Part shown: piece by piece, positions 1 to 64,000 of the stretch
How the letters are laid out: each line of letters starts with the position of its first letter
Position numbering within the stretch: the first letter of the stretch is position 1
NCBI GenBank assembly: GCA_963767365.1
Contig: CAVYEE010000030.1
Location: 132,475 to 196,474 of the forward strand
Reading direction: 5' to 3'
DNA: 64,000 nt
From: an uncultured Peptococcaceae bacterium
GTDB lineage: Bacteria; Bacillota; DSM-12270; Thermacetogeniales; Thermacetogeniaceae
The notes under the pieces: model-generated
Database searches by the model: none
What the model saw: only the letters and a program-made list of their open reading frames with translations
What the model was told of the DNA's origin: nothing
Position numbers and translations under genes: made by a program

Positions 1-752
1 ATCCCCGGCACACCGGTTTGCATGTACCGGGCCATCTTGGCGGACTTGACCGGCAACAGCCCGGCGCTGATAAAGACCTGCTTGTGCAGGCCGCGCTCCC
101 GGACCCTTTCCATGAACAGCTCAAACCGCTCCATATCCATGATACACTGGGTCTGCACGAAGTCGGCCCCGGCCTCGATCTTCTTTTCCAGGCGCACTGC
201 CCGGAACTCGAAGGGGTCGCCGAAGGGGTTCTCGGCACAGCCGATAAAGAACTTCGGATTGTTCTTGCACTCCTCGCCGCACTCGAAGCAGCCCTCGTCA
301 CGGAGCTTCTTCACCATGCCGATCAGTTGCACGGAGTCCATGTCGAACACACCCTTGCAGCCGGGATGGTTGCCGAAAGACTGGTGGTCGCCGGAGAGGC
401 AGAGAAGGTTCCGCACGCCGTGGGCATAGGCTGCCAGCAGGTCGCTCTGCATGGCCAGGCGGTTGCGGTCGCGGCAGACCATCTGCATGTTCGGCTCCAA
501 CCCAACGTGGTTGACCAGCCGGATGGCAGCGCCCCAACTGGCGAGACGCACGATGGACGTCTGGTTGTCGGTGAGGTTGGCGGAGTCGACTCTCCCCTTC
601 AGCATCCGGCCGAAGAGATCGATGTGATGAAAGCTGGACTCCTTGGGGGGGCCAATCTCGCCGGTGCAGACAAATTGACCTGATCTGTAGGTCTTTTCCA
701 AAATGCTGCCGGATTTAAGGTTGTCTTCGGGTTTGCTGTTAGCCTCTGTCAA
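1..752 (-). CDS. metF: methylenetetrahydrofolate reductase MetF (3' end cut by window edge)
   Basis: The minus-strand frame is open from the window edge. My translation ...LEKTYRSGQFVCTGEIGPPK...MVCRDRNRLAMQSDLLAAYAHGVRNLLCLSGDHQ...FVQTQCIMD... is MetF-like. It is absent from the ORF track because it runs off the window. The start is a TTG at 752, 8 nt after GGGAGGA, and it overlaps the metV stop. Confidence 0.85.
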   Translation of the reverse strand, partial: MTEANSKPEDNLKSGSILEKTYRSGQFVCTGEIGPPKESSFHHIDLFGRMLKGRVDSANLTDNQTSIVRLASWGAAIRLVNHVGLEPNMQMVCRDRNRLAMQSDLLAAYAHGVRNLLCLSGDHQSFGNHPGCKGVFDMDSVQLIGMVKKLRDEGCFECGEECKNNPKFFIGCAENPFGDPFEFRAVRLEKKIEAGADFVQTQCIMDMERFELFMERVRERGLHKQVFISAGLLPVKSAKMARYMQTGVPG

Positions 753-1410
753 GGGTCAGATCCTCCCTTACATAAGTTCTCGGGCCCTTGGCGCGCAGCC
801 AGTCCTTCGCCGGGATGATCTCCCTCATCTTATCCAACTGGCCTATTGCCGACAACCGGTCATAGATCAGTTGCCAGCCGCAAGGGGTATCCTTGGAAAC
901 CTCGCACTTGCCATACTGGGAACCGCCGCAGGGCCCGTTCAGCAGGCTCTTGGAGCAGCGGGTAATCGGGCAGATCCCGCCGGTCCTGTCCAGGACGCAG
1001 TCGCCACAGGCATGGCACCGCTCCTCCCACCTGCCGACGTCAACGTTGGCGCCCAGCATCAGGGTGTTGACGCCCGGGTAGATCGGTGTTCCCGGATACT
1101 TCTCGCCCAGGAACTGGATCCCGATGCCACAGGCGAGAGACACGATGGCATCGACTTTCTCGACATTTTCCAGGAACTTGGCGTTGTACTCAGCATCGCA
1201 CTGGCGCTCTTCCGTCTGCTCCAGGACCTCGATCGGAGCGCCGTCCTTGCTGCGGGCCATCCGGACCTGGGAGGCCAGGACACCGACCTCCTTCTCGCCA
1301 CCGGTCAGACATACTGTCACGCACCCGCGGCATCCGGCGATCAGAACCTTCTTGTAGGGCGCGATCATCTCCAGGATCTTCTCAATGGGTTTTCCTTCAG
1401 CAACGATCAT
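739..1410 (-). CDS. metV: methylene-THF reductase-associated Zn/Fe-S subunit MetV
   Basis: This 223 aa ORF is Cys-rich (GCRGCVTVC, CHACGDC, RCSKSLLNGPCGG). It sits between the mvhD-like gene and metF, as in acetogen acs clusters. Confidence 0.85.
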   Translation of the reverse strand: MIVAEGKPIEKILEMIAPYKKVLIAGCRGCVTVCLTGGEKEVGVLASQVRMARSKDGAPIEVLEQTEERQCDAEYNAKFLENVEKVDAIVSLACGIGIQFLGEKYPGTPIYPGVNTLMLGANVDVGRWEERCHACGDCVLDRTGGICPITRCSKSLLNGPCGGSQYGKCEVSKDTPCGWQLIYDRLSAIGQLDKMREIIPAKDWLRAKGPRTYVREDLTLDRG

Positions 1411-3015
1411 TTATTTACCACCTTCCCCGGGTTTGCTCCTGATTGGCGGATCTTCTCCGCCATCGCCTGCACGGCCGTATTGAACTGGTTTCCCTGATTA
1501 GCCGCTACATGGACGAAATCGATGCGTTCACCCAACCCGATCCGGTTCAGGATCTGCCGGGCACGCTCTTGGCGCTGCTCCGCCCGGTTGTTGCCCCAGA
1601 CGTACTTGCAGTTTTCCTTGTGGCAAACACACAGCATCACACCGTCGGCTCCGTTCTCCAGGGCTTTCAGCAGGTAGATGATGTCGATCTTCCCGGAGCA
1701 GGGAACCTCCACGATCTGCAAGTCTTTTTGCAGTTCGGAATCCAGTGTTTTTGCAAACTCCGCCGCCAGCGATCCGGAATTCTCGCAGGCATAGGCCACG
1801 ATCCTGGCAGGCTGTCTGACTGTGTCCAGGATCTCCTGGTCCGTATAGAGGGGCAGTTGGATCGCCTTGCCCGGGCACTCGGCGGCGCACACCCCGCACC
1901 GCTGGCAGGCCAGTGGATTCATGCGGGCCGCAGAATGGTACATATTGTTGTACGCTTCGTCGTGCACGATCTCGATGGCATGATGCGGGCAACAACGGTA
2001 ACAGGTCAGACAGACCGCGCACTTCTCCGCCTCGACCTGCGGCTGCAAGGCCGGCACCTCAATCTTGCCCTTGGCAAAGGGCTGAGACCTCGGCAACCAC
2101 AGCGGCGACCTCGTTGTGGAGATCGGTGCCGTGGATCGGCCCGTGGCAACTGCCTACAAAGAAGATACCGTACCGGTTCGACCTGACCGGCAGGAAATGG
2201 ACGTTGTCCTTTTGGAAAAAGCCCCCCGGGCCGGTCCTGATGTCCATGATCTCTGCCAATTCCCGGGTGGCCGCCGCGGGCACAAAATCCTCTGCCAGGA
2301 CCAGGTAATCCGCCGCTACCGTCACCGGGTCCAGAGAGAGGAACGGCTCACGATACTGGAAAGCGGCCCCGGTAGACGTCCTGGAGACCTGAAATGATCC
2401 GGTATACTTGAGAAAGTTGACGCCCTTTTTCCGGGCCAGCTCGTATTCCTGCTCCAGGTTGTCGGCGCAGACCTTCATCTCCTCATAGATCACATCGATT
2501 TCGGAGGCGCCCTTCCCTTTCAGGTCCAAGACGGTCTTCAACACTGCAGCAAAGGAGAGCAGGGAATCCGCGTCGGCCTTTCCCAACACGAAGCTGACCT
2601 TATTGCCTGTATAACTCTGGCCAGGATCGAACTGGGAAAGGGAAAGAATGCGGTCATCGAGCTTAACCCCGCCGTACTTGCCGGGATCATACCTGGGCTC
2701 GGCCTCCAGCGCCAGGACGATGGCTCCGAAAGTTTGCTTTTTTGCCTGTCCGCCTTCCAGAAAACGGACTGTAAAGTTGCCCGGAAAACCATCCAGCCCG
2801 ATCACCCTGGTTCCTGTTTTGATCGTGATGTTGGGCTTTCCTTCAAGCGGGTTCAGGCTGGCGGGGCCGCCGCCGTCGATGACAACAACCGGCTGGCTTT
2901 GGGAGATGGCCAGAGCCGCCGCGACGGCTTCGTTTCCGGCGCCGATCACCAGGACATCCGGAGATACGGCCAGGTCCTCAGAGCCAATTTTTATGTTTGT
3001 TATTTGTTTAGCCAT
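1407..3015 (-). pseudogene. HdrA-like flavoprotein fused to a ferredoxin + MvhD-like domain; one apparent 1-nt frameshift near 2075
   Basis: ORF 2059..3015 (VLVIGAGNEA...GIFFVGSCHGP...AAVVAEVSAL) continues in ORF 1407..2096 (AKGKIEVPALQPQVEAEKCAVCLTCYRCCP...MvhD-like CENSGS...CSGKID...LCVCHKENCKY) if one T is removed from GCCCTTTGCC. The junction aligns with the HdrA-ferredoxin linkers of the two other HdrA proteins in this window. Confidence 0.7.
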
Positions 3016-3077
3016 TAGATTTCCCCCTGAAAGTAAAGCTTCAAAACCTCCCCAATAGAGACTTAAAGCATTTTTAG

Positions 3078-3104
3078 CAAGGTCCCGCCGACGGCGGGAC
3101 CTTG
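3078..3104 (-). other. 11-bp GC-rich hairpin in the acsE/hdrA-like spacer
   Basis: AAGGTCCCGCC-gac-GGCGGGACCTT forms the stem. In the transcribed sense it is followed by an A-run rather than a U-run, so it is more likely an intra-operon RNA structure than a terminator. Confidence 0.3.
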
Positions 3105-3130
3105 CCTGTTGGTCATCGGAGGTCGGCTTC

Positions 3131-3985
<855 letters not shown>

Positions 3986-3996
3986 TTACTCATCAC

Positions 3997-4968
3997 TCAG
4001 TATTGGTTCGGCACCATCAGGGCCTCGAGCTGCTTCTTGACGATCTTGACCGCCTCGGGATGCCTCATGAGCACCAGGTCACCGCCAGCCTGCAGCAGAG
4101 CGGCAGCGGTCATGGCCTCCCACATGACGCCTCGGTCCTTCTGGTCGCCCCAGCCCGGACGTCCTCGTTGGCCGCATTCGGCTCCTTTTGCCCGCCACGC
4201 TTCCGGGCCGGCCAGGCAGACCACCGGCAGGGCCATCATCTTGTCGCCGATGAGGGCGCCCCAGCGGGCTCGCTCCATGATGGAGAAGGAGTATTCAATA
4301 CCGTAGCCGAGGCCGCCGGTCAGCGGGTCGTTGATGATCTTGTCGACCGGCACGCCCATCTCCGTGATCATGATGTTCAACTGCTTCAGGATGTTGATGT
4401 CCACGGGGGAGCGCCCGATGATGCAGTGCCTGCCCATCATGGCGGCGGCGGCAATGCCGCGGTAGTTGTCCTTCTCCGCCACGCCCAAGGCGATGTTCTC
4501 TCCGGCGGCAGCCTCAGCTACAGCCTGCAGGACATCATTGTCCTTGTCCGGCTGGCCGGGTCCTTCGACCATCAGCGGAGCGCCGGTGGCAGCCAGCACG
4601 TCCTTGACTACCTTGACGCAATCCGCCACGCTCCTGGAGTTCTCCAGTTCCGGGTCAGCGCCCTGCAAGCGCAGGTAGATAACGTCCGCCCCATACTCCT
4701 CGGCCTTCTTCGCCCAGGCAGCCGGGTCGTTCCAGACAGCGCCGTAATATGGCTCGAAGCAGGCGTTCCACTCGGGCTTGATATCCCAGACCTCCATGGC
4801 AACCACGGGACGGTTGGGGATCTCCCCCTCGTAGAACAGGAACGGCAGCGTGGAACTTCCGCCGAGTTTGACCGTATATGCCCTGGTGCCACCTTCAGCT
4901 TTGGTAGCGCCGAGGATCACTTCCTGAACCTTACCGGTAAACTTGTCCTTGTAAATTTCCACTGGCAT
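3997..4968 (-). CDS. acsD: corrinoid/Fe-S protein small subunit AcsD
   Basis: This 323 aa ORF (MPVEIYKDKFTGKVQEV...VAMEVWDIKPEW...) has the typical CFeSP delta subunit sequence and position. Confidence 0.9.
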   Translation of the reverse strand: MPVEIYKDKFTGKVQEVILGATKAEGGTRAYTVKLGGSSTLPFLFYEGEIPNRPVVAMEVWDIKPEWNACFEPYYGAVWNDPAAWAKKAEEYGADVIYLRLQGADPELENSRSVADCVKVVKDVLAATGAPLMVEGPGQPDKDNDVLQAVAEAAAGENIALGVAEKDNYRGIAAAAMMGRHCIIGRSPVDINILKQLNIMITEMGVPVDKIINDPLTGGLGYGIEYSFSIMERARWGALIGDKMMALPVVCLAGPEAWRAKGAECGQRGRPGWGDQKDRGVMWEAMTAAALLQAGGDLVLMRHPEAVKIVKKQLEALMVPNQY

Positions 4969-4989
4969 TAATGTACTCTCCTTTCTCAG

Positions 4990-5734
4990 TTAAAACCTTA
5001 GTTTTTCGAACAGGTTGCTTGAGGCGCTGACCGCCGGACTATCAGCAGGAAGATCCAGCAAAGGTTTTCCTTGCAGGTCGTATTCCGTGACCAGCGGATC
5101 GTCGGGGATCGCTCCCAGCAGCTTGAGGCCGGTGGCGGCGATCTCCTTCGCAAGTGGCGCCGGGTCGTCAATCCTGGTGACGATCAGATAGGCAGCGCCG
5201 ATCTTGATCTGGAGGCGGCTGGGCCAGGCCGTAAATCCGGCCGGCTGTCCGCACGCCTTTGGCCGTGGCGTCGGAGATGACCAGCAGGATATCGATCTTC
5301 TCGATCGTCTTCCGGCTGATGTGCTCCATTCCCGCCTCGTTGTCAATGACCATGTAGTCATAGTTCTGATCGAGGGTCTCCAGGCCCCGCTTCAGGATCT
5401 CGCTCGGAAAGCAATAGCATCCCGGGCCCTGCGGCCCTCCCATCACCAGCAGATCGTAGTCCCTGGTCTCGATCAATGCCTGGTGCAGCTTCAGTTCGAT
5501 GAACACATCCTTGGTCATTCCGGTCGGAACCTTGTTCTGCTTGGCATCAGCCAGGATGTTGGCGATGGTGGCTTCCACCTTCAGCCCCAGGGCATCGTTC
5601 AGGGTGGAGTTGAAATCCGCATCCACCGCCAGGATCGAGCCCTTCCCGGCCTCCACCAGGTACCTGATCAGCATCGCCGCCAGGGTTGTCTTGCCCGTTC
5701 CGCCCTTACCCGCTATGGCAATGTGTTTTGACAC
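4990..5734 (-). pseudogene. cooC: CooC/AcsF-type Ni-insertion ATPase; apparent 1-nt frameshift near 5218
   Basis: A P-loop (IAIAGKGGTGKTT) follows a GTG at 5734. ORFs 5168..5824 and 4990..5361 join as ...TAGRIYGLAQ/RLQIKIGAAYLIVTR... if one C is removed. Confidence 0.75.
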
Positions 5735-5777
5735 GTCCGGTTGCACCTCACGACGATTCAAATTGACTCCTGAGTAG

Positions 5778-7102
5778 TTAGCCCAGGCGCAGTTTGGCAA
5801 AGGAGCCGATACCACTGGCGTCACGCGGTCCGACGATGACTTCCCAGCCGGAGAGGTCCTCGATCTTGCCCTTGATGGCGGCCACGCCGCCCGGGATGAT
5901 CATCTTCTTGTGGTTGACCTTCTGGTTGATCTCGGAATCCTTCAACCAGGGGCCGATCGCCTCGCCGATGAACTTGCCACCAGCCCAGGCGGTCATGACG
6001 GACAGGCCGTCGGTGTCGAAGGCGATCAGGTAGCTGGGGATCCTGGTCGACTCGACTTCGGTGGCCACCGTGTAGAAGGTCAGGGAGAAGTTGGTGGTAA
6101 TGTACACCGGCGAATCCGGCGTCACAACTCCGTAAGGATAGACTCCCGGCTGCACCGCGATCGGCTTCTGCGGGTCGGTATAGAGGTTCCTTCTCCAGGT
6201 GAACAGCGCCATCAGGTATTCGATCTTGGTAGTCTTCAGCACCACGATGCTGGCGTATTTGGAAACGAAAACCTGGGCCTCCAGCACTTCCATGGCCGGG
6301 TCATGCCTCGGTGGTGAAGGCGATCGTGGGATACCCGTACGGCCGGAACCGCTTCTTGACAGCGCCGTTGCGGATCTGGGTCTGATCGGCAATCACCTGG
6401 GATACCTGGCGCGCCCCGGAATCGATGACCAGTTCCTTGTAATCAATCTTGGCCACCAGGTCGGCCATGCCATTCAGGTCCTTGCCCCTTACCGCCAGCG
6501 GAGCGGCGACCTTCTTGGCCACACTCCACCATCTTCTCGTAGTTGGCGTCGGTGGCGGCATACAGCAGCGGCTTCCGGGCCGCGATGGCGCTTGCTGCCG
6601 CATCCATGGCCGCCGGGTCTTCGGTCATCAGGATGATGGCCTTGTCAGTCTTTCCGGCCACAGTTGCGGCTGCCGCCTTGAAGGTATCGGCGCTGCCGGA
6701 GGTGTTAGCGATGGCGATGCCGTCCAGCTCGTACTTCTCGCCCACACGCTCGACGACAACGCCGTTGATCTCCTCGACCTTGGCGGCGAGGTTGGCGTCG
6801 TTATCAGCCACCTCGACAAAAATACCGGTCGGGTGATAGAAGGTCTTGTCATGACGGAAGATAACCTGCTCGTCGCCGAGTTCCAGCACCTTGTCCCCCG
6901 ATCCCATTTTGACCAGCTTGATCGGCGGCGCCGTGGCGGAATCCAGTTCCTCACGCGCCGCATCGGACACGTAGGGGCACTGGCTCAGCATAGCCTTACC
7001 GGTAGCCAGCGCCATGGCGAAGGCCAGGCATGTCGGAACGCCACATTCTCCACAGTTCGTCTTCGGTAGCAGCTTGAAGATTGCCAGTCCTGTCAAACCC
7101 AT
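5778..7102 (-). pseudogene. acsC: corrinoid/Fe-S protein large subunit AcsC; two apparent 1-nt frameshifts near 6523 and 6303
   Basis: The N-terminal 4Fe-4S motif (CGECGVPTCLAFAMA) follows an ATG at 7102, 9 nt after GGGAGGA. The three ORFs 6443..7108, 6301..6603 and 5778..6392 join into one AcsC-length protein: ...ANYEKMVE/VAKKVAAPLAV... and ...PTIAFTTEA/DPAMEVLEAQ.... Confidence 0.8.
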
Positions 7103-7324
7103 TGTCACTAATCCTCCCTTATCTTTTTGTATTTCTCGGGTATTCAGAATTTAGCACTTCGAATCTGCCCGAGTATGCTTCCATATGGCACCATCCTCCT
7201 GACACTGATTTACAACCTGTGCCGGGCGCCGTCTGATTCTGAAGCCGGCAGCGCCCGATCCATGTTGCTTTTAGGGTTATCAGGGACACCGGGGCGGTTC
7301 TCCGCCAGCTTTGTCCCATCTCTG

Positions 7325-9541
7325 CTACATCAAGGGATCCATGTTCAGAGCCGGATGTCCCTTTTCCTGCAGGTAGGGCATGATCTCGTCGGGCGTGATG
7401 CCCACGGTCTCATCGGCGATCATATCTGTAAAGTTGTCGCCAAAGCCCTCCTCCTTGCCGCGTTCGTTGAGCCCGTCACGCAACTGTTCTTTCAGTTCCT
7501 TGGGCATCCAGACCATTCTGCCGAGGCCGCCGTCCGCCGGGAAGAACTTGCGGCTGACCATGTACAGGCGTCCGACACCGGCGAAGCCTGGTGTCTGGCT
7601 GCCGCCGCCGACCATACCGGCCAGGCTGGAGAAGGTCATGCCGACCGGGGTCATCCCCTTGTGCTCACGGGTGGTGACCATAAATCCGTTCAACTCGGGA
7701 ACCATGGCCATGATGCACTCGCAGCAGCCGCAGGTGGTCATCGGGCGCTCCATCATGGTGTACATCAGGACCGATTCGGTCTTGCCCTGGGTGCGGGCGG
7801 AAGCGGTCTCGTTGATGGATGTCCACTCGCCCTTCACGGCGTCGATCACGTACTCGCCGGTGATCGGCACCGGCTGGCAGACTCCGATCGGGTCAATCTC
7901 GTAGGTGGCCTTGGCATCCAGCCAGCTCACCGCCCCGCAGAGGCCGGTGCGTTCCGCCGACACGAAGCAGATGTGGGTGGGGGCGAAGGACTGGCACAGG
8001 GTGCAGGTATAGAACTCGGTGACGTTCTCGTCGCGCAGGTTGGTCAGCCGGTCATCCCTCTTCTGATAGGCCTCGCGGGCCTCGGCCAGCCACTTCTCCA
8101 CCTCCGCCCCATCGGTGATCAGGGTCACCTGCAGGCGGTCGACAATGGCGGCGTACTCCTTCTTGAAGTAGGCGTAGATCAATTTGCCCAGGTCACGCAT
8201 TTTGAAGCCCTTCTCCACGGCAGCCTTGCTGAAGCGCATCCAGTTCTGGTCGCGCTGGCCCATGTGCCAGATGCCCTCGCCATAGTTCGTGAAGTAGTGG
8301 ACGCGGCGCTCCAGGACCGGCTCGAAGTCGATCTGGAACTTGCGGCCGTAAACCTTGATCACGATGCCGATCGGGTAGGCCTCGCCATCCTGCATCTGGT
8401 CGACATCGGGGCCGATAATCTCGATCTTGCCGTCGGTCACCTCGTCGGCCTCCGACATCTTAACCAACTCGAAGCCCGGAGTGCGCCCACCGCCAAACTC
8501 GGCGAACATGTCCGCCTTGCGGATCGACTCGCCCTCGAAGGCGGCGCCGTGGTTGATCGGAACATCGATCTCGATGGTCGTGATCCTGATGCCACGGACC
8601 TCGATGCCGAGCTGGATCGCCTCATCGTAGTCAGGCACAGAGAAGTACCAGTCCTTCCAGACCTCGTCCTCGTCCAGCGGCTGGTCGACGATGACCGGGA
8701 AGCCCATGTAGATGGCGGCGAAGGAGGCGGCGACCTTGACGATGTCCCGCTCTCCCAGCAGCAGGCACATGACCAGGATCCGGTCACGCTGGTAGTTCCG
8801 GTGCATGAACTTGTCTCCCGGAGGAATGCCCGGGAACATCAGGGACGCCCGGAAGGCGTAGTTGACGGCATGGATCACCTGGGTGAAGTTGCCCAGCGGG
8901 TACACCGGCCAGGCCTCGACGTCGAACTTGTAGCCCTGCTCCAGCAACTGCTCGATGACCTCGTCGACCAGGAACAACATGAAGCCCTTCTGGACGAGCT
9001 TGTTGACGACCCGCAGGGCGTCTTCCGAGGTCCGGAACCGCCCGCAGATCACAGTCTCGCCCGGGATCGTCCAGTCCACGTGCTTGATGCCCCACTTGCG
9101 GACGTACATGTCGGGAATGAACCCGGTCCAGGGCTTGGGCAGCTTCTCGGTCTTGCCGGTCGCCATCCTCACGGCCTCGATGATCTCCGCCGCATAGATG
9201 ACCGCCTCACCCCAGAGCATTGCGTTCTCCAGGCTGGCCTGCGGGTGTACCTGGTTCCGCTTCTCGTTAAGCAGAGGCACCATGTCTCCCAGTTTGGTGA
9301 CCTCGCTGCCGCCCAACGCCCGGATCGCCGGCACGAAGTAGGCGGTTTCCGGGTACTGCACTTTATGATCGGGGCCGTAATTCTTGATCGCAGTGTTCAG
9401 AAGTATCTCAGCATAGCTAAGCGCTACGATCGTTCCCTCGTAGGCCTGCCTGAAGAGCTTCTTCGGTTCCTTGCCCGGTTCGATCGAACCGGCGTATATG
9501 TCTTCAAATTTCTGTCTGTCTACGCGCCATGCTGTGGACAT
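7325..9541 (-). CDS. acsB: acetyl-CoA synthase catalytic subunit (A-cluster) AcsB
   Basis: This is an intact 738 aa ORF. It carries A-cluster Cys motifs (CTLCQSFAPTHICFVSAERTGLCG; TTCGCCECI). Confidence 0.92.
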   Translation of the reverse strand: MSTAWRVDRQKFEDIYAGSIEPGKEPKKLFRQAYEGTIVALSYAEILLNTAIKNYGPDHKVQYPETAYFVPAIRALGGSEVTKLGDMVPLLNEKRNQVHPQASLENAMLWGEAVIYAAEIIEAVRMATGKTEKLPKPWTGFIPDMYVRKWGIKHVDWTIPGETVICGRFRTSEDALRVVNKLVQKGFMLFLVDEVIEQLLEQGYKFDVEAWPVYPLGNFTQVIHAVNYAFRASLMFPGIPPGDKFMHRNYQRDRILVMCLLLGERDIVKVAASFAAIYMGFPVIVDQPLDEDEVWKDWYFSVPDYDEAIQLGIEVRGIRITTIEIDVPINHGAAFEGESIRKADMFAEFGGGRTPGFELVKMSEADEVTDGKIEIIGPDVDQMQDGEAYPIGIVIKVYGRKFQIDFEPVLERRVHYFTNYGEGIWHMGQRDQNWMRFSKAAVEKGFKMRDLGKLIYAYFKKEYAAIVDRLQVTLITDGAEVEKWLAEAREAYQKRDDRLTNLRDENVTEFYTCTLCQSFAPTHICFVSAERTGLCGAVSWLDAKATYEIDPIGVCQPVPITGEYVIDAVKGEWTSINETASARTQGKTESVLMYTMMERPMTTCGCCECIMAMVPELNGFMVTTREHKGMTPVGMTFSSLAGMVGGGSQTPGFAGVGRLYMVSRKFFPADGGLGRMVWMPKELKEQLRDGLNERGKEEGFGDNFTDMIADETVGITPDEIMPYLQEKGHPALNMDPLM

Positions 9542-9570
9542 GCTTTTTTCTCCCTTCCCTTCAGCTATAT

Positions 9571-9744
9571 ATTCAAACGAAGCGGAGCGAAGTTTGAATC
9601 AGCCATGTGCCTGTTTGCGAAGCAAACATATGGCACGGCTCTTCAATCATTTAACTTCGCTTAATCAGAGGGAGATTGAACCCCCACCGATTTACCGCCC
9701 TGAACCCACCGACTAAATAGGCGGGGAACTTCTAAGCGAAGTTA
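9571..9744 (+). repeat. structured dispersed repeat, family B, full copy B1
   Basis: About 174 nt, near-identical to the reverse complement of 51842..52014. It contains 4 hairpins plus a 10-bp closing stem, TAACTTCGCT...AGCGAAGTTA. The cooS stop codon (9742-9744) lies inside that closing stem. Confidence 0.8.
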
Positions 9745-11784
9745 AAACGCCCCGACTAACTCGGTCTCGTACTCTGCAGCGGCCTTCTTGTGGATGCCGA
9801 GCTTCCAGGTGCGGTATTCGAGTGCGGAGACCAGCTTGTCGACAGCCACCTTCGGGTCGGTTTCGAAGATGAAGTAACCGCCGAACACGTCGTGGGCGAT
9901 GCTGGTGACGACGCTCCAGACCAGGCTGCTGCCCTCCAGCGGCGGGATGGGGCCGACGTGGGTCGGGATGCCGTTGAGGATGACCCAGGCGCCAATGGAG
10001 ACAGCCTTCTCACTCATAGCTTCAGGAGCACTGGCGACAAACGGCACCTTCGGCACGTCCACGCCCATCTCCTCGGCCATCATCATCCACATGTTGGCCG
10101 GACGGCTGTTATCCACGCAGGAACCCATGTGGAAAGCCAGCGGCAGCTTGTCTGGCAACCTGTTCTTGTTAGCCTCATAGAGCCGGTCGATGAAGGATTT
10201 CAGGCCGGGGCCGGCATACTTCTCCACGGCGTCGTAGTTCAACAGGCCGTGCTTGGCGGCGGCCTGCATCACGCAGCCGGTGCCTACCAGGAACACGTTC
10301 CTGGCGGCCAGGCCCTTGATCACCTCGATGTTGGTCAGGTCATGCATCACCGCCAGGTTGTTGCAGCCTGCCAGCAGGCAGACGCCGGCGATCTCGCCGC
10401 TCTCGATGGCGTCGGTCAGGACCTTGATCGGCTTGTCCGGGTTGATGGCGGCAAACAGGTCCAACATGGCTTCCAGGCTGAAGCCTGCCATGGTCTTGCT
10501 CTTGTAGTTCGGGATCTGCACCGGCGCACCGCTCGCCTTGCGTACCTTGAAGGTCTCGATGGCGAGCCGGATGACTCCCTTGGCGCTCTCCATCGCCCTG
10601 GTGTCGTCGAAGGCGAAGTGATAGGAGCCCGGGATCTTGGAGATCGGCATGGTCGTGACCAGCTTGGTGCTGAAGCATTCGGCGGCATTGCGGAGACCAG
10701 GCATAATGCATTGGACGTCTACCACCATGACGTCGACGGCCCCGGTGGCGATGACCAGTTCGGCGCCCATGTAGTTGTTGGCGATCGGGATGCCGGACCG
10801 CATCAAAACCTCGTTGCCGGTGCAGCAGATGCCAGCGATGACAATACCGCTGGCGCCGGCAGCCTTGACCTCGCCCTGGATGTCCTGTTCCTTACTGGCA
10901 TAGACTACCATCTGGCTGAGCAGCGGGTTGTGCCCGTGGACGATGATGTTTACCTTATCAGCATCCAACACGCCCATGTTGGCCTCGCTCATGACGGGCT
11001 TCGGAGTGCCAAACAGGATGTCGGACAGGTCGGTGGCCACTTGCATACCGGTCTGGTCTGCCAGGGAAGCCTTGAGGCCGCCGAAGATCAGGTTGACCGG
11101 GTCGGCGTCCACACCGATGTGGGTGCGGTGCATGACCTCAACCACCGAACGGTCGATGGCGGTCGGAACAACGTCCATCTCTGTCCACTTGCTCTTGCGA
11201 GCTTCGATGGCAGTAGACCAAAGGAAAGTGCAGGGAGATTCGTCCTGCTTCCCGAAGTCCTCCAGGGCAACCTCGGCCAATTCCTTGGCCAATGCCATGT
11301 CGGACTTTCCTTCAACGTTCAGGCCAATACGCTTGGCCACGCGATGCAATTTGTCCGGGTCAGTGATCTTGTAGTCGGGGGCGTGTCCCTCGGAGGCTGC
11401 GTGCAGCACGTGGGCGATGTGGCGCCCGTGGTCGGAGTGGGCGGAGGCGCCGCCGGCCATCATCCTGATGGCGTTCCGGGAGACGATCGTGTAGTCCTTG
11501 GCGCCGCAGATGCCCATGCTGCCCGGGCCCTCCTCGGCCCTGATGCGGCAGGGGCCCTGGAAGCAGATGCGGCAGCAGATGCCGGTATAGCCGAACTGGC
11601 ACTGCGGCTGCTGGGCGGACCAGCGGTCGAAGGTGGTGATGATGTTCTTCTCTTTGGCTACGTCGAGCATTTCCAGGATTGCCGGGTCGATGGTGCGCTT
11701 GATGTTCTTGGGGTCCTTGATCCGGTCTTTGCGCGCCACCGAAGGCTTGGAGTTCTGAAGCGAAGTATCTCTAAATCTCGGCAT
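9742..11784 (-). CDS. cooS: anaerobic Ni-CO dehydrogenase catalytic subunit (CooS/AcsA)
   Basis: The ORF is 680-686 aa. It has N-terminal B/D-cluster cysteines (CQFGYTGICCRICFQGPC) and C-cluster regions. The preferred start is ATG 11784, 9 nt after GGAGG. Confidence 0.92.
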   Translation of the reverse strand: MPRFRDTSLQNSKPSVARKDRIKDPKNIKRTIDPAILEMLDVAKEKNIITTFDRWSAQQPQCQFGYTGICCRICFQGPCRIRAEEGPGSMGICGAKDYTIVSRNAIRMMAGGASAHSDHGRHIAHVLHAASEGHAPDYKITDPDKLHRVAKRIGLNVEGKSDMALAKELAEVALEDFGKQDESPCTFLWSTAIEARKSKWTEMDVVPTAIDRSVVEVMHRTHIGVDADPVNLIFGGLKASLADQTGMQVATDLSDILFGTPKPVMSEANMGVLDADKVNIIVHGHNPLLSQMVVYASKEQDIQGEVKAAGASGIVIAGICCTGNEVLMRSGIPIANNYMGAELVIATGAVDVMVVDVQCIMPGLRNAAECFSTKLVTTMPISKIPGSYHFAFDDTRAMESAKGVIRLAIETFKVRKASGAPVQIPNYKSKTMAGFSLEAMLDLFAAINPDKPIKVLTDAIESGEIAGVCLLAGCNNLAVMHDLTNIEVIKGLAARNVFLVGTGCVMQAAAKHGLLNYDAVEKYAGPGLKSFIDRLYEANKNRLPDKLPLAFHMGSCVDNSRPANMWMMMAEEMGVDVPKVPFVASAPEAMSEKAVSIGAWVILNGIPTHVGPIPPLEGSSLVWSVVTSIAHDVFGGYFIFETDPKVAVDKLVSALEYRTWKLGIHKKAAAEYETELVGAF

Positions 11785-12062
11785 ACTTTTTAACCTCCCC
11801 ATAAGTAAAGACTTAAGGCAAGAACTTGTGCTTCCTCCCCGGGCATGTTCTTTTCGGACGAGCCATGCCAGGCGCCGCTTGAATCGGAAGTCGACCTCCG
11901 GCTTCTTGCCTCAATCGCAAGCGCGCCTTATCCAGCATACAACCACACTTTTTGGGAGGTGTGAGGTGAGAGGTCCGCTTCCCACTTCTCAATTCCGGGG
12001 TTGAGTGCCGGAGAAGCAAGGGTCTGTCTTTTATGTTGCCGCGGCGCCAGGGAAGCATTGCG

Positions 12063-12845
12063 TCACTTTGTTTGGCCTGTCGCCTCACCTACCTCCTGTA
12101 AAATTTGGTCAAAAACCTGCCTGACAGAATGTAATAAAACCTCTTCCAACCCCTGGGGATCTTCCATCATCGCCCTTTCCCAGAGTGTCTCGTCAAAGTC
12201 GAGGCAACCCAGCAATTCGCCCGGCGCAAAAGAGGAGGCAAGGAATTCCCTTTCTTTGGCAGAACGAACCTTATTGCCGACCACCCTCACCCTGGGCGCG
12301 TTCAACTCCCCCGCCAGCTTTTGAATCACATGCGCCGTGTCCACACTCACCCGCGTGGGTTCGGTGACGACCAGCAGCATGTCCACGCCCCGGGTCGTGC
12401 CGCGCGTCAATTGTTCGATGCCTGCGCCCAGGTCCAGGATGACGATCTGGCGATTCCCAAGGAGAAGAGAATTGATGGCAGCGTTCAGAAAAGCATTTTC
12501 CGGACAATAACAAGCACTGCTGGCATGCTTGACCGCCCCCATGCGCAGCAGCTTGATCTTCCCGACGTTGATCGCATACTGCTCCAGGATGTCGTCAACC
12601 TCGGGGTTAAGAATATACATCAGCCCGCCCCCGCCGGTCCGCTCGGCGATCAACTCTTTCATTTCCAACATCGGCGGTTGTGCAGAAAGCTGTGACTCAG
12701 GTACACCTAGGGTAGTCCCGAGACTGACATCGGGGTCCGCGTCCACTGCATAGACTTCAAAGCCGCGTTGTGCAAAGAGCTTCGCTAGTCCAGCCGCCAG
12801 GGTGGTCTTGCCGACCCCACCCTTTCCGGCGATGGCGATTTTCAC
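12063..12845 (-). CDS. cooC: CO dehydrogenase maturation ATPase CooC
   Basis: It has a P-loop (IAIAGKGGVGKTT) and CooC-like length. The start is a GTG at 12845, 7 nt after GGGGAG; the ORF track start at 12875 has no RBS. Confidence 0.85.
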   Translation of the reverse strand: MKIAIAGKGGVGKTTLAAGLAKLFAQRGFEVYAVDADPDVSLGTTLGVPESQLSAQPPMLEMKELIAERTGGGGLMYILNPEVDDILEQYAINVGKIKLLRMGAVKHASSACYCPENAFLNAAINSLLLGNRQIVILDLGAGIEQLTRGTTRGVDMLLVVTEPTRVSVDTAHVIQKLAGELNAPRVRVVGNKVRSAKEREFLASSFAPGELLGCLDFDETLWERAMMEDPQGLEEVLLHSVRQVFDQILQEVGEATGQTK

Positions 12846-12908
12846 ATTAACACTCCCCTGCCTAAAGTGGCTCACCTACAACCGGACAACCATCTAAAAA
12901 TGCTTTCT

Positions 12909-13040
12909 TTACCGATGGCTACCCGCTCTAATGCCCCCGCTTCTAAAGCGGTGGGATAAGAGCGGCTACGCCCCTAATTAACTGGCTCTAATCTTCAGTG
13001 GGGGAGGCAATCCCCCTCTGAAGCCAAGACCCAGTTGAAT
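12909..13040 (+). repeat. structured dispersed repeat, family A, copy A1
   Basis: TTACCGATGGCTACCCGCTCTAATGCCCCCGCTTCTAAAGCGGTGGGATAAGAGCGGCTAC...CTTCAGTGGGGG..CCCCCTCTGAAGCCAAGACCCAGTTGAAT. It has the same two-module architecture as the other 7 copies. Confidence 0.85.
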
Positions 13041-13137
13041 CCCTCCGTCCTGATTTCTACGCAAGCAGCCCTTCCTATAGACCCTCCGGCCCAGTCACAT
13101 ACCACCTGACAATTCTACATTGACGGGATAATTCCTG

Positions 13138-13162
13138 CATCAGCAACAAATTTTTGCTGATG
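13138..13162 (-). terminator. hairpin downstream of degV (possible terminator)
   Basis: CATCAGCAA-caaattt-TTGCTGATG lies 35 nt after the degV stop. There is no clear U-tract. Confidence 0.3.
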
Positions 13163-13196
13163 GATGTGTACCGGCAGGGAAGAGATAAGTGGTGTG

Positions 13197-14087
13197 TTAC
13201 GTCAACTTGTATTTGATTATTTCTTTCATGTCGTCCCTCACAGGATAGCAGCATAAAGCCAGGACTGGACCAATGTGAGCCCCGATCACCGGGCCCAACG
13301 GGCACAGTTCCAGGTACAGCTCCGGGTAAAGCCCTTGTACCCGCTGCAACAGGGCCTTCCCTTCAGCCTCGGCGCCAACGTGCACAAGCTCCACCTTCAG
13401 GTCGGGCGACTGCCGGTAGGCCTTGTCCACCTCGGCCAGGATCCGCTGCAACCCCTTCTCCTTTGTCCTGATCTTCTCGTAGACGTCGATGATGTTGTTC
13501 TTGCCGGGATTGAAATACAGGATTGGCTTCACCTGCAGCAGCGTTCCTACCAGTGCGGCAGCGCCGCCGATCCGTCCGCCCCTCCGCAGGTATTCCAGGC
13601 CGTCCGGTAAAAACAACAGCGTCAGGTGCTCCCTGATGTACTCGACGGCCTGCAGCACCCGCTCCTTTGACCAGCCGGCGGCAGCAGCCCGGGAGGCGGC
13701 ATCGACCATCACATAGAGTCCTAAGGAGGTAACGCCGGAATCCACCACGGAGATGTCCACTCCCGGCAGCATCCTGGCGGCAGAGCGGGCGGACTGCACG
13801 GTCCCGCTGATGCCCCCTGAGATATGGATGGAGATGATGCTGTCCACCTTGCCGGCCAGGCGCTCATAGACCTTTAAGAAATCGCCCATGGACGGCTGCG
13901 AGGTGGTGGGAAGATAGGATACCTGGCGCAGTTGTTCATAAAAATCCCGGTAGTCGGTAACGCTCGCTTCCGCCCAGCTCTGGTCGCCAAAGTTGACGAT
14001 CAGGGAGACCACCTCTACTTGCAGCTCTTCAATCTGCCCTGGAGTAAGATAAGCGGTACTGTCCGTCACGATCCCGATTTTTCCCAT
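13197..14087 (-). CDS. DegV family fatty-acid-binding protein
   Basis: This 296 aa ORF starts MGKIGIVTDSTAYL..., contains ...HISGGISGT..., and has DegV-typical length. Confidence 0.8.
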   Translation of the reverse strand: MGKIGIVTDSTAYLTPGQIEELQVEVVSLIVNFGDQSWAEASVTDYRDFYEQLRQVSYLPTTSQPSMGDFLKVYERLAGKVDSIISIHISGGISGTVQSARSAARMLPGVDISVVDSGVTSLGLYVMVDAASRAAAAGWSKERVLQAVEYIREHLTLLFLPDGLEYLRRGGRIGGAAALVGTLLQVKPILYFNPGKNNIIDVYEKIRTKEKGLQRILAEVDKAYRQSPDLKVELVHVGAEAEGKALLQRVQGLYPELYLELCPLGPVIGAHIGPVLALCCYPVRDDMKEIIKYKLT

Positions 14088-14257
14088 ATCGTTTCCTCCC
14101 GTCTCATTTGATCCTGCATAACTACTACTACAGTATTTGCGCTGTGGAACTTTAGTTGTACTTATTCTTGTTTCCTTGATGTTTATTCAATGCAAGTATA
14201 GCATTTTTTGAGTTTTAACTATACCTAAATCTTATTGTTTTGAACACAAGATACTTT

Positions 14258-14286
14258 CTTGACGCGTATTCACCGTAGTGCTATTT
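14258..14286 (+). promoter_or_regulatory. putative sigma70-type promoter for the cupin gene
   Basis: TTGACG-17 nt-TATTTT lies about 75 nt upstream of ATG 14362. Confidence 0.35.
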
Positions 14287-14361
14287 TGTTGGCAGGTGGC
14301 GCAATCTCCGGATAAGATACCGGAGGACGGCAAAGCACAACTTGAAAGGACGGGGAGAAGA

Positions 14362-14709
14362 ATGTATCTCAAAGAGGTAAAAAACATCGATTCCAAGGCT
14401 GTGAACGCCCCGGGAGTTGTTAATGCGTTCAAGCAAGTCCTGGTGGGGCCGCAGCAAGGCTGGTCAGGCTGGGTGATGCGCCTGTTTACCCTGGGCAAGG
14501 GCGGCAGCACCCCGAAGCACTCACATCCCTGGCCGCACATCAACTATATCGTCAGGGGGACGGGAACTCTGTTTCTGGAAGGTGAAGAGCGGGGGATCGG
14601 ATCTGATTACGTTGCCTACATCCCCGGCGGAGTAGCGCATCAGTTTAAAAACACGGGGGAGTCCGAGCTATCTTTTATCTGTATCGTGCCGGAAGAGGGA
14701 GATGTGTAA
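14362..14709 (+). CDS. cupin domain protein
   Basis: It carries cupin motifs (GGSTPKHSHPWPH ... GGVAHQFKNTG). I prefer the internal ATG at 14362, preceded by GGGGAG, over the track start at 14278. Confidence 0.7.
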   Translation: MYLKEVKNIDSKAVNAPGVVNAFKQVLVGPQQGWSGWVMRLFTLGKGGSTPKHSHPWPHINYIVRGTGTLFLEGEERGIGSDYVAYIPGGVAHQFKNTGESELSFICIVPEEGDV

Positions 14710-14858
14710 GGGAAGCACTTCCATCCCATTGCCGATGCTTCAAACAATAACAGCGGATAGACTCTTCCTTTTTCAGGAGAGCCTATCCGCTATCCATCTG
14801 TCCCGAAGCTCGACAGCATCAAGAAAGTTATTGCCGGCTTCAGACCGCCGGAACAGGT

Positions 14859-15374
14859 TCAAAGACAGTTTCCTAGCAGGTAATCACACACCGGAAGCAC
14901 CGTGTCCTGAAGTTTCCGGGACAGTCCCGGAGCAACCTCCTCGGGGATAGATTGCGGTTCAACGGCAACAAGCAGCACATCGAGCTGACACTGGTGCTTC
15001 ATCTCTTTTAAAAGGCTGGATGTTGGCAGATGGTGCAGCGAAAAATCGCCGCCTTTAACCGAAGGGAAATCTTCAACAGGCCTCACGGACACTTCTCCCG
15101 GCTGTCTTCCTGCAATCATGGTGTCTATGGCGACTATTTTTTGCGGTCTGATGGGGGACAAGGCAACAGTACACAGGATATCCCTGATGCCAGTCCCCAC
15201 ATCCAGGATGCAGACATCATCCGGCACTTTGCAATGAGTTTGGAGATGCGCAGCTACGGCCGGACCGAAGCCGTCGTCACCAAAGAGGATGTTTCCGCAT
15301 CCCAAGACGAGCACACGACTCCTGCAGAATTCTGGGATACAATCTTCAATAGATACGCCTGGCCTGCTCATCAC
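14859..15374 (-). CDS. [NiFe] hydrogenase maturation endopeptidase
   Basis: It has VLVLGCGNILFGDDGFGP and a later ...H motif. It lies directly downstream of the large subunit with a 4-nt overlap. Confidence 0.8.
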   Translation of the reverse strand: MMSRPGVSIEDCIPEFCRSRVLVLGCGNILFGDDGFGPAVAAHLQTHCKVPDDVCILDVGTGIRDILCTVALSPIRPQKIVAIDTMIAGRQPGEVSVRPVEDFPSVKGGDFSLHHLPTSSLLKEMKHQCQLDVLLVAVEPQSIPEEVAPGLSRKLQDTVLPVCDYLLGNCL

Positions 15375-16811
15375 TCTGTTATTGTCCCGGCCAGGTTCCC
15401 ATTACAGTCAAAGACGTCTATCTTGACGGGGATCCTGGCATCAAGACTATGAGTCGCGCATGATAGGCACGGATCATAGGCCCGAATTGCCATTTCTACG
15501 GTGTTAAGCACTCCCTGGTCATATTGACCGCCTTTGATGTTGTCCTGAGCCGCTTTCTTGACCGACATATTGATGGCGGCATTGTTGTGGGTTGTTCCCA
15601 CAATAATATTGACGTCCGTCACTATGCCTTTCTCATCAGTCTGGTAGTCATGAATGAGCGTCCCGCCGAGGCGCCTCCACCACTCCAATGCCCCGGGCAG
15701 CCCGGGGGCTGACCGCTTTTCTGGTATTCGGATCTGTGATCTCGGGATCATTCAAAAGTTCGATCGCCCTTTCCGCCGCATACACCGACTCGATCAGTCT
15801 TGCCCAATGATAGAGCAGAGTTAATTGGGTTGGCCTCCCGAAGCTTGCCCTGAACTCCTCCAGTTCTTTGTTGGCAAGAGGCGTGGCGATGCGGTCACAC
15901 ACGTTGATTCTGGCCAGGGCGTTCGTCCTGTAGATACCGATCGGGTTAGCCAGGTCCATGGAGAAGGGTTCTGCTGCTTTCCGGTAATAGGGGAACTTCA
16001 TGTAAGTCCAGGGCTCGACATGTTCGGCAATATAGTCCAGGTACTGCTCGGCGGCAAAGTCTTCGTATGACCCATCCCGGGTCATCATCCGGAGGTTGCC
16101 GTCGTAGAGGTTCAACGCTCCGTCCTTGACCATTCCAAGAAAGCCAGTGCTGATGGGGGCAAAGGACTTGACCAGATCAAGGTACTTGGGGAAGATCTGC
16201 GTCTTGGCAAAGTCAATGGCAAAAGTAGTGAAATCCAGGCATTCCTCGGCCATACCCTTCAGGCGTTCGACCTCATCCTTAGTAACTGGCTTGCTCCAAC
16301 CCCCGGGAACGGAGACATCGGGGTGGATGGCCTTTCCGCCCAGAATTTGAGTCATCATCTGGGCTAAAAATCTGGTGCGTACCACTCGCTTAGCCAAGTC
16401 GGGAGCCCTCTGGACAATGCCTACCACATTCCTGATGGAGTAATCGGCATCCGGTCCCAGGACAAAGTCTGGTCCTGATAGGATGAAGAAATGCAACACG
16501 TGGCTGGAGATGAAATGGGCCATGTAGGCAAGCTCGCGCAGCTTCTTTGCCGCTGACGGTATCTCTACCCCGAAAACGGCATCGCAAGCCTTGGAGGATG
16601 CCAAATGGTGTGCCCAGGGACAGACACCACAGATACGGCACACAATGCGAGGCAGTTCCTCGACCGGCCGGCCGATGCAAAATCTTTCAAATCCCCTCAG
16701 TTCAACCACGTTGACCTTCGCATCAGCGACATTTCCCTGGTCATCGAGTTGAATCGTAACCTTGGCATGACCTTCAATCCTTGTTACAGGCTGAATTACA
16801 ATCTGCTTCAT
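15371..16811 (-). pseudogene. mvhA: [NiFe] hydrogenase large subunit (Mvh/F420-non-reducing type); apparent 1-nt frameshift near 15665
   Basis: The N-terminus has RIEGH and RICGVCPWAHH, and the C-terminus has DPCLSCATH. ORFs 15648..16868 and 15371..15751 join at the conserved EAPRG/TLIHDY motif if one C is removed. The start is ATG 16811, after AAGGAAGGAG. Confidence 0.8.
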
Positions 16812-16827
16812 GGCAATTTCTCCTTCC

Positions 16828-17751
16828 TTATTTTGTCGGTGTGGGCCGGAGCCGTCCCACCACACCAATGAACCGGTTAAAAGTGGCCGCCCGATCCTCT
16901 ATTTCCTTGACATCGAGCCCAATGCTCGAGAGGGCGCCCATCATATCGACCATCGGGTTAGCTCCGGCCCGGATGGGACCGAAACAACCACGGCAGGCCA
17001 TATAAGCCTTGATACAGCGAGGGGTTTTTTCCGACCCACCACAGCCAGACCTTGTTGCCGGTCCCAGGCAGAGGAAGCCCTGTTCCATCAGGCAGCGCAC
17101 CTCATTCATGGGTTGACCCGGCACGAACTCAGCATTCTCAAGCGGCCTCTTCAACTTCACTACAGCCTTCTTCTCCCTCCTGGTAGGGCAGTCGTCGCAG
17201 ACACTCCTCTCTGCAAGGGCGAAAGGCTTCCCCGCCAAGAGGCTGGTCAAGGCCTCAGCAATTAATTCAGGCGTGGGTGGACAGCCAGGCAACTGGACAT
17301 CAACCTTGACAACCTCACTCACTGAATATACCCTGTCCATGAAGGGGGGGATATCTGCAGCCGGGGTATCCGCCGGTTCGGTGCTGCTCGTGCCCCGGTA
17401 GACTTTATCGAAGATATCCTGTGTGGTGGACAGATTGCCTAAAGCTGGTATGCCGCCAAAGTTGGCACAGGAGCCGATGGCAATCAGTGTCTTACACTTG
17501 TTGCGCAGTTCCACGGCCACCTGTTTATTCTCCTCGGTACGGATGCCCCCGCTGATGATCCCCACATCGGCCTCCGGGATTTCCAGAGTGCTTTTCTCTC
17601 CCATTTGCCCATAATACTTATGGTCCATGAGCACGGGCATATGGACAAACTCCAACTCGGGCAACAAATCCAGCAATGGCTCTCCTATATCGAGAATACT
17701 GACCTCACAACCGCCGCAGGTGGCTAGCCACTCTTCCGCTACTCGCACCAT
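16828..17751 (-). CDS. mvhG: [NiFe] hydrogenase small subunit (MvhG-like)
   Basis: This 307 aa ORF has CGGCEVS, GSCANFGGIP and distal Fe-S Cys clusters, and no Tat signal. That fits a cytoplasmic Mvh-type enzyme. Confidence 0.8.
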   Translation of the reverse strand: MVRVAEEWLATCGGCEVSILDIGEPLLDLLPELEFVHMPVLMDHKYYGQMGEKSTLEIPEADVGIISGGIRTEENKQVAVELRNKCKTLIAIGSCANFGGIPALGNLSTTQDIFDKVYRGTSSTEPADTPAADIPPFMDRVYSVSEVVKVDVQLPGCPPTPELIAEALTSLLAGKPFALAERSVCDDCPTRREKKAVVKLKRPLENAEFVPGQPMNEVRCLMEQGFLCLGPATRSGCGGSEKTPRCIKAYMACRGCFGPIRAGANPMVDMMGALSSIGLDVKEIEDRAATFNRFIGVVGRLRPTPTK

Positions 17752-17776
17752 AGACTTAACCTCCCTTCAGTTATTT

Positions 17777-17962
17777 TCACTCTCCTACCGCTTGAACCAC
17801 TCTTCTCGTGAATAAAAAGCATTGTCCACCATCCTCGATCATCTCGACATCAAATCCATCACTGCTGTATTTTTGCATCCCCTCCTCCGCCTCTTGACGA
17901 CCTGGATAGGTCATTCCATCCCACATAAATTTCTTTCCGCTGAACGTCTTTACCAGGTCCAT
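17777..17962 (-). CDS. small hypothetical protein (61 aa) inside the hydrogenase/Hdr operon
   Basis: A good RBS (GAGGTGA, 4 nt before the ATG) precedes it, and it sits tightly between mvhD and mvhG. I recognised no family. Confidence 0.5.
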   Translation of the reverse strand: MDLVKTFSGKKFMWDGMTYPGRQEAEEGMQKYSSDGFDVEMIEDGGQCFLFTRRVVQAVGE

Positions 17963-17988
17963 AACATCACCTCAAAAAGTAAGTAGTA

Positions 17989-18405
17989 CTACATTTTAAA
18001 TGGGCTAGGCCCCAGAGCCTTTACTTGAGCTGTCATCTCGGTGACAACCTCGGCAAACCTGGGCGCCTCGGATGCCGATACCCATTCCAGCCTGAATCTC
18101 TCTTCTTCAATGCCCATGTCCTGCATCATCAGCTTGATGGCATCGGCCCTGGTTTGCGCCTTCAGGTTTCCCTCCAGGTAATGGCAATCTCCAATATGAC
18201 AGCCGCAAACAAGCACTCCGTCAGCGCCTTTAGTCAAAGCATCGATGATCAGGTTTGGATGCACCATCCCACTGCACATAACCCTGATGATCCGGATATT
18301 CGGCGGATATTGGAGCCGGGAAACTCCTGTCAGATCCGCCCCCGCATAAGAGCACCAGTTGCAGCAGAAGGTCACAATCAATGGTTCAAAAGTTTCTGTA
18401 CTCAT
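17989..18405 (-). CDS. mvhD: MvhD-type [2Fe-2S] hydrogenase/Hdr electron-transfer subunit (Cys form)
   Basis: This 138 aa ORF has [12 protein letters not shown]...RVMCSG...VCGCHIGDCHY. Confidence 0.85.
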   Translation of the reverse strand: MSTETFEPLIVTFCCNWCSYAGADLTGVSRLQYPPNIRIIRVMCSGMVHPNLIIDALTKGADGVLVCGCHIGDCHYLEGNLKAQTRADAIKLMMQDMGIEEERFRLEWVSASEAPRFAEVVTEMTAQVKALGPSPFKM

Positions 18406-21400
18406 TTTATCAACGCCGCCTCCACCATAGCTTCAATCTGGTCCAGCCTGAAATTCCGCACGATAATACCCCTCTTGGGACAGGTAGCCTGACAGACGCC
18501 ACAGCCCCGGCACTTGGCGGGGTCTGACTCCACCGTCTTTTTAACGCTGCCGTCTTTCATGTACTCGATCAGGGTGAGGGCATCGTAGGGACACGGGTCA
18601 ATACAGTAGGCACAGCCGTCGCAATTCTCGTCCACCACCTGGGAGACCCTCGGGTCAAGCTCCATCCGGCGCTTGGAAAGCACTGTGGAGGCCCGGGCTG
18701 CGGCAGCGCCTGCCTGAACCAGGCTCTCAGTCAAAGACTTGGGCCCGTGCGCCAAACCACAGAAGAAGATCCCCTCATAGGCAAAATCCACCGGCCTGAG
18801 CTTCATGTGGGCTTCCAGGAAGAATCCGTCCTGTGTCAAGGGCAGCTTGAGCTTCTTGGCCAGGGCGCCGCTGTCATTCTGAGGCGTCATGCCGGTGGAT
18901 AAGATAACGGCATCGCAGTCAATATTGAGCTTCATATTCAGCAATTCATCATCCACCGCTACTGCAAGATGCCCGTTTGCGGCTGCTAATTCAGGCTTGT
19001 GGGCGGCATTGAAACGGATAAACCGCACTCCCGCTTCCCGCGCCTGACGATAATAGGCTTCATTGAAGCCGTAGGTGCGGATATCGTGGTTGAGGATGAA
19101 GACGCTGGCTTGCCGGTTCCTTTCCTTGATCTTCAGGGCGTTCTTCACCGCTTGTGAGCAGCATACCCGGCTGCAATAACCTCCCGGTGACTCGCACGGG
19201 CCAACACACTGCACCATAACAACCGAGTTTGCTTTGAAGGCGCCGCCGCTCAGTTGCTCCTCCAACTCAAGCTGGGTCATTACCCTCTGGTCTTGACCAT
19301 AGAGATATCCCTGGGGCTCATACTCTTTAGCGCCGGTAGCCACTATGGCAGCCCCGTGCTCCAGCACACGGCGCTCGCCATCTGCCTGGAACTCCGTCTT
19401 AAAGTTGCCCACCGACCCCTGGAAGTCAAGAATCTCGGCATTGGTGTAGATCTGGATCTTGGGATGAGCGGTTACCCTCTGGACCAGGGCATCCAGCATC
19501 TCCTGGGGATTATCGCCGTTCATCATGAATTTCAGACGGCGGGCATTGCCTCCTAGTTGTGGGCCCTTTTCCAGCAGGTAAGTCTGGAAGCCTTCCTCTG
19601 CCAGGTTAAGGGCAGCCGTCATCCCCGCCATGCCACCCCCGATGACCAGACCCCTGGGAACGACTTCGATGAACTGCGGGTATAGCGGCTCCAGCAATCT
19701 TGCCTTCGCCGCAGCCATTCTGACCAAGTCTTTTGCCTTTTCGGTCGCAGCCACCGGTTCATGCATGTGCACCCAGGAACACTGGTCACGGATATTGGCC
19801 ATCTCAAAGAGACAGGGATTGAGCCCGGCCTCCCGCAAGGTATCCTGGAAAAGCGGCTCATGGGTTCTTGGTGTGCATGAGGCGACGATAACCCGGTTCA
19901 GGTTATGCTCCTCAATTTTCTGCTTGATCGCCTGCTGCGTATCGGTGGAGCAGGTGTACAGGTTATCTTCGGCATAGACGACGTCAGGTAATGTTTTTAC
20001 GTATTCAACGACCTCGGGGACATTGACCACCGCTCCAATGTTCCGTCCACAATGGCAGACAAAGATACCAATCCGTGGTTCTTCTCCAACCACGTTCCTT
20101 TCCGGCGGATATGTCTTGTCACGGATCAGGGCGCCCCTCTCATCGGCAAGAAGACACATCACCTTGGCGGCTGCCGCTGAAGCCTCCATGACGCTCTCCG
20201 GAATATCCTTAGGCCCGGAAAACATGCCGGTCACGTAAATGCCGGGCTTTGAAGATTCAGTCGGCGCCAATTCCCGGGTACTGGCAAAACCGTACTCGTT
20301 AAGGTCAATGCCAAAGGTCCGGGCCAGTGAGGCGCTCTCAGATAATGGCTTTACTCCTACAGAGAGAACGATCAGGTCGAACTCGTCGCTCGCTACCTGA
20401 CCATCCTCCTGCTGGTACTGGATGGTCAGATTTTTTGTCGCCGGAATCTCCTTGACCGCTGAAGGGCGAGACCGGATGTAGCTGACGCCGAGTTCCTTGG
20501 CCCGGTGATAGTAAGCCTCGTAGCCCTTGCCGAAGGCCCGCATATCGATATAGAAAATGGTGCAGTCGGTATCAGGAGCATGCTCCTTGACAATGACAGC
20601 CTCCTTGGTGGCATACATGCAACAGATTGAAGAGCAGTATTCGTGGTCCACTTCCCACGAGCCCACGCATTGAATAAAGGCTATTTTCCTTGGCGGCTTG
20701 AGGTCGGAGGGGCGAAGGACATGACCCATGTGGGGGCCGCTTGCCGAAAGCAACCGTTCAAACTGGAGGCTGGAGACAACATTGGGATACCGCCCGTAGC
20801 CGAGTTCCTGCCTGGGTACCGGGTCGACGGTCTCGTAGCCGGGTGCCAGGATCACGGCGCCTGCCTCGATCTCGACGATTTCGTCCTCCTGATCGTAGTC
20901 GATCGCCTTTGGCCCGCAGAAGTTCTCGCAGGTCCGGCAGGCATCCTGACCATCCCTGAGAAAATGCATGCAGGTAGTCCGGTCAATGACCGGTACCTTG
21001 GGTATGGCCTGGGCGAAGGGAATGTAAATCGACCGTCTCCCGGCAAGGCCCTCATCGTATTCGGAGAGGATTGGCCGCGGCTTATTCCTAGTGATTTTTG
21101 CCAGATCGATTGCTCCGGTGGGGCACACTGTCACGCAGGCGCCACAGGTGACACAGGCGTCGGAAAACTCGCCGAAAGGCGGGCTGACCTTCCTCTTATG
21201 GCCGCGGCCGACGAAATCAATGGCGCCGACCTTCATCCTTTCCCGGCATACCCGGACGCAAAGCCCACACAGGATGCACTGCTCATTCTCATCCGGTTGG
21301 AAGCGCCGCATGAACGCCTCGTCGACACCGATTTCCCCTGCCAGTTCTTTCAGCTTGGGGACATCTGGGCAACGCAGGAGCAGCAGTTCCATCACGAGCC

Positions 21401-21647
21401 GGCGCGCCGCCATGACGCGGGGAGATGCCGTCTGGACCTCCATCCCTTCCTCTACCGGGGCGGCGCAGGAAGCAGTCAGTTCTCTGCCATTGACTTCCAC
21501 CAGGCACAAACGGCAGGCTCCCTGTGGGAGCAAGGCTTTATGATAGCAGAGGGTGGGGATCCTGATGCCGGCCAACTCGGCGGCCTGCAGGATGGTTGTT
21601 CCCGGCTCTGCCTGGACGGGCCTCCCGTCAATGTTCAACTTCAGCAT
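18402..21647 (-). CDS. giant fusion: NuoG/HndD-like 2Fe-2S+4Fe-4S N-terminus + N-terminally truncated HdrA unit + complete HdrA unit
   Basis: This is an intact ORF of about 1081 aa starting at ATG 21647, after GGAGGAG. The N-terminus reads MLKLNIDGRPV...CYH...CRLCLVEV. The sequence then picks up HdrA at EYDEGLAGRRSIYIPFAQAIPKVPVID... A second full HdrA unit follows (FVCHCGRNIG...GLVIGGGMAGM...FFLEAHMKLRPV...). Confidence 0.8.
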   Translation of the reverse strand: MLKLNIDGRPVQAEPGTTILQAAELAGIRIPTLCYHKALLPQGACRLCLVEVNGRELTASCAAPVEEGMEVQTASPRVMAARRLVMELLLLRCPDVPKLKELAGEIGVDEAFMRRFQPDENEQCILCGLCVRVCRERMKVGAIDFVGRGHKRKVSPPFGEFSDACVTCGACVTVCPTGAIDLAKITRNKPRPILSEYDEGLAGRRSIYIPFAQAIPKVPVIDRTTCMHFLRDGQDACRTCENFCGPKAIDYDQEDEIVEIEAGAVILAPGYETVDPVPRQELGYGRYPNVVSSLQFERLLSASGPHMGHVLRPSDLKPPRKIAFIQCVGSWEVDHEYCSSICCMYATKEAVIVKEHAPDTDCTIFYIDMRAFGKGYEAYYHRAKELGVSYIRSRPSAVKEIPATKNLTIQYQQEDGQVASDEFDLIVLSVGVKPLSESASLARTFGIDLNEYGFASTRELAPTESSKPGIYVTGMFSGPKDIPESVMEASAAAAKVMCLLADERGALIRDKTYPPERNVVGEEPRIGIFVCHCGRNIGAVVNVPEVVEYVKTLPDVVYAEDNLYTCSTDTQQAIKQKIEEHNLNRVIVASCTPRTHEPLFQDTLREAGLNPCLFEMANIRDQCSWVHMHEPVAATEKAKDLVRMAAAKARLLEPLYPQFIEVVPRGLVIGGGMAGMTAALNLAEEGFQTYLLEKGPQLGGNARRLKFMMNGDNPQEMLDALVQRVTAHPKIQIYTNAEILDFQGSVGNFKTEFQADGERRVLEHGAAIVATGAKEYEPQGYLYGQDQRVMTQLELEEQLSGGAFKANSVVMVQCVGPCESPGGYCSRVCCSQAVKNALKIKERNRQASVFILNHDIRTYGFNEAYYRQAREAGVRFIRFNAAHKPELAAANGHLAVAVDDELLNMKLNIDCDAVILSTGMTPQNDSGALAKKLKLPLTQDGFFLEAHMKLRPVDFAYEGIFFCGLAHGPKSLTESLVQAGAAAARASTVLSKRRMELDPRVSQVVDENCDGCAYCIDPCPYDALTLIEYMKDGSVKKTVESDPAKCRGCGVCQATCPKRGIIVRNFRLDQIEAMVEAALIK

Positions 21648-24600
21648 GGCTCTCACTCCTCCGCCAGTCGTCCTTGGTAGCTGCTGCCAGATCACAACGA
21701 AGACAACGCCGGGCCTCTTTAATGGCCATCTCTTCAGTTAAACCTAGCTCCACCAAATTGAAGTTGTTTACTCTCTGGGACACCTCGGCACAAGGCATGG
21801 GAAAACGCTTCGCCTCAAGATCTTCCTCTGTCCGCGGGACCGGTTCCACATAAGGTGATGGCTGAGTAACGGTGTATTCATGCCTCACCGATTGACCCCG
21901 CAGGAACCTGTGGATACTGGCCGCGGCTAACTTACCGCTGGCTATGGAATCAGCAATGGTGGAAGGCCCGGTCACGGCATCGCCGGCGGCAAAGATACCC
22001 TCTCGTCCCGTAGCCAGGGTTTCCGGATAAATTACAATCGTGTTGCGATTGGATAGCTCCAACCCATGCCCGGGAGGCAGGAAGGAGAGGTCGGGTTCCT
22101 CACCGACAGCCAGGATGAGAGTATCTACCTGGCGAACGGATTCAGACCCCTTGATGAGGACTGGCAGGCGTCGGTCAGTCTCATCATATTCTCCCAATTC
22201 CACATCGAGACACTCGATGCCGCTCAACTTGCCATCACTGGCAACAATCCGGGAGGGGGCGCAGAGTTCGATGATCTTTATCCCTTCCTCAACCCCGGCT
22301 TCGATCTCTCGTTTCATGGCCGGCATTTCTGCCTTGCTTCTTCGGTAGATGATGGAGACATCCTTAGCGCCGGCTCGCAGGGCGGTACGGGCGGCATCAA
22401 TCGCCGCGTTGCCGCCGCCGATGACCCCCACCTTCTCGCCCAGCAGGACGCTGTTGCCTGCCTTAATTGCCTTCAGAAAGTCAAAAGCATACATTACACC
22501 GGGGGTATCTTCACCGGGCAGACCTAATCTCAAACTCCTGTGGGCACCTACAGCCAGGAGGATCGCTTTATAATCCCTGGCAAAAAGGTTGTCAAAGGTC
22601 AGATCCGGCCCTACAGGCGTATTGGTAAGGATTTCTATACCGGCCTGCCTGATGCAATCAATTTCTTGATCCAGGATATTTCGCGGCAAGCGATACTCCG
22701 GGATAACCATCGCCAGGTTTCCGCCCACAACGGAGCCCGCCTCAAAAATAGTGGGCTGGTAACCCAGTCGTGCCAGATCGAAAGCCGCAGCTAGGCCGGC
22801 CGGGCCGGAGCCAACAATGGCTATTTTCTCCAGCTTGGACGTCTCGGGGTTAGGCAACGGTTTCAAGCCGTTCTTGAGGGCATAATCGCCAACAAAGCGT
22901 TCAGGGCCTTGATGGATATCGATTCACCACCGGTCTCAAGAGAGCGGCACCGCTCCTCGCAGGGATGGTGGCAGATATAGCCGCAAGTGATTGGCAGAGG
23001 ATTCGGCCTGCGGATCACGTCGAAGGCTTCCCGGTATTCTTTCCTGGCAATATGGGCAACAAAGGTTGGCACATCGGTTTTCACCGGGCAATTGTATTTG
23101 CAAGGGGTGAAGATTATCTTCTTGCACACCATGGCGGGGCAGCGCTTGTACTTGATGTGCTGTTCATATTCATCCCGGAAATAGCGGGTGGTGGTCAGGA
23201 CCGGGTTGGGCGCCGAATTTCCCAGGCCGCACAGCGAGGAATCGATGATTACCCCGGCCATCTGCTCCAACAGCTCGATGTCGCCCTCCCGTCCGCGCCC
23301 TTCGGTGATGTCGGTGAGGATTTCCAGCATCCTTTTCGTCCCTTCACGGCAGGGAGTGCATTTACCGCAGGATTCATCCACGGTAAAGGTGAGAAAGTAC
23401 TTGGCCACGTTGACCATGCAGGTGTCCTCATCCATCACCACCATGCCACCCGAACCCATGATGGAGCCAGCCCCGGCCAGGGTCTCGTAGTCTGCCGAAA
23501 GATGCGCCAACCGCGCTGGGATACAGCCTCCCGAGGGACCGCCGGTCTGCACTGCCTTGAACCTCTTCCCAGCGGGAATGCCTCCGCCGACATCATAGAC
23601 AAGCGACTTCAGGCTGATGCCCATGGGCACTTCCACCAGCCCGGTGTTATTCACCTTTCCCACCAGGGAGAAGACTACCGTCCCCTTGCTCCGTTCCGTA
23701 CCCACGGCAGAGAACCAGTCACTCCCCCGGACGATAATCAGCGGGACATTGGCCCAGGTTTTAACATTGTTCAGGAGGGTCGGCTTGCCCCAGAGCCCGC
23801 TTTCTGCCGTCCGTGGCGGGCGCTGGCGCGGCTCCCCCGCCAAACCCTCGATTGAGGCGATCAGGGCGGTGGCTTCCCCGCAAACAAAAGCGCCGGCGCC
23901 CTCCTTGATCTGCAGGTGGAAGCTGAAGTCTGTGCCGAGGATCTTGTCTCCCAGCAATCCCAGCTCCTCCGCCTGGGCGATGGCGATCGTCAAGCGCCTG
24001 ATTGCCAGCGGGTACTCCGCCCGGCAGTAAATATAGCCTTCCGTGGCCCCAATGGCATAAGCGCCGATGATCATCCCCTCGATGACGCTGTGTGGGTCAC
24101 CCTCGAGAATGCTCCGGTCCATGTAGGCTCCAGGGTCGCCCTCGTCTGCGTTGCAGATGATATATTTGAGGCTGCCTTTAGCCCGACGGCATGTAGCCCA
24201 TTTTCTTCCGGCGGGAAAACCGGCGCCTCCCCTCCCCCGTAAACCCGAGTTGGTCACCTGTTGGATTATTTCCTCGGGCTTCAATTGATGGAGCGCCTTA
24301 TAGAGCGCAAAATACCCTCCACCGGCAATGTACTCCGTAATCTGTTCGGGATCGATGAGGCCGCAATTCCGCAGGATCCGCTTCTCTTGTTTGCTAAAGA
24401 AAGGTAAATCGGCATAGTCGGGGATCTCTTCAATTTCCGCCGGCAGCGTGCCCAAAGGGTAGCTTCTGACCGTATCCTCAAGCAGATTTACCTCTTCCCT
24501 GATCTTGCAGAGAAGGTACTTGGGAAGAATACGCCCGTCAGCCAGGGCGTCAATGATTTCCCTTGCTTTTCCTTCGTCCACCTTGGCGTAAATAATTCTC

Positions 24601-24848
24601 GGCCAGCCGGGCCTGGTGATATCTACAATGGGTTCTTTCTCACAGAACCCCAGGCAGCCGGTGCTGGTAACCATGCAGTCCAGGTTGCTGCTGGCGACCT
24701 CCTGCTGGATCGCTGCCAGGACTTCCGTAGCGCCCGCTGCGCGGCCACAACTGGCCATCCCTACCGCAATCTTGGTCGAGGCCGGGAAAAGAGAATGTAG
24801 ACCATCTTCCTTAAGCTGATTGAGGTCTTCCAAATTGCAGATCCTCAT
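21628..24848 (-). pseudogene. NuoF-like FMN/NADH module fused to GltD/NfnB-like FAD subunit; apparent 1-nt frameshift near 22901
   Basis: ORF 22863..24923 has NuoF motifs (GRGGAGFP, CGKCTPCREG) followed by a GltD N-terminal Fe-S domain. It runs into ORF 21628..22866 as ...GESISIKAL/ERFVGDYALKNGLKPLPNPETSKLEKIAIVGSGPAGL... after correcting one missing nucleotide. The start is ATG 24848. Confidence 0.75.
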
Positions 24849-25295
24849 CTTCACCACTCCCATATTTTGCCAAAACTTCTTTGACCAACTCCGGCCGCAT
24901 ATGGGCATATACTTGCTGATCAACCTGGATGACCGGCGCTAGGGCGCAACAACCGAGACACCGCACAATTTGCAGGCCGAACTTCCCGTCGGGAGTGACT
25001 TCGCCGGGCTTGATCTCCAGGGCTCTTTCCAGTTCATCCAGGATTCTGTCCGATCCGCGCACGAAGCAACTAGTGCCCTGGCAGATATTGATGACATGTT
25101 TGCCTTTCGGTTTGAGACTGAAAACGAGTAAAACGTAGCCACCTTCAAGATAGCGGCGAGAGGAATGTCGAGTTCTTGCGACACATGACGCAATACAGGC
25201 TCCGGCAGGTAGTTGAACTCTTTTGAATATCCTGAAGCACACTGATGAGTGGGCCGGCCTCGGCAACGGCGGTTGATAATGTCGTCAACTTTCAT
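24811..25295 (-). pseudogene. NuoE-like [2Fe-2S] thioredoxin-fold subunit; several apparent indels (about 25122, 25221, 25269)
   Basis: The conserved NuoE/HydC string can only be read by frame hopping: MKVDDIINR / VAEAGPLISVLQDIQK / EFNYLPEPVLRHVSQELDIPLAAILKVATFYS / FSLKPKGKHVINICQGTSCFVRG...CLGCCALAP. Confidence 0.65.
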
Positions 25296-25329
25296 TCGCC
25301 CTTCAGCCGGTAAGCCCGTTTCCTTCTGT

Positions 25330-25718
25330 TCAGGCTTGGGGTAAGATCGGTATTGGACCAGGCAATTTTGGGCGCATTCCCCACAGCCGGTGCATTTGTC
25401 CGGGTCAACCGAACGTGCTTTTTTCCTAATCCGGACACGGAACCGGCCCGGTGTTCCCTCAATATCAATTACCTCCGCATAAGTCAGCTTCTCGATGTTG
25501 ATGTGCCTGCCGCAGTCAACCATCCTGGGCGCTAAGGTGCACATGGCGCAATCATTCGTCGGGAAGGTCTTGTCGAGCTGGGCCATCACGCCGCCAATGG
25601 CGGGGTCCTTCTCCACCAGGTAAACCTTGAAACCAGATTCGGCCAGGTCAAGGGATGCCTGCATCCCGGCAATGCCGCCCCCCACCACCAGCACCGCGCC
25701 CACCTTTTGATCAGGCAT
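25330..25718 (-). pseudogene. hdrA: orphan HdrA N-terminal fragment (Rossmann GGGIAG + DKTFPTNDCAMC + first ferredoxin motif only)
   Basis: MPDQKVGAVLVVGGGIAGMQASLDLAESGFKVYLVEK...QLDKTFPTNDCAMC...CTGCGECAQNC, after which HdrA similarity stops. As sequenced, the frame runs on into nuoE. One extra C would give ...NCPGPIPILPQA-stop at 25330. Confidence 0.6.
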
Positions 25719-26583
25719 ATTGCGTCACCTCCAGCAGTCTGTCCGCCGTTATAAAATTATTTCCGAGCATCAGTTCCTGCGAAGAGAGCCCAAGACCGAT
25801 CCCCATCAATTGAGTGAAATAAAGAATGGGCAACTCATAGTTCATACCATAAGCCGTTTTAATTTCTTTCTGGCGCGTATCTAAATTCATATGGCAGAGT
25901 GGGCAAGCAACAGCTATCACATCGGCGCCCACCGACCTGGCCCCTTCCAGGATCTCATGGCAGAGTTTCAACACGATGTCTGTCCTTGTCGTAGCGAAAG
26001 AAGCCCCGCAGCAATCTGTCTTATAGGACCAGTCCAGGGTAACGATGCCCAGCGCCCTTAATATTTGGTCCATGCTTTCCGGATACTCACAGGCATCAAA
26101 CTGGACGACCTTCGGCGGTCTGGTCAGGAGGCACCCGTAATAGCAAGCCACTTTGAGGTCGTTTAATTCTCGTTTCACCAGGCGGGAAATTGTCGTCAAG
26201 AGAGGCTCTTGGGAGAACAACTGGAGCGGGTGATAAACCGCCACGTCGTCGCTCCATGAGCCTTTGACGACTTGCTTCGCCTCTTCTTTCAGGCCGGCGT
26301 CATTTTTCACATCGTGCAGAGCCGACTTGAAGCGTGAGAAGCAAGAGGCGCAGGGAACGACGACCTCCCTGAGTCCCATCCTTTCAATAATGGCCAGGTT
26401 GCCCAATGGCAGGGCCGTAGCAAGCAACCTGGAGACACTGTGAGCCGGAGTCGTGCCGCAGCAGAACCAGTCCTTGACCTCCTCCAGTTCAATATCCAAC
26501 TGGCTACAGACCTTGCGAAGAGACAAATCGTATTCTTTTGCGTAGGAATGCAAAGAGCAACCAGGGTAATAGGCGTATCTCAT
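25711..26583 (-). CDS. hdrB: heterodisulfide reductase subunit B (two CCG domains)
   Basis: This 290 aa ORF has YYPGCSL...WFCCGT and ...YYGCLLTRP...TDCCGA. Confidence 0.88.
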   Translation of the reverse strand: MRYAYYPGCSLHSYAKEYDLSLRKVCSQLDIELEEVKDWFCCGTTPAHSVSRLLATALPLGNLAIIERMGLREVVVPCASCFSRFKSALHDVKNDAGLKEEAKQVVKGSWSDDVAVYHPLQLFSQEPLLTTISRLVKRELNDLKVACYYGCLLTRPPKVVQFDACEYPESMDQILRALGIVTLDWSYKTDCCGASFATTRTDIVLKLCHEILEGARSVGADVIAVACPLCHMNLDTRQKEIKTAYGMNYELPILYFTQLMGIGLGLSSQELMLGNNFITADRLLEVTQYA

Positions 26584-27155
26584 ATCTTCCCCCTACTCTT
26601 TTCCCTGCGTTTGACTTGGGAAAATATTCTCCTTGCTGATGATGCCCCATTAAAGCTGGGCAAGAGATTCAGCTTTCCCTTTTTCAGCATCTCCAACCCC
26701 AGCCCCACATCCTTCGTAAAGCTGCGGGTGGAGACCTTGAAAGCAGCCATTAACCCCAGGTCGTACATCCGGCCGAAAAGTCTGATGCTATATAAGGCAC
26801 TCTGATTAAAGATCGGGATTTCGGGGACTTTAGCCTTGATCTTCTGACGCTGGGCAAGTATCCTGACGGCATCCATTACCGCAGCAATGTCCACGTCCTG
26901 CGGGCACCGGGTGGTGCATGTCTGACATGAAGCACAGAGCCAGATTGTTTTGCTTTTGAAGACGAGATCGCTCAATCCTAACTGGATCGCATGGAGTATT
27001 TGCGGAGGCGTATAATCCATGGCATAGGCAACTGGACACCCGCTAGCACACTTTGTGCATTGGAAACACGAGTTGACATTAACGCCGCTGACATTTCTCA
27101 AGGTTTCAGCAAAATTGGAGAATCCTTGCGCAACACTAAAGGTTTGTTTAATCAT
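26580..27155 (-). CDS. hdrC: heterodisulfide reductase subunit C
   Basis: It has two 4Fe-4S motifs (CFQCTKCASGCP, CASCQTCTTRCP). I prefer ATG 27155, after a GGAGG/GGGGAG-rich RBS, over GTG 27185. Confidence 0.85.
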   Translation of the reverse strand: MIKQTFSVAQGFSNFAETLRNVSGVNVNSCFQCTKCASGCPVAYAMDYTPPQILHAIQLGLSDLVFKSKTIWLCASCQTCTTRCPQDVDIAAVMDAVRILAQRQKIKAKVPEIPIFNQSALYSIRLFGRMYDLGLMAAFKVSTRSFTKDVGLGLEMLKKGKLNLLPSFNGASSARRIFSQVKRREKSRGKI

Positions 27156-27185
27156 CTCCCCACCTGCCTCCCCGTTTATGACCAC

Positions 27186-27345
27186 TAACGTTTACTATAA
27201 CTGCAGTTTACTATGGTATTAGGATAATCACTAATTATATTTCGAGATGCTACCATAAGATATTACTATTATTAAGTTTTGATATGATACCATAAGATAT
27301 TGTTACTATTATTAATTTTTGATATACTGCCATAAGATATTTTTA
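27186..27345 (-). promoter_or_regulatory. AT-rich promoter/operator cassette C1 (three direct operator repeats + TATAAT)
   Basis: In the minus sense it reads 3 x ATATCTTATGGnnnnATATCAAAA at a period of about 40 nt. The last repeat abuts TATAAT, followed by CCATAGTAAAC-n5-TTATAGTAAACGTTAG immediately upstream of hdrC. Confidence 0.6.
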
Positions 27346-27369
27346 TATAATTCCGTGGCCGCTTCCGGG

Positions 27370-28272
27370 CTACAGCACCTGCTCCTGGCAGAATTTGATG
27401 AAATCCTCCCTGATACTGAAGGGGTCATAAAGATCATCCAAGTTATCCAAAAAGATAAAATTAAACTCCCTGAGCATCCGGAAGTCGTCGATGGGAACAA
27501 TTTTAATGGTCTGGTTGGCTACGGGTTGCTTCAAAACCTCCCTGGAGAGGATGGTGCACCCCAGGTTGGACTCCACCAGGGAAACGATCGCCGTGATATC
27601 CCCGATCTCTATGTAAACGCTATCTTCATTCAACCTGTGCCCGGCCCGCCGCAGACAGTCCTCGATCACCATTCTGGTTCCCGAGCCCTTTTCTCTCAGA
27701 ATCAACCTGTCTGCCAGCAATTCGTCGATGCTCACGGATTTCTTGCCGGCGAAGGGATGATGCACAGACACCGCCAGCACCAGTTCGTCATCTTTCAACT
27801 TTGCGTAGCGGAACCTCGTTCTGTCAAAAAGACTTTCGATGACCGCCAGATCGATCTCGCCGGCGTATAGTTTTTTGATGATGGTCTCATGGTTGCCGAC
27901 CTGGAGAATGATATCGACGCTTTCCTTCTCTTTCTTGTATCTGCCGATGATGTCGGGCAGCACGTAACCGCCGTTCGTAAGGGTGGCGCCCACCCGGTAT
28001 TTCCTGATGATCCCCGGTTTATTGTCCAACATGGCTTTGACGATCTTGCCCAGGCGTTCCGCCTCTGTGGCGTACTGCAGCAAAATTTCGCCTTCCTTGG
28101 TCAACTCCATCTGCCGGTTCTTTTGATAGAAAAGAGGCGCCCGATAGTACTCCTCAAGGAATTTTACGTGCTGGGAAACGGCGGGCTGGGTAAGATTCAG
28201 GAGATTGGCGGCCTTGGTGTAATTATTGGTTTGAGCCACCACAATAAAGGTCTGGATCCTGATGTCGATCAC
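27370..28272 (-). CDS. LysR-family transcriptional regulator (paralog 1)
   Basis: This 300 aa ORF has an N-terminal wHTH (FIVVAQTNNYTKAANLLNLTQPAVSQHVKFLE). It is about 92% nt-identical to 38023..38952. Confidence 0.88.
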   Translation of the reverse strand: MIDIRIQTFIVVAQTNNYTKAANLLNLTQPAVSQHVKFLEEYYRAPLFYQKNRQMELTKEGEILLQYATEAERLGKIVKAMLDNKPGIIRKYRVGATLTNGGYVLPDIIGRYKKEKESVDIILQVGNHETIIKKLYAGEIDLAVIESLFDRTRFRYAKLKDDELVLAVSVHHPFAGKKSVSIDELLADRLILREKGSGTRMVIEDCLRRAGHRLNEDSVYIEIGDITAIVSLVESNLGCTILSREVLKQPVANQTIKIVPIDDFRMLREFNFIFLDNLDDLYDPFSIREDFIKFCQEQVL

Positions 28273-28314
28273 CTGGCTACCCCCTTTCGTCTTCCCTTAT
28301 CCTGAGTTCATCAG

Positions 28315-28503
28315 TTACCAGATGACTACCCGCTCTAATGCCCCCGCTTCTGCGAAGCGGTGGGATAAGAGCGGCTACGTCACTGTATTAACGATTTCTA
28401 AGCTGCAGCGGGGGAAGACAATCTCCGCTGCAGCCAAGAACTCGTTGAATGATAATTCAGTGGGGGAAAGCAAACCCCCACTGAAGCCAAGAACTAGTTG
28501 AAC
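28315..28503 (+). repeat. family A repeat, copy A2 (3' hairpin module duplicated)
   Basis: Module 1 is canonical. Module 2 is present twice: CTGCAGCGGGGG...CCGCTGCAGCCAAGAACTCGTTGAAT, then TTCAGTGGGGG...CCCCCACTGAAGCCAAGAACTAGTTGAAC. Confidence 0.85.
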
Positions 28504-28764
28504 TGGTAGGGTCCGAATAGAAGATCCGCTATAAGGTCATCGATACGTGAATACTACCAGGAACGATAACGGGAAGATCTACAAGCTCCCAGAGCATCTG
28601 GTGATCACCTGTTCGGAGAAGAGAGCCAAAATCGAGAGGTCCGGAATCACCGGCTACGAAAAGGCCGGGACTTTACGGGAAGACAAGTCCAAGATCAAGG
28701 CAGGCAACAAGCGAGGTGACAAAAAGTAGTTCGAGGAGATCGAGTCTGGCCAGGTTAACTGGGA

Positions 28765-28846
28765 TAACGTTTACTATAACTAAAGTTTACTATGGCATAA
28801 CGATAATCACTAATTATATTTTGATATGCTCCCATAAGATATTTCT
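28765..28846 (-). promoter_or_regulatory. AT-rich promoter/operator cassette C2 (single unit)
   Basis: In the minus sense it reads ATATCTTATGGGAGCATATCAAAATATAATTAGTGATTATC...CCATAGTAAACTTTAGTTATAGTAAACGTTA. It lies about 490 nt upstream of lysR paralog 1. Confidence 0.5.
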
Positions 28847-28847
28847 A

Positions 28848-28873
28848 TAACTTCGCTTCGCTTCGTTTTAATC
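28848..28873 (-). repeat. family B fragment
   Basis: AACTTCGCTTCGCTTCGTTTTAATC matches the 5' hairpin of family B (AACTTCGCTTCGCTTCGTTTGAATC). Confidence 0.5.
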
Positions 28874-28896
28874 ATCCAGTTGTGGAGCGAAGCGAG

Positions 28897-29660
28897 TTAG
28901 CGAATCAGGTAGATTACAGCTACCGCAACCCCGATCACCACCACAATAGATCGCAGAACATCCGGTTTCACCCGCCCCGCCAGTTTTCCGCCCAGCGCCC
29001 CACCAAGCAACGCCCCCACGAACATCACCAGCGCCACCGGCCACACAATCCTTCGCGAAAACACGAATAATACTGCTGCCGCCACATTTGCACTGAACGA
29101 GATCGTCTGTTTGAGAGCATTGAGCCTCGTCAATGAGTCATCGACGGTGACTCCCAAAACAGCCAGCACAATCACGTTCATCCCCCCGACAAAGTATCCC
29201 CCATAAAGGGCTGTCAATCCCACCGGGATCAGCCCCATAAATCTGAGCCTGTTGGGGATGCGGCTACCTGTGTTCGGCGCGTCAACCAGTCGCGCACACG
29301 TTTTTGAAAAGCCAGCAGCCCTACGGCTAGTAGAATCAAATAGGGTACCAATTCACGAAAGATGTTCTCGGACGTGGCTTTCAAGAGCAGCCCGCCCAGC
29401 AGTCCGCCGGCCAAACCCACAGGAATGTACAACCAGAGGCGTCGCTTTTGTCCCTGCAAGTCCTTGAGTTGGGAATAAATGCCCCCCAGGTAGCCAGGGC
29501 ACAGGGCCACAGTGTTGGTCATTTTGGCAGCAACAGGAGGTATGCCCACCACAGTCAGCACTAGGAATGCGATGAGAGTGCCCCCGCCGGCGAGAGCGTT
29601 AATTGCTCCTGCGGCTAGGGCTGCCAGGGCTACTAACATATAATCCAGCAGGTTGAGCAT
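28897..29660 (-). pseudogene. TauE/SafE (DUF81) family anion exporter; two overlapping half-ORFs (frameshift about 29240-29290, or a natural split)
   Basis: The two halves are 143 aa and 113 aa. Both are polytopic and Gly/Leu-rich (AGAINALAGGGTL..., GGALGGKLAG...). Together they equal one DUF81 protein of about 255 aa. Confidence 0.6.
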
Positions 29661-29851
29661 TACTTGTTTCCTCTACATTATATTATTTCTCTTCAATATA
29701 TTTCACCAGCTTTTCTATTTTGACCACTACAACAGCCAAAACATTGAGCAAATAATGATCCGACTTGTTTAGTAATTCAAACGAAGCAAAGCGAGGGGGA
29801 GACTGCCTGGATGGAAGGAACGAGTCCTGCGGAATGCCGACACGCCTATTT

Positions 29852-30691
29852 CTACCACTCGGGAGGCAATTTACGGAGTTGGGCCAGGTTGAAGACCGGA
29901 CCGTCGAGACAGATATACTTGGATCCGATGTTACAGCGGCCACATTGACCGATGCCGCACTTCATGCGCCCCTCAAGAGTGGTCACAATCTGGTTATCCT
30001 GGAAGCCTAGCTTCTGCAGCGATGCCAGCACCAGCCTGATCATGATCGGCGGCCCACAGACAACGGCAGTAACGTTATCCGAACTGGGAGCGAGCTCCTC
30101 CAGGCATGTGGGCACAAAAGCCACGTTGCCGTCCCAGCCTGACTCCGGGCGGTCGATCGTGGTGATCACCCTGGTATCCGGCTGGGATGGCCATAACTCG
30201 AACAGCTCTTTCTTAAAGCAGAGGTCTGCCACGCTGCGCGCCCCGTAGAGAATCTGGATGCTGCCATATTTCTCCCGGTTGGTAAAGCAGTGCTTGATCA
30301 GGGAGCGGAGCGGCGCCAGTCCGATCCCGCCTCCGATGAACAGCATGTTTTTCCCCTCGTACTCATCCACCGGAAAGCCGTTGCCATAGGGCCCCCTGAC
30401 CCCTAATTCCTGATCGATCTCGATCTCGTGCAGGGCGTCCGTCAAGAGGCCCACCCTTCTGATGGCAAACTCCAGGTGGTCTTCGGCCTGCCAGGCGACG
30501 GAAAACATCCCCTCGCCGACAGGCAGCAGGGAGACCATGCACAACTGCCCCGGCCTCACCTGAAAAGGCACACCATTTTCAGCGGTTAAGTGAAAGTTCT
30601 TAACGTCATAAGTTTCCTCGATGATGTCGATGACCTTGAAAATCCTCGGAACAAGCAGATTATTGCCATTGCTAACGGGAGACATCTGCAT
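29852..30691 (-). CDS. FAD/NAD(P)-binding + C-terminal [2Fe-2S] oxidoreductase (FlxA / AsrB / sulfhydrogenase-gamma-like)
   Basis: This 279 aa ORF has a ferredoxin-reductase fold (MLFIGGGIGLAPL) and a C-terminal CGIGQCGRCNIG. Confidence 0.75.
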   Translation of the reverse strand: MQMSPVSNGNNLLVPRIFKVIDIIEETYDVKNFHLTAENGVPFQVRPGQLCMVSLLPVGEGMFSVAWQAEDHLEFAIRRVGLLTDALHEIEIDQELGVRGPYGNGFPVDEYEGKNMLFIGGGIGLAPLRSLIKHCFTNREKYGSIQILYGARSVADLCFKKELFELWPSQPDTRVITTIDRPESGWDGNVAFVPTCLEELAPSSDNVTAVVCGPPIMIRLVLASLQKLGFQDNQIVTTLEGRMKCGIGQCGRCNIGSKYICLDGPVFNLAQLRKLPPEW

Positions 30692-31690
30692 TGACCTCCC
30701 CCATCCGGTTGATGATTGATACTATACTGATGCCGCTCGGGCACAGCGCCACACAACGTCCACAACCGCTGCAGCCAAAAGAGCCGTAGCGCTCGGGGAA
30801 GAATTCCAGCTTGTCGAGGAACCGGTTGCGGAACCGGTCGCGCTTATTCGCCCTGGGGTTATGTCCGCCGGCCATCAGGTTGTATTCCTGGTACATGCAA
30901 GAGTCCCAGCAACGGAAACGGCTCCCTGACTGACCGCGATTTTCTACCTGGATGTCAAAGCAGTGGCAGCTCGGGCAGACATACGTGCAGATACCGCAGT
31001 TGATGCAGCGGGATGACAGCTCATCCCACACCGGATGGTCGAACAGGCCGTTCAACCTGGCAGGCAGATCCCGCGTCCTGAGTTCCAGTTGGCAGCCAGC
31101 CGCGGGCTGCCTCGCAAAATCCCCGGCGTCAACCAGCAGGTCGTCCAACCGGTTAGTGAGGTCCCGCCCCTTTGTGGTTACCGGTTCCCAGGCATACCAT
31201 CCGATCCTTCATGGAGTAGCACGTCGGCTACTTCGGCGCCCATCGGGTCAACGCCCATCGATGAGCAGAAGCATAACGGGCCGGGCCGGGCACACGTGAT
31301 GCCGATCACGGTCAACCGGTCTCTTCGTGCCTGGTAAGAGGTATCTACATAGCCCCGCCTCAGGAACACCTGGTCAAGGTTGGCGATACCCCTCCGGTCA
31401 CAGGCCCGCGCCCCGAAGAGGATGCTGGGGTCTAACCCGTCATGCGTCCCGGTGATCTTGACTTGCTGGTGGTCTGCTGTGAAGCCATACATTGTTTCCG
31501 TTTGCGGGAAAACCAACCCTTTTGGGGAAAAGGTGGTATTCAGGCTGTCCAGAACCAGGTCGGACGTGCGCTCAACCGACCACAGCCCGAAACTGCTGGT
31601 TGCCTCATCTTGCAACGGGACATAGATACGGGCCTCTCCTGCCAACCGGTCAAGGACGGCTGTGATCTTATCTTTAGGCAAGCTCTTCAT
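30672..31690 (-). pseudogene. 4Fe-4S dicluster protein (AsrA / FlxB-like); apparent frameshift near 31200-31212
   Basis: ORF 31178..31690 ends ...ADVLLHEGSDGMPGNR-stop. A neighbouring frame is open from (R)IGWYAWEPVTTKGRDLTNRLDDLLVDAG... into ORF 30672..31148 (CINCGICTYVCPSCHC, CSGCGRCVALCP). Confidence 0.65.
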
Positions 31691-31696
31691 CTGATG

Positions 31697-32620
31697 TCAC
31701 CTCTCTGTGGCGAAGGGATCCGGGTCTTCCGCCCCGTACCTGCTCAGGGGTGGTTTTGCCCCCTCTTCCAGGCTCAAGGCGGCCTCGTATGGTCCGAAAA
31801 GCTGATCGACGTCCTTGATCAGCTTGCTGTTCAATAACATCAAGGGAAGCCCCGCCGGGCAGGCCCTTTCACATTCTCCGCACTCCACGCACCGGCCGGC
31901 AACATGCATCGCCCTGATCACATGGAACATCATATTGTCTGCGACATTGATCGACCGCTCGACCCACTGGGGGCGGGTCTCATCAAAAATACAGCGGCGG
32001 CAGTTGCAGGCGACACAGATGTTCCGGCAGGCGTAGCAGCGGATGCACCTGGAGAACAGGTTCGTGAAGAACCGGCTGCGCTCATCGGCGCTCATCGATT
32101 CGATCCGCTTGACGTCGGCAAACCGCTCCCCGCTCAGGTGCGGCGGCTGAGGATCGCCGAGTGTCTCATCGTAGATGACCGGGTTCGGGTGAACGCACTG
32201 CAGGCATTTGCCGGCCAATGAGAGGTGAGATGTGTTCGCACGTCCCAACGCCAGGCCTGATGAGTCCAGGGCTTCGGCCACCGGGTCTTTCATCCCGGGA
32301 CAGGCGATGCCGATGATATAGAGCCTCTCCCGCGGGAATTGCCCATCCTCCGCCAGGCGCACGATGCCGCGGGAATCGCAGCCCTTGACAAAGATGCCGA
32401 TCTTCTCCTGCCTGTCGCGGTAATCGAGCAGATACACGCTCAGGTTGTGGATGCAATACTCGTCGAAGATCAGCCGTCCGGCTTCCTCCTGACGGCTGAT
32501 GAAGGCGGGAACGCTCTGGTTCGTTCCCTGTTCCTTGGCCCAGCCAAAGACCAGGTCTACCTGCCTGTTTTCCAACAGCGTTCTGGCTAACCGCTGTACG
32601 TCGGGCGTTAGATCGTTCAT
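31697..32620 (-). CDS. Fe-S oxidoreductase (FlxC / FrhB-like, two 4Fe-4S motifs)
   Basis: The start is ATG 32620 (MNDLTPDV...), overlapping the corrected upstream stop as ATGA. Motifs are CIRCYACRNICVACNC and CVECGECERACP. The first 52 aa of track ORF 31697..32776 belong to the upstream MvhD domain. Confidence 0.7.
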   Translation of the reverse strand: MNDLTPDVQRLARTLLENRQVDLVFGWAKEQGTNQSVPAFISRQEEAGRLIFDEYCIHNLSVYLLDYRDRQEKIGIFVKGCDSRGIVRLAEDGQFPRERLYIIGIACPGMKDPVAEALDSSGLALGRANTSHLSLAGKCLQCVHPNPVIYDETLGDPQPPHLSGERFADVKRIESMSADERSRFFTNLFSRCIRCYACRNICVACNCRRCIFDETRPQWVERSINVADNMMFHVIRAMHVAGRCVECGECERACPAGLPLMLLNSKLIKDVDQLFGPYEAALSLEEGAKPPLSRYGAEDPDPFATER

Positions 32621-32806
32621 ACGACATCCCTCATTGTTCTGCATGGCCCGAGCCTGCGCACGTCGTCGACCACCATCCTCATATGGTCGGCAAACTTCTC
32701 CCCTCTCGGACCCGGAGATCCAGACCGTATGGTATCTCTCCCGTTCGATGCCCAGGTATTCCATGAGATTTTTCATCAGCGCATGACGCCGTCTGGTATA
32801 ATAATT

Positions 32807-32823
32807 GCCACTAGCATAGTGGC
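32807..32823 (-). other. SECIS-like hairpin 13 nt downstream of TGA 32837-32839
   Basis: GCCACUA-ugc-UAGUGGC lies at the distance expected for a bacterial SECIS. Confidence 0.4.
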
Positions 32824-34399
32824 AGTCACCGATGTGTCAGCCGGACACCAGGACGGCATCGGCTCCCTGATGAAATGCCCGCAGCACGAACTGGGGATCT
32901 ACCCGGCCGGAACAGGGGACACGGATCAGCCTGATGTCGGCCGGATACTGCAAGCGGCTCAACCCCGCCAGGTCGGCCCCGGCATAGGAGCACCAGTTAC
33001 AGGCAAAGGCCACAATCTTAGGCTTCCAATCGCCGTCTAGAGACATAAACGCATCCACCTCCGCAACCAGTTGTTCATCGGTGAAACCCTTCAGATTCAG
33101 CGCTCCCGGCCGGCAGGCACAGACGCAGGCGCCACAGCCCTGGCACAATGCCTCATTGACGGATGCCACCTGGCGCTCGATACCCTGATGGCCGCCCGAC
33201 CGCACAGTTTCCAAGCTGATCGCCTTGTAGGGACAGATCGGAACGCAGAGCCCACAACCGGAGCACTTGAGCGGGTCGACCCCGGAGACCATCGGCTGGG
33301 TGGCCAGTTCTGACTTGGAGAAGAGCCCACAGACCTTGACGGCTGCAGCGCCGGCCTGGGCAACGGTATCCGGAATGTCCTTGGGTCCCTGGCAGGCGCC
33401 TGCCAGGTAGACACCCCCGGTGAATGTCTCCACGGGTTGGAGCTTGCGGATGGGCCTCCTGGAAGAAGCCGTCCTTGTCGGTCGAGAACCCGACCACCTT
33501 GGCAACCTCGTCTGACCCGCCGGACGGAACCATTGCCGTGGCGAGCACCACCATGTCGACTTCCACCTCGAGCAGCAGTCCGAGCAGGGTATCCTCGCTC
33601 TTCAAAACCAACCGCTGGCCGCGGGGGTAGATCTTGCTCACCCGTCCCCGGATGTACTTGACCCCCTTGTTCAGGGCACGCTGGTAAAACTCTTCGTATC
33701 CCTTGCCGGCGGTGCGGACGTCCATGTAAAAGACGTAGGCCTCGCCGCCCGGGATCTTGTCCACCACCTGCATGGCGTGTTTAGCCGTATACATGCAGCA
33801 GGCACGCGAGCAGTAGGACTTGCCCTTGGTGTTGTCCCGCGAGCCAACGCACTTGATGAAGGCCACGCTCCGCGGTTCTTCATGATCGGATGGGCGCTTG
33901 ATCTTACCGCCCGTGGGGCCGGAGGCGTTGACCAGCCGCTCGAAGTGCAGCCCGGAGATCACGTCGGGGAACTGGCCATAGCCGTATTCTCCGTACTTGC
34001 TCGCCCAGTCGAACTGGTCGTATCCGGTGGCCATCACGATGGCACCCACCGACTCGGTCACCAGTTCGTCCTGGTCTTTAAAATTGATTGCCTGGGTGGG
34101 GCAGACCTTCTCGCACACCCCGCATTTGCCATCCGTCAACATGCGGCAGTTTTGCGCGTCAATGACCGGTTTGTTGGGCACAGACTGTGCAAATACTTTA
34201 TGGATGGCCGTTCTGGTTCCCAGTCCCAGGTCAAATTCGTTCGGAATCTTCTTTCTCGGGCACTTGGTCTCACAGGTGCCGCAACCGTTGCATTTATCCC
34301 AATCAACATACTTGGCCTTGCGCCGTATAGTCGCCGAAAAGTTCCCGATATAGCCGTTGACTGCCTCGACCTCTGACAGGGTATAGATTTTAATGTGAG

Positions 34400-34420
34400 G
34401 ATGCTGTGCCACAGCAACCA
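34400..34420 (-). other. SECIS-like hairpin about 19 nt downstream of TGA 34437-34439
   Basis: GGUUGCUG-uggca-CAGCAUCC forms an 8-bp stem with one U.U mismatch. Confidence 0.35.
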
Positions 34421-35040
34421 TCTTGGGGGTGCTAATTCAGGCGGAACAGTCCAGGGTGGGGAAAGTCTTGTCCAACTGGGCCATCTTTCCCCCAATGGTG
34501 GCCTCCCGCTCCACCAGCACCACTTCGTATCCGGCGTCGGCGATATCCAGGGCCGACTGCATGCCGGCGATGCCGCCCCCAACCACCAGCGCCCGTTTGG
34601 TGACCGGGATGGTACCGGTCTGTAGCGGCTTGTTCTTCAACACCTTGAAGACCGCCATTCTGACCAGGTCGCATGCCTTGCGGGTGGCCTCTTCGCCGTC
34701 GGAGTGGACCCAGGCGTCCTGCTCCCGAATGTTGACCATTTCAAAGAGATATGGATTCAAGCCCGCCCTGGCGACCGCCTGGCGGAAAGTGTTCTCGTGC
34801 ATCCGCGGGGAGCAGGATGCCACCACCACCTGGCTTAACCTTTGTTCCCTGATAGCTTTTTTGATCAGCTCCTGTCCCGGATCAGAACACATGTACTTGT
34901 ATGTAGTGCTGAAGACCACGCCGGACATCTTGGCGGCTGACTCGGCCACCTTCCCGGTATCCACGGTTCCCGCGATATTGGAACCACAATCACAAACGAA
35001 GACTCCAACTCTCTTCATCCAAGTCACCTCATTTTTTGAG

Positions 35041-35073
35041 TGATGAGTGATGAGTGATGAGCATGCTCATCAC
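35041..35073. repeat. 3 x TGATGAG heptamer run merging into a perfect 20-nt palindrome (hdrB/hdrA spacer)
   Basis: TGATGAG occurs three times at 35041-35061. GTGATGAGCATGCTCATCAC occupies 35054-35073. Both lie inside the 100-nt spacer between the hdrC/B stop and the hdrA start. Confidence 0.7.
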
Positions 35074-35118
35074 TTCTTTTTAGACTCATTACTTTTTACT
35101 TTTTCACTCATTACATTT

Positions 35119-36535
35119 TTAGCGGGCAAGATGTCTTACCGCTTCCACGAAGTGACGGTTGACCCCGACGCTTTCTGGCGAGGCGCCGCAGGCCACTGCT
35201 ACCAGTTCGGTGATGTAATAGACAGGGATGGTCACTCTTGTCCCCAGCATTCTCTCGATCTGGCGGCGCCGCATATCCAGGTTCGTGTGACAGAGCGGGC
35301 AGGCGGTTACTATACTGTCGGCGCCGCTCTCCTCAGCGTTTTTCAAGATTTTGTAGGCCATCCGGAGACCCACATCCGGAAGGGTGGTTGCCAGGCTGGC
35401 CCCGCAGCATTCAGTCTGATGCGACCAGGCAACCGGCTCGGCCCAGAACCCGCATGATGTTATCCATCGACTGAGGATACTCGGGATCATCGAACCCGGT
35501 GTACTCTACCGGTCTGACCAGAAAACATCCATAATAACAGGCCGGCCGCAGCCTTTGCAGCGGCTGCGTAATTTTACCGGCTACGGCCTCCAGCCCGACA
35601 TCGACTGCCAGTAACTCCAGCACCGAAACTGTTCGGTTGGTCGCCCTGTATTCTATGCCGATCGCTTCATTGATCACCTTGAGCATGGTTGACTGATGCG
35701 CATGGTGTTCAGTCGCCCGGAAGCGGTTGTAGCAGGCGGCACACGGCGCCAGGACATTCAGCCCTTCCTGCTCGGCCAGGGCGAGATTGCGGGCGGGCAG
35801 GGCCAGCGAGAGAAGCTTGCTGGTACTATGAGCGGAAGTGGCTCCGCAACAGCTCCAGTCCTTGATCTCTTGCAATTCGACTCCCAGCAGATCCGCCGTT
35901 TTTTGCACGGAGGACCCGTATTCGGCTGCGGATGTCTCCAGTGAACAACCGGGATAATAGGCGATCCTCAACTCTCTTCCGCCCTCCATCCGTTTCACCC
36001 GGGCATAGATCCGACTGACGGCGTTCCGGTCCTTGACCATATTGGGGAACACGTGCATTTTACCACGCTGCGCCATCGGTATCCCCAGGTCTGTATCCTT
36101 TAACAGTTGACCGGTTCGCAGGTTGTATTCCATCAGCAGGCCAGCCTCGAATAACCGCCCGAATCTGACCACCGACCTGAGGAATACATCATTGAAAACG
36201 GCGATCTTACGATTGGTAACGATCTTTCTTCTCAGGGCTTCTCTTCGTAAAGCATCCATCAGCGCCGCGACATTCACTCCCTGGGGGCAACGGGTCGTAC
36301 AGGTTTCACAGGTGACGCACAACCAGATGCCGTCAGCCTTCAGCGCCTCGTCTACCATCTCCAACTGCAGCAGCCGGATCACCCGCCTGGGCGTGAAGCT
36401 CATGCCAAAACCCGCCGGACATCCCGCCGAGCATTTCCCGCACTGGTAGCACAGGCTGACCTTTGTTCCGCTTTCCTGCTCGATCCGTCTGATCAGATTT
36501 TTTTTAGATTCGTCGGGAGCGAGGATCGCTTCCAA
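35119..36535 (-). pseudogene. HdrC-HdrB fusion protein; apparent 1-nt frameshift near 35441
   Basis: The HdrC part has CYQCGKCSAGCP and CVTCETCTTRCP. The HdrB part has YYPGCSL..WSCCGA and ...ACYYGCFLVRP. It continues in ORF 35119..35490 as ...DNIMRVLG/EPVAWSHQTECCGAS... The preferred start is TTG 36535, 6 nt after GAGGGGGAG, because the track start GTG 36628 lies inside repeat A3. Confidence 0.75.
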
Positions 36536-36596
36536 AAGGGTCTCCCCCTCTATAAAATATCTATGCTTATTTCTCGATTCTCTGTCGTCTTCCTCT

Positions 36597-36733
36597 TTAC
36601 CACAAATGACTACCCGCTCTAATGCCACCGCTTCTGAAGCGGTTGGATAAGAGCGGCTACGCCTCTAGTTAACTATTTCTAAGCTTCAGTGGGGGTAAGA
36701 CAATCTCCCACTGAAGCCAAGAACTAGTTGAAC
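36597..36733 (+). repeat. family A repeat, copy A3
   Basis: This is a full two-module copy, with the inner stem variant GCCACCGCTTCTGAAGCGGTTGG. Confidence 0.85.
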
Positions 36734-36783
36734 AAATTGTATCTACTTCATTATTTCAACCCCGTACCTTGTTTTCGCGAAGG

Positions 36784-36827
36784 CTACTCACGAGAAAAGC
36801 GCCTGGAGGCGCTTTTCTCGTGAGTAG
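36784..36827 (-). terminator. perfect 20-bp stem hairpin downstream of the 157-aa gene
   Basis: CTACTCACGAGAAAAGCGCC-tgga-GGCGCTTTTCTCGTGAGTAG lies 46 nt after the stop at 36873. It has no U-tract, so it could be a terminator or a processing/stability element. Confidence 0.45.
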
Positions 36828-36872
36828 AACTCCGTAACCATAACCTGGTAAATATTCCGTATCAAGGGGTGA

Positions 36873-37346
36873 TTATGAATCATACAACCTAAACAACTTA
36901 CACTCCGGCTGTTTCGCTCGAATTTCAGGCCCGTAGCCATCACGATGTTCAATCTCCAGAGTTTCGCCTTTAAGAGTCGCCCTCATACCTAACGCTGATA
37001 CTTTTACGTAGTTATAACCGTCCTGATATCCGGCAACGCCCTTTTGGTAGACCTGACCATTGGGTATGACCACTGTGTTGCAGCCCGGGACATTTACCTT
37101 TATTTGTTTTCCATCCCAATAGGTATAAATAAAAAACGCAGTGAGTCCAACATACCATTCTCCATCGCGCTTCGTTGCCATAATCAAATTATCGGGATCC
37201 ACTTTTGCGTCCAACATTATAAAACGCACCCTGAGACGTAAAGACTCAGTCTTCGGCCGCCCGAAAATAGCGGTGATCGTGCTGAAATCCCTCGCTTCTT
37301 CATCCTGATAACAAGGATCCTCGATATCCCTCTGTACGACGGCCAT
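36873..37346 (-). CDS. hypothetical protein (157 aa, beta-rich, no recognised family)
   Basis: It has a strong RBS (GAAAGGAGG) and coding-like composition. It is co-oriented with, and 96 nt downstream of, the 64-aa membrane peptide. Confidence 0.6.
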   Translation of the reverse strand: MAVVQRDIEDPCYQDEEARDFSTITAIFGRPKTESLRLRVRFIMLDAKVDPDNLIMATKRDGEWYVGLTAFFIYTYWDGKQIKVNVPGCNTVVIPNGQVYQKGVAGYQDGYNYVKVSALGMRATLKGETLEIEHRDGYGPEIRAKQPECKLFRLYDS

Positions 37347-37441
37347 CCTCGTCGCCTCCTTTCTGGGCAGCTTTTTGCCCCTGACCTTTTTCTGTAACCG
37401 CCGGGTTTTTTACCCGATGGTATGACATGGGTGACGCAAGC

Positions 37442-37636
37442 TCAAACTGTTTCGGCATCGGCATTAGGGAAAGAGACCGGGAACTTGTATATGAGCTTGC
37501 GTCTCTTCTTAGCCATTGAGTAAACCAGGCCAATCGGTGTGCCAGCTAAGCCAATTACCCCTAGCATGATGGTTATGACGGGAACACAAAGCAAATATAG
37601 TATGCCCACAACGATTTTGACGATTACCATGCTCAT
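37442..37636 (-). CDS. small two-TM membrane protein (64 aa)
   Basis: It has an RBS (AAAGGAGGG), two hydrophobic segments (IVKIVVGILYLLCVPVITIMLGVIGLAG) and a basic tail (KKRRK). Confidence 0.55.
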   Translation of the reverse strand: MSMVIVKIVVGILYLLCVPVITIMLGVIGLAGTPIGLVYSMAKKRRKLIYKFPVSFPNADAETV

Positions 37637-37722
37637 TCCCTCCTTTCATGACTTTTGAACCGACACTGTTCTGGCGCCAACATCCTGCATCGACTTGAAA
37701 CAAAGCCAAGGAGCATTTTCAC

Positions 37723-37935
37723 TAACATTTACTATAACTACGATTTCAGTTTAATATGGTTTTAAGGTAATTACCAATTATAATTTGATATGCCACCATA
37801 AGATTTTTCACTAATTATATTTCAATATGCCAGCATAAGATATTTTTATTAATGAACATTTACTATAACTACGATTTCAGTTTAATATGGTTTTAAGGTA
37901 ATTACCAATTATAATTTGATATGCCACCATAAGAT
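37723..37935 (-). promoter_or_regulatory. AT-rich promoter/operator cassettes C3+C4 (exact 81-nt unit duplicated at 131-nt period)
   Basis: 37724-37804 and 37855-37935 are identical by eye. Each carries ATCTTATGGTGGCATATCAAATTATAAT in the minus sense. An extra operator, ATATCTTATGCTGGCATATTGAAATATAAT, lies between them. Confidence 0.6.
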
Positions 37936-38022
37936 AATTCTATATTTGTCGGTTTCCCAAAGGAAACAGAAGTGGAGAATAAACGCAGCATGGGGGGTCA
38001 ATCAGGTGGGGGGAAAATGGTC

Positions 38023-38952
38023 TTATTTCTGCGTCAGCTCTCCGCCGGGCTGCAGCACCTGCTCCTGGCAGAATTTGATGAAGTCCTCCCTGAGACTGAA
38101 GGGGTCATAAAGATCATCCAGATCATCCAAAAAGATAAAATTAAACTCCCTGAGCATCCGGAAGTCGTTGATGGGAACAATTTTAATGGTATGGTTGGCT
38201 ACGGGTTGCTTCAAAACCTTCCTGGAGATGATGGTGCACCCAAGGTTGGACTCCACCAGGGAAACGATCGCCGTGATATCCCCGATCTCTATGTAAACGC
38301 TCTTTTCGTCCAACCTGTACCCGGCCCGGTGCAGATAGTCCTCGAAAACTGTTCTGGTTCCCGAACCCCTTTCTCTTAGGATCAACCTGTCTGCCAGCAC
38401 TTCGTCGATGCTCACGGATTCCTTGCCGGCGAAGGGATGATGCGCAGACACCGCCAGCACCAGTTCGTCGTCTTTCAACTTTGCGTAGCGGAACCTCGTT
38501 CTGTCAAAAAGACCTTCGATGACCGCCAGATCGATCTCGCCGGCGAATAATTTTTTAATGATGGTTTCGGTGTTTGCAGCCTGGAGAATGATATCGAAGT
38601 TTTCCTTCTCTTTCTTGTATCTGCCGATGATGTCGGGCAGAACGTAACCGCTGATCGTCAGGGTGGCACCCACCCGGTATTTCCTGATGATCCCCGGTTT
38701 ATTGTCCAACTTGGCTTTGACGATCTTGCCCAGGCGTTCCGCCTCTGTGGCGTACTGCAGCAAAATTTCGCCTTCCTTGGTCAACTCCATCTGCCGGTTC
38801 TTTTGATAGAAAAGAGACGCCCGATAGTACTCCTCAAGGAATTTTATGTGCTGGGAAACGGCGGGCTGAGTAATATTCAAGAGATTGGCGGCCTTGGTGA
38901 AGTTCTTGGTTTGAGCCACCACAATAAAGGTCTGGATCCTGATGTCGATCAC
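38023..38952 (-). CDS. LysR-family transcriptional regulator (paralog 2)
   Basis: The start is GTG 38952, homologous to the paralog 1 start. It is 309 aa, with a 9-aa C-terminal extension relative to paralog 1. Confidence 0.88.
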   Translation of the reverse strand: MIDIRIQTFIVVAQTKNFTKAANLLNITQPAVSQHIKFLEEYYRASLFYQKNRQMELTKEGEILLQYATEAERLGKIVKAKLDNKPGIIRKYRVGATLTISGYVLPDIIGRYKKEKENFDIILQAANTETIIKKLFAGEIDLAVIEGLFDRTRFRYAKLKDDELVLAVSAHHPFAGKESVSIDEVLADRLILRERGSGTRTVFEDYLHRAGYRLDEKSVYIEIGDITAIVSLVESNLGCTIISRKVLKQPVANHTIKIVPINDFRMLREFNFIFLDDLDDLYDPFSLREDFIKFCQEQVLQPGGELTQK

Positions 38953-39653
38953 CTGACGTACCTCCGCCCGGATCTGAATACTCCCCAATAACGTCATTCT
39001 ACCCGCTACCACTCAACCAAAACAATCAGTTGCCTTTAACCAAAAAGTTATTCGGTTAAACTAAAACTGGTCACAAGGGTTGAGCGCTGGGTCGGCACAA
39101 GCCAAGTTTTACTGATAATTCAGCCCCGGCGGCAGCCCGGGCCTCTCCCTTTGTCCTGCATCCCGCTTCCCCTGACACTTTTCACACTGCATTTTGATTA
39201 CATCCCTTTCCACTAATATATTAATTAACATTTACATTTAATGCCATATTCATCATAGTTACAGTAATAGGGGATGTCAAGATTTAGTCCCGCGTATCAG
39301 TGTTGACACCTAAATTATTGAGCCAGGTCAGCCGGGGCTGTCCAAGATGCTAGGAGGGCAAACGGCGTAGCGTCTAAAATCTGAGCAGACAGCCAGATCC
39401 GGAAGGTAATCGCTGGAATGCCGTCAAATATTTAAGGGGTGGCAGATTATCTCAATTATATTGGAGGAAGATTATATGCAACTGTGGGCACCGGGCAAGC
39501 TGCATGTTTACAGTATTTTCGAGCTAGATGAAAAACCGGAGATTCGCCGACTTTACTATTATGTGGTATGGGTGGTGGTGGTGGATAATGGCTAGGTAAT
39601 AGCAAGATTTTGGCAAGGCAAAGCTATTACCGCCTGATTACTTACCCTTAAAT

Positions 39654-40442
39654 TTAGAACTGTCCGTGTCTACCTGTACCCGAAGTAAACTTTGAGGCGC
39701 CCTGAGCAGTCTCGCCACTAACTATAACTATTTCGTAACCTTTTAAGAATTCCTGTTCCATAGCATCAGCAAAATTCACATTGAATCCTTCATAAACGGA
39801 CTGCCGATCACTAAGCATGCATTTCTGGGGGAAGGTCGCTATTTGTTCAGCCAATTTCTCAGCTTCTTTTCTGGCTGTGCCAGTTTCTACGACCCGGTTA
39901 GCAAGTCCTATCTGTAGGGCCTCATCTGCACTAACTGGCCTACCAGTTAGAATTAAATCCAGAGCACGACTCATACCTATTAAGCGAGGTAAACGCTGAG
40001 TTCCTCCATCAATCAGGGGAACACCGAATCTTCGGCAGAATACGCCAAGAATTGCATCCTGTTCCATAACTCGCAGGTCACACCATAGAGCAAGTTCCAT
40101 TCCACCTGCCACAGCGTAGCCTGAAACAGCAGCAATAACTGGTTTGGAGAGATGCATTCTGGACGGTCCCATCGGTCCATCCTTCGTCATATCTTTATCC
40201 AATCTATTTGCTGGTCCATTCGGATCATCCACATGAACAGCAGCTTTTAAATCAGCTCCCGCACAAAAAGATCCTCCTGCGCCACACAGTACAGCTACTG
40301 AATAATTAGGATCACTGTCGAAGGCACGAAATGCGTAGGCTAGCTGATCGGCTGTCTTTCGGTCTACGCAATTTTTTACCTCCGGTCTATTAATGATTAC
40401 AGTATAAACTGATCCTTTAGTTTCAACGAGAACTTCGCTCAT
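39654..40442 (-). CDS. enoyl-CoA hydratase/isomerase (crotonase) family protein
   Basis: This 262 aa ORF has FCAGADLK and ...GGMELALWCDLR oxyanion-hole motifs. Confidence 0.85.
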   Translation of the reverse strand: MSEVLVETKGSVYTVIINRPEVKNCVDRKTADQLAYAFRAFDSDPNYSVAVLCGAGGSFCAGADLKAAVHVDDPNGPANRLDKDMTKDGPMGPSRMHLSKPVIAAVSGYAVAGGMELALWCDLRVMEQDAILGVFCRRFGVPLIDGGTQRLPRLIGMSRALDLILTGRPVSADEALQIGLANRVVETGTARKEAEKLAEQIATFPQKCMLSDRQSVYEGFNVNFADAMEQEFLKGYEIVIVSGETAQGASKFTSGTGRHGQF

Positions 40443-40485
40443 ATCAGCACTCCTTTTAGTTACTAATGTTTAATCAATACGACAG

Positions 40486-40770
40486 TTATCTAGTACCATA
40501 AATATTTAGAGGATCAACTTTGGTACGCAAAACCATTACTTCTTCCTTGGTAATCCAATCAGCTTCTCTGGCGCGGGATACATCCAGATTAAATCCGGTA
40601 TTATCTAGAACTTCTTCGATGGTGACTCTCATTTTAGGGGTAAAAAGCGTCTTGGTCAAGGACGCGATGACAACCCGGTTGCCATCCAACCTGCAAGTTT
40701 TGACAACTTTATCAGTAGTCAAAACCTTCGATGGGGATATCCAACACTGAAGTATCACCGTCTTCGACAA
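40486..40770 (-). pseudogene. probable C-terminal relic of a CoA-transferase beta subunit (GctB/AtoA-like)
   Basis: Only about 90 aa are present (...RVTIEEVLDNTGFNLDV...ITKEEVMVLRTKVDPLNIY). They resemble the extreme C-terminus of class I CoA-transferase B subunits. There is no N-terminal part, and the ORF overlaps the upstream ACAD end by 59 nt. Confidence 0.4.
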
Positions 40771-42568
40771 TAGTAGCTACTGTACATACATTAGGGACTA
40801 CGTTTCTCAAATAGTAGCACGCAGAAGCTACTTTGCTTGAATAGAAATTATAGTCAAAATGCTGGGGGCCCAAATCCTCTGCCTTTTTCTTGGCAATTAA
40901 AGCTTGTTCAAGGAGAAGACTTCCCCCCCACATCTGGGCTGTTGCAGTAAGTATACGCCGGGCAAACACAGGAACCATTGAATATTTTTTGTTTTCTGAG
41001 TAATGAGTGATAGCTTTGAGGATTTTAGCATAAGCATTCAAAGCATTGCCAAGGATATGAAATTCTTTTTCGAAATAATGTGAATTTTTATTTGCCTCAT
41101 AAAAATTCTGTATTTGTGCTAAAAATGAAGAAAAGACGGCACCCTTTTTCATTGTTAATTTACGCCCTATTAAATCCATGGATTGGATGTAATTAGTTCC
41201 TTCCCAAATACTTAATACTTTGCAGTCACGAGCAAGCTGAGCAACTGGATAGTCTTCGCAGTAGCCATAACCGCCATAAGCCTGAATCGCTTCACCGATC
41301 AGCCACCACGCTTCGTCAGTCGGATAGGCTTTACATAATGGTGTGGCGACTTCAATAAATTCATCGGCTTTTTTTCTTTTCTCTGGATCTGGATCAAACC
41401 TTCTCACGTCAAAATTGAAATAGGTTTTATAGATCATGGCGCGCATGGCTTCAACATGTGCTTTTCCCATCAACAAGGTTCGTTTAATATCTTCGTGATT
41501 GATAATAGCGACCCTGTCTCCTTTAGGATCATTGATTAGCCTGCCTTGAATTCGCTCTTTACAGTAATCGCGAGCGTTATAAAACGCATTAGCAATTAAG
41601 GCGGTACCAAATAAGCCGGTGGCCATCCGAGCCTCATTCATCAGATGAAACATTAAGGCCATTCCGTCTCCTTTGCCATCATTCTGCAACGGATTTTTTC
41701 CTATGAGCCATCCCCGGCAATTGTTGCTTTCTCCCACGCTTACACCGCAGGTAGGTGACCCATGCAGTCCCAGTTTATGCTCGATCCCTGTAACCTGAAA
41801 ATCGTTAATCTCAGTTTCTTGCGTGCCATCTTCATTAACCCAGTACTTGGGAATGAGAAACAAAGATATACCGGCTGTACCTGGAACAGCACCTTCAACT
41901 CTGGCCAAAAAAAGGTTGACAATATTAGCTGTAAAATCATTGTCTGCTCCAGTGATGAATAGTTTCTGCCCTTTTATTTTGAATATTCTCGGGTCATCAG
42001 TAGGAAAAGCTTTAGTGATTATGTCCCCAACATCAGAACCTGCCGAGGTCTCCGTCAAACCCATGGTACCTGTCCAGCTTCCGTCCATCATTTTTGGTAA
42101 AAACATATGCTTAAGTTCGGCACTGGCAAAAGACTGAATGACTCGCGCTGCATCGGTGGTAATTTCTAAAAAGGGCATAAGGGCTGGATAGGCTGCCGAA
42201 AACATTTCCGTACACATGCTGAGTAGGATTGAAGGGAGAACCATAGCCCCCTGTGAATCATCAATGTTGGATGTTCCCCAGCCTTCTTGCTGCAGTTTTT
42301 TATATATTGGGCCGGTTAGAGGAGGAGTAATAACTTTACCTTTTTCATAACGGACCGGATTTTTCTCTGAATCTTCGTTAGCCGGCTCGACTATTTTTTT
42401 TGACATTTTTAAAATGGGCACTAAAACCGATTCAATATCTTCTTTTGCATAGTAGCCGGCAAATTCTTTATACGAGAATATTTCCTCGCAGGGAAGCCAT
42501 TCTTGTAGTATAAAACTAAAGTCTCTAATATTTGTATAGGCGAAATTCGCTGACATTTTAATGAACAC
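40712..42568 (-). CDS. long (618 aa) acyl-CoA dehydrogenase
   Basis: ACAD middle and C-terminal domain motifs are present (GLTETSAGSD, IWEGTNYIQ) plus an extended C-terminal domain. GC is low, about 35-40% by eye. Confidence 0.8.
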   Translation of the reverse strand: MFIKMSANFAYTNIRDFSFILQEWLPCEEIFSYKEFAGYYAKEDIESVLVPILKMSKKIVEPANEDSEKNPVRYEKGKVITPPLTGPIYKKLQQEGWGTSNIDDSQGAMVLPSILLSMCTEMFSAAYPALMPFLEITTDAARVIQSFASAELKHMFLPKMMDGSWTGTMGLTETSAGSDVGDIITKAFPTDDPRIFKIKGQKLFITGADNDFTANIVNLFLARVEGAVPGTAGISLFLIPKYWVNEDGTQETEINDFQVTGIEHKLGLHGSPTCGVSVGESNNCRGWLIGKNPLQNDGKGDGMALMFHLMNEARMATGLFGTALIANAFYNARDYCKERIQGRLINDPKGDRVAIINHEDIKRTLLMGKAHVEAMRAMIYKTYFNFDVRRFDPDPEKRKKADEFIEVATPLCKAYPTDEAWWLIGEAIQAYGGYGYCEDYPVAQLARDCKVLSIWEGTNYIQSMDLIGRKLTMKKGAVFSSFLAQIQNFYEANKNSHYFEKEFHILGNALNAYAKILKAITHYSENKKYSMVPVFARRILTATAQMWGGSLLLEQALIAKKKAEDLGPQHFDYNFYSSKVASACYYLRNVVPNVCTVATIVEDGDTSVLDIPIEGFDY

Positions 42569-42656
42569 CTCTTTTACTTAACATTATCTGTAAAGAATAC
42601 CCTGGCAGCACAGGGCTTCTTTCGCCGGAAACTTCGCCGCGTTGTGGGCCCAAAGA

Positions 42657-44342
42657 TCAAAGACGGTCATGAGCCCCCTCCCCTCCTGTCGCCTTTAGGC
42701 GGCGCATGAGCTCCTCCCGTAGGACGTTCTTCAGGACCTTGCCCACCGGGTTGCGGGGAAGCCGGTCGATAATCTCCAGCCGTTCGGGCACCTTGTAGAC
42801 GGCCATGTCCTTGCCCTTCATGAAGGAAACTAGTTCCGCCAGGTCGACGGTCTGACCCGGCCGGGGCACCACGAAGACGCAGGTCCGCTCCCCCATCACC
42901 TCGTCCGGTAAGGCCACGGCCGCCACTTCCAGGATTTTCGGGTGGCCCTGCAGGCTGTTTTCCACCTCCTGGGCGCTGATGTTGAAGCCGCCCCGAATGA
43001 TGATGTCCTTGCGGCGGTCAAAAAAGGCGAGGTGCTTTTCGTCCCTGATCAGGAAGAGGTCGCCGGTGTAAAAGAAGCCCTCGTCGTCAAAAGCCTTCCG
43101 GCTCAGGTCGGGACGGCCGAAATAGCCGGGCATGACGTTGGGGCCCCGGTAGGCCAGTTCCCCCACCCCACCGGGTTCGGTGACCGGCCGGCCGTTTTCC
43201 GGATCGATCACTTTCGTTTCCAGGCCGGACACCGACCAGACCACGCCGGACCGGCCCCAGTCGGGAAAGACCTCGGCCCGTTTGGCCAGGTCCGGAACGT
43301 CTGCCGGGCCGGAAACGAGGGCGGTACCTTCGTTTTGCCCCCAGATGTTGACCACCTCTATCCCCCAGCGCTGGTGGAACTCCTGCACGGCCCAGGGTGA
43401 GAGGGGGGCCGAACCGGAGGCGACGCTTCGGACGGTCCCGAGGTCATAGTCGTCGATGCGGGGATGCTTGAGAATCATGTTCATCATTGCCGGGGGCAGG
43501 ATGGTGTAGGTGACCTTCTCGTCCACCAGTTGGCGGAGGGAAAGCTCCACATCCAGGGGGTGGTGCAGGACAAAAGTGCCCCCGAACAGGAGCCAGGGTA
43601 TGAACAGCACGCCCAAGGCGGTCATGTTCACCAGGGGGGCCAGACAGAGTTGGACGTCCCCAGGCTGGAACCCGGTCGCCCTTTTCACGATGTTGCCCTC
43701 GAAAGTCCAGTTGTTATGGCTTAAAGGGCAGCCCTTGGGCTCGGCCTCGGTACCCGAAGTCCAGCAGATGGAGAACACGTCGTCAGCGGTCATGGGAATG
43801 GCCACCAGCCGGTCCCGGTCGACCGGGCCGGCGATTGCTTCCCGTAGCCAGGCAAGGGAAAGGACATATTTCAGGCCGGGCAGGACCGTCTTTTGTTCTT
43901 CCGCCATACGCTGATGGTGGAACCCCTTGAATTCCTCCGCCGTAATGAAGGCTTTCGCGCCAGTCAGGGCGGCGACGTAGGAAAACTCCTTGCCGCGCCA
44001 CTGTACCGGCAGGGGCGCGATGACCGCGCCCGCCCTGGCGATGGCGACGTAGAGTAGGGCAAGTTCCCAGATGTTGGGCAACTGGACCATGATCACATCA
44101 TCCTTTTGGATCCCCAAATCCAGCAAGGCCGTGGCCACGGCATCCGCCGCCCGGTCCAGTTCCCTGAAACAAACCCGCCGGGGAGCCATCCCGACCAACT
44201 CCTCTTTGTTGGGCGGGTCGACCAGGGCCACCCGCTCCGGGCCCGCCTGCACCTGCTCCCTAAAAGCATCCAGCAGGGTCCGGTCGCCCCAGTAGCCCTT
44301 TTCCCGGTACTCCCGGATCTTTTCTGATGAACATAGAATCAT
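42657..44342 (-). CDS. AMP-dependent acyl-CoA synthetase/ligase
   Basis: This 561 aa ORF has adenylation motifs (WTSGTEAEPKG, YRGPNVMPGY, GDLF...DRRKDIIIRGG). GC is very high, about 65% by eye, unlike its operon neighbours. Confidence 0.85.
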   Translation of the reverse strand: MILCSSEKIREYREKGYWGDRTLLDAFREQVQAGPERVALVDPPNKEELVGMAPRRVCFRELDRAADAVATALLDLGIQKDDVIMVQLPNIWELALLYVAIARAGAVIAPLPVQWRGKEFSYVAALTGAKAFITAEEFKGFHHQRMAEEQKTVLPGLKYVLSLAWLREAIAGPVDRDRLVAIPMTADDVFSICWTSGTEAEPKGCPLSHNNWTFEGNIVKRATGFQPGDVQLCLAPLVNMTALGVLFIPWLLFGGTFVLHHPLDVELSLRQLVDEKVTYTILPPAMMNMILKHPRIDDYDLGTVRSVASGSAPLSPWAVQEFHQRWGIEVVNIWGQNEGTALVSGPADVPDLAKRAEVFPDWGRSGVVWSVSGLETKVIDPENGRPVTEPGGVGELAYRGPNVMPGYFGRPDLSRKAFDDEGFFYTGDLFLIRDEKHLAFFDRRKDIIIRGGFNISAQEVENSLQGHPKILEVAAVALPDEVMGERTCVFVVPRPGQTVDLAELVSFMKGKDMAVYKVPERLEIIDRLPRNPVGKVLKNVLREELMRRLKATGGEGAHDRL

Positions 44343-44465
44343 TTCAATTCACCCCCAGTTTCTCCGGGCTTTTCCCGGACATGGAAAGCTAATGCGGGGT
44401 ACCGATCTGGGAGAAGAGAACCGCCGGCTGAAGAAAAAGCCGCAACGCTTTATAACTGTTTTAGT

Positions 44466-44481
44466 TGCAAATTATATGCCT
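44466..44481 (-). promoter_or_regulatory. sigma54 (-24/-12) promoter for the 44342..39654 operon
   Basis: In the minus sense it reads AGGCAT-ATAAT-TTGCA, with GG and GC at canonical spacing. It lies about 123 nt upstream of ATG 44342. Confidence 0.55.
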
Positions 44482-44518
44482 GCTAAATGTTTCCTTCATA
44501 TTGTCGAGGATTAAAGAA

Positions 44519-44566
44519 GGGCCGCTTCAGAAAAGCGGGGGCATTAGAGCGGGTAGTCATCTGGGA
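44519..44566 (-). repeat. family A repeat, truncated copy A4 (module 1 only)
   Basis: The reverse complement reads CCCAGATGACTACCCGCTCTAATGCCCCCGCTTTTCTGAAGCGGCCC. It lacks the outer-stem 3' arm and module 2. Confidence 0.7.
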
Positions 44567-44589
44567 AATACTACGCAATATTAGAGTTG

Positions 44590-44632
44590 AACAGGCACGT
44601 GGCATTAAACTTCGCTTCGCTTCGTTTGAATG
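44590..44632 (-). repeat. family B fragment (B3)
   Basis: AACAGGCACGTGGCATTAAACTTCGCTTCGCTTCGTTTGAATG matches 51970-52014 of copy B2. Confidence 0.65.
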
Positions 44633-44854
44633 TTCGAAATCCTGTACAAACATTTTTATGAAAATCCGGACATTAGTTAAGAGTTTCCGGTCCTTCCACC
44701 TGCCGCCCGCCTTTCTCTTGGTCTTTTATCCAGTTCAGGAAAAGAAGGCGCTCTTCGGTTACAGCACCGAATGTTCCTGCATTCAAGCCACTCACCGGCT
44801 TGCGGGCTACCGCATCCCATCTCTGTCTCAGAAAATATTCCGAATGCTTTACAA

Positions 44855-44870
44855 TGGCAGGACATTTGCT
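44855..44870 (+). promoter_or_regulatory. sigma54 (-24/-12) promoter for the 44993..50312 operon
   Basis: TGGCAG-GACAT-TTGCT matches 15 of 16 positions of TGGCACG-N4-TTGCW. It lies 122 nt upstream of ATG 44993, and a sigma54 activator gene ends this operon's locus. Confidence 0.65.
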
Positions 44871-44992
44871 AAAGAATACATCAAACCTATTTTAAGTATC
44901 TGACCATGGTGGATATACGGGCGGTAAAAAAAGGGGGGGATCTGACACTGCAGGCTGTCTAATTAGTCCATTTGAGAGGAGTGTTGTAACCA

Positions 44993-46204
44993 ATGAAGGA
45001 TAATGATGTAGTAATTGTTGCCTACGCCAGAACGGCGTTTGATAAGTTTGGGGGAGTAACCAGGAATGTTCATAGCACTCAATACGTAGCATGGGTGATC
45101 CAGGAACTAATTAAACGGTCCGGACTTCAAAAAGAGGCTATTGATTTTATCCATATAGGAAGCGCACTTTGTGTAGAGCAGGGAATCCAGACAGATGTCC
45201 AGGGCCGCCAGGGGCTACTTCTTGCAGGAATGCCGCCGGAAACCCTGAGTTTTAATATTGACCGGGCTTGTTGTTCATCAACTACCGCACTGCAGCTTTC
45301 ATTCCTGTATTTAAAGCACGGCTTGGGCTCGGTGTGTATGTCAATCGGGGTTGACAATATGAGTAATACCCCGTTGTTGCTTCCATCACGTCTGCGGTGG
45401 GAAGGTTACCGTCTAGGTCACGTATCATTGATCGATCTGCTTTTTCCCATATCCTATCCTGGTTATACCGTAGCAGTGGATGCCGGAGAAGTTGCTGTTG
45501 AGTATGGGCAAACCCGGGAGATGCAGGATGATTGGGCCTTAAACAGCCAGTTGAAAGCTGGCATGGCTATAGCCAGCGGATTCCTCGAAGAAGAGATCTT
45601 CCCAATCGAAATACCTCAGGGTAAGGGAAAGACTCCTGTAATATTCGCTCAGGACAGTCAGCCCAGACCTGACGTCAAAATTGAGGATTTGGCCAAGCTG
45701 CCTACAGTGTATGGAAGCCCCACCGTTACTGCTGGAAATGCTCCCAGCATGAATTCAGGGGGATCCGGTGTAGTTGTTACTACAAGAAAAAAAGCCCAGG
45801 AATTAGATTTGGAACCGCTGGCAGAAATACTGGATGTGGTCAGTGTTGCGCTACCCCCCAAATATATTGCTAAGGCGCCAGCAGAGGCAATTATTAAAGG
45901 TTTGAGTAAAACTGGTCTGAAAATTGACGATTTAAAACAGATAGAGATCAATGAGGCATTTGCGGCAGTTCCCTTGGTGAGCACTCACCTTCTGGCTGGC
46001 GGAGATCAGGCTGAAACGAAGAAAATAAGGGATAGAACCAACCCTAATGGTGGAGCCGTTGCCTTTGGTCACCCCGTAGGAGCCAGTGGATTACGGATCA
46101 CTGCAACCATAATCAATAATTTGCGCCGTCAAGGTGGTGGCTATGGCGCAGCCGCAATATGCGGGGGATTGGCTCAGGGCGACGCAGTAATTCTCAAGGT
46201 GTAA
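44993..46204 (+). CDS. acetyl-CoA C-acyltransferase (thiolase)
   Basis: This 403 aa ORF has the active-site Cys context (NIDRACCSS) and C-terminal GGGYGAAAICGG. Confidence 0.88.
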   Translation: MKDNDVVIVAYARTAFDKFGGVTRNVHSTQYVAWVIQELIKRSGLQKEAIDFIHIGSALCVEQGIQTDVQGRQGLLLAGMPPETLSFNIDRACCSSTTALQLSFLYLKHGLGSVCMSIGVDNMSNTPLLLPSRLRWEGYRLGHVSLIDLLFPISYPGYTVAVDAGEVAVEYGQTREMQDDWALNSQLKAGMAIASGFLEEEIFPIEIPQGKGKTPVIFAQDSQPRPDVKIEDLAKLPTVYGSPTVTAGNAPSMNSGGSGVVVTTRKKAQELDLEPLAEILDVVSVALPPKYIAKAPAEAIIKGLSKTGLKIDDLKQIEINEAFAAVPLVSTHLLAGGDQAETKKIRDRTNPNGGAVAFGHPVGASGLRITATIINNLRRQGGGYGAAAICGGLAQGDAVILKV

Positions 46205-46251
46205 GGTGACACCCCTGTGGAACCTGTATAATCTAAACTGCAGAAGGGAGA

Positions 46252-47028
46252 ATGAACGTGAATATTGAGGGAAAGACAGCGCTGGTTACCGGAGGGGCTT
46301 CCGGACTTGGGGAAGCAACAATAAGAACTCTCTTCAACCATGGCGGCAATGTTGTAATACTGGACCTCAATCAGGAGAGAGGCAGGGCATTGGCGGAGGA
46401 ACTGGGTGAGCGTGCCATGTTCATCAAGATGGATGTTTCCAAAACAGAAGATATTCAGGCAGCTATCGAACAGGCTGTCAAAAAGTTTGGCGGGGTTCAC
46501 ATCCTTGTTAATTGCGCAGGAATCGGCATAATCATGAAAACCACGGATAGAAAGCGAGGACCAGCCGACATCGCCCTCTTTAAAAAGACCATTGACGTCA
46601 ACCTAGTCGGCACCTTCGATATGATTCGTAATGCTGCCACTGCTATGTTGAACAATGAACCGGAAGGATATGACGGGCGTGGTGTCATCATCAACACGGC
46701 TTCGGTGGCTGCATTTGAAGGGCAGATCGGCCAAATAGCCTATACGGCGAGCAAGGCGGCAATTGTTGGCATGACGATTACCTTGGCCCGCGATCTCTCT
46801 GCGGAAGGCATCCGTGTGAATACGATTGCTCCGGGAACCTTCGATACGCCAATGTTGGCCTCGCTGCCGGACAATGTCAAAGAATCCCTGGGCAAAGCAG
46901 TTCCTTTCCCGTCCAGGTTAGGACGGCCGGAAGAATTCGGCATGCTGGTCCGGCAGATCGTGGAAAATCCCATGCTCAACGGTGAGACTATCCGTTTGGA
47001 CGGAGCTATTCGCATGCAGCCCAGATAG
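46252..47028 (+). CDS. SDR-family 3-hydroxyacyl-CoA dehydrogenase (type II / 3-hydroxy-2-methylbutyryl-CoA DH-like)
   Basis: This 258 aa ORF has TGGASGLG and a YTASKAA catalytic motif. Confidence 0.8.
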   Translation: MNVNIEGKTALVTGGASGLGEATIRTLFNHGGNVVILDLNQERGRALAEELGERAMFIKMDVSKTEDIQAAIEQAVKKFGGVHILVNCAGIGIIMKTTDRKRGPADIALFKKTIDVNLVGTFDMIRNAATAMLNNEPEGYDGRGVIINTASVAAFEGQIGQIAYTASKAAIVGMTITLARDLSAEGIRVNTIAPGTFDTPMLASLPDNVKESLGKAVPFPSRLGRPEEFGMLVRQIVENPMLNGETIRLDGAIRMQPR

Positions 47029-47068
47029 CCGCCCTGCCTATCATCCTCGTAGGAAAAGGAAGAGGTAA

Positions 47069-48259
47069 ATGGCTGAAAACATGCCTTTAAGCGGAATTCG
47101 TGTCCTTGATTTGTCGATGTACTTACCCGGGCCTTTGTGTTCACAGATGATGGCTGATTTTGGCGCCGAAGTGATTAAAGTAGAACCGCTCACGGGTGAT
47201 TGGATCCGCGCCTTTAATCCCAAAATCGCAGGAGAAAGTGTTTTATTTTATAGTGTGAACCGTAACAAGAAGAGCATAGGTTTGGATCTGAAACGCCGGG
47301 AGGGACAGGAAATATATCGCAGGCTGGTGGGCCTTAGTGACATAGTACTGGAGCAATTCCGGCCTGGAGTGATGGGAAAACTGGGACTGGACTACGAAGC
47401 CTTGAAAGAAATTAATCAAAGGCTAATTTATTGCACTATTACCGGGTATGGATATTCTGGCCCTCTAAAGAACACAGCAGGTCATGATGTTAACTATTTA
47501 AGTTTGGCGGGAATAACTGGAATGACCGGGACTGGAGATTGCTCCCCATGCTTGGCAGGTACGCAAATAGCAGATATAGGGGGAGGATCTTACTCGGCTC
47601 TTATTGCTATCCTTTTGGCTTTAGTGAGCCGAGCCAAGACCGGAAAAGGGCAATTTTGCGATGTGGCTATGTTTGATGGGGCAGTAAATATGACCGCCCT
47701 GTCCCTCGGTGAGTTATCCGGATGGGGTAAATCTCCGGAGCGGGGGCAAGAAATGTTGTTGGGCGGATATGCTTGCTACAACATCTATGAAACAAAGGAT
47801 GGCAAGTATGTTTCGTTTGGCGGGCTAGAAACCAAATTCTGGGAAGGTTTCTGCTTGGCTTTGGGTATGCCCGAGTTCGTTGAACTGCAATGGTTGAAGA
47901 ATAAACAAAAAGAAATGATTGATCGTATCAAAAGTACTATGCGGCAGAAAACCCAGCAGGAATGGGTGGATTTCTTTGCCGATAGTGATATTTGCTTTAC
48001 TCCGGTGCTGACTGTTAAAGAGATGGTTGAGCATCCACAAGTAGTAGATCGGGAAACAGTAACAAAAATTGATAACTATGAAGGATTAGGAAAAGACCTG
48101 TATATTCCCGGGATACCATTTAAACTTTCCGAAACACCTGGTAAGGTAAAGGGTATCTTTCCCAGGGTTGGCGAACACACGAATGAAATTCTGAAAGAAG
48201 CCGGCTACTCTGAAGCAGAAATTAATAAATTGAGCAGCGATGGAGTTTTGAAGCTGTGA
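47069..48259 (+). CDS. family III CoA-transferase (CaiB/BaiF; alpha-methylacyl-CoA racemase-like)
   Basis: This 396 aa ORF has GIRVLDLSMYLPGPLCSQMMADFGAEVIKVE. Confidence 0.8.
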   Translation: MAENMPLSGIRVLDLSMYLPGPLCSQMMADFGAEVIKVEPLTGDWIRAFNPKIAGESVLFYSVNRNKKSIGLDLKRREGQEIYRRLVGLSDIVLEQFRPGVMGKLGLDYEALKEINQRLIYCTITGYGYSGPLKNTAGHDVNYLSLAGITGMTGTGDCSPCLAGTQIADIGGGSYSALIAILLALVSRAKTGKGQFCDVAMFDGAVNMTALSLGELSGWGKSPERGQEMLLGGYACYNIYETKDGKYVSFGGLETKFWEGFCLALGMPEFVELQWLKNKQKEMIDRIKSTMRQKTQQEWVDFFADSDICFTPVLTVKEMVEHPQVVDRETVTKIDNYEGLGKDLYIPGIPFKLSETPGKVKGIFPRVGEHTNEILKEAGYSEAEINKLSSDGVLKL

Positions 48260-48331
48260 AAACTGAGCAGTAGCTCATGACATCCTTGGTATATGAATCA
48301 ATGATAAATGAAATGGTGGGAGGAGTTATTT

Positions 48332-49111
48332 GTGGACTTAAAGACTTTATTATACGAAAAAGAGGCAGGAATTGGCATCGTAACTTTTAATCGTCCCCAA
48401 GTTCTCAACGCTCTGAACGAAGATGCACTTATGGAGATCGTACAGGTGATGGATCAGATAAGCTGCGATGACGAGGTTAAATGTGTAATTTTAACGGGCA
48501 ACGAGAAGGCTTTTGTAGCCGGCGCCGATGTTGCTTATATGTCACAAATTAATCCACTTGAATGCGAAAAATTTATGGTTCTTGTTCATAAAGCAATGAA
48601 CAGAATCAGTAACCTGAACAAACCGGTAATAGCTGCAATGGCAGGATTTGTCCTGGGTGGTGGTTGTGAAATAGCTTTGGCCTGTGATCTCCGGCTTGCC
48701 GCAGAAGGCACCCGGTTTGGCTTTCCCGAAATAAATCTTGGCCTGTTCCCAGCGGGAGGCGGCACCCAAAGGTTAGGCCGGGTGGTCGGATTTGGATGGG
48801 CCAAAGACTTGATCTTGACAGGCGACACCATCGATGCTGCCACTGCTCTTAAAATTGGATTGATAACCAGAGTGTTCCCAGCGGAAGTACTCCTTGTGGA
48901 AGCAAAAAAAGTTGCAGCGAAACTAGCTGCTAAATCACCTGTAACGATGAGAGTCGCTAAGCAGTGTCTGAATATGTCAATTAGTACTGATTTAGCCTCC
49001 GGATTATTGCATGAGGAGCGAGGTTTTTCTTTCCTGTTTTCTACCGAAGACCATCTTGAAGGCATGAAAGCGTTCCTGGAAAAACGCAAGCCCGTGTTTA
49101 AAGGGTGTTAA
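48332..49111 (+). CDS. enoyl-CoA hydratase
   Basis: It has crotonase motifs (AFVAGADV, GGGCEIALACDLR). The start is GTG 48332, 6 nt after GGGAGGAG; the track start is 48308. Confidence 0.85.
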   Translation: MDLKTLLYEKEAGIGIVTFNRPQVLNALNEDALMEIVQVMDQISCDDEVKCVILTGNEKAFVAGADVAYMSQINPLECEKFMVLVHKAMNRISNLNKPVIAAMAGFVLGGGCEIALACDLRLAAEGTRFGFPEINLGLFPAGGGTQRLGRVVGFGWAKDLILTGDTIDAATALKIGLITRVFPAEVLLVEAKKVAAKLAAKSPVTMRVAKQCLNMSISTDLASGLLHEERGFSFLFSTEDHLEGMKAFLEKRKPVFKGC

Positions 49112-49169
49112 CCAGAGAGGTCCATTGACTTAGAGGCGGAGAACATCAAGGCGATGTCGGGAGGAAAAA

Positions 49170-50312
49170 ATGGATCGAATATTGCCATTTACCAGTGAGC
49201 ATCTGATGTTTAGAGATACTTTCAGGAAATTTGTCGCCAATGAAATTGTGCCTCATTATGAACAATGGGAAACGGAGAATATCGTATCAAGAGATATTTA
49301 TAAAAAAATGGGTCAATATGGCTTTTTATGCACATGGGCCGATGAGAAATACGGCGGTGCAGGCGGGGATTTCCTATGCTCAGTCATCATTACAGAGGAA
49401 ATAGCACGCCATGGAGTCAGAGGACTTTTCTGCTACTTGCATAGTGATGTCGTTGCACCATATATTGAAACGTTTGGTACAGAAGAACAGAAGGCGCGCT
49501 GGTTGCCAGATTGCGTTAGTGGCGACAAGATATTGGCTATAGCTATGACTGAACCGGGAGCGGGATCGGACCTTGCGGCCATGCGGACCAAGGCTGTCAA
49601 ACAAGGCAGTGACTTTATCATCAACGGTTCAAAAACCTTTATTTCCAACGGCATTTTAGCTGATCTGGTTATTGTAGCAGCCAGGACGGGCCCGAACGCA
49701 GGGCATAAAGACATTACTCTCTTTGTTGTAGAGAGAGGCATGCCTGGTTTTGAACGGGGCAAACAGATTCCCAAAGTGGGGTTACATGCCCAGGATACCG
49801 TCGAATTATTCTTTGAAGACTGCCGCGTTCCGGCGGAAAATGTTCTTGGCGGGGAAGACAACGGGTTTAAATGCCTAATGCAAAAGCTGCAACAAGAAAG
49901 AATCCTGGTTTCATTGTCTGCACAGGCATCCGCGGAAAGATGCTTGAGTTTAACCTTGGATTACGTTAAGGAGAGAAGTGTATTTGGTAAGCCATTAGCA
50001 AAGTTTCAAAACACTCAGTTTACCTTGGCTGAAATTGCCAGCGAGATTCAGGTTGGTAGAAGTTTTCTGGATACGTTAATCCTAGAGCATATGGCAGGAA
50101 AAGATGTGGTTCAGGAAGTAAGCATGGCGAAATATTGGATTTGCGAGATGGAAAACCGGGTGGCCTCACGCTGTCTGCAGTTGTTTGGAGGATATGGCTA
50201 CTGCAAAGAGTACGAAATCTCAAGAATGTGGACTGATGCCAGGGTTCAGACTATATATGCGGGCACTTCGGAAGTCATGAAAGTTATTATCAGCCGTGGA
50301 TTAGGGCTCTAG
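49170..50312 (+). CDS. acyl-CoA dehydrogenase
   Basis: This 380 aa ORF has AMTEPGAGSD and ...YAGTSEVMK. Confidence 0.88.
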   Translation: MDRILPFTSEHLMFRDTFRKFVANEIVPHYEQWETENIVSRDIYKKMGQYGFLCTWADEKYGGAGGDFLCSVIITEEIARHGVRGLFCYLHSDVVAPYIETFGTEEQKARWLPDCVSGDKILAIAMTEPGAGSDLAAMRTKAVKQGSDFIINGSKTFISNGILADLVIVAARTGPNAGHKDITLFVVERGMPGFERGKQIPKVGLHAQDTVELFFEDCRVPAENVLGGEDNGFKCLMQKLQQERILVSLSAQASAERCLSLTLDYVKERSVFGKPLAKFQNTQFTLAEIASEIQVGRSFLDTLILEHMAGKDVVQEVSMAKYWICEMENRVASRCLQLFGGYGYCKEYEISRMWTDARVQTIYAGTSEVMKVIISRGLGL

Positions 50313-50364
50313 CAATTGATTTGAAAAAAACCTGCATGTGCGCCTGCACTCAAACAAATGATCT

Positions 50365-51813
50365 TTAATAAACAACTTCCAACTTCTTCATTTTTTCATA
50401 AAGCGTAGACCTGCTCACCCCTAGGAATTTGGCGGCCTTAAGTCGATTGCCACCATTTTTCTGTAATGCCTCTAGTATGATCTGCCGGTCAGCGCAATCT
50501 TTTTTGTCGTGGTATTTTTCTGCATCAGAGGTATCATACCTGATACTACATCTAGTAATGTGCATGGGTAAATGCTCTACCCCCAAAGAACCCTCTCTCG
50601 CTATTTGCACTCCTCTCTCAATACAATTTTCTAATTCCCTAATATTACCTGGCCAGCGATAATTTAATAGCATGACTCTTGCTTCATAAGAAAGTCCGGA
50701 TATTTTTGTTCCAAACATCTCATTAAACCTTTTTATAAAAAAATCGCACAGTAGCTCAATGTCCTCCCGGCGCTCCCTTAATGGTGGCAACCATAGCTCC
50801 ATGACATTTATACGATAATAAAGATCTCCTCTAAACTGCCCATCCGCTACAGCTTTCTCAAGATTTTTATTTGTAGCAGCTATGATCCTCACATCTACTT
50901 TTATTGGCTCAATTCCACCAACTCTTTCAAACTGGCATGTTTCGATAGCCCTAAGTATTTTGGCCTGTAAAACCAAACTCATGTCGCCGATTTCATCTAG
51001 AAAAAGCGTTCCTTCATTGGCTAGTTCAAACCGCCCGGGTTTTCCCTTGCTTCCTGCGCCAGTAAACGCTCCTGGAGCATAACCAAATAATTCTGATTCT
51101 AAAAGGTTTTCGGGAATAGCCGCACAATTTAACATGATTATAGGTTTTTTCCATCGACTACTATTAAAGTGGATCGCTTGAGCAAAAAGTTCTTTCCCGG
51201 TTCCGCTTTCACCCATTATAAGAACAGTAGAGCTTGAATTAGAAAACCTCCGAGCTTCTTCTTTAATACTTGCCATTTGTTTATTCTTTGTAATAATATT
51301 ATCAAAATCCAATTTACTTACTTTGCTTTTTTGTAGCTCACCACGATAATACTCAACCTTCTTCTGTAAGGAAGCTAATCGGTTTACTAATTCTAAAGTT
51401 TCTCGATTATTAGCAAAATGAATCACTCCTACTGCCCCAACTACTAATCCTTCCTTGATTATGGGCAGCCCTGAAACTACGAAAGGAGTATTCTGAATAT
51501 ATAATATCTCACTAGTCTCTGGTACACCTGTTTTCGCTATTATTGGCAATCTGCATTTAGGGAATATTTGATGAATATGTCTACCCTGCAGTTCATTCAA
51601 GGTATGCATACTAAATTCTAGGAAGGAATGATTGGCATGGGTTACTAAACCCTGCTCGTCTATTACGATGATGCCGTTGTACGTTATTTCTAGAATAGTT
51701 GATAGAGTCTCTTGAAGCTTTTTTACACTTTCCAGTTCTGTTAGATCTTGGGATAAGGTATCACTGGGCCTCAATATGGAAACATCTTTATTCATGATTT
51801 CTTCAATTAACAC
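50365..51813 (-). CDS. sigma54-dependent transcriptional activator (PAS sensor + AAA+ + Fis HTH)
   Basis: This 482 aa ORF has Walker A (GESGTGKE), a GAFTGA loop (YAPGAFTGA) and a C-terminal HTH ([18 protein letters not shown]). Confidence 0.9.
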
Positions 51814-51841
51814 AATATCACCCCCTTCAGTTAAGTCCTTA

Positions 51842-52014
51842 TAACTTCGCTGAGAAGTCCCCCGCCTCTTAGGCGGTGGGTTCAGGTTGATAGAATCAGT
51901 GGGGGTTCAATCCCCTCTGATTCAGCGAAGTTAAATGATTTAAGAGCCGTGCCATATGTTTGCTTCGCAAACAGGCACATGGCAAATTCAAACTTCGCTT
52001 CGCTTCGTTTGAAT
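51842..52014 (-). repeat. family B repeat, full copy B2
   Basis: This is the reverse complement of B1 with about 90% identity. It lies immediately upstream of the sigma54 activator gene and abuts A5. Confidence 0.8.
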
Positions 52015-52100
52015 CAGATGCAGCGAATCTGAGGAGGAAAAGGGTTTCGCTGATGTTGTGGCAGACATTGCTTTGCCGCAAAAGTACCGACAACGCCTGC

Positions 52101-52239
52101 GTACCACAGATGACTACCCGCCCTAATGCCCCCGCTTCTAAAGCGGCGGGATAAGGGCGGCTACATCACTGAGTATTAACTGGCTCTAAGCTTCAGTGGG
52201 GGAAAGCAATCCCCCACTGAAGCCAAGGCCCAGTTGAAT
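52101..52239 (+). repeat. family A repeat, copy A5
   Basis: This is a full copy. The outer stem carries the compensated pair CCGCCCT/AGGGCGG, against CCGCTCT/AGAGCGG elsewhere. Confidence 0.85.
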
Positions 52240-52500
52240 ACCCTGAAGGCCTTTTGTAGGTTTATATGATGATGCACATAATTCCACGTAAAGGGCAAAA
52301 ACTCCTGCTATTTTGGCAGGGCACGCCATTTCCCTTCCATAGAATTTGGAATTCTTCTGATTGCAGCAGCTTGATGCAGTCGTCGTTGGTGAACTGCCAT
52401 CCTAGTCGCGGCGATACTGCCGCCGGCCCTCTTGGCCTGCTGGCGTTCCAAAGTTTGAACGATAAGTCATTTTAACATATGATAAACTGTAAAGAGTGTT

Positions 52501-52628
52501 TTACCGATGCTACCCGCTCTAATGCCCCCGCTTCTGAAGCGGTGGGATAAGAGCGGCTACGCCCCTAATTAACTATTTCTAAGCTTCAGCGGGGGAAGGC
52601 ACCCACTGAAGCCAAGAACTAGTTGAAC
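52501..52628 (+). repeat. family A repeat, copy A6
   Basis: This is a full copy with a small deletion in the module 2 loop and 3' arm. Confidence 0.85.
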
Positions 52629-52667
52629 TAAATACCTGATCAGGACCAGTCTATTGCGGAGGGCGCT

Positions 52668-53300
52668 ATGTCAAACAATATCCTCGAGGAAATCAGAAAA
52701 GAACAGGTTCTTAACGCCACGAAAAAACTAATAGTAGAAAAGGGCTACAATAACTTTTCCATGAAGGATATCGCTTCAGAACTGGACATGACAACTGGTA
52801 TGATATACCATTACTTCGAAAATAAAGAGGAACTATTCCTAAACGTACTTAAGAGCTCGTTTTTTAACTCTTATCGAAGGGTAATGGAAACGGTTGCGCC
52901 ATTAGATAATTTCGTGGATAAGCTATCTGCTTACTTTGATAACGTCAGTGATTCTCAGATCACTAACATCGACTTCTGGATTTTGCTCATTAATTATCTT
53001 GGGCAGGTACAATATGTCCCGGAGATAAAGCATATACTGCGCAGTTTTATGGAGAACATCCGAAAGTTTATAGACGGCATTTTTCGTGAGGGTATTGACC
53101 AGGGTATCATTGACAGGGGAACCTGCGAGGGTCTCCCTGAAATCATCGCAGGCATCTCCATTGGAATGGCTTTTCAACACATCATTGACCCTGAGAGCAT
53201 TGATTTGTTAGGGGCGATGGCTAAACAAAAGGAGATTATTCTCCATTATCTCATTTCCAGAAATCCGGGAGACCCATCCACTGACAATTCAGTTAAGTAG
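52668..53300 (+). CDS. TetR/AcrR family transcriptional regulator
   Basis: This 210 aa ORF has an N-terminal HTH (KGYNNFSMKDIASELDMTTGMIYHYFENKEELF). Confidence 0.88.
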   Translation: MSNNILEEIRKEQVLNATKKLIVEKGYNNFSMKDIASELDMTTGMIYHYFENKEELFLNVLKSSFFNSYRRVMETVAPLDNFVDKLSAYFDNVSDSQITNIDFWILLINYLGQVQYVPEIKHILRSFMENIRKFIDGIFREGIDQGIIDRGTCEGLPEIIAGISIGMAFQHIIDPESIDLLGAMAKQKEIILHYLISRNPGDPSTDNSVK

Positions 53301-53331
53301 TATTGTCTGATGGAATTGCCTGGCTGAAGAA

Positions 53332-54936
53332 CTACGACACCTGGACGACCCCATCATCCCAATATTTCTTCCGCAACTCCTTTTTCAGGATTTTCCCGGT
53401 TAGTGATCGGGGAAGCTCCGCCACAAAATCCACGGTCTTGGGAATCTTGAACCCGGCCAGCTTGTCTCTGCAATACTCAATGACCTCTTCTTCTGATACA
53501 TTCACCCCAGGTTTGGCTACAACGATTGCTTTGACGGCCTCCCCCCACTTTTTGTCCGGCACCCCGATCACCGCGACGTCCTGAATCTTGTCAAGTCCTC
53601 TAATGACCGCTTCAACTTCCAGAGGATACACGTTCGTTCCCCCGGTTATAATCATGTCCTTGAGCCTGTCCACGATATAGTAATGTCCCTCTTCATCCTG
53701 GCGGGCCATGTCCCCGACGGTTGCCCATTCGTGGTCAAGAAATGCTTCTTCGGTGCCGCTTTGATCGTTCCAGTAACCCCGCAGGCCCCGAAGTCCTCGG
53801 GAATAGAGTAAACCAACCTTGCCTCGGGCCACTTCTTTGCCGGTTGCCGGGTCAACGAGCTTTAGCTCAAGATCTTGTAAAGGCTTGCCTACGCAACGGT
53901 CATTGCGCAGTTGGTCTTCGTGGCGCAGTGTGGTGCTAACTCCGAGTTCTGTGCTGCCGTAGAATTCGTTGAGTTCGGCATTCTTGAAGAATTTCAGGAT
54001 CTTGTGCTTGGTGTCGGTATGGAGCGGAGAGCCCCCGGAAATCACTGTCCGCAGTGAACTCACGTCATACTGGTTCAGAACCTCTTCCGGCAGGGAGAGC
54101 AGCCAGTCATACATGATTGGCACCATCATGGTCCAGGTCGGCTTGAACCGCTCGATTGACTCCAGGACTTTCTCCGGATCAAATGCCGGCGCCACAACGA
54201 TTGTTCCCCCCGAAACCAATACGGCGCAGTACCAGGCGCAACTCCCCGCGTGATACAGCGGTACAACAGCCAGATGGATGTCACCTGAGCGAATCCTCCA
54301 CTCCACGCACACCGTCATCCCGGTATGGTAGTTCTCCATGTACCCTCTTATGGCCCCTTTTGGTTGCCCAGTGGTGCCCGAGGTATACAAAATCATGTGA
54401 ATGTCATGAGGGGAGATCTCAGTAGTGATCTCGGCAGGATCGGATTCATCAATCAATGCCTCATAAGATATGGTGCCTTGCGGGGCATTTTTCCCCAAGA
54501 CGATGACGTGTTTCAGGTTGGGAACCTCTCCAGCAATTGACTTCAGAAGGTTAACAAATTCAGGATCGGTGACAACCGCAACTGCCCCGCAGTTGTTGAG
54601 CTGGTAGGCTACTTCTTCTGCTGTGAGGCGATAATTCACCGGGCTCATGATAAATCCTGACTTTGTAGTCGCTATGAATGTCTCGGGAAACTCAAGACAG
54701 TTCTTGAGATAAATGGCCACCCGGTCCCCTTTCCTTGCCCCTAATCTGTGCAGACCATTGCTCAGCCGGTTCGTGCGCGCCCACATCTCGGCCCACGTTT
54801 CAGCCCGCTCTTCACAGATAATCGCCAGCATGTCCGGATTCTTGTTCAGGTTCATCCTCATACTGCTAACAAGATTGTTGGAGTATCCGGTTGCAGGCCT
54901 CGTCCCAGTCCCATCAGGTTTTGAAGTGACTCCCAT
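53332..54936 (-). CDS. AMP-dependent acyl-CoA synthetase
   Basis: It has adenylation motifs (YTSGTTGQPKG, GDMA..DEEGHYYIVDRLKDMIITGG). The start is ATG 54936, after AAAGGAGG. Confidence 0.85.
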   Translation of the reverse strand: MGVTSKPDGTGTRPATGYSNNLVSSMRMNLNKNPDMLAIICEERAETWAEMWARTNRLSNGLHRLGARKGDRVAIYLKNCLEFPETFIATTKSGFIMSPVNYRLTAEEVAYQLNNCGAVAVVTDPEFVNLLKSIAGEVPNLKHVIVLGKNAPQGTISYEALIDESDPAEITTEISPHDIHMILYTSGTTGQPKGAIRGYMENYHTGMTVCVEWRIRSGDIHLAVVPLYHAGSCAWYCAVLVSGGTIVVAPAFDPEKVLESIERFKPTWTMMVPIMYDWLLSLPEEVLNQYDVSSLRTVISGGSPLHTDTKHKILKFFKNAELNEFYGSTELGVSTTLRHEDQLRNDRCVGKPLQDLELKLVDPATGKEVARGKVGLLYSRGLRGLRGYWNDQSGTEEAFLDHEWATVGDMARQDEEGHYYIVDRLKDMIITGGTNVYPLEVEAVIRGLDKIQDVAVIGVPDKKWGEAVKAIVVAKPGVNVSEEEVIEYCRDKLAGFKIPKTVDFVAELPRSLTGKILKKELRKKYWDDGVVQVS

Positions 54937-54984
54937 TCTTCTTGCCTCCTTTTTAATCATTAATCACCAAAAGAACCTTCCTGT

Positions 54985-56172
54985 TCAACCAAGTTCTTTT
55001 CCCACAATACACACCGAAACAACGCAATAGGCCGGCTGTCCACCCAGGTTGTGGGTCAGCGCCAACCGGGGATTCTCCAATTGCCGTGAACCGGCCTCAC
55101 CCTTGAACTGCAGGTAGCATTCGTACAGCATGCGCAGTCCAGTCGCACCGATGGGATGACCGAAAGACTTAAGGCCTCCGTCCGGGTTTACCGGAAGTTT
55201 TCCTTTCAGTTCGAAGTAGCAGCTTTCTACGTCTTTCCAGGCTTCGCCCCTGGGGCTGAATCCCAGGTCCTCATAAATGATTAGCTCTGTGATGGTAAAG
55301 CAGTCATGTACTTCAGCAAAGCTGAGCTCCTGGCGCGGATTACTGATGCCTGCCTCCTTGTAGGCGGCCTGTGCGGCGTAGTAGGTTTCCCACACTGTGG
55401 TATAGTCGTAGCCCTGGTGACGCTCTCCGTAGCCGGGGCCGGCGGCGATTGACATCCCCTTCACATACATGGGGTTCTTGGTGTACTTGTGGGCGTCCTC
55501 GACCCGGCAGATGATGGCGCATGATGCTCCGTCAGCTACGCCGGAACAATCGTAAATTCCAAGCGGGTAGGCTACCATGGGAGACTTCATGATTACATCA
55601 AGCGGGACTTCAGTCCTGTACTGGGCTTTAGGATTAAGCGATCCATTTAAATGGTTTTTCCAGGCAATTTTTCCTATGACTTCTTTCAGGTGGCTCATTT
55701 TCAGATTGTATTTTTCGGCATAGGCTGGAGCCAGCAGCGCAAATCGGGCTGGTGCAGTCGGTTCCGGTGTTGTCCGGTCAGAATGCACCATGGGGGTTTC
55801 CAGCCCACTGTACCCACAGTCTTTCAGCTTTTCCGCCCCGATCGCCATGACGACGTTATACGCTCCCGAGGCTACGGCGTAGCATGCGTTTCGAAATGCA
55901 TCGCTTCCGGTAGCGCACATGTTCTCCACCCGGGTGACCGGCTTGTACTGGGTTTTCAGCGCCATGGAAAAAGGCAGCGCTCCGGTAGTGCTGGAACTGT
56001 AAGTTCCGAACCAGAAAGCGTCGATGTCCTTTAGCTCTACGCCCGCATCATTACAGCATTCCATGATGGCTTCTATCATTAAATCATCAAGACTGCAGTC
56101 CCATCTCTCTCCAAACTTGCTGCACCCCATGCCAATCACCGCTATCTTGTCCTTGATTCCCATCTGTTTCAT
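54985..56172 (-). CDS. SCP-x-type thiolase-like protein
   Basis: This 395 aa ORF has IAVIGMGCSKFGERW and NMCATGS, and lacks the classical C-terminal thiolase II signature. It is paired with an HMGS-like/DUF35 gene. Confidence 0.8.
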   Translation of the reverse strand: MKQMGIKDKIAVIGMGCSKFGERWDCSLDDLMIEAIMECCNDAGVELKDIDAFWFGTYSSSTTGALPFSMALKTQYKPVTRVENMCATGSDAFRNACYAVASGAYNVVMAIGAEKLKDCGYSGLETPMVHSDRTTPEPTAPARFALLAPAYAEKYNLKMSHLKEVIGKIAWKNHLNGSLNPKAQYRTEVPLDVIMKSPMVAYPLGIYDCSGVADGASCAIICRVEDAHKYTKNPMYVKGMSIAAGPGYGERHQGYDYTTVWETYYAAQAAYKEAGISNPRQELSFAEVHDCFTITELIIYEDLGFSPRGEAWKDVESCYFELKGKLPVNPDGGLKSFGHPIGATGLRMLYECYLQFKGEAGSRQLENPRLALTHNLGGQPAYCVVSVCIVGKELG

Positions 56173-56179
56173 CCCCCCT

Positions 56180-57589
56180 CTACCTTTTCGGTATGGCTTT
56201 CCAGAAGTGTGTTACAATCCCTTCCGCTTCGAACAGCTTTCTGAAAGACAGCTCTAGTTCCATCCCCACTTCAATTCTGGCCGGATCGCAGTCCGTCATG
56301 AGGCACACAAACCGGCCACCGCCTTCAAAGTCCATGACCGCCAGGATCGTCGGGGGGTCTAGCGACGGCGCCAGATAATCCATGGTATAGGTGGCCAACT
56401 TGGCCTTTCTGCCGAGGAACTTGTAGTCCTCCATCTGGTCGATAGCCTGACAGTTAATGCATACCCTCTGGGAAGGGAACTGGGGAGTTCCGCAGGAGGT
56501 GCAACGACTACCGTAGAAGCTCAGGATTTTTTTCAGGTTTCTATAGCGATCAGGCAAGGAGGGCCTTACCAGCGGGGGTCTTCGCTGGGGTTCCAGCGGA
56601 ATCAGCTCGCGCCACCTCAGGTACTTGCCGTAGTCCATGTCCGTCTTTTTGCTGTTAAGGTACCCTTGGATGCCACGACGGGCAGGCAGGCTCTTTATAG
56701 CATCCGTTACCTGAAAAACCATTGCATCGCTGCCTTCACCATAGGTAATAAACAGAATCTTGTCCCCGGGCTCCGACTTCTCCAGGGCTGCAACCAAGGC
56801 CATGGGCGCACTGGCGGCTCCTGTGTTGCCGATCGCACTAATCATGTTATCTTGGACCTGTTCAGGGCTGAACCCCAACTTTCTGGCTACTTCAACGGCG
56901 TCTTTGTCTTTCAGACCATAAATGACTGTCCGGGCAAAGTCTCGGGGGGCCAACCCGGTCTTTTTCATGGCTTCCCTTGCTGCTTCGACCGTGAAGATAT
57001 TGTAGCCCTGGCTCTGACAGAACCGTTCTTCCCAGTTCCTCACGAAATCGTCATGCTGTGACCGCCAATGGTCATAGAAGTCTGCTGCCACAGTGTGTGA
57101 CCCCAGAAAAGCAGCTACCACGTTCTTATTTCCCAGAAGAAAAGCTGCTGCTCCATCCCCAAACAAGGCTTCCAGCGCCCCTCCGGCACCACCCAGACGG
57201 CTGTCACTGATGGCTAACAGTACTTTTTCGCCCTTTTCTGCCGCGTCAAGACCAGCCATCATGGCACTGGACCCTGACCGCAGCGATCCGGTGATGTCCA
57301 TAGTACGGACACCTCTGTTCGCATCCAGGGTGCCAGCAAGGGTCGTAGCGCTCTGTTTTTCCCTGTAGGGAGGAGTTGTGCTGGCAAAAAAGACAGCGCT
57401 AAGGTCCTTCGTGTCCAGTCCCGAAGCACAATCCAAGGCTGCAGCGACCGCCATTGTAAGGCTGTCCTCATCGTAATTGGACACCGCTTTTTCGCCCTGA
57501 GGAACAGGGCTCCCGTAAACATCTCTGATATGCTGTCGATTCAGACGGTTAAATGGGATGTAGGCACCGTATGCAACAATTCCTGTCAT
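56180..57589 (-). CDS. HMG-CoA-synthase-like condensing-enzyme domain fused to Zn-ribbon/OB-fold (DUF35) domain
   Basis: The N-terminus has a thiolase-fold/HMGS-like sequence (VAYGAYIP...). The C-terminus has CTSCGTPQFPSQRVCINC followed by an OB-fold. The start is ATG 57589, 9 nt after GAAGGAGGG. Confidence 0.75.
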   Translation of the reverse strand: MTGIVAYGAYIPFNRLNRQHIRDVYGSPVPQGEKAVSNYDEDSLTMAVAAALDCASGLDTKDLSAVFFASTTPPYREKQSATTLAGTLDANRGVRTMDITGSLRSGSSAMMAGLDAAEKGEKVLLAISDSRLGGAGGALEALFGDGAAAFLLGNKNVVAAFLGSHTVAADFYDHWRSQHDDFVRNWEERFCQSQGYNIFTVEAAREAMKKTGLAPRDFARTVIYGLKDKDAVEVARKLGFSPEQVQDNMISAIGNTGAASAPMALVAALEKSEPGDKILFITYGEGSDAMVFQVTDAIKSLPARRGIQGYLNSKKTDMDYGKYLRWRELIPLEPQRRPPLVRPSLPDRYRNLKKILSFYGSRCTSCGTPQFPSQRVCINCQAIDQMEDYKFLGRKAKLATYTMDYLAPSLDPPTILAVMDFEGGGRFVCLMTDCDPARIEVGMELELSFRKLFEAEGIVTHFWKAIPKR

Positions 57590-57638
57590 CCTGGTAAACC
57601 CTCCTTCATATGCAAGAAGACTAGCATCCATTCGGTAA

Positions 57639-58508
57639 TTATTGCTTGGCCGTATAGTCGTAGAACCCCCTGCCCGTTTTCTGTCCGAAATCCCCGGCTT
57701 TAACCTTGTTACGTGTACCTACTCCAATGCAGAATCTGTCGCCAAAGGCCGCACGCAGGCCATCTCCAACCCTCACTATGGTGTCAATCCCGCTAAAATC
57801 AAATAGTTCAAAGGGTCCCATGGGATGTCCCAGAGCATATTTGATGGCCTTGTCGATCTCTTCAACGCTGGCCAGCTTCTCATCATAAACACGACTGGCT
57901 TCCACCATAAGTCCGGCAAGAATGCGGTTAACCACAAAGCCGGGGGTGTCCTTGCACGTACACGTTTCTTTTCCCATTCTCCTGGCCAAATCCACTACTG
58001 CCTCGACACAAGCCGGTGCGGTGTGCTCTCCTGCTGGAATCTCAACAAGTTTCATGACCTGGGCCGGATAAAAGAAGTGCATGCCGATCACCTGCTCTGC
58101 TCTTCCGGTAACAGAGGCAAGTTCCGTGATGCTCAGTTGAGAGGTATTCGTGGCCAGAATCGCATCCGGTTTCAGGATTTGGTCCAACCTGGTAATTATA
58201 TCTTTCTTGAGTTCTATGATCTCCGGTACAGCCTCTATGACAATGTCACAGTCCGCAAAATCGTTCATGTCCAACGAAGTATGTATCTTCGTCAGTAGAG
58301 CATCCGCCTGCTCCTGGAGCATCTTACCGGCCGCAACAGACTTCAGCAGGAGCTTCTTAATCCTCCCTAAACCTTTTTCCAGCTCGTCTGTGTTAATATC
58401 AGCCAGAATCACGTCGCATCCGGCCTGGGCAGCGAGTTGAGCAATTCCGTGTCCCATCAGGCCAGCACCGAGAACCCCGACCTTGTCAATCGTACTTACC
58501 ATTTTCAT
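57639..58508 (-). CDS. hbd: 3-hydroxyacyl(butyryl)-CoA dehydrogenase
   Basis: This 289 aa ORF has an N-terminal Rossmann fold (VGVLGAGLMGHGIAQ) and Hbd-like length. Confidence 0.88.
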   Translation of the reverse strand: MKMVSTIDKVGVLGAGLMGHGIAQLAAQAGCDVILADINTDELEKGLGRIKKLLLKSVAAGKMLQEQADALLTKIHTSLDMNDFADCDIVIEAVPEIIELKKDIITRLDQILKPDAILATNTSQLSITELASVTGRAEQVIGMHFFYPAQVMKLVEIPAGEHTAPACVEAVVDLARRMGKETCTCKDTPGFVVNRILAGLMVEASRVYDEKLASVEEIDKAIKYALGHPMGPFELFDFSGIDTIVRVGDGLRAAFGDRFCIGVGTRNKVKAGDFGQKTGRGFYDYTAKQ

Positions 58509-58529
58509 CGTCCTCCTATCTCATAAGCC

Positions 58530-59672
58530 CTATTTCAAGATTTCACGCGCAATGATCAGCCTCTGAATCTGTGACGTACCTTCAACGATCTGCAACAACT
58601 TGGCATCCCGCATCGTCTTTTCCAGGGGATAATCCCGCATATATCCATATCCCCCGAGAATCTGAATAGCATCGGTGACAACCTTCTGTACCATATCAGC
58701 ACCGAAGCATTTGGCCATAGCTGCATTTCGGGGGGCAGCCATGCCATTGTCCAGCATCCAGGCTGCTTTCTGATATAGAAGTCTGGCTGCTTCAATGCTT
58801 ATATCCATATCGGCCAACATGAATTGAATGATCTGCATATTGGCAATGGGGCCTCCAAACTGTTTGCGATCCTTGGCGTAGTCCCGGGCTGTTTCCATCG
58901 CAAACTGGCCGATGCCAACCCCCATGGCTCCAATAACCGGACGAGAAGCGTTAAAAGCATTCATAGCAATTTTGAACCCAATTCCTTCTTCGCCAAGCCG
59001 GAATTCCTTGGGGACCTTAACTTGATCGAAGATAACTTCAGCAGTATCAGCAGCCCGGATGCCCATCTTCTTCTCTTTCTTCCCAACACTGACTCCATTC
59101 CAGTTCCGGTCTACCAGAAAAAAGGTGAGTCCTTTGTGGCGTTTGCTCTTATCCAGAGTAGCGAGCACGACATACTTTGAGGCAACACTTCCGTTACTGA
59201 TGAAGCACTTGGCGCCATTCAAAACATAGTGGTCTCCCTCAACTGTGGCCGTCGTTGATATGCTGCTAATGTCTGATCCCGCATTGGGCTCGGTAACGCA
59301 GTATGCACCGATTTCCCCTTTCTGGCACAAGCCGGTAAACCACCACTCCTTCTGTTCTTCATTTCCGGCAAGTTCTACCGGTTCACAGGCAAGCAGGTTC
59401 GCCATGGGGATAGTGGCGATACCACCACACCCCTTGGCTATACCCTCCATGACCATGCATCGGGTTAGATGGTCCCATGGATAGCCGCTGATTCTCTCCG
59501 GCCCGGCCATGCACAAAATCCCTATCCCCGCCATTTTGTGGATTACTGGCCACGGAAACTGCTCCGTCTCATCATAATAGGCTCTTACCGGGATGATTTC
59601 TTTTTCCACAAAGCGCCGTATTGTCCGGATTATCTCGGTCTGTTCGGGTGTCATGGAAAAGCTGAATGGCAC
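58530..59672 (-). CDS. acyl-CoA dehydrogenase (short/medium chain type)
   Basis: It has [10 protein letters not shown] and ...VEGTSQIQR. The start is GTG 59672, 7 nt after GGGAGGG. Confidence 0.88.
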
Positions 59673-59779
59673 GCTATTGCCCTCCCTTCTCACTCCACGT
59701 TGTGCGAGGCTTAATGCCAGAACTGTGTTGGTCCGCCACCTTACGCAAACGGGAGCTTAGTGGCGGTTAGCCATCGGGG

Positions 59780-59862
59780 AAATCGTTGAACCAGTGACTT
59801 AACCGCTCTTATCCTACCGTTTCAGAGAAACGGGGGTATTAGAGCGGGTAGTCATCTGGTAA
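59780..59862 (-). repeat. family A repeat, variant copy A7 (module 1 only, tail inverted)
   Basis: The reverse complement reads TTACCAGATGACTACCCGCTCTAATACCCCCGTTTCTCTGAAACGGTAGGATAAGAGCGGTT... The inner stem is compensated (CCGTTTC/GAAACGG). It is followed by GGTTCAAC instead of module 2. Confidence 0.7.
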
Positions 59863-60072
59863 ATAACGATAATAATATAAATATAATGATAGTTATATTT
59901 ATATATTACATCGTACCAATAAGATGTCAATCCACCATCCTTGGGTAAGCTTGTAAAGGTTTCTTCGGTGGTTGCATTCGTTGATACGGAGATACAGGAT
60001 ACTTCTTAGCCCCTTTGTCTTGCACTGCTTAACAATATGTGAAAAAATAAGTTAAAAAGGGGATGGTTTGAG

Positions 60073-60681
60073 ATGGGCGAAGAAAAAAGCGATTGGGAGA
60101 AATGCAGCGAGTTTCATGGCCATATCTGTCCCGGGCTGGCGATCGGCTACCGGGCGGCCAAAATCGGCCTGCAGGAACTTGCCGCAAGACGGGCGTTGGA
60201 CGAAGAACTGGTGGCCATTGTCGAGAACGATGCCTGTGGTGTGGATGCAGTGATGGTCGTCACGGGGTGCACCCTGGGCAAGGGCAACCTCCTGTTCCGG
60301 GATTTCGGCAAGAGCGCCTACACCTTCATGAGCCGCCAGAGCGGGGTTGGGGTGCGCATCTCCGTGAAAACAAGGGCCCGGGATATCCAGCCGGCTTCGC
60401 TACGGTCCGGGCCGAGCATCGTGCAGCAGATCCTGGATTTACCCCAGGAGGAGTTTTGCACGGTTCAGAATATCGAAGAGGAGCTACCGAAGCCGGCCCG
60501 GATTTTCAACTCGATCACCTGTGCCTTCTGTGGCGAAGCAGTTTCTGAATCCAGGGCGCGGGTGAAAGACGGCAAACTTGCCTGCATCCCCTGCGCCGGA
60601 CAATACACCAGGGGCTGTTCAACTAGTTCTTGGCTTCAGTGGGAGATTGTCTTACCCCCACTGAAGCCTAGAAATAGTTAA
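60073..60681 (+). CDS. FmdE-family protein whose last ~21 codons and stop are supplied by repeat A8
   Basis: It has the FmdE N-terminal motif (FHGHICPGLAIGYR) and a C-terminal Zn-ribbon (CAFCGE...CIPCAG). After ...QYTRG the frame enters the repeat (CSTSSWLQWEIVLPPLKPRNS-stop). Confidence 0.75.
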   Translation: MGEEKSDWEKCSEFHGHICPGLAIGYRAAKIGLQELAARRALDEELVAIVENDACGVDAVMVVTGCTLGKGNLLFRDFGKSAYTFMSRQSGVGVRISVKTRARDIQPASLRSGPSIVQQILDLPQEEFCTVQNIEEELPKPARIFNSITCAFCGEAVSESRARVKDGKLACIPCAGQYTRGCSTSSWLQWEIVLPPLKPRNS

Positions 60682-60754
60682 TACAGTGATGTAGCCGCTC
60701 TTATTCCACCGCTTCAGAAGCGGGGGCATTAGAGCGGGTAGTCATCTGTGGTAC
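60617..60754 (-). repeat. family A repeat, copy A8
   Basis: This is a full two-module copy in inverted orientation. It overlaps the 3' end of the fmdE-like ORF. Confidence 0.85.
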
Positions 60755-60795
60755 ACAAGAATGTCTGGGAACTGCCCGGGCAATCCATTGACACA

Positions 60796-60819
60796 CTCCC
60801 ACGAATTAATTCGTGGGAG
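60796..60819. promoter_or_regulatory. perfect 24-nt palindrome (candidate operator) upstream of arsR
   Basis: CTCCCACGAATTAATTCGTGGGAG lies between a TTGACA (60788-93) and a CATAAT (60820-25). Confidence 0.45.
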
Positions 60820-60837
60820 CATAATTATCTTGATCTA

Positions 60838-60867
60838 TATATTCATTTATCGTAATATATGAATATA
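60838..60867. promoter_or_regulatory. 9-12-9 inverted repeat overlapping the arsR start region
   Basis: TATATTCAT-n12-ATGAATATA. AT-rich dyads are typical of ArsR/SmtB operators. Confidence 0.4.
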
Positions 60868-61188
60868 ATGGTTATGGGGATGGTGATTTCAATTTTAGAC
60901 ATCGATACTTTTATCACAAACCCGGAGCTATATTATGGAAAGTCGGAGTTGCTTAAGGCGATGGCCCACCCGGTCAGGTTGTGCATTATCAGGGGGTTGA
61001 TGGTCCAGGGGGACCGCAGTGTTTCTTACATTCAATCATGTCTGGGCATGCCGCAGTCAACGATCTCGCAGCACCTTGCCAGGCTCAGGTCGTCAGGCAT
61101 CATCGAGGGGCAACGCCACGGCCTGGAGGTTCATTACCGCGTGGTCAACGAAGACGCCCGTAAGATCATCCAATCTCTGTTCGATTAA
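60859..61188 (+). CDS. ArsR/SmtB family transcriptional regulator
   Basis: This 109 aa ORF has a wHTH (LLKAMAHPVRLCIIRGL...QSTISQHLARLRSSGII). The exact ATG among four in-frame ATGs is uncertain. Confidence 0.85.
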   Translation: MNIMVMGMVISILDIDTFITNPELYYGKSELLKAMAHPVRLCIIRGLMVQGDRSVSYIQSCLGMPQSTISQHLARLRSSGIIEGQRHGLEVHYRVVNEDARKIIQSLFD

Positions 61189-61257
61189 CTTCCCGTTATT
61201 TTCGAGAATATTCTTCATTAAGGTCTTTTATTTCAATAAATGAGGGGGTTGAAATAC

Positions 61258-62969
61258 TTGGGTAAAAAAGTCTTAATCGTCGGCGGCGTCGCCGGAGGGG
61301 CGAGTTGCGCCGCCAGGCTGCGGCGGCTGGACGAGGAGGCGGAGATCGTGGTCTTCGAGCGCGGCCCCTACGTCTCCTTTGCCAACTGCGGTCTGCCCTA
61401 CCACGTAGGAGGCGCCATTCCCAAGCGGGCGAACCTGCTGGTGGCCACCCCTGATCTGCTGCGGCAACGCTTCCGGATTGACATCCGGTCACGCCAGGAG
61501 GTGGCGCGGATCGACCGCACCGGGCAGCAGGTGCAGGTAACCGACCTGGATTCCGGGCGCACCTACCAGGAGAGCTACGACTACCTGGTGCTGGCGCCCG
61601 GTGCTGCACCATTGCGGCCGCCCATCCCGGGAGCCGAGTTGCCAGGAGTCTTCACCCTGCGGACGATCCCGGACACCGACACCATCATCGCCTGGATCGA
61701 GGAGCGGCAAGCACGGGATGCAGTGGTGATCGGAGCCGGATTTATCGGCCTGGAGATGGCGGAGAACTTCAAACAGCGCGGCCTGGCAGTCTCAGTGGTG
61801 GAGTTGGCCGACCAAGTGCTACCCGTCTCCCTGGACTACGAGATGGCCGCCCTGGTGCAGACCTACCTGCATCAGCAGGAGATCGGGCTGTACTTCGGCG
61901 AGCAGGTGCAGGAGATCCGGGAGCATGCCCGGCGGCTGGTGGTGCGCACCGGGCAGCGGGAGTTGCCCGCCGGCCTGGTGTTGATGGCTGTCGGCCTGCG
62001 CCCGGAAACCGGCCTGGCGAGAGAGGCCGGACTGGAACTGGGACCCACCGGGGGCATCAAGACCGACGCCTTCCTGCGCACATCGGACCCCCGGATCTAC
62101 GCCGTGGGGGACGCAATCGAGGTTGTCAACCCGGTCAGCACGGCCCCGTCCCTCATTCCTCTGGCTGGGCCTGCCAACCGCCAGGGGCGCCTGGCCGCGG
62201 ACAACATCTGCGGGCGGGAGATCGCCTACCGGGGCACGGTGGGCGCCTCCATCATCAAGCTCTTCGACCTGGCAGCAGCAGCCGTCGGCCTCAATGCCCG
62301 TCAACTGCAGAAGTTGAACATCGACTACCGGAGCGTCATCGTGCACCCCCTGGCCAGGGCCGGCTATTACCCCGGCGGCTCACAGGTAAGCCTGAAGCTG
62401 CTGTTCAGCCCTTCTGACGGGCATCTCCTGGGCGCCCAGGCAGTCGGCCGGGAGGGGGTCGACAAGCGGGTCGACGTCCTGGCCACGGCCCTGCAGGCCG
62501 GGATGACCGTCTACGACCTGGAGCGGCTGGAACTGGCCTACGCCCCACCATTCTCCTCCGCCCGGGACCCGGTCAATCTCCTTGGCATGGCGGCAGCCAA
62601 CGTCATGCGGGGCGATGTGGCCACGGTGGAGTGGGACCAGGTGGAGGCGCTGCAGAACGAAGGAGCCCTGGTCCTGGACGTACGCACGCCCGACGAGGTC
62701 AAGGTGGGCGCCATTAAAGGCGCCCTGCACATCCCGGTGGACGAACTGCGCCGGCGGATGGGCGAGGTGGAGGCCGGGCTAACGCCCGGGCGCAAGGTAG
62801 TCGTTTACTGCGCCACCGGGCTGCGCTCATATATCGCCTGCCGCATCCTCAAGGCGCACGCTTGGAATGAGATGTCTTTAACCTGAGCGGCGGCTGGCGC
62901 ACTTACCGGTCTGCCACTGCCGAAGCGGGCCAGGTTGGCTCCAAAACTCTGAAACACTGTCCCTGTTAG
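61258..62969 (+). pseudogene. CoA-disulfide/persulfide reductase with C-terminal rhodanese domain; apparent frameshift near 62872
   Basis: It has VLIVGGVAGGASCAARLRR, the redox Cys context SFANCGLPY and the rhodanese loop VYCATGLRS. The true C-terminus, FNLSGGWRTYRSATAEAGQ...CPC-stop (62967-69), is in another frame. The start is TTG 61258, 9 nt after GAGGGGG; the track start is ATG 61240. Confidence 0.75.
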
Positions 62970-63017
62970 CACAGCATAGGAGTACGTTTTCAAAAAATAT
63001 GGGGGAGGTCGGAAGCC

Positions 63018-64000
63018 GTGGCAGAAGCTGATCGCGTCGATGAGGTCAAGGATTTCGGGTTCGAGGAGAATGGCGAACAGGACAAGGATTGGAAAGCGGA
63101 GTTGGTGAAACGCTTCGGGAACCGGGCCGCCCTGGGCAAGATCGAGCGGCTGCTCTACTCTCACGACGTGGGCGCCATGCCCGGAATGGTGAAAATGCTC
63201 TACAAGGGCATGCCCGATGCCGTAGCGCAACCGGAGAGCAAGGATGACCTGGTCTTCCTGACCGAACTGTCTCACCGCTACGGGGTGCCCCTGGTACCCC
63301 GGGGCAGCGGCACCGGAGGGTTCGGGGGCTGTGTGCCGTCCCGGGGCGGGATCGTGGTGGAGTTCAACCGGATGAACAGGATCCTGGATGTTAACCAGGC
63401 CGGAATGACCGTCACCGTGGAGCCCGGTATAATCATCAAGGACCTGGACGACTACCTGCGCCGTGAGCACGGCCTGGCCCTGCCGATCGCGCCGACCAGC
63501 GCCCCCGGCGCCTCCCTGGGCGGTTGGGTGGCCGCCGGCGGCGCCGGGATCGGCAGCAACACAGGGGGCTATGTGAACGAGAACGTGGTCGCCGTGGATG
63601 TCATCGCTCCCACCGGCGCCCCTCTGAACGAGATCGGGCATGTGGTCAGGGCTGGAAGGCACCACCGGTTTTATTGCCAGCGTCACCTTCCGGGTGGTGT
63701 CCGCCGAGGATGTCAGGCCGTTCCTGATCGGCTTCAAGACTATGAATGAGCTGATCGCCGCCCTGGCCGCCCTGGCCGAGGCCGGGATCGCGGTCTGGCA
63801 CGTCGGCTTCGGCAGCGGCCGCTTCCGCCGCCTTAACGAGGAGGCCGCATGCCTGACGAGCGGTTGGCAGGAGCCAGCCCTGCTGTTGGCGCCCTTGCAG
63901 TCCGAGGCGCCTGCGGTGGAGCAGTTCATCTCCTCCAGGTTGACCGCTCTTGGCGGCGAGGTGCTGCCTGCCGCCCAGGCGCAGCACGACTGGGAGGAGC
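63018..64000 (+). pseudogene. FAD-linked oxidase (GlcD/D-lactate dehydrogenase-like), partial at window end; apparent frameshift near 63647
   Basis: The FAD-binding PCMH domain is present (VPLVPRGSGTGGFGG...). After ...IGHVV the conserved continuation GLEGTTGFIASVTFRVVSAEDV... is in another frame and stays open to position 64000. Confidence 0.7.

Follow-up and report, generated by a model that had tools for sequence, protein, structure and literature searches.

Insertion sequence IS608 inserts 3' of the tetranucleotide TTAC, neither gaining nor losing DNA, and carries subterminal imperfect palindromes. Its cleavage and target tetranucleotides are read by a guide tetranucleotide which lies 5' of the hairpin foot, and changes to this guide shift the insertion target predictably (PMC3201880). 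Protein-less relatives within the IS605 superfamily have been named PATEs and REPs, with Y1 transposases presumed to mobilise PATEs in trans (PMC4810608). REP, BIME and REPIN elements are extragenic, high-copy palindromes with a GTAG beside the stem on one strand, and they show subfamilies which differ by complementary changes, self-complementary loops, mosaic clusters and nested insertion (PMC3733652). REPs are 20-40 bp in length and REPINs are inverted doublets of a single REP.

Here we describe a repeat, family A, found in a 64-kb window (the whole stretch of DNA that was analysed) from an uncultured Peptococcaceae bacterium. Like IS608 and ISDra2, family A lacks terminal inverted repeats and has imperfect hairpins close to both of its ends, but in contrast to IS608 it has no tnpA or tnpB inside, is ~130 nt in length and has much longer hairpins of ~65 nt each. 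With PATEs it shares a short non-coding sequence, IS605-type hairpin ends, a 4-bp target and the lack of a target duplication (PMC4810608). It differs from them in its new sequence and new host lineage (uncultured peat Peptococcaceae/Thermacetogeniaceae), and the termini shared with an autonomous IS of the same genome, by which a PATE is defined, were not seen in the sequence searched (the window and ~0.58 Mb of related loci). Apart from the length and the inverted-doublet arrangement, the features given above for REP, BIME and REPIN elements are likewise found in family A (the GTAG at hairpin 1 only), which has two different long hairpins in tandem.

Structure of family A and its copies in the window

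The original prediction of eight copies of family A in the window was borne out. The 24-nt core CTACCCGCYCTAATRCCNCCGYTT was matched eight times in the 64 kb where 0.00 matches were expected (100 shuffles), the same eight sites were retrieved by nhmmer and a covariance model, and a repeat finder run on the window returned whole-copy matches only. The sites had been placed correctly but their exact limits were revised, to 28319-28502 (+), 59734-59858 (-) and, for the remaining copies, to the positions given in Table 1. The copy predicted at 59780 was present and extends into a second, diverged hairpin (59734-59778) which had been missed. Five copies are on the plus strand and three on the minus strand. 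Family A occurs in either orientation and its location is intergenic, with copies placed 0.4-15 kb apart among housekeeping and metabolic genes. The copy at 12913-13039 is placed between ParA-like and DegV genes, and that at 60618-60750 overlaps an FmdE-like ORF (60073-60681) and takes the place of its final ~22 codons.

Each family A unit contains two different hairpins, both long and imperfect, which measure 29 and 25 bp in the model. The two modules described in the original prediction are real, although each is only the core of one of these much longer hairpins. Folding of the hairpins gave z = -10.7 to -12.8, whichever strand was used and whether the parameters were those for RNA or for DNA. 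The aligned copies show no variation in the internal-loop nucleotides TAAT/ATAA and CTAAG/CCAAG; the apical structures of the hairpins vary between copies. The right end of the element is GTTGAA[C/T], which pairs with a TTAAC on the 5' side of the foot of hairpin 2, and no terminator-like T run was found 3' of either hairpin. As predicted, there are no terminal inverted repeats; the left end CACAGATGAC is unrelated to the reverse-complemented right end TTCAACTAG (30-54 aligned copies).

Pneumococcal BOX and enterobacterial ERIC elements are, like family A, modular and intergenic with variable internal modules and long stable stem-loops. However, BOX and ERIC are families with terminal inverted repeats, target duplications or both. 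They are not known to have a guide/target relationship, or to share sequence similarity with family A.

Table 1. Family A copies and associated features in the window.
Feature	Coordinates	Strand	Remarks
Full copy, short 5' variant CGATGG...	12913..13039	+	Ends ...CCCAGTTGAA; 5' flank CTTTAC
Full copy, hairpins 1 and 2	28319..28449	+	5' flank GTTAC; hairpin 2 with CTGCAGCGG/CCGCTGCAG compensated variant
Extra apical hairpin-2 module and tail	28456..28502	+	Second copy, 6 nt past first right end
Full copy	36601..36732	+	5' flank TTTAC; inner stem CCA/TGG compensated pair
Truncated copy	44522..44563	-	Left end through hairpin 1 inner hairpin only
Unoccupied target TTAAC	51930..51934	-	Insertion point between 51929 and 51930
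Full copy, outer stem CCGCCCT/AGGGCGG	52105..52238	+	Target GTAC 52101-52104; guide AATG 52125-52128
Full copy	52505..52627	+	5' flank TTTTAC
Diverged B-type hairpin (GATGGCTAACCGCCAC...GTGGCGG)	59734..59778	-	Directly 3' of the 59791-59858 hairpin
Hairpin 1, without hairpin 2	59791..59858	-	Inner stem CCGTTTC/GAAACGG
Full copy	60618..60750	-	5' flank GTGTAC

Compensatory changes in the stems

Three compensatory stem changes had been claimed and all were found in the sequence, namely the outer stem CCGCCCT/AGGGCGG in the copy at 52101, the inner stem CCGTTTC/GAAACGG in the copy at 59780 and the CTGCAGCGG/CCGCTGCAG variant, which the copy at 28315 carries in the first of its two module 2 units. 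The covariation check covered 54 copies, some in the window and others in related MAGs (a 30-copy version was also run). Double-sided changes were observed at 20 of 54 pairs, compared with 8.6 +/- 1.6 after shuffling (0 of 500 shuffles reached 20), and 92.9% of cells were paired across the 54 copies, while slid controls gave only 33%-47%. For the copy at 59791-59858, one pair of the inner stem could be followed across orthologues, where it was C-G (L151), T.G (L150) and T-A (window).

These data bear on whether family A is a structured RNA (a small RNA or a cis-regulatory or processing element), in which a functional transcript would conserve the hairpins and mobility would be secondary. Such a reading would be consistent with the very stable RNA fold (z about -12.7), with the compensatory changes, one of which occurred in situ at an orthologous copy, with the invariant internal loops and with the inserted modules, which are multi-helix units with GAAA-type loops. 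However, both strands fold equally well, copies are found in both gene orientations and are spread over every spacer type as its length would predict, and stem mismatches of the G.U type numbered 90 compared with 88 of A.C (38 and 88 without one fixed T.G). The absence of a terminator-like T run also argues against a transcript of this kind, as does the search with Rfam covariance models, which gave 0 matches in the window at gathering score and sub-threshold matches to generic hairpins in E-value mode. The invariance of the AAT[G/A] loop can be accounted for by pairing with the flanking target, as described below. The small-RNA reading was unsupported given the mixed orientation, the lack of a G.U excess over A.C and the lack of an Rfam match, and we consider a structured RNA very unlikely.

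Insertion polymorphism and junctions

Family A is mobile. The original prediction had proposed a check of insertion polymorphism between strains, and the presence of copies was indeed found to differ among related strains with 94%-99% identity. Two clean pairs of empty and filled alleles were obtained. In the first pair, the empty allele L042 reads ...gctgac|ccggacgg and the filled allele L026 reads ...gctgac[CACAG...GTTGAA]ccggacgg. In the second pair the window at 51929/30 reads CATTTAAC|TTCGCT and L151, which has an extra copy at this minus-strand TTAAC target (51929/51930), reads CATTTAAC[CGATGG...GTTGAA]TTCGCT. Both insertions are exact, with no target site duplication, and lie directly 3' of a TTAC-like tetranucleotide. 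The motifs at the empty alleles were GCTGAC|, TTTAAC| and GTGTAC|. One filled site is flanked by TAC on both sides, which can be read as a 3-bp duplication.

Other copies of the window were also polymorphic. The copy at 52105-52238 is missing in L150 and has been lost in L151 through a CCTG-microhomology deletion, and the copy at 60618-60750 is missing in L150, where it is replaced by 33 nt between two xTAC sites. The copy at 44522-44563 is present in the window strain, and ~160 nt of unrelated sequence is found instead in L150 and L151. Three alleles were observed at the site 52505-52627, with hairpin 1 only (L151), with hairpins 1 and 2 (window, L153) or with hairpin 1, a 133-nt nested module and hairpin 2 (L150). 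Further polymorphic sites were L051/L063 and L016/L027.

The junctions were also compared with what would be expected if family A were the target of a site-specific recombinase (integron attC-like or Xer/dif-like) or a conventional DDE-type MITE. The consensus of the attC R' site is GTTRRRY, which is fitted by the right end GTTGAA[C/T], paired with TTAAC as described above, and the variable apical structures of the hairpins and a 45-kb segment with six copies which is absent from a related contig could be accommodated in the same way. The empty alleles, however, contained neither G|TT nor any shared core beyond the 4-nt motif, the copies lie 0.4-15 kb apart among housekeeping genes and form no cassette array, and no integrase was found in the ORF/Pfam scan of the window. 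Since it has neither terminal inverted repeats nor a target duplication of fixed length, family A is not a DDE MITE. The recombination-site reading is contradicted by the junction sequences and we regard this whole group of explanations as extremely improbable.

Target flank and internal guide

The leading TTAC had been included in the element in the original prediction. It is flanking target DNA instead, because the -1 base is present in the empty alleles. The consensus of the 5' flank from 77 left ends is TTTA[C/T], with the variants GTAC, TGAC and TAAC. Directly 5' of the left-end inner hairpin is an internal-loop tetranucleotide, AAT[G/A], which complements the TTAC-like target position by position. 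The combination of the -1 base of the flank and the fourth base of AAT[G/A] was C/G in 43 cases, T/A in 17, T/G in 7 and C/A in 4, and the association between flank and loop was significant (Fisher p = 1.2e-7, odds ratio 26). This covariation corresponds to the guide/target pairing known from IS608. At the right end no matching guide/cleavage relationship was found.

As in IS608, the target of family A is the complement of a tetranucleotide 5' of the left hairpin, and guide variants match target variants. Insertion is 3' of TTAC in IS608 and 3' of TTA[C/T] in family A, in both cases with no gain or loss of target. The position of the guide differs, since in family A it sits inside an internal loop enclosed by the 7-bp outer stem whereas in IS608 it is unpaired single strand and lies 5' of the hairpin. 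Between the left boundary and the inner hairpin there are 24 nt in family A compared with 19 in IS608, and between the foot of the right hairpin and the end there are 16 nt compared with 10.

Distribution, gene context and age

At least 68 loci with family A were found across six MAGs from peat and wetland (Peptococcaceae / Thermacetogeniaceae), and nhmmer gave 119 non-overlapping matches in 562 kb. The family is common to several species and its subfamilies correspond to complementary stem changes. Identical or 99%-identical copies were observed at different loci of one MAG (L052=L058; L019/L069). Most copies within the same genome were just 81%-87% identical, and for this reason much of family A is considered old.

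The suggestion that copies tend to sit upstream of operons was not upheld, as placement there was no more than spacer length predicts. With respect to neighbouring genes 15 copies were sense and 26 antisense (between co-directional genes), 21 divergent and 11 convergent, every spacer type was occupied in proportion to its length and there was no enrichment downstream of genes. IS608 and ISDra2 target the lagging-strand template (PMC5027513), whereas no such orientation bias was found for family A by GC skew, gene sense or window strands. Orientation against local GC skew was 39:51 (p = 0.25). All of these proxies are crude, as these are MAG contigs with replication origins unknown.

Proposed origin and mode of movement

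Family A is probably a gene-less, non-autonomous element of the IS200/IS605 superfamily (HUH Y1), PATE- or REP-like in nature. It is a new family by sequence, of a class which is already well known; the original prediction did not recognise it as a described element, and the sequence was indeed without match in Rfam, plasmids, phages, IMG/VR or the papers searched. The prediction that the window holds no transposase or RAYT also stood, with none among ~50 ORFs scanned with Pfam. A search of the window and of ~0.58 Mb of related loci gave no Y1, RAYT, TnpB or other transposase. This counts against the assignment, and the Y1 helper acting in trans which forms part of our best reading is therefore inferred. 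Such a helper, either an IS200/IS605 TnpA or an enzyme related to RAYT, would be encoded in another part of the genome and would bind both hairpins on one strand, pairing of the AAT[G/A] guide with the flank would set the left cleavage and integration site, and the element would move as a single-stranded circle ('peel and paste'). Effects on neighbouring genes, for example the replaced C-terminus of FmdE, would be by-products. Other points against this assignment are the mixed orientation, the enclosed position of the guide, the missing guide/cleavage relationship of the right end, the filled site with TAC on both sides and the age of much of the family.

Three possible identities had been offered originally, and while the small RNA and recombination site were not sustained, the BIME/REP-like element was right in kind. 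In the strict sense, a REP/BIME would mean GTAG-tagged REPs spread by a single-copy domesticated RAYT (TnpA_REP) and not by an IS200/IS605 transposase, with copies which for the most part are passed on vertically and may benefit the host. On its bottom strand, hairpin 1 reads GTAG-CCGCTCT...AGAGCGG-GTAG, a tag beside a 7-bp stem whose complex loop is self-complementary, and some GTAG REP families have been described with such an arrangement (PMC3733652). The GTAG is found on both sides of the hairpin 1 outer stem; however, the hairpin is ~65 nt and hairpin 2 has no tag, and a ~130-nt unit with two different hairpins in tandem is neither a 20-40 bp palindrome nor an inverted doublet. The sharing of family A by several species, its subfamilies with complementary stem changes and the single orthologous copy with C-G, T.G and T-A in three strains would fit with REPs, as would the separate small REP-like units which form BIME-like clusters and nest inside palindromes, an insertion behaviour known for REPs (PMC3733652). 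TnpA_REP (RAYT) cleaves at CT dinucleotides (PMC8266576), but the mapped junctions of family A are elsewhere, and the target and guide use, as they do in IS608, the top strand, on which TTAC precedes the element, and not the strand with GTAG 5' of the hairpin. The distribution over spacer types, with no enrichment downstream of genes, is unlike the REP pattern and no RAYT gene was seen in the sequence searched (window and ~0.58 Mb of related loci). We therefore consider a strict REP/BIME unlikely and prefer the non-autonomous IS200/IS605-type element.

Nested units and wider reading

Smaller REP-like palindromic units nest in the hairpin loops and arms of family A to give mosaics, and a sister family with the family A left-end motif also inserts into loops and arms. 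The B-type hairpin at 59734-59778 has the same left-end motif with different stem sequences. Small C, D and E units form BIME-like clusters in related MAGs. We show here that mosaic and deleted forms arise by recombination between nested units.

A wider reading, which taken as a whole we put forward tentatively and think rather doubtful, is that family A may not be just a passive PATE but may stand at the centre of a set of hairpins which nest in one another and are served by one Y1-type enzyme, with the guide naturally reprogrammed and pairing kept in place. The members of this set would be family A, the B-type sister and the REP-like C/D/E units, and a guide change of one base, from AATG to AATA, would shift insertion from TTAC-type to TTAT-type sites. 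In a variant of this reading a TnpB-type nuclease would still be served by the right end, as an orphan guide-RNA scaffold. The locus on which in-place pairing is based is a single one, that with C-G, T.G and T-A in its orthologues. If the hairpins are indeed kept paired after insertion, this would point to a host-level role of the folded DNA or RNA, or to hairpin-directed repair.

Occurrence of family A in the window and in related genomes

All eight family A copies which the original prediction had placed in the window were located, and its three quoted examples of compensatory stem changes were each found in the sequence. A degenerate 24-nt core (CTACCCGCYCTAATRCCNCCGYTT) gave eight matches in the window when up to two mismatches were permitted, all of them exact, and none in each of 100 dinucleotide-preserving shuffles of the window. 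The same eight sites were recovered by an nhmmer census with a profile built from five copies and by a covariance model. The repeat had not been recognised as a described element, and no Rfam match was obtained for the whole window at the gathering score; E-value scans of two element regions returned nothing meaningful. A tRNA/tmRNA search of the window found none, and an exact-protein look-up of the DegV and ArsR proteins gave no record.

In one scan of a species-representative genome collection the core was present at at least 68 loci. Among the matches listed it was confined to six MAGs from peat, bog, palsa and Danish soils, namely Peptococcaceae bog_1190, palsa_1188 and MFD03726, Thermacetogeniaceae SPRUCE 237 and Bacillota MAG053, together with two contigs binned as Dehalococcoidia. 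Loci L015 and L055 (JBEKCL01, a MAG binned as Dehalococcoidia, SPRUCE 159) carry typical family A copies with nested units, and represent either mis-binned Bacillota contigs or cross-phylum transfer. No family A match was found in plasmid and phage collections (blastn) or in IMG/VR (pattern scan), and four core strings matched only unrelated primers in the paper library.

The window and loci (562 kb) contained 119 non-overlapping hits (43 full, 45 hairpin-1-only, 14 hairpin-2-only and 17 other). Median identity within a genome was only 0.81-0.87. Identical copies (L052 and L058) and 99% identical copies (L019 and L069) were nevertheless observed at different loci within one MAG, which indicates recent activity. 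Among short-read contigs, L001, L152 and L154 start inside a family A copy, L024, L018, L002 and L054 end inside one, and an N-run lies within a copy at L004 3881-3898. Since family A breaks assemblies, its true copy numbers in these MAGs are probably higher than counted.

Structure and base pairing

Each module of the original prediction proved to be the core of a far longer hairpin (see table). Folding energies of the consensus were -81 kcal/mol with RNA and -44 kcal/mol with DNA parameters, the reverse complement was equally stable, and all z-scores were between -10.7 and -12.8. Standard pairs occupied 92.9% of cells in 54 aligned copies. The predicted covariation was borne out, with two-sided changes in 20 of the 54 pairs compared with 8.6 +/- 1.6 in column shuffles, a count reached in 0 of 500 shuffles. 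This alignment was fitted to the model, so that structure is somewhat favoured; a MAFFT-based alignment gave the same picture, and control structures slid by 1-3 columns paired at only 33-47%. The unpaired internal-loop bases were invariant or nearly so (TAAT/ATAA in hairpin 1, CTAAG/CCAAG in hairpin 2). At one orthologous copy the same pair was C-G, T.G and T-A in three strains.

Features of family A, its alleles, nested units and neighbouring repeats (plain coordinates refer to the window; a slash marks the empty site and round brackets enclose the inserted element)
Feature	Location	Sequence or remark
Hairpin 1	CACAG to CTGT	5' arm CAG-TGAC-TA-CCGCTCT-[AATG]-CCC-CCGCTTC, then loop; 3' arm GAAGCGG-T-GGG-[ATA]-AGAGCGG-TA-GTCA-CTG
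Hairpin 2	TTAAC to GTTGA	5' arm AACTGGCTCT-AA-GCTTCAGTGGGGG, then loop; 3' arm CCCCCACTGAAGC-CA-AGACCCAGTT
Empty allele (a)	L042	gggtgctgac/ccggacgg
Filled allele (a)	L026	gggtgctgac(CACAGATGAC...CCCAGTTGAA)ccggacgg
Empty allele (b)	window	CATTTAAC/TTCGCT
Filled allele (b), extra copy	L151	CATTTAAC(CGATGG...CTAGTTGAA)TTCGCT
Truncated copy	44522-44563	window strain only
Copy	52105-52238	missing in L150, TAC flanking the filled allele on both sides; removed in L151 via deletion between CCTG microhomologies
Copy	52505-52627	three structural alleles across three strains
Copy	60618-60750	missing in L150; exact left junction after cttgtGTAC; on the other side, 33 nt between two xTAC sites of L150 missing in window
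47-nt unit	hairpin-1 loop, position slightly variable	CCTCCGCAT-CCGGGCTTACAGCCCGG-CCTGAAGA-ATGCGGAG-TACAT
48-nt and 96-nt units	3' internal loop	
B-type unit	5' arm of hairpin 2, after TTT[A/C]C	left-end motif CCGATGGCTAAC shared with family A, stems different
Small REP-like units	L016 725-860; L007 859-932; L041 182-263	CCGCATCCGGGCTTACGCCCGGCCTGAAGAATGCGGAG then CACAGG or TACAT, and longer relatives
Small REP-like units, further sites	L069 2923-2997; L002 6430-6475; L061 316-358	list not exhaustive
'F' module fragment, 27 nt	39092-39118	
Second repeat family	9571-9727 (+); 51858-52014 (-)	ATTCAAACGAAGCGAAGCGAAGTTTGAAT...TGCCATGTGCC...ATATGGCACGGCTCTT...CAGAGGGGATTGAACCCCCAC...
Second repeat family, partial	44608-44633; 28849-28874	
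LysR-type genes	27370-28272; 38023-39012	common 300 nt, 27365-27664 and 38045-38344
AT-rich ~40-nt unit, arrays	27183-27342; 28762-28887; 37726-37982	TTACTATTATTAAGTTTTGATATGATACCATAAGATATTG

Empty and filled alleles

Strain-to-strain insertion polymorphism was observed, and comparison of orthologous or paralogous sites gave exact junctions. Three strain contigs (L150, L151 and L153), found via cluster mates of the window TetR protein, are 94-99% identical to window 43.3-62.9 kb. The insertions in pairs (a) and (b) were exact and without duplication, and because pair (b) has a single solution the right end of the element is fixed at GTTGAA. Further window copies differed among these strains (see table), and older polymorphic examples were provided by loci L051/L063 and L016/L027. 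The junction sequences contradict the recombination-site option of the original prediction (attC/Xer); an attC reading had been raised because GTTGAAY fits GTTRRRY, and it was rejected on the same junctions.

The FmdE/zinc-finger ORF (60073-60681) takes its last ~22 codons (60616-60681) from the right-end hairpin of the family A copy at 60618-60750. The gene ends in other sequence in L150, where this copy is missing, indicating that the insertion has replaced the C-terminal tail. Separately, ~425 nt of L150 (1022-1446), lying between the AMP-ligase gene and the spacer, are missing in the window at 44364-44367.

Target site and guide tetranucleotide

The flank directly 5' of family A has the consensus TTTA[C/T] in 77 left ends, with variable distal positions. 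As this motif is also found in empty alleles, it belongs to the target and not to the element. Position by position, TTA[C/T] is complementary to AAT[G/A], an invariant tetranucleotide of the hairpin-1 internal loop situated directly 5' of the inner hairpin, and the variable positions of the two covary: C at flank position -1 occurred with G as the fourth loop base in 43 cases and with A in 4, while T occurred with A in 17 and with G in 7 (Fisher exact p = 1.2e-7, odds ratio 26; p = 7.6e-8 with strain-level orthologues left out). This relation is like that of IS608, which integrates 3' of TTAC with DNA neither gained nor lost, is recognised via subterminal imperfect palindromes, and has its cleavage/target tetranucleotide read by a guide tetranucleotide located 5' of the foot of the hairpin; when the left guide is changed, insertion shifts predictably to other targets (PMC3201880). 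No guide/cleavage pair could be derived for the right end, and neither the B-type sister unit nor the small REP-like C, D and E units yielded a guide rule.

Genomic placement and strand

As predicted, crude gene calls place the copies in spacers or overlapping the ends of ORFs. Among 73 classifiable composite elements, 41 were between co-directional genes (15 sense, 26 antisense), 21 in divergent and 11 in convergent spacers. The length-weighted spacer background of the same DNA was 63/21/16% (co-directional/divergent/convergent); against it promoter-region preference was not significant, and the proposed tendency to sit upstream of operons was not upheld. Orientation showed no bias relative to local GC skew (39:51). 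Stem mismatches on the plus strand of the original prediction were equally common as G.T (90) and A.C (88), and numbered 38 and 88 respectively once the one T.G that is fixed at the hairpin-2 base was left out, which is not the pattern of an RNA selected on one strand. Wobble asymmetry, gene orientation and GC skew gave no clear strand of function. The option of a small-RNA family is thus contradicted by placement, orientation and stem mismatches.

Probable assignment to the IS200/IS605 superfamily

Family A shows five defining features of this superfamily: no terminal inverted repeats, no target-site duplication, a specific target of 4 nt preceding the left end, hairpins at both ends, and a guide which pairs with the target. 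It encodes nothing, and protein-less elements of such a type are PATEs or REPs (PMC4810608). On these grounds family A is classed as a new family of the PATE type. Both hairpins would be bound on one strand by a Y1 HUH transposase acting in trans, the AAT[G/A] guide would select the left end and target, and the element may travel as a single-stranded circle. No new mechanism is revealed by family A.

The BIME/REP-like option of the original prediction was right in kind. A strict REP/RAYT identity is a less likely reading, suggested by the GTAG that adjoins the outer stem on the bottom strand; the size, tandem arrangement and junctions agree with it more poorly (PMC8266576). A DDE-MITE reading was contradicted by specific placement, mobility or target results; an IS91-type reading (GAAC/CAAG targets) was abandoned on account of the conserved flank, which is TTAC-like and at the other end, and an IS110 bridge-RNA reading on account of internal loops no longer than 2-4 nt. 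For IS608 and ISDra2 a lagging-strand bias in orientation has been reported (PMC5027513); judged from gene orientation and GC skew, it is absent in the PATE-type family A.

The prediction of no transposase in the window held, in that a Pfam scan of ~50 ORFs gave no transposase, integrase or Y1 protein. No helper gene was found in the 64-kb window or in ~0.58 Mb of loci. Phmmer searches with IS608 TnpA, IS200 TnpA and E. coli RAYT queries, covering every ORF of 60 aa or more from the window and 70 loci, returned nothing below E = 0.2, and in all-against-all ORF clustering the recurrent neighbours were limited to ABC ATPases and spurious ORFs spanning the repeat. At locus L022 a solitary hairpin 1 and a solitary hairpin 2 stand 3.2 kb apart, and the interval contains an acyltransferase gene and an ARMT1-like gene but no transposase.

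Mosaic copies and nested units

Many family A copies in related MAGs bear extra modules at fixed points. Removal of the 47-nt unit from the hairpin-1 loop restores the canonical loop exactly. Recombination between nested units accounts for some mosaic variants (locus L062 compared with L046), and deletion between the CTAGTT repeats flanking hairpin 2 for others. Small units were also observed solo and in BIME-like clusters in other spacers of related MAGs, and are thus separate REP-like families; the 'F' module fragment was the only one in the window, and a stand-alone unit cluster from L016, used as query in place of family A, had no match in E. coli genomes. Insertion of REPs into other palindromes has been described, as have REP subfamilies whose stems differ by complementary changes (PMC3733652). 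The loops of an element's hairpins are preferred insertion sites for other elements.

A neighbouring indel and other repeats

The window is anaerobe DNA with CODH/ACS, Hdr/Mvh-like and beta-oxidation genes. A metagenome scan with the FmdE protein gave a single close relative (80% aa identity), on L070 (Ga0187870_1000713), whose proteins are about 80-88% identical to those of the window and which has no family A copy. L070 is syntenic with window 5800-14725 and then runs straight on at window 60011-63861. It joins both flanks, so the intervening 45 kb (~14.73k-60.0k; L070 9348-9938) is an indel or island relative to L070. This segment holds six of the eight family A copies and Hdr/Mvh-like, NiFe hydrogenase, two LysR, beta-oxidation and sigma-54 activator genes.

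A second repeat family of ~160-180 nt, unrelated to family A, has copies that are 83% alike, in opposite orientations relative to neighbouring genes, and with a TGGCAC motif within. In L151 it is a family A landing site with two nested insertions, and L150 has an extra copy upstream of a thiolase gene. The common 300 nt of the two LysR-type genes are 94% identical, and arrays of an AT-rich unit (seven copies in total) adjoin each gene; these may serve as operator arrays or form a further repeat family.

Significance

Family A accounts for assembly breaks in these MAGs and has altered at least one gene end (FmdE). Of most lasting value are the natural guide/target covariation, the nesting of hairpin elements, the strain polymorphism near the acetyl-CoA pathway and beta-oxidation clusters, and the orthologous copy with C-G, T.G and T-A. 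For transposon biology it provides a natural data set in which a Y1-type guide and target tetranucleotide covary over dozens of independent insertions. The uncultured peat acetogen/syntroph relatives (Peptococcaceae/Thermacetogeniaceae MAGs) gain a defined, abundant mobile repeat family, which marks strain-level structural variation near Wood-Ljungdahl (acetyl-CoA pathway), Hdr-like and beta-oxidation clusters.

What the first reader, a model, noticed from the sequence alone, without database searches (positions are those of the whole stretch)
14859..27185. Eleven-gene operon joining Hdr, Mvh-type [NiFe] hydrogenase, NuoEF and GltD/NfnB-like modules
All genes are co-oriented with overlaps or very small gaps. 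The order is hdrC, hdrB, hdrA-N fragment, nuoE, nuoF-gltD fusion, 2Fe2S-HdrA-HdrA giant fusion, mvhD, a 61-aa ORF, mvhG, mvhA and a protease. The cluster thus combines three flavin sites known from electron-bifurcating enzymes: HdrA FAD (twice), NuoF/HydB FMN and NfnB/GltD FAD. It also carries a cytoplasmic hydrogenase and the HdrBC disulfide site. Each module is individually well known, as in MvhADG-HdrABC, NfnAB and HydABC. I am not aware of a characterised complex with all of them in a single transcription unit. The predicted chemistry would couple H2, NAD(P)H, ferredoxin and a disulfide such as DsrC or an unknown thiol.
Basis: partly seen in the sequence, partly recalled or inferred. Interest (0 to 1): 0.7.

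Follow-up and report, generated by a model that had tools for sequence, protein, structure and literature searches.

The report
Hydrogenase operon wiring two bifurcation modules
This is a real ten-gene operon, conserved across several bacterial phyla, in which gene fusions tie a hydrogen-splitting enzyme, a disulfide reductase and an NAD(P)H-linked module into what looks like one uncharacterised energy-coupling complex.

Summary
The cluster is real and lies on the minus strand at about 27155-14859. The window carries five single-base indels at short base runs. Once these are corrected it resolves into 10 genes, not 11: hdrC, hdrB, hdrA(N-terminal piece)-nuoE fusion, nuoF-gltD fusion, a 1081-aa fusion protein, mvhD, a conserved 61-aa gene, mvhG, mvhA and hycI.

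The new point is the anatomy. The HdrA here is a BamE-like fused HdrA dimer. It is split exactly inside its inserted ferredoxin domain. A HydC/HydB/HydA-type (Bfu) module plus an NADPH-type GltD domain sits in the gap, fused in frame at both ends.

At least 120 protein clusters each were listed for the two fusion proteins. Named relatives are Anaerolineae, Dehalococcoidia, Phycisphaerae/Planctomycetota and TA06 MAGs. All predicted Fe-S ligands are invariant. The same gene order recurs in every context examined, across several phyla.

Best reading: one soluble supercomplex. H2 from Mvh is bifurcated at the HdrA flavin, HdrBC takes the high-potential electron, and the low-potential branch is hard-wired into the Bfu/GltD module. 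Wiring and direction are inferred, not shown.

The closest characterised system is class II benzoyl-CoA reductase (Hdr plus Bfu modules). I found no description of this architecture in seven literature searches. I class it as a new variant of a known kind.

The parts
27186..27369 (-). AT-rich upstream region holding three tandem copies of the 17-bp motif ATATCTTATGGNAGNAT, at 27247-27263, 27284-27300 and 27324-27340. Probable promoter/operator.
   Evidence: Seven matches in the window against 0.08 expected by chance. Three more copies lie at 37790-37937, between a second LysR gene and a second Hdr-like cluster. Sequence shown.
27370..28272 (-). LysR-family regulator directly upstream and co-oriented. 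Candidate regulator of the operon.
   Evidence: Pfam HTH_1 plus LysR_substrate. Its link to the repeated motif is inferred from position.
26580..27155 (-). hdrC, 191 aa from the ATG at 27155. Carries two CxxCxxCxxxCP motifs.
   Evidence: Pfam Fer4_8/Fer4_17. NCBIfam best match is CoB_CoM_SS_C, below cutoff. SD-like GGGGAG lies before the ATG.
25711..26583 (-). hdrB, 290 aa, with both CCG domains. All ten Cys that align with the noncubane-cluster motifs of methanogen HdrB are present.
   Evidence: Pfam CCG x2. Full-length alignment to 8rvu_b and 5odc_B, E 1e-37 to 1e-39.
24811..25718 (-). hdrA(N)-nuoE fusion, 302 aa after correcting three indels at ~25265, ~25222 and ~25122. Residues 9-122 match HdrA residues 146-259: FAD Rossmann start, the CxxC, and the first Cys motif of the inserted ferredoxin domain. 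Residues 143-288 match HydC/NuoE with its [2Fe-2S] site.
   Evidence: correction; PDB; at least 120 clusters of 285-303 aa fusion proteins; invariant Cys 57, 60, 109, 112, 115, 119, 214, 219, 255, 259; AF2: NuoE half confident, HdrA piece not.
21628..24848 (-). nuoF-gltD fusion, 1073 aa after restoring one A at ~22900. It comprises a HydB-type N-terminal thioredoxin-like [2Fe-2S] domain, the FMN/NADH core, the N3-type [4Fe-4S] site and the conserved H..CPAxxC hinge. The usual C-terminal 2x[4Fe-4S] domain is replaced by a GltD/NfnB-type 2x[4Fe-4S] plus FAD/NADPH module.
   Evidence: PDB best matches: 7t2r_B (E 2e-214), 8oh5_B, 9n5u_B. GltD part matches 9bov_A residues 102-567 and 8oh5_C residues 102-566.
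18402..21647 (-). 1081-aa fusion protein. Residues 1-185 are a HydA/NuoG-like [2Fe-2S] plus 2x[4Fe-4S] module. Next come the second half of the inserted ferredoxin domain and the rest of the first HdrA flavin domain (TrxR1). A second HdrA unit follows: N-terminal cluster domain, a second flavin domain (TrxR2) without the CxxC, and a C-terminal 2x[4Fe-4S] domain.
   Evidence: PDB mapping to 5odc_A, 9mqx_A, 8a6t_A; colinear with a 999-aa tandem HdrA from residue 107; at least 120 clusters of 1077-1101 aa, nearly all carrying Fer2_4; all Fe-S Cys invariant; K348 aligns with HdrA position 409.
17989..18405 (-). mvhD, 138 aa, [2Fe-2S] adaptor.
   Evidence: Pfam FlpD, E 2e-55. An identical protein occurs on five other contigs.
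17777..17962 (-). Conserved 61-aa gene of unknown role. Always lies between mvhD and mvhG.
   Evidence: Homologues occupy the same position in L005-L007, L010, L012, L017 (Phycisphaerae) and L018 (TA06-like). Eighteen clusters, no Pfam or NCBIfam match. AF2 pLDDT 89, beta-beta-alpha-beta-beta fold, no PDB analogue.
16828..17751 (-). mvhG, 307 aa. Full-length small subunit aligning along the whole Mvh-type protein.
   Evidence: 5odc_E residues 1-264, E 2e-61. The NiFe-Bfu small subunit 7t2r_E matches only the first 175 residues.
15371..16811 (-). mvhA, 479 aa after removing the extra G at ~15666. [NiFe] large subunit with RICGVC and DPCLSC motifs.
   Evidence: PDB matches: 7t2r_D (4e-129), 9sw2_F and 5odc_F (1e-118 to 1e-122). 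NCBIfam best match VhuA.
14859..15374 (-). hycI-type hydrogenase maturation protease.
   Evidence: Pfam HycI. NCBIfam hydrog_prot above cutoff.
14740..14815 (-). Strong hairpin followed by GUUAUUGUUU, directly after hycI. Probable terminator.
   Evidence: MFE -62 kcal/mol for the 131-nt stretch (window 14730-14860) that contains the hairpin, z-score -6.6 against shuffles. A cupin gene follows on the opposite strand.

Best explanation
The ten genes encode one soluble multi-flavin, multi-Fe-S supercomplex built around a BamE-like fused HdrA dimer.

Shown by sequence:
- The first HdrA flavin domain (TrxR1) is split immediately after the first Cys motif of its inserted ferredoxin domain.
- The N-terminal piece continues in frame into a HydC/NuoE subunit.
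- The remainder is preceded in frame by a HydA/NuoG-like [2Fe-2S] + 2x[4Fe-4S] module.
- The HydB/NuoF subunit, here carrying a GltD NADPH module in place of its ferredoxin-type C-terminal domain, is encoded between the two.
- The inserted ferredoxin domain must therefore be assembled from two polypeptides. This ties the Bfu module physically to that domain.

Inferred wiring:
- H2 is oxidised at MvhA. Electrons pass through the MvhG Fe-S clusters and MvhD to the bifurcating FAD of TrxR1.
- The high-potential electron goes via HdrC to the two noncubane clusters of HdrB. There it reduces an unidentified disulfide.
- The low-potential electron leaves through the split inserted ferredoxin domain. 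Instead of reducing free ferredoxin, it enters the HydA-like cluster chain and the HydB FMN site.
- There NAD+ is reduced. NADP+ is reduced through GltD, or ferredoxin in relatives that lack GltD.

Net proposal: H2 + disulfide + NAD(P)+ (with or without ferredoxin) gives thiols + NAD(P)H. A two-stage bifurcation cascade of this kind would let H2 at low partial pressure still drive low-potential reductions. The rationale is my own inference.
For: Reality of the genes and fusions:
- Correction of the five indels.
- At least 120 clusters listed for each fusion protein, with tightly conserved lengths.
- All predicted cofactor ligands invariant.

Split point and colinearity:
- With structurally characterised HdrA.
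- With an unsplit tandem HdrA.

Identity of the modules:
- The Bfu parts match bifurcating HydB/HydC/HydA-type subunits best, and the GltD part matches the NADPH domain of NfnABC/StnABC.
- Mvh-type full-length small subunit plus MvhD.
- Intact HdrB ligands.

Operon structure and conservation:
- The same order recurs in L010, L012, L013/L015, L016, L017 and L018, from several phyla.
- Overlapping or 16-26 nt junctions.
- Repeated motif in the upstream region and a hairpin at the end.

Other support:
- AF2 folds the NuoE half confidently (pLDDT 72-90). It does not fold the equally conserved HdrA piece (pLDDT 33-57), as expected for an incomplete domain.
- The BCRII preprint identifies the inserted ferredoxin domain as the low-potential exit. 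It places the bifurcating FAD in the first flavin domain of a fused HdrA dimer. It also reports that the HydC-like N-terminal bundle contacts the HydA-like subunit.
Against: - No experiment or structure exists. Wiring, direction and substrates are inferred.
- In BCRII, the only characterised Hdr+Bfu enzyme, the Bfu module is the input. It connects through the C-terminal ferredoxin domain and the MvhD-like adaptor, not through the inserted ferredoxin domain. The linkers here, about 15-30 residues, do not exclude such an arrangement.
- Putting GltD where HydB normally binds ferredoxin gives a port arrangement with no characterised precedent. Bifurcation at the FMN site may not be retained.
- Sending low-potential electrons to NAD(P)+ looks energetically wasteful unless ferredoxin or a second coupling is involved.
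- The disulfide substrate is unknown. HdrB scores about equally against SdhE-type quinol:fumarate reductase anchors.
- Three of the five indel corrections rest on an 87%-identical homologue rather than on a near-identical sequence.
Confidence: 0.45

Rival explanations
1. BCRII-like wiring. The Bfu/GltD module is an electron input, confurcating NADH with NADPH or ferredoxin. It feeds the HdrA bifurcating FAD through the C-terminal ferredoxin domain and MvhD. Mvh is then an alternative input, or the outlet for H2 production. The inserted ferredoxin domain still serves a free ferredoxin or another partner.
For: This is how the only characterised Hdr+Bfu enzyme works. The fused HdrA dimer, MvhD and the three-cluster HydA-like module all have BamE, BamF and BamI counterparts. 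MvhA and NuoF both have their best PDB matches in NiFe-HydABCSL.
Against: Both covalent junctions of the Bfu module sit at the inserted ferredoxin domain, not at the C-terminal domain. MvhG is the long Mvh type, the form found alongside MvhD in Mvh-Hdr complexes. Two inputs converging on one port would leave the low-potential exit with no encoded partner.
Confidence: 0.25
2. Non-bifurcating diaphorase reading. The NuoE/NuoF/GltD part simply makes the enzyme an NAD(P)+-linked hydrogenase, Hox-like. HdrBC-HdrA would then act as a thiol/disulfide-linked side branch or redox sensor, not as a second energy-coupling site.
For: The ferredoxin-binding C-terminal domain that defines bifurcating HydB is missing in the window's protein and replaced by GltD. 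Homologues of NuoF occur in many non-bifurcating enzymes.
Against: NuoF keeps the N-terminal thioredoxin-like [2Fe-2S] domain and the hinge motif of bifurcating HydB, and matches bifurcating enzymes best. Relatives L010 and L016 keep the canonical ferredoxin-type domain in the same operon. The CxxC, Lys348 and every HdrA and HdrB cluster ligand are invariant across phyla.
Confidence: 0.15
3. Several independent enzymes are merely co-transcribed: Mvh-Hdr plus a separate Nfn/Stn-like transhydrogenase.
For: Each module is known as a stand-alone enzyme.
Against: HdrA cannot be complete without both fusion proteins. The inserted ferredoxin domain and the FAD domain are divided between polypeptides that also carry Bfu subunits. 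The arrangement is conserved in every context examined.
Confidence: 0.03
4. The cluster is a decaying pseudogene array in this organism. The frameshifts are real.
For: Five frame-disrupting indels in 12.3 kb.
Against: All five lie at short runs of identical bases (two to four in the window). Two are contradicted by near-identical independent contigs. Genes elsewhere in the window are broken in the same way: AcsC and the second HdrA. Apart from the indels there are no premature stops, and conserved residues are retained. The related assembly L005 carries different indels of its own.
Confidence: 0.03

Closest known systems
Class II benzoyl-CoA reductase BamBCDEFGHI of Geobacter metallireducens (Bam-Bfu; bioRxiv 10.64898/2026.04.10.717634; Schut et al. 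2022, PMC9304861)
   Same: Combines a HydBC/Bfu-type module (BamGHI) with a fused HdrA dimer (BamE), an MvhD-like adaptor (BamF) and an HdrBC-like subunit (BamD) in one complex. The first flavin domain carries the bifurcating FAD next to a CxxC. The HydA-like subunit holds one [2Fe-2S] and two [4Fe-4S] clusters.
   Different: There is no tungsten BamBC here; an Mvh [NiFe] hydrogenase is present instead. HdrB and HdrC are separate and keep both noncubane ligand sets, whereas BamD has a degenerate distal cluster. HdrA is split and covalently fused to the HydC- and HydA-like parts at the inserted ferredoxin domain. A GltD NADPH module is added.
MvhADG-HdrABC of methanogens (PDB 5ODC and related entries)
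   Same: Has MvhA, the full-length MvhG, MvhD, HdrB with two CCG domains, HdrC, and HdrA domains with the same cluster motifs. H2 to disulfide plus a low-potential acceptor is the template reaction.
   Different: In methanogens HdrA is one 650-aa chain that dimerises. Here it is a fused dimer, split, and joined to NuoE/HydA-like parts. The low-potential exit is tethered to a Bfu module rather than being free for ferredoxin. The organism is a bacterium, which by general knowledge would not use CoM-S-S-CoB (not checked here).
NiFe-HydABCSL (NiFe-Bfu) of Acetomicrobium mobile (PDB 7T2R)
   Same: Gives the best PDB matches for both the NuoF part (E 2e-214) and the [NiFe] large subunit (E 4e-129). 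It is a [NiFe] hydrogenase joined to a Bfu core.
   Different: Its small subunit is only 179 aa. It has no MvhD, HdrA, HdrBC or GltD.
Bfu-type transhydrogenases StnABC / NfnABC (PDB 8OH5, 9BOV, 9N5U)
   Same: Consist of HydC-, HydB- and HydA-like subunits plus a GltD/NfnB-like FAD-NADPH domain. The GltD part here matches theirs best.
   Different: In those enzymes the GltD domain is inserted in the HydA-like subunit. Here it replaces the ferredoxin-type C-terminal domain of the HydB-like subunit. They have no hydrogenase and no Hdr.
MetFV-HdrABC-MvhD of Moorella thermoacetica, and tandem-HdrA clusters next to acs genes (for example loci L001-L003)
   Same: Bacterial HdrABC/MvhD in Wood-Ljungdahl organisms. 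The unsplit 999-1003 aa tandem HdrA is 50-66% identical and colinear with the two window proteins.
   Different: No hydrogenase, no Bfu module, and HdrA is not split.

Membership tests
MvhADG-HdrABC (group 3c [NiFe] hydrogenase : heterodisulfide reductase) | [NiFe] large subunit with both N- and C-terminal Cys pairs | tested here: met
   RICGVC and DPCLSC are present after the indel correction. Matches Vhu/MvhA with E 1e-118 to 1e-124.
MvhADG-HdrABC (group 3c [NiFe] hydrogenase : heterodisulfide reductase) | Long Mvh-type small subunit MvhG plus the MvhD [2Fe-2S] adaptor | tested here: met
   5odc_E aligned over residues 1-281. FlpD Pfam match, E 2e-55. I did not count the cluster ligands in MvhG.
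MvhADG-HdrABC (group 3c [NiFe] hydrogenase : heterodisulfide reductase) | HdrB with two complete CCG (noncubane cluster) motifs, and HdrC with two [4Fe-4S] motifs | tested here: met
   All ten Cys aligning with the HdrB cluster motifs are present.
MvhADG-HdrABC (group 3c [NiFe] hydrogenase : heterodisulfide reductase) | HdrA as a single chain of about 650 aa: N-terminal domain, flavin domain with inserted ferredoxin domain, C-terminal ferredoxin domain | tested here: not met
   The HdrA parts are spread over a 302-aa and a 1081-aa protein. They form a fused dimer and are joined to NuoE and HydA-like modules.
MvhADG-HdrABC (group 3c [NiFe] hydrogenase : heterodisulfide reductase) | Reduces CoM-S-S-CoB and ferredoxin with H2 | not testable with these tools
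The substrate disulfide is unknown.
Bfu (HydABC-type) family as defined by Schut et al. 2022 | HydB-like subunit with the FMN/NADH core, an N3-type [4Fe-4S], an N-terminal thioredoxin-like [2Fe-2S] domain and the hinge Cys/His motif | tested here: met
   Alignment to 7t2r_B over residues 34-579, including CGRAAGA...GCLGFCEKEP and HIKYKRCPAMVC.
Bfu (HydABC-type) family as defined by Schut et al. 2022 | C-terminal 2x[4Fe-4S] ferredoxin-type domain on the HydB-like subunit (the ferredoxin site) | tested here: not met
   In the window it is replaced by a Fer4_20/GltD module. The canonical domain is present in relatives L010 and L016.
Bfu (HydABC-type) family as defined by Schut et al. 2022 | HydC-like [2Fe-2S] subunit and a HydA-like [2Fe-2S]/[4Fe-4S] subunit | tested here: met
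   Both are present but fused to HdrA pieces. Their ligands are invariant.
Class II benzoyl-CoA reductase (BamBCDEFGHI) | Tungsten-pterin BamB and Fe-S BamC catalytic subunits | tested here: not met
   No AOR-type gene lies in or next to the operon. A hydrogenase occupies that role.
Class II benzoyl-CoA reductase (BamBCDEFGHI) | Fused HdrA dimer, MvhD-like adaptor and HydBC-type module in one unit | tested here: met
   The comparison with BamE rests on the published description, not on its sequence.
Stn/NfnABC Bfu-type transhydrogenase | GltD-like NADPH domain carried by the HydA-like subunit | tested here: not met
   The GltD domain is fused to the C-terminus of the HydB-like subunit instead.

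The most novel reading that the evidence does not exclude
This would be a previously unrecognised class of hydrogenase supercomplex, widespread in uncultured sediment and subsurface bacteria. An HdrA-type and a HydBC-type bifurcation site would be wired in series through a ferredoxin domain assembled from two polypeptides. By spending a disulfide, H2 at very low partial pressure could then still generate NAD(P)H and/or reduced ferredoxin. The architecture would have arisen by insertion of a hydC-hydB-hydA operon into a tandem hdrA gene.
Probability: 0.3. Interest if true: 0.8.

Novelty: new variant of a known kind. Interest (0 to 1): 0.65.

Why it matters
Electron bifurcation is how strict anaerobes make low-potential reductant from weak donors. 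Only one enzyme is so far known to stack two different bifurcation modules: class II benzoyl-CoA reductase, whose structure was reported in 2026.

This operon family suggests the same design principle is used with H2 as substrate, in abundant uncultured Chloroflexota, Planctomycetota and TA06 bacteria. The MAG papers I checked report such hydrogenases simply as group 3c Mvh/Hdr.

The in-frame fusions give unusually direct genetic evidence for which modules touch. They also give a concrete target for structure prediction, heterologous expression and metatranscriptomics.

Tried and rejected
- **Genome scan.** The genome-contig scan with the 1097-aa protein found only four loci, with unsplit tandem HdrA at ~50% identity. 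These served as a colinearity control but gave no synteny.
- **Exact look-ups.** HdrB is not on record. CooS is not in the collection.
- **Selenocysteine read-through** as the cause of the breaks. Rejected: every break changes frame.
- **Consensus promoter/terminator scan.** Counts were not above shuffles, and it missed the hairpin after hycI.
- **Rfam and tRNA scans.** Nothing found.
- **The 61-aa protein.** No Pfam or NCBIfam family, and no Foldseek match in the PDB with E below 0.1.
- **Literature.** Seven searches and targeted reading of 15 papers found no description of this architecture. The review by Appel et al. 2021 (10.1016/j.bbabio.2021.148379) is not held, so prior mention there cannot be excluded.
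- **NiFe-HydABCSL reading** (hydrogenase docking on the HydA-like module). Considered because MvhA and NuoF match it best. Set aside because MvhG is the long Mvh type and MvhD is present.
- **Structure prediction of a re-joined HdrA or of subunit pairs.** Not possible with the single-chain tool and its input restrictions.

Full report
**Observation**

The apparent fragmentation has a simple cause: hdrA-N running into nuoE, nuoE and nuoF in different frames, nuoF separated from gltD, and mvhA in two pieces. Three-frame translation shows the reading frame switching in mid-domain at each break.

Five metagenome contigs are 98-99.9% identical to the window. Three of them lack the G at ~15666 and encode an intact 479-aa MvhA. 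One contig (L005) has the A that the window lacks at ~22900, which makes NuoF-GltD one continuous ORF. Alignment to the 87%-identical intact protein P0001 locates three more indels, at ~25265, ~25222 and ~25122.

All five indels lie at short runs of identical bases. Other genes in the window are broken the same way: AcsC, and the HdrA of a second cluster. The related assembly L005 carries different indels of its own. I therefore treat the indels as assembly errors, not gene decay.

With five single-base corrections the region resolves into ten ORFs: HdrC, HdrB, HdrA(N)-NuoE (302 aa), NuoF-GltD (1073 aa), a 1081-aa fusion protein, MvhD, a 61-aa protein, MvhG, MvhA (479 aa) and HycI. The junctions are -4, -8, -38, -20, -4, +26, +25, +16 and -4 nt.

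**Boundaries**

Upstream, 214 nt separate hdrC from a co-oriented LysR gene. This AT-rich spacer holds three tandem copies of ATATCTTATGGNAGNAT. The window has seven matches against 0.08 expected. Three of the others lie between a second LysR gene and a second Hdr-like cluster.

Downstream, a strong hairpin with a U-rich tail follows hycI (z = -6.6), and the next gene is on the other strand. The generic promoter/terminator scan found nothing above chance inside the cluster. A single transcription unit is thus well supported by anatomy but not demonstrated.

**Anatomy**

*The 302-aa protein.* Against solved structures, residues 9-122 equal residues 146-259 of methanogen HdrA. This covers the start of the FAD domain, the DKTFPTNDCxMC motif and the first CxxCxxCxxxC motif of the inserted ferredoxin domain. 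Residues 143-288 equal HydC/NuoE.

*The 1081-aa protein.*
- It begins with a HydA/NuoG-like [2Fe-2S] + 2x[4Fe-4S] module. Best matches are 9mqx_A and 8a6t_A.
- It continues with HdrA residues ~260-510: the second half of the inserted ferredoxin domain and the rest of the first flavin domain.
- A second HdrA unit follows. It has an N-terminal cluster domain, a second flavin domain lacking the CxxC, and a C-terminal 2x[4Fe-4S] domain.

*Colinearity with an unsplit HdrA.* A 999-aa unsplit tandem HdrA from a Bacillota MAG is colinear with the two window proteins. Its residues 1-119 match the small protein at 66% identity. Its residues 107-998 match the large protein from residue 163 at 50% identity.

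*Motif counting.* The large protein has three ferredoxin-type Cys motifs after its [2Fe-2S] site, and the small protein supplies a fourth. Two motifs belong to the HydA-like domain. The inserted ferredoxin domain of HdrA must therefore be built from one motif on each polypeptide.

*The NuoF part.* It matches bifurcating HydB-type subunits best (7t2r_B, E 2e-214). It keeps the N-terminal thioredoxin-like [2Fe-2S] domain and the H..CPAxxC hinge. Where HydB carries its ferredoxin-type 2x[4Fe-4S] domain, this protein continues into a GltD/NfnB-type module. That module is most similar to the NADPH domain of the Bfu-type transhydrogenases NfnABC and StnABC.

*The hydrogenase and HdrBC.*
- MvhG aligns along the full length of the Mvh-type small subunit. 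The short NiFe-Bfu small subunit matches only its first 175 residues.
- MvhA has both Cys pairs.
- HdrB keeps all ten Cys that align with the noncubane-cluster motifs.

In short, a hydC-hydB(-gltD)-hydA block sits inside a BamE-like tandem hdrA gene, fused in frame at both ends.

**Conservation**

- The HdrA(N)-NuoE fusion recurs in at least 120 listed 90%-identity clusters of 285-303 aa.
- The large fusion recurs in at least 120 clusters of 1077-1101 aa, nearly all carrying the N-terminal Fer2_4 domain.
- Named members are MAGs of Anaerolineae, Dehalococcoidia/Dehalococcoidales, Phycisphaerae, Sedimentisphaerales, other Planctomycetota and candidate division TA06. I saw no cultured isolate.
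- The window's MvhD shares a 90%-identity cluster with an Anaerolineae MAG protein. The source is therefore probably a member of the Chloroflexota. This is an inference.
- In alignments of 31 and 28 diverse members, every predicted Fe-S ligand is invariant. So are the CxxC next to the flavin and the Lys that aligns with HdrA position 409.
- Gene order is the same in every context retrieved: L010, L012, L013/L015, L016, L017 and L018.

Variations in relatives:
- GltD is absent in L010 and L016, where HydB keeps its canonical ferredoxin-type domain.
- The Planctomycetota and TA06-like versions carry the HydB N-terminal domain as a separate 127-aa protein.
- Those versions also carry DRTGG, CBS-ATPase and PHP genes between nuoF-gltD and the large gene.

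The 61-aa gene is conserved at the same position across phyla. It is predicted with confidence as a small beta-beta-alpha-beta-beta domain and has no informative structural match.

AlphaFold2 models the NuoE half of the fusion well. It models the equally conserved HdrA piece poorly. This is consistent with an incomplete domain that needs its partner. It is suggestive only.

**Mechanism**

*Shown.* The modules and their covalent connections are established by sequence.

*Inferred from the Mvh-Hdr structures and the BCRII preprint.*
- MvhAG and MvhD deliver H2 electrons to the bifurcating FAD in the first flavin domain.
- HdrC and HdrB are the high-potential exit, to a disulfide.
- The inserted ferredoxin domain is the low-potential exit.

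Both Bfu junctions sit at that domain, and HydC's N-terminal bundle is known to contact the HydA-like subunit. I therefore propose that the low-potential branch is hard-wired into the HydA-like cluster chain and the HydB FMN site. It would reduce NAD+ and, through GltD, NADP+. In GltD-less relatives it would reduce ferredoxin.

One possible rationale is that disulfide reduction lifts the reducing power of H2 at low partial pressure to the level a HydBC-type site needs. This is my inference.

*Rivals.*
- The main rival is BCRII-like wiring, with the Bfu module as a confurcating input.
- A non-bifurcating NAD(P)-diaphorase reading is also open.
- Independent enzymes and pseudogenisation are unlikely, for the reasons given above.

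**Comparison and novelty**

The system is not a canonical MvhADG-HdrABC, because the HdrA architecture differs. It is not a canonical Bfu enzyme in this organism, because the ferredoxin-type domain of HydB is replaced. It is not a benzoyl-CoA reductase, because there is no tungsten subunit. It works most like a hydrogenase-fed counterpart of BCRII.

The Bfu-family survey lists Bam-, NiFe-, Nfn-, Fdh-, Wor-, Codh-, Por-, Mbh-, Nuo- and Rub-Bfu types, but no Mvh-Hdr type. Seven full-text searches and the papers read gave no description of this architecture. One key review could not be accessed.

I class this as a new variant of a known kind. It is of clear interest to the electron-bifurcation field, and its function remains to be shown.

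Noticed in passing
window 27247-27340, 28826-28842, 37790-37937 (minus strand); LysR genes 27370-28272 and 38023-39012: The 17-bp motif ATATCTTATGGNAGNAT occurs seven times against 0.08 expected. Three tandem copies lie downstream of each of two paralogous LysR genes and upstream of each of two Hdr-type clusters. This suggests a shared LysR regulon.
   Followed up: partly
window 29852-36628 (minus strand): A second Hdr-type cluster. It holds an HdrD-like CCG+Fer4 protein, an HdrA-MvhD fusion broken into three ORFs by frameshifts, Fer4_17 and Fer4_22 proteins, and an NAD_binding_1/DHODB-FeS protein. To me it resembles Flx-Hdr type NADH-linked systems (from memory, not tested).
   Followed up: partly
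window 28315-28449, 60618-60748, 52501-52627, 52107-52239, 36603-36732, 12909-13040, plus partial copies at 59779-59862 and 44522-44567; also L005 5453-5587 and L006 2997-3131: A ~135-bp intergenic repeat family at 81-90% identity, with a GC-rich hairpin. In two closely related strains a copy is inserted between the small ORF and mvhG inside the operon, so the element has been mobile recently.
   Followed up: partly
window 739-12875 (minus strand): A Wood-Ljungdahl gene cluster lies just downstream of the operon, beyond a cupin gene and a DegV gene. It contains cooC, cooS/acsA, acsB, acsC (split by frameshift at ~6392-6443), a second cooC, acsD, acsE, a Fer4-MvhD protein and MetV. Relatives L010, L012, L017 and L018 lack this adjacency, so it may be incidental.
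   Followed up: partly
window-wide, for example 5778-7108 and 32837-35027: Frame-breaking single-base indels occur in genes across the window, not only in the operon. This points to an insufficiently polished, error-prone (possibly long-read) assembly.
   Followed up: partly
L013, L015, L017, L018 (Planctomycetota and TA06-like loci): These versions carry DRTGG, CBS-histidine-kinase-like ATPase and PHP genes between nuoF-gltD and the large fusion gene, and a response-regulator gene between the small ORF and mvhG. I recall similar regulator genes in some HydABC operons (from memory, not checked), which would fit a whole hyd-type operon having been inserted into hdrA.
   Followed up: no
L010 1847-7767: In one relative the operon lies next to selB, selD and selA (selenocysteine machinery) and a TusA/DsrE-like gene, with hypF downstream. 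No in-frame TGA was needed to read the window's own genes.
   Followed up: no
window 39654-51813: A beta-oxidation-type gene set: acyl-CoA dehydrogenases, thiolase, enoyl-CoA hydratases, a family III CoA-transferase, an AMP-ligase and a short-chain dehydrogenase, together with a sigma-54 activator. The organism combines fatty-acid or aromatic-type CoA metabolism with the acetyl-CoA pathway.
   Followed up: no

Follow-up and report, generated by a model that had tools for sequence, protein, structure and literature searches.

A tandem HdrA divided around a Bfu/HydCBA-like module in an uncultured Peptococcaceae bacterium

The window, i.e., the whole 64,000-nucleotide stretch of DNA analyzed from an uncultured Peptococcaceae bacterium, encodes sequence of the electron-bifurcating flavoprotein HdrA on two separate proteins, which raises the question whether these are the remains of a disrupted gene or the parts of a working flavoprotein. 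A sequence-only reading had proposed that a cassette of nuoE-, nuoF- and fer2-like genes was inserted into an ancestral hdrA, leaving either a complementing split enzyme or a dead relic. The genes concerned are all located on the minus strand in the order hdrC-hdrB-[AN::nuoE]-[nuoF(::gltD)]-[giant]-mvhD, with AN denoting the N-terminal HdrA piece and giant a protein of 1081 aa (18402..21647). In the best reading, a Bfu/HydCBA-like NAD(P)H module is spliced into the ferredoxin insert of HdrA, and two chains would then come together to restore the FAD domain and its 2x[4Fe-4S] insert.

Gene content of the locus and the HdrA pieces

Table 1. Features of the locus, in positions of the window
Feature	Position	Strand	Basis
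hdrC-like gene, 2x[4Fe-4S] subunit	26580..27185	-	Pfam Fer4_8/Fer4_17
hdrB-like gene, two CCG domains	25711..26583	-	Pfam CCG x2, E 4e-23
AN::nuoE fusion gene, ~302 aa once repaired	24811..25718	-	three-frame reading; broken in assembly
AN domain, aa 1-122	25353..25718	-	BLASTP vs window Sec-HdrA
NuoE/HydC/BfuC-like thioredoxin-like [2Fe-2S] domain	24811..25313	-	Pfam PF01257, E 8e-32
nuoF::Fer4_20::gltD, one gene, 1073 aa once repaired	21628..24848	-	Pfam; repaired ORF
GN, giant aa 1-190, NuoG/HydA-N/BfuA-like	21078..21647	-	Pfam Fer2_4 E 4e-23 + Fer4_7
A1r, giant aa 195-510, second half of ferredoxin insert and remaining unit 1	20118..21065	-	BLASTP vs Sec-HdrA 262-567
A2, giant aa 520-1081, second HdrA unit	18402..20090	-	BLASTP vs Sec-HdrA
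mvhD-like gene, [2Fe-2S] adaptor	17989..18405	-	Pfam FlpD, E 2e-55
conserved 61-aa ORF between mvhD and hydrogenase genes	17777..17962	-	sequence comparison with relatives
[NiFe]-hydrogenase small subunit, MvhG/VhuG-like	16828..17751	-	top NCBIfam VhuG, E 2e-70, under cut-off
[NiFe]-hydrogenase large subunit, MvhA/VhuA-like	15371..16811	-	tblastn matches in two frames
hycI-type hydrogenase maturation protease	14859..15374	-	69% identity to L001 HycI; Pfam HycI in relatives

The outer genes resemble those of L001, a related split locus (Table 1). The top NCBIfam match of the hdrC-like gene is CoB-CoM heterodisulfide reductase subunit C, under the curated cut-off, and the protein is 71% identical to L001 HdrC; the hdrB-like protein is 76% identical to L001 HdrB, and the last 8 nt of its gene are shared with the beginning of AN::nuoE. 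The start of the mvhD-like gene overlaps the stop of the giant by 4 nt; its top stand-alone-subunit NCBIfam match is VhuD, which is outscored by the HdrA2 model with a fused MvhD-like end, both being under cut-off. The 61-aa ORF has no match in NCBIfam and is 64% identical to a 66-aa ORF of L001, and L002 and L006 carry a 66-aa ORF in the equivalent position. The hydrogenase small subunit shares 83% identity with that of L001, and the L001 ortholog of the large subunit has VhuA as top NCBIfam match (E 3e-148).

AN comprises the HdrA Rossmann beta-alpha-beta unit with GxGxxG, the IGGVMAQLDKTFPTNDCAMC motif and the first cluster motif of the ferredoxin insert (C109xxC112xxC115xxxC119). The similarity to the Sec-HdrA of the window that had been noticed for ORF 25330..25718 was recovered by BLASTP: residues 10-119 of the ORF that begins at 25718 align with Sec-HdrA 144-253 (55% identity, E 3e-37), a region that extends from VVGGGIAGMQ via DKTFPTxDCxxC as far as the first CxxCxxCxxxC, and an AN ortholog matches residues 145-258 of PDB 5odc_A (E 2.7e-38). 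Sec-HdrA lies elsewhere in the window, at 32617..35018. HdrA is therefore split by alignment as had been supposed, but the N-terminal piece is not a separate 125-aa product upstream of nuoE: the frame is not closed by a stop codon at 25330 but continues into NuoE (ORF 24939-25718), and relatives have Ile or Leu in place of the internal Met that had been taken as nuoE start. AN is thus fused in frame to a NuoE domain via a linker of ~13 aa (25314-25352), and in relatives AN::NuoE is a single protein of 286-303 aa. An ortholog of the NuoE domain matches 7t2r_C (E 8e-40) and 8a6t_C (E 9e-38).

The next gene encodes a NuoF/HydB/BfuB-like FMN subunit that starts with a thioredoxin-like domain and ends with a GltD-type FAD/NAD(P)H module. 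The nuoF and gltD parts form a single ORF after restoring an A missing at ~22899/22900, as judged from the 98.9%-identical contig L005. Residues 34-579 match 7t2r_B (E 2e-214) and residues 581-1053 match 9bov_A and 9n5u_A (NfnA). NuoF::GltD is fused in Phycisphaerae as well, with 1022 aa.

The giant consists of a NuoG-like FeS module, a first HdrA unit without GxGxxG Rossmann start and a second HdrA unit. Its beginning had been described as NuoG/HndD-like, in agreement with the Pfam matches and with the top solved homologues, which are NuoG-like or HydA N-terminal modules (9mqx_A, E 1.6e-38; 8a6t_A, E 1.2e-36). The [2Fe-2S] part has Cys 34, 45, 48 and 61 and the 2x[4Fe-4S] domain Cys 124/127/130/134 and 165/168/171/175, all being invariant among 23 homologues. 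HdrA similarity restarts at EYDEGLAGRRSIYIPFAQAIPKVPVID, corresponding to Sec-HdrA 262 onward, i.e., with the segment next after the AN break, as had been claimed, and extends until the thioredoxin-reductase-like domain ends (39% identity, E 2e-70). A1r, which also matches 5odc_A 248-510, contains the second cluster motif of the insert (Cys 226, 237, 240 and 244), followed by the remainder of a thioredoxin-reductase-like unit with CVGS..YCSSxCCMYATKE and GPKDIPES. A scan of the giant for the dinucleotide-binding GxGxxG found none before residue 670, where the sole copy lies in unit 2, so that unit 1 lacks its Rossmann start. The sequence-only reading had named a complete first FAD domain in the giant as the result that would speak against a split; the giant has none, and this objection falls away.

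The second unit had been regarded as complete, yet alignment of A2 to Sec-HdrA (3-232 at 42% and 312-658 at 32% identity by BLASTP) shows neither ferredoxin insert nor DCxxC motif. It possesses an N-terminal 4-Cys domain, the GxGxxG at 670 and a C-terminal 2x[4Fe-4S] ferredoxin domain, and matches 5odc_A at 2-234 and 467-647. Homologues of the giant of 1077-1101 aa are found in Anaerolineae, Dehalococcoidales, Phycisphaerae, Planctomycetota and TA06; within the first 270 aa all 17 cysteines save C93 are invariant, and so is GPKDIPE.

Frameshifts, gene junctions and conservation of the split

AN could be a decaying relic of the cassette insertion, with unit 1 as flavin-free scaffold and only the second HdrA unit working, and both the three frameshifts in AN::nuoE of the window and the low AF2 confidence for AN would fit. 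This is very unlikely, as the frameshifts are homopolymer-length errors of a single base in the NuoE part: one T too many at ~25265, a run of five A shortened to four at 25221-25224 and a run of five T shortened to four at 25121-25124. The nuoF::gltD gene, the hydrogenase large subunit (an extra G at ~15666, absent from L005) and Sec-HdrA, also by a homopolymer-type indel, are broken likewise. Compared with L005, each indel is a single base in or beside a short run of the same base, with the exception of one intergenic 7-nt difference, and the two assemblies are broken at different sites. The frameshifts look like assembly errors rather than gene decay, and an intact 303-aa protein (P0121) matches the repaired AN::NuoE along the entire sequence with 91% identity.

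The distribution argues against a relic as well. GTDB species genomes contain at least 598 stretches coding for relatives of the giant; of the 80 best loci, 42 have an informative upstream region, and all 42, from bacteria and archaea of more than 15 phyla, contain AN and keep the layout of the window. AN is fused to NuoE in 40 of them and a separate ORF in two; a free-standing AN exists in L041. In these 42 AN sequences GxGxxG, IGGxMxQLDKTFPTNDCxMC and the four Cys of motif 1 are each at least 95% conserved, as strictly as in unsplit relatives, and the FAD-side motifs of unit 1 are invariant. Since the layout is intact and conserved across dozens of bacterial and archaeal lineages, it most likely represents a working split enzyme, and of the two outcomes originally offered the complementing flavoprotein is strongly favoured over the dead relic. 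The ferredoxin insert of the split type may be remodelled, because Leu or Val follows the fourth Cys of motif 1, where Pro is usual.

Given the frequent indel errors of the window assembly, a chimera or misjoin between the HdrA piece and nuoE, suspected at 25296-25360, was also considered. It is extremely improbable, as the junction peptide NC(L/V)VQY(R/W)SYPKPEQKETGL... recurs in the independent 91%-identical protein, and 40 other genomes have the same fusion architecture, as do nearly all of the best 120 database relatives (247-313 aa), of which all but one have both FAD-type and PF01257 Pfam matches.

The pieces might alternatively be made as one polyprotein by programmed frameshifts or readthrough, in which case HdrA would not be truly split; the genes overlap by 4-38 nt in different frames, and recoding machinery exists, as the window contains selenoprotein genes. 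We give this hardly any credence: in intact relatives the AN::NuoE/NuoF and NuoF/giant boundaries are plain stop/start arrangements that differ in frame and spacing, nuoF and the giant are separated by up to five unrelated genes in Planctomycetota, and the halves of the FAD domain would still lie ~1500 residues apart.

Unsplit relatives and the proposed arrangement

Unsplit orthologs, for which a search had been suggested, exist as tandem HdrA of ~1010-1045 aa and as GltD-inserted, HdrL-like HdrA of ~1480-1550 aa. The flanks of the split L001 and of L006, which is unsplit with GltD inserted, are 84-86% identical at the nucleotide level and only the central cassette differs; in a neighbour-joining tree of the shared part the three architectures interleave. 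L084 is an unsplit tandem relative with BamEFGHI-like gene order. The proposed insertion into the ferredoxin insert is borne out by the position of the break, which falls between its two cluster motifs. The cassette has the order nuoE-like, nuoF-like, truncated nuoG-like, and its host is the first unit of a tandem HdrA. By this splice the Rossmann start, the DCxxC Cys and insert motif 1 come to lie at the N-terminus of the NuoE-like protein, and insert motif 2 with the remaining FAD domain behind the NuoG-like FeS module.

AN might instead be functional without completing unit 1, as accessory FeS, nucleotide-binding or docking domain of the NuoE-like subunit, leaving unit 1 without canonical FAD. 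The split-type-specific change from CP to C(L/V) after motif 1 would be compatible with such a role, which we nevertheless regard as rather unlikely. No autonomous fold is known that consists, like this piece of ~120 aa, of one beta-alpha-beta, a beta-meander and half a ferredoxin motif, and in orthologous unsplit loci AN is covalently part of unit 1. Motif 1 of AN and the orphan motif 2 of the giant are both invariant and sum to exactly one 2x[4Fe-4S] domain; they pair naturally because the NuoG-like module already has its own eight Cys for two clusters. In single-chain AF2 models, whose quality is low to moderate (mean pLDDT 68 and 62), the attached NuoE domain is folded confidently (mostly 82-98) but AN is not (32-68), and the complete unit 2 reaches 78-94 against 43-84 for the incomplete unit 1, a contrast that hints at reassembly.

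In the reassembly that we prefer, AN and unit 1 of the giant would complement each other in trans, giving a single thioredoxin-reductase-like FAD domain and a single 2x[4Fe-4S] insert, and would be held in register by a tight NuoE-NuoF-NuoG-type subcomplex fused to both halves. The locus probably encodes one conserved multi-subunit redox complex of HdrC, HdrB, AN::NuoE, NuoF::GltD, the giant, MvhD and the Mvh-type [NiFe] hydrogenase. More tentatively, and by analogy, hydrogen might enter via MvhAG and MvhD, and high-potential electrons might pass to HdrCB and a disulfide. In methanogen HdrA the ferredoxin-insert branch reduces free ferredoxin; here, this branch may instead be wired directly to the flavin/NAD(P)H module; the direction in which electrons flow is a guess. 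To our knowledge, wiring through the ferredoxin insert is without experimental precedent. In analogy to HdrA and BamE, unit 1 might, again tentatively, carry the bifurcating FAD. Bfu-type and HdrA-type modules do occur in one complex in class II benzoyl-CoA reductase, in which BamE is a fused HdrA dimer with the bifurcating FAD in TrxR1 (bioRxiv 10.64898/2026.04.10.717634; PMC9304861); there, the Bfu-type module feeds HdrA via the C-terminal ferredoxin domain and the MvhD-like subunit rather than via the insert (bioRxiv 10.64898/2026.04.10.717634).

Comparison with known systems

In the literature no paper was found that describes an HdrA split around an NADH module, and the arrangement appears to be new as a variant of the tandem HdrA/BamE, HdrL and Bfu systems. 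With HdrA of the methanogen MvhAGD-HdrABC complex (PDB 5ODC and relatives) it shares the FAD/thioredoxin-reductase-like domain, DCxxC, the inserted 2x[4Fe-4S] ferredoxin domain, the N-terminal 4-Cys domain, the C-terminal ferredoxin domain and, as operon partners, HdrB, HdrC, MvhD and the Mvh-type [NiFe] hydrogenase. In contrast to methanogen HdrA, these elements are distributed among two HdrA units on two polypeptides, and an NAD(P)H module occupies the ferredoxin insert. All NCBIfam HdrA models score below their curated cut-offs (853 vs 1100; 650 vs 1400).

Tandem ("type II") HdrA, such as BamE of BamBCDEFGHI, consists of two fused HdrA units with the ferredoxin insert in the first only, as in the window (PMC12054007). 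The Bam complex likewise combines HdrA-type and HydABC/Bfu-type (BamGHI) modules with an MvhD-like adaptor and an HdrBC-like subunit (PMC12054007; bioRxiv 10.64898/2026.04.10.717634). However, its NuoE-, NuoF- and NuoG-like proteins are individual subunits whose genes follow bamE and which feed the C-terminal ferredoxin domain/MvhD side, whereas those of the window are all encoded inside hdrA, the NuoE- and NuoG-like ones being fused to its halves, and join at the inserted ferredoxin domain. The tungsten BamBC module is missing from the window locus, which has a [NiFe] hydrogenase as partner; in L087 the partner is MetVF.

HdrL ("type III" HdrA) shares the placement of an NAD(P)H-binding flavin module, GltD, in the ferredoxin insert (PMC2702500; PMC12054007), and L006 is an HdrL-type close relative of the window locus. 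HdrL remains one polypeptide and gains only GltD, whereas the window locus is split and three genes are inserted; GltD of the split type, when present, is fused to NuoF. The insertion in L006 follows the EFxxGL...ID segment and the break in the window precedes it.

With the Bfu family (HydABC, NiFe-HydABCSL, NfnABC/Stn, Wor-Bfu) the cassette shares the gene order BfuC, BfuB, BfuA (PMC9304861), and its top solved homologues are HydC/HydB/HydA-N, NfnABC and Wor-Bfu subunits. The BfuA-like part has no His-ligated cluster, as in "type 2" BfuA. In contrast to Bfu enzymes, BfuC and BfuA are each fused to half an HdrA domain, and BfuB of the window carries the GltD module in place of the usual C-terminal 2x[4Fe-4S] domain, which is kept in L001.

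Gene content of the locus and anatomy of its HdrA units

The genes of the locus, all on the minus strand and tightly packed, are compiled in the table. The operon partners of a canonical HdrA are present, with hdrC, hdrB and mvhD flanking the split locus and genes overlapping. Best NCBIfam matches are VhuA for the hydrogenase large subunit (E 3e-148), VhuG for the small subunit (E 2e-70) and, among the stand-alone subunits, VhuD for MvhD (E 4e-39), each of them below the curated cut-off; the enzyme is a putative group 3c (Mvh/Vhu-type) [NiFe] hydrogenase. Between mvhD and the hydrogenase small-subunit gene an ORF of 61-66 aa is kept in the window and in three related loci (L001 13666-13866; L002 13766-13966; L006 8607-8807). 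It has no match in Pfam or NCBIfam and could be a so far unrecognised small subunit or assembly factor of the complex. No tRNA gene was found in the 64-kb window.

Genes of the split-HdrA locus, by position in the window
Feature	Position	Strand	Remark
hdrC	26580-27185	minus	most upstream gene of the locus
hdrB	25711-26583	minus	
AN::nuoE ORF	start 25718	minus	HdrA part first, NuoE part after it
NuoF-like gene	start 24848	minus	
GltD-like reading frame	end 21628	minus	
giant protein, 1081 aa	18402-21647	minus	
mvhD	17989-18405	minus	
small conserved ORF	17777-17962	minus	
Mvh/Vhu-like [NiFe] hydrogenase small subunit	16828-17751	minus	
Mvh/Vhu-like [NiFe] hydrogenase large subunit	15371-16811	minus	
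HycI-type maturation protease	14859-15374	minus	

HdrA is split in two, as the sequence-only reading had proposed. The first 119 residues of the AN::nuoE ORF, in which the N-terminal HdrA piece AN precedes NuoE, align with residues 144-253 of Sec-HdrA, the selenocysteine HdrA encoded in the same window, at 55% identity (E 3e-37); the alignment spans VVGGGIAGMQ, IGGxMAQLDKTFPTxDCxxC and the first CxxCxxCxxxC. The giant protein opens with Fer2_4 ([2Fe-2S]) followed by a 2x[4Fe-4S] domain (Pfam), picks up HdrA from EYDEGLAGRRSIYIPFAQAIPKVPVID on with a match to Sec-HdrA 262-567 (39%, E 2e-70) and matches Sec-HdrA a second time over 3-232 and 312-658. Its sole GxGxxG in a Rossmann context is at residue 670, with none earlier, and therefore the first HdrA unit of the giant (A1r) is without the FAD-binding start, which bears out its supposed incompleteness. 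A complete HdrA FAD domain is not found in one chain: GxGxxG and DCxxC are located on AN::NuoE and the other motifs on the giant. The second unit (A2), which had been taken as a complete HdrA, falls short of this as it contains neither the ferredoxin insert nor the DCxxC motif. Against the NCBIfam HdrA models (NF041778 and NF040770) the giant reaches 853 bits with a cut-off of 1100 (HdrA2) and 650 bits with a cut-off of 1400 (HdrA), and AN::NuoE scores 163 bits against the HdrA2 cut-off of 1100.

The two cluster motifs of the inserted ferredoxin domain of HdrA are distributed in the same way. Motif 1 corresponds to C109-C119 of AN and motif 2 to C226, C237, C240 and C244 of the giant, and both are invariant. 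Each chain thus carries one orphan half-ferredoxin motif and the pair is exactly the inserted 2x[4Fe-4S] domain of HdrA; therefore, the split separates one cluster motif of the insert from the other, and the insert would assemble in trans from different chains. The NuoG-like module of the giant has cysteines of its own: four for a [2Fe-2S] cluster and eight for two [4Fe-4S] clusters. That the giant itself carries motif 1 was ruled out: residues 163-175 (CxxCxxCxxxCP) belong to the NuoG-like ferredoxin domain, and their BLAST match to HdrA motif 1 is mimicry because this domain already possesses its own eight cysteines. In split-type AN the fourth cysteine of motif 1 is followed by Leu/Val (NCLV; aa 119-121 in the window, about 25356-25364), and the usual Pro (CPV) is found in the unsplit relatives and in the free-standing AN of the related locus L041.

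The inserted cassette and the indels of the assembly

The genes between the HdrA halves resemble those of bifurcating hydrogenases of the HydABC/Bfu type. The NuoE part (PF01257, E 8e-32) has the thioredoxin-like [2Fe-2S] cluster domain of a BfuC-type subunit with four invariant cluster cysteines (C214, C219, C255 and C259 in the numbering of the intact database protein P0121), and its closest solved structures are HydC/BfuC of bifurcating hydrogenases (7t2r_C, E 8e-40; 8a6t_C, E 9e-38). For the NuoF part, with its N-terminal thioredoxin-like domain, the closest match is HydB/BfuB (7t2r_B residues 16-540, E 2e-214), and for the GltD part the GltD-type domain of NfnA/StnA (9bov_A, 9n5u_A). In the window NuoF carries Fer4_20 and GltD in place of the C-terminal ferredoxin domain of BfuB, and the NuoF of L001 retains the canonical C-terminus. 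The NuoG-like part (giant aa 1-190; Fer2_4 and Fer4_7) shows the BfuA feature and is closest to the short BfuA of 9mqx (9mqx_A, E 1.6e-38), with a further N-terminal match to HydA of 8a6t (8a6t_A); a His-cluster motif is absent from this module. The gene order of the cassette is C, B, A, and hydCBA is the usual gene order.

Two gene boundaries of the sequence-only reading had to be redrawn. A free 125-aa HdrA product is not encoded, as there is no stop between the HdrA piece and nuoE and the frame is continuous. Within nuoE the NuoE part is scattered over three frames by an extra T near 25265, an A5 read as A4 (25221-25224) and a T5 read as T4 (25121-25124). The repaired AN::NuoE comprises 302 aa and is over its full length, including the HdrA-NuoE junction, 91% identical to the intact 303-aa P0121. 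Likewise, nuoF and gltD are one gene: an A is missing in the window at about 22899/22900, and if it is put back NuoF, Fer4_20 and GltD form one ORF of 1073 aa; the same protein is fused in Phycisphaerae (1022 aa). The hydrogenase large subunit gene is frameshifted by one surplus G (about 15666).

L005, a contig of another metagenome, is 98.9% identical to window positions 9482-23230. All indels between the two affect one base only, located in or next to a short run of the same base, the sole exception being one intergenic 7-nt difference, and the L005 giant is broken at three sites where the window giant is intact. Two more such shifts (~33440, ~32700) split the Sec-HdrA::MvhD gene. The frameshifts of the window hence look like homopolymer-type errors of an indel-prone assembly. 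As the nuoE shifts are of the same kind as the indels between L005 and the window, P0121 is intact and Sec-HdrA is shifted in the same manner, the locus appears, judged by sequence comparison, not to be decaying in this organism. 'Pseudogene' calls anywhere in the window deserve suspicion.

Sec-HdrA is part of a second Hdr-type locus on the minus strand (29852-36628). It encodes an HdrD-like Fer4+CCG protein (35411-36628), an HdrA::MvhD fusion in which TGA stands in frame at two Cys positions (DCSA-U near 34437, G-U-HIGDCHY near 32840), presumably for selenocysteine, followed by Fer4 proteins and a NAD_binding_1/DHODB_Fe-S_bind protein (29852-30691). A TauE-family gene appears cut into two ORFs (29229-29238). 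The G+C content falls to 0.40-0.50 across 36-52 kb of the window and rises up to 0.66 at its right end (62000-64000), and the GC skew reverses at 44-50 kb.

Distribution and evidence for probably complementing halves

Full-length homologues of the giant (1077-1101 aa, 59-78% identity) were found in Anaerolineae, Dehalococcoidales, Phycisphaerae, Planctomycetota, TA06 and others. The gene upstream of the giant encodes 287 aa in L001, the closest full-length relative, and 299 aa in Phycisphaerae SM1_79, both with the FAD-type and the NuoE Pfam domains. With the repaired AN::NuoE as query the best 120 matches are all such fusions (247-313 aa). They are named by annotation pipelines 'NuoE family protein', 'FAD-dependent oxidoreductase' or 'heterodisulfide reductase subunit A', and under these names the missing HdrA half is easily overlooked in metabolic reconstructions of MAGs. 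A genome scan (one genome per GTDB species) with an alignment of the giant as query yielded at least 598 stretches with relatives; the same scan with the giant as single query found none.

The best 80 of these at least 598 loci were annotated with domain queries from the locus, and three architectures were distinguished, including the unsplit orthologs whose existence had been left to be checked. Architecture I is a tandem HdrA in one chain (AN-A1r-A2, about 1010-1045 aa), architecture II additionally contains an inserted, HdrL-like Fer4_20-GltD module (about 1480-1550 aa), and architecture III is the split form of the window, [AN::NuoE][NuoF, with or without GltD][NuoG-like-A1r-A2]. In nearly all type III loci that reach far enough, mvhD follows the giant. 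AN was found in all 42 type III loci among the best 80 with an informative upstream region, fused to NuoE in 40 and as separate ORF in two (L041, L046); in L041 a clean TAA stop ends the free-standing AN. Two loci without detected AN were left out, one that begins inside nuoF (L023) and a scaffold in which N-gaps flank the giant on either side (L039). Of the 40 fused loci, 11 have GltD on NuoF and 29 lack it. A descent of the window GltD from an HdrL-type insertion was ruled out, since the insertion point is before the EFxxGL segment here and after it in L006, and the window GltD is a C-terminal extension of NuoF that is missing in L001.

Hosts in the scan include Planctomycetota, Verrucomicrobiota, Acidobacteriota, Bacteroidota, Ignavibacteriota-like organisms, Spirochaetota, Fidelibacterota, Aminicenantes, Aerophobetes, Stahlbacteria, Desulfobacterota, Actinomycetota, Chloroflexota, Altiarchaeales and Thermoplasmata, and the split HdrA is spread over more than 15 bacterial phyla and several archaeal lineages. 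Two unsplit loci (L047 2190-6632, L077 5197-8337) have an in-frame TGA at the second cysteine of DCxMC, likely a selenocysteine; ORF finders therefore cut there and create a false 'N-terminal fragment', unlike the real split. In the Phycisphaerae locus L002 five small extra genes (DRTGG, CBS+HATPase, DRTGG, PHP, HATPase_c; 7182-10004) lie between nuoF and the giant, and a similar spacing of 5.8-7.2 kb in L007-L011, L014 and L016-L019 (other Planctomycetota and several other phyla) suggests that they are present there as well. We take these genes to resemble accessory or regulatory genes of hydCBA-type hydrogenase operons.

The sequence-only reading had left two options for the divided gene, a complementing split flavoprotein or a dead relic of the cassette insertion. 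Across 42 split-type AN sequences the GxGxxG, IGGxMxQLDKTFPTNDCxMC and the four cysteines of motif 1 are at least 95% conserved, and selection on these motifs is no less strict than in the unsplit relatives. In the giant CVGS..YCSSxCCMYATKE, GPKDIPE and the cysteines of motif 2 are invariant among the homologues. A relic would have no reason to retain both orphan ferredoxin motifs, and with AN present in all informative type III loci this reading is much less likely than that of two complementing halves, for which the docking of AN on unit 1 is inferred.

The proposed insertion of a cassette into the ferredoxin insert of HdrA is well supported by the orphan motif on each chain and by the comparison of L001 (split) with L006 (unsplit, type II). 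Their nucleotide sequences are 84% identical across hdrC, hdrB and the initial ~75 codons of AN, and 86% identical from giant residue ~234 to the end of mvhD and on into the hydrogenase gene. The 3.4 kb enclosed by these flanks in L001 encode the rest of AN, NuoE, NuoF and the NuoG-like part, and the 1.7 kb in L006 the rest of AN, a ferredoxin half and GltD. Thus, the same AN is joined covalently to the rest of unit 1 in a near relative. In these Chloroflexota-type loci (L001, a metagenome contig, 5749-14882; L006, an Anaerolineae MAG, 2353-9814) the central cassette is swapped, with one breakpoint at about codon 75 of AN and the other at the second ferredoxin motif. In a crude neighbour-joining tree of the shared A1r-A2 part the three architectures are interleaved, which is suggestive of repeated cassette exchange between architectures.

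AlphaFold2 models are consistent, as weak evidence, with halves that are incomplete on their own. For AN::NuoE (40-sequence alignment) the pLDDT is mostly 82-98 in the NuoE domain and 32-68 in AN, and for the giant alone (mean pLDDT 62, pTM 0.40) it is 78-94 in unit 2 and 43-84 in the truncated unit 1.

Possible electron flow and relation to known systems

AN::NuoE and the giant would reconstitute HdrA unit 1 in trans. To our knowledge, every solved HydABC-type complex has its NuoE-like and NuoG-like subunits bound to one and the same NuoF-like protein, and we think that the three-gene insertion was tolerated because both halves are tethered to these NuoF-binding scaffold subunits. Cryo-EM of class II benzoyl-CoA reductase showed BamE to be a fused HdrA dimer, with the bifurcating FAD in its first unit and a structural FAD in its second; its inserted ferredoxin domain is the low-potential output, and the Bfu-type BamGHI feeds in via the C-terminal ferredoxin domain and the MvhD-like BamF (bioRxiv 10.64898/2026.04.10.717634). 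By analogy, the split unit would be the bifurcating one, the cassette module would sit on the low-potential branch and the hydrogenase would connect via MvhD. Electrons from H2 would be bifurcated at the split FAD, one branch leading via HdrCB to a disulfide and the other to the FMN/NAD(P)H module rather than to free ferredoxin, via the reassembled insert and the clusters of the NuoG-like part. This direction is preferred tentatively. For GltD-inserted HdrA, NADH was proposed as donor with H2 evolution and disulfide reduction both as outputs (PMC12054007), and this alternative direction may also apply to the split complex.

The split core occurs with different partners. A [NiFe] hydrogenase is encoded in 22 type III loci, and 30 have no partner within the available sequence. 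In L087 and L088 the hdrC-hdrB-AN::nuoE-nuoF-giant-mvhD block is preceded by CODH/ACS genes and followed by metV-metF, and L046 likewise links it to metVF; the sequence retrieved for these three loci showed no hydrogenase genes. The core of all three sits in a Wood-Ljungdahl gene cluster, and L087 and L088, JGI metagenome contigs, also encode a pterin-binding protein upstream. The mvhD of L087 was called as two ORFs (66 + 82 aa), possibly due to an in-frame Sec codon. We see an even chance that these loci encode a widespread, so far undescribed class of redox supercomplexes, in which a Bfu/HydCBA module is covalently built into the low-potential (insert) branch of HdrA and the bifurcating FAD site and the 2x[4Fe-4S] domain are formed from two scaffold-held chains. 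Such a core would be portable between Mvh-type hydrogenase, MetVF and CODH/ACS and exchangeable with unsplit cassettes (GltD or none), with the insert as general docking socket for electron-input and -output modules.

In a limited literature search (HdrA/Bfu diversity, HdrL, deep-sea Chloroflexi) no HdrA divided between NuoE and NuoG fusions was found; no NCBIfam model covers the giant or AN::NuoE above its cut-off, and no PDB entry contains a fusion of either type. Within the limits of this search the arrangement appears to be undescribed so far. If the reading of complementing halves is true, it would offer a natural case in which two chains share both a cofactor-binding Rossmann domain and a ferredoxin domain, with bearing on the tolerance of genes for multi-gene insertions, on split-flavoprotein design and on annotation.

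Tandem HdrA ('type II') and GltD-inserted HdrA ('type III') were described in archaea (PMC12054007), HdrL in Desulfobacterium autotrophicum (PMC2702500), and the Bfu family including Bam-Bfu is known as well (PMC9304861). In HdrL and type III HdrA the GltD is inside the HdrA chain, as in the relative L006/P0043, whereas the window GltD is fused to NuoF. A Syntrophaceae MAG (L084) encodes [tandem HdrA][MvhD][NuoE][NuoF][short NuoG-like], i.e., the BamEFGHI order, adjoining a GltD-inserted HdrA. The giant matches tandem HdrA and BamE in order and content of the units, and unsplit relatives of 1010-1045 aa exist, but its unit 1 is N-terminally truncated and preceded by the NuoG-like module.

Four electron-bifurcating families are known, among them the HdrA-type and the HydABC/Bfu-type enzymes, and we know of no complex combining both before the 2026 structure of class II benzoyl-CoA reductase. 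The split locus would, if the reading of complementing halves is true, constitute a second and much more widespread case, in which the modules are joined at another point than in Bam, so that the gene fusions indicate which cofactor chains are neighbours.
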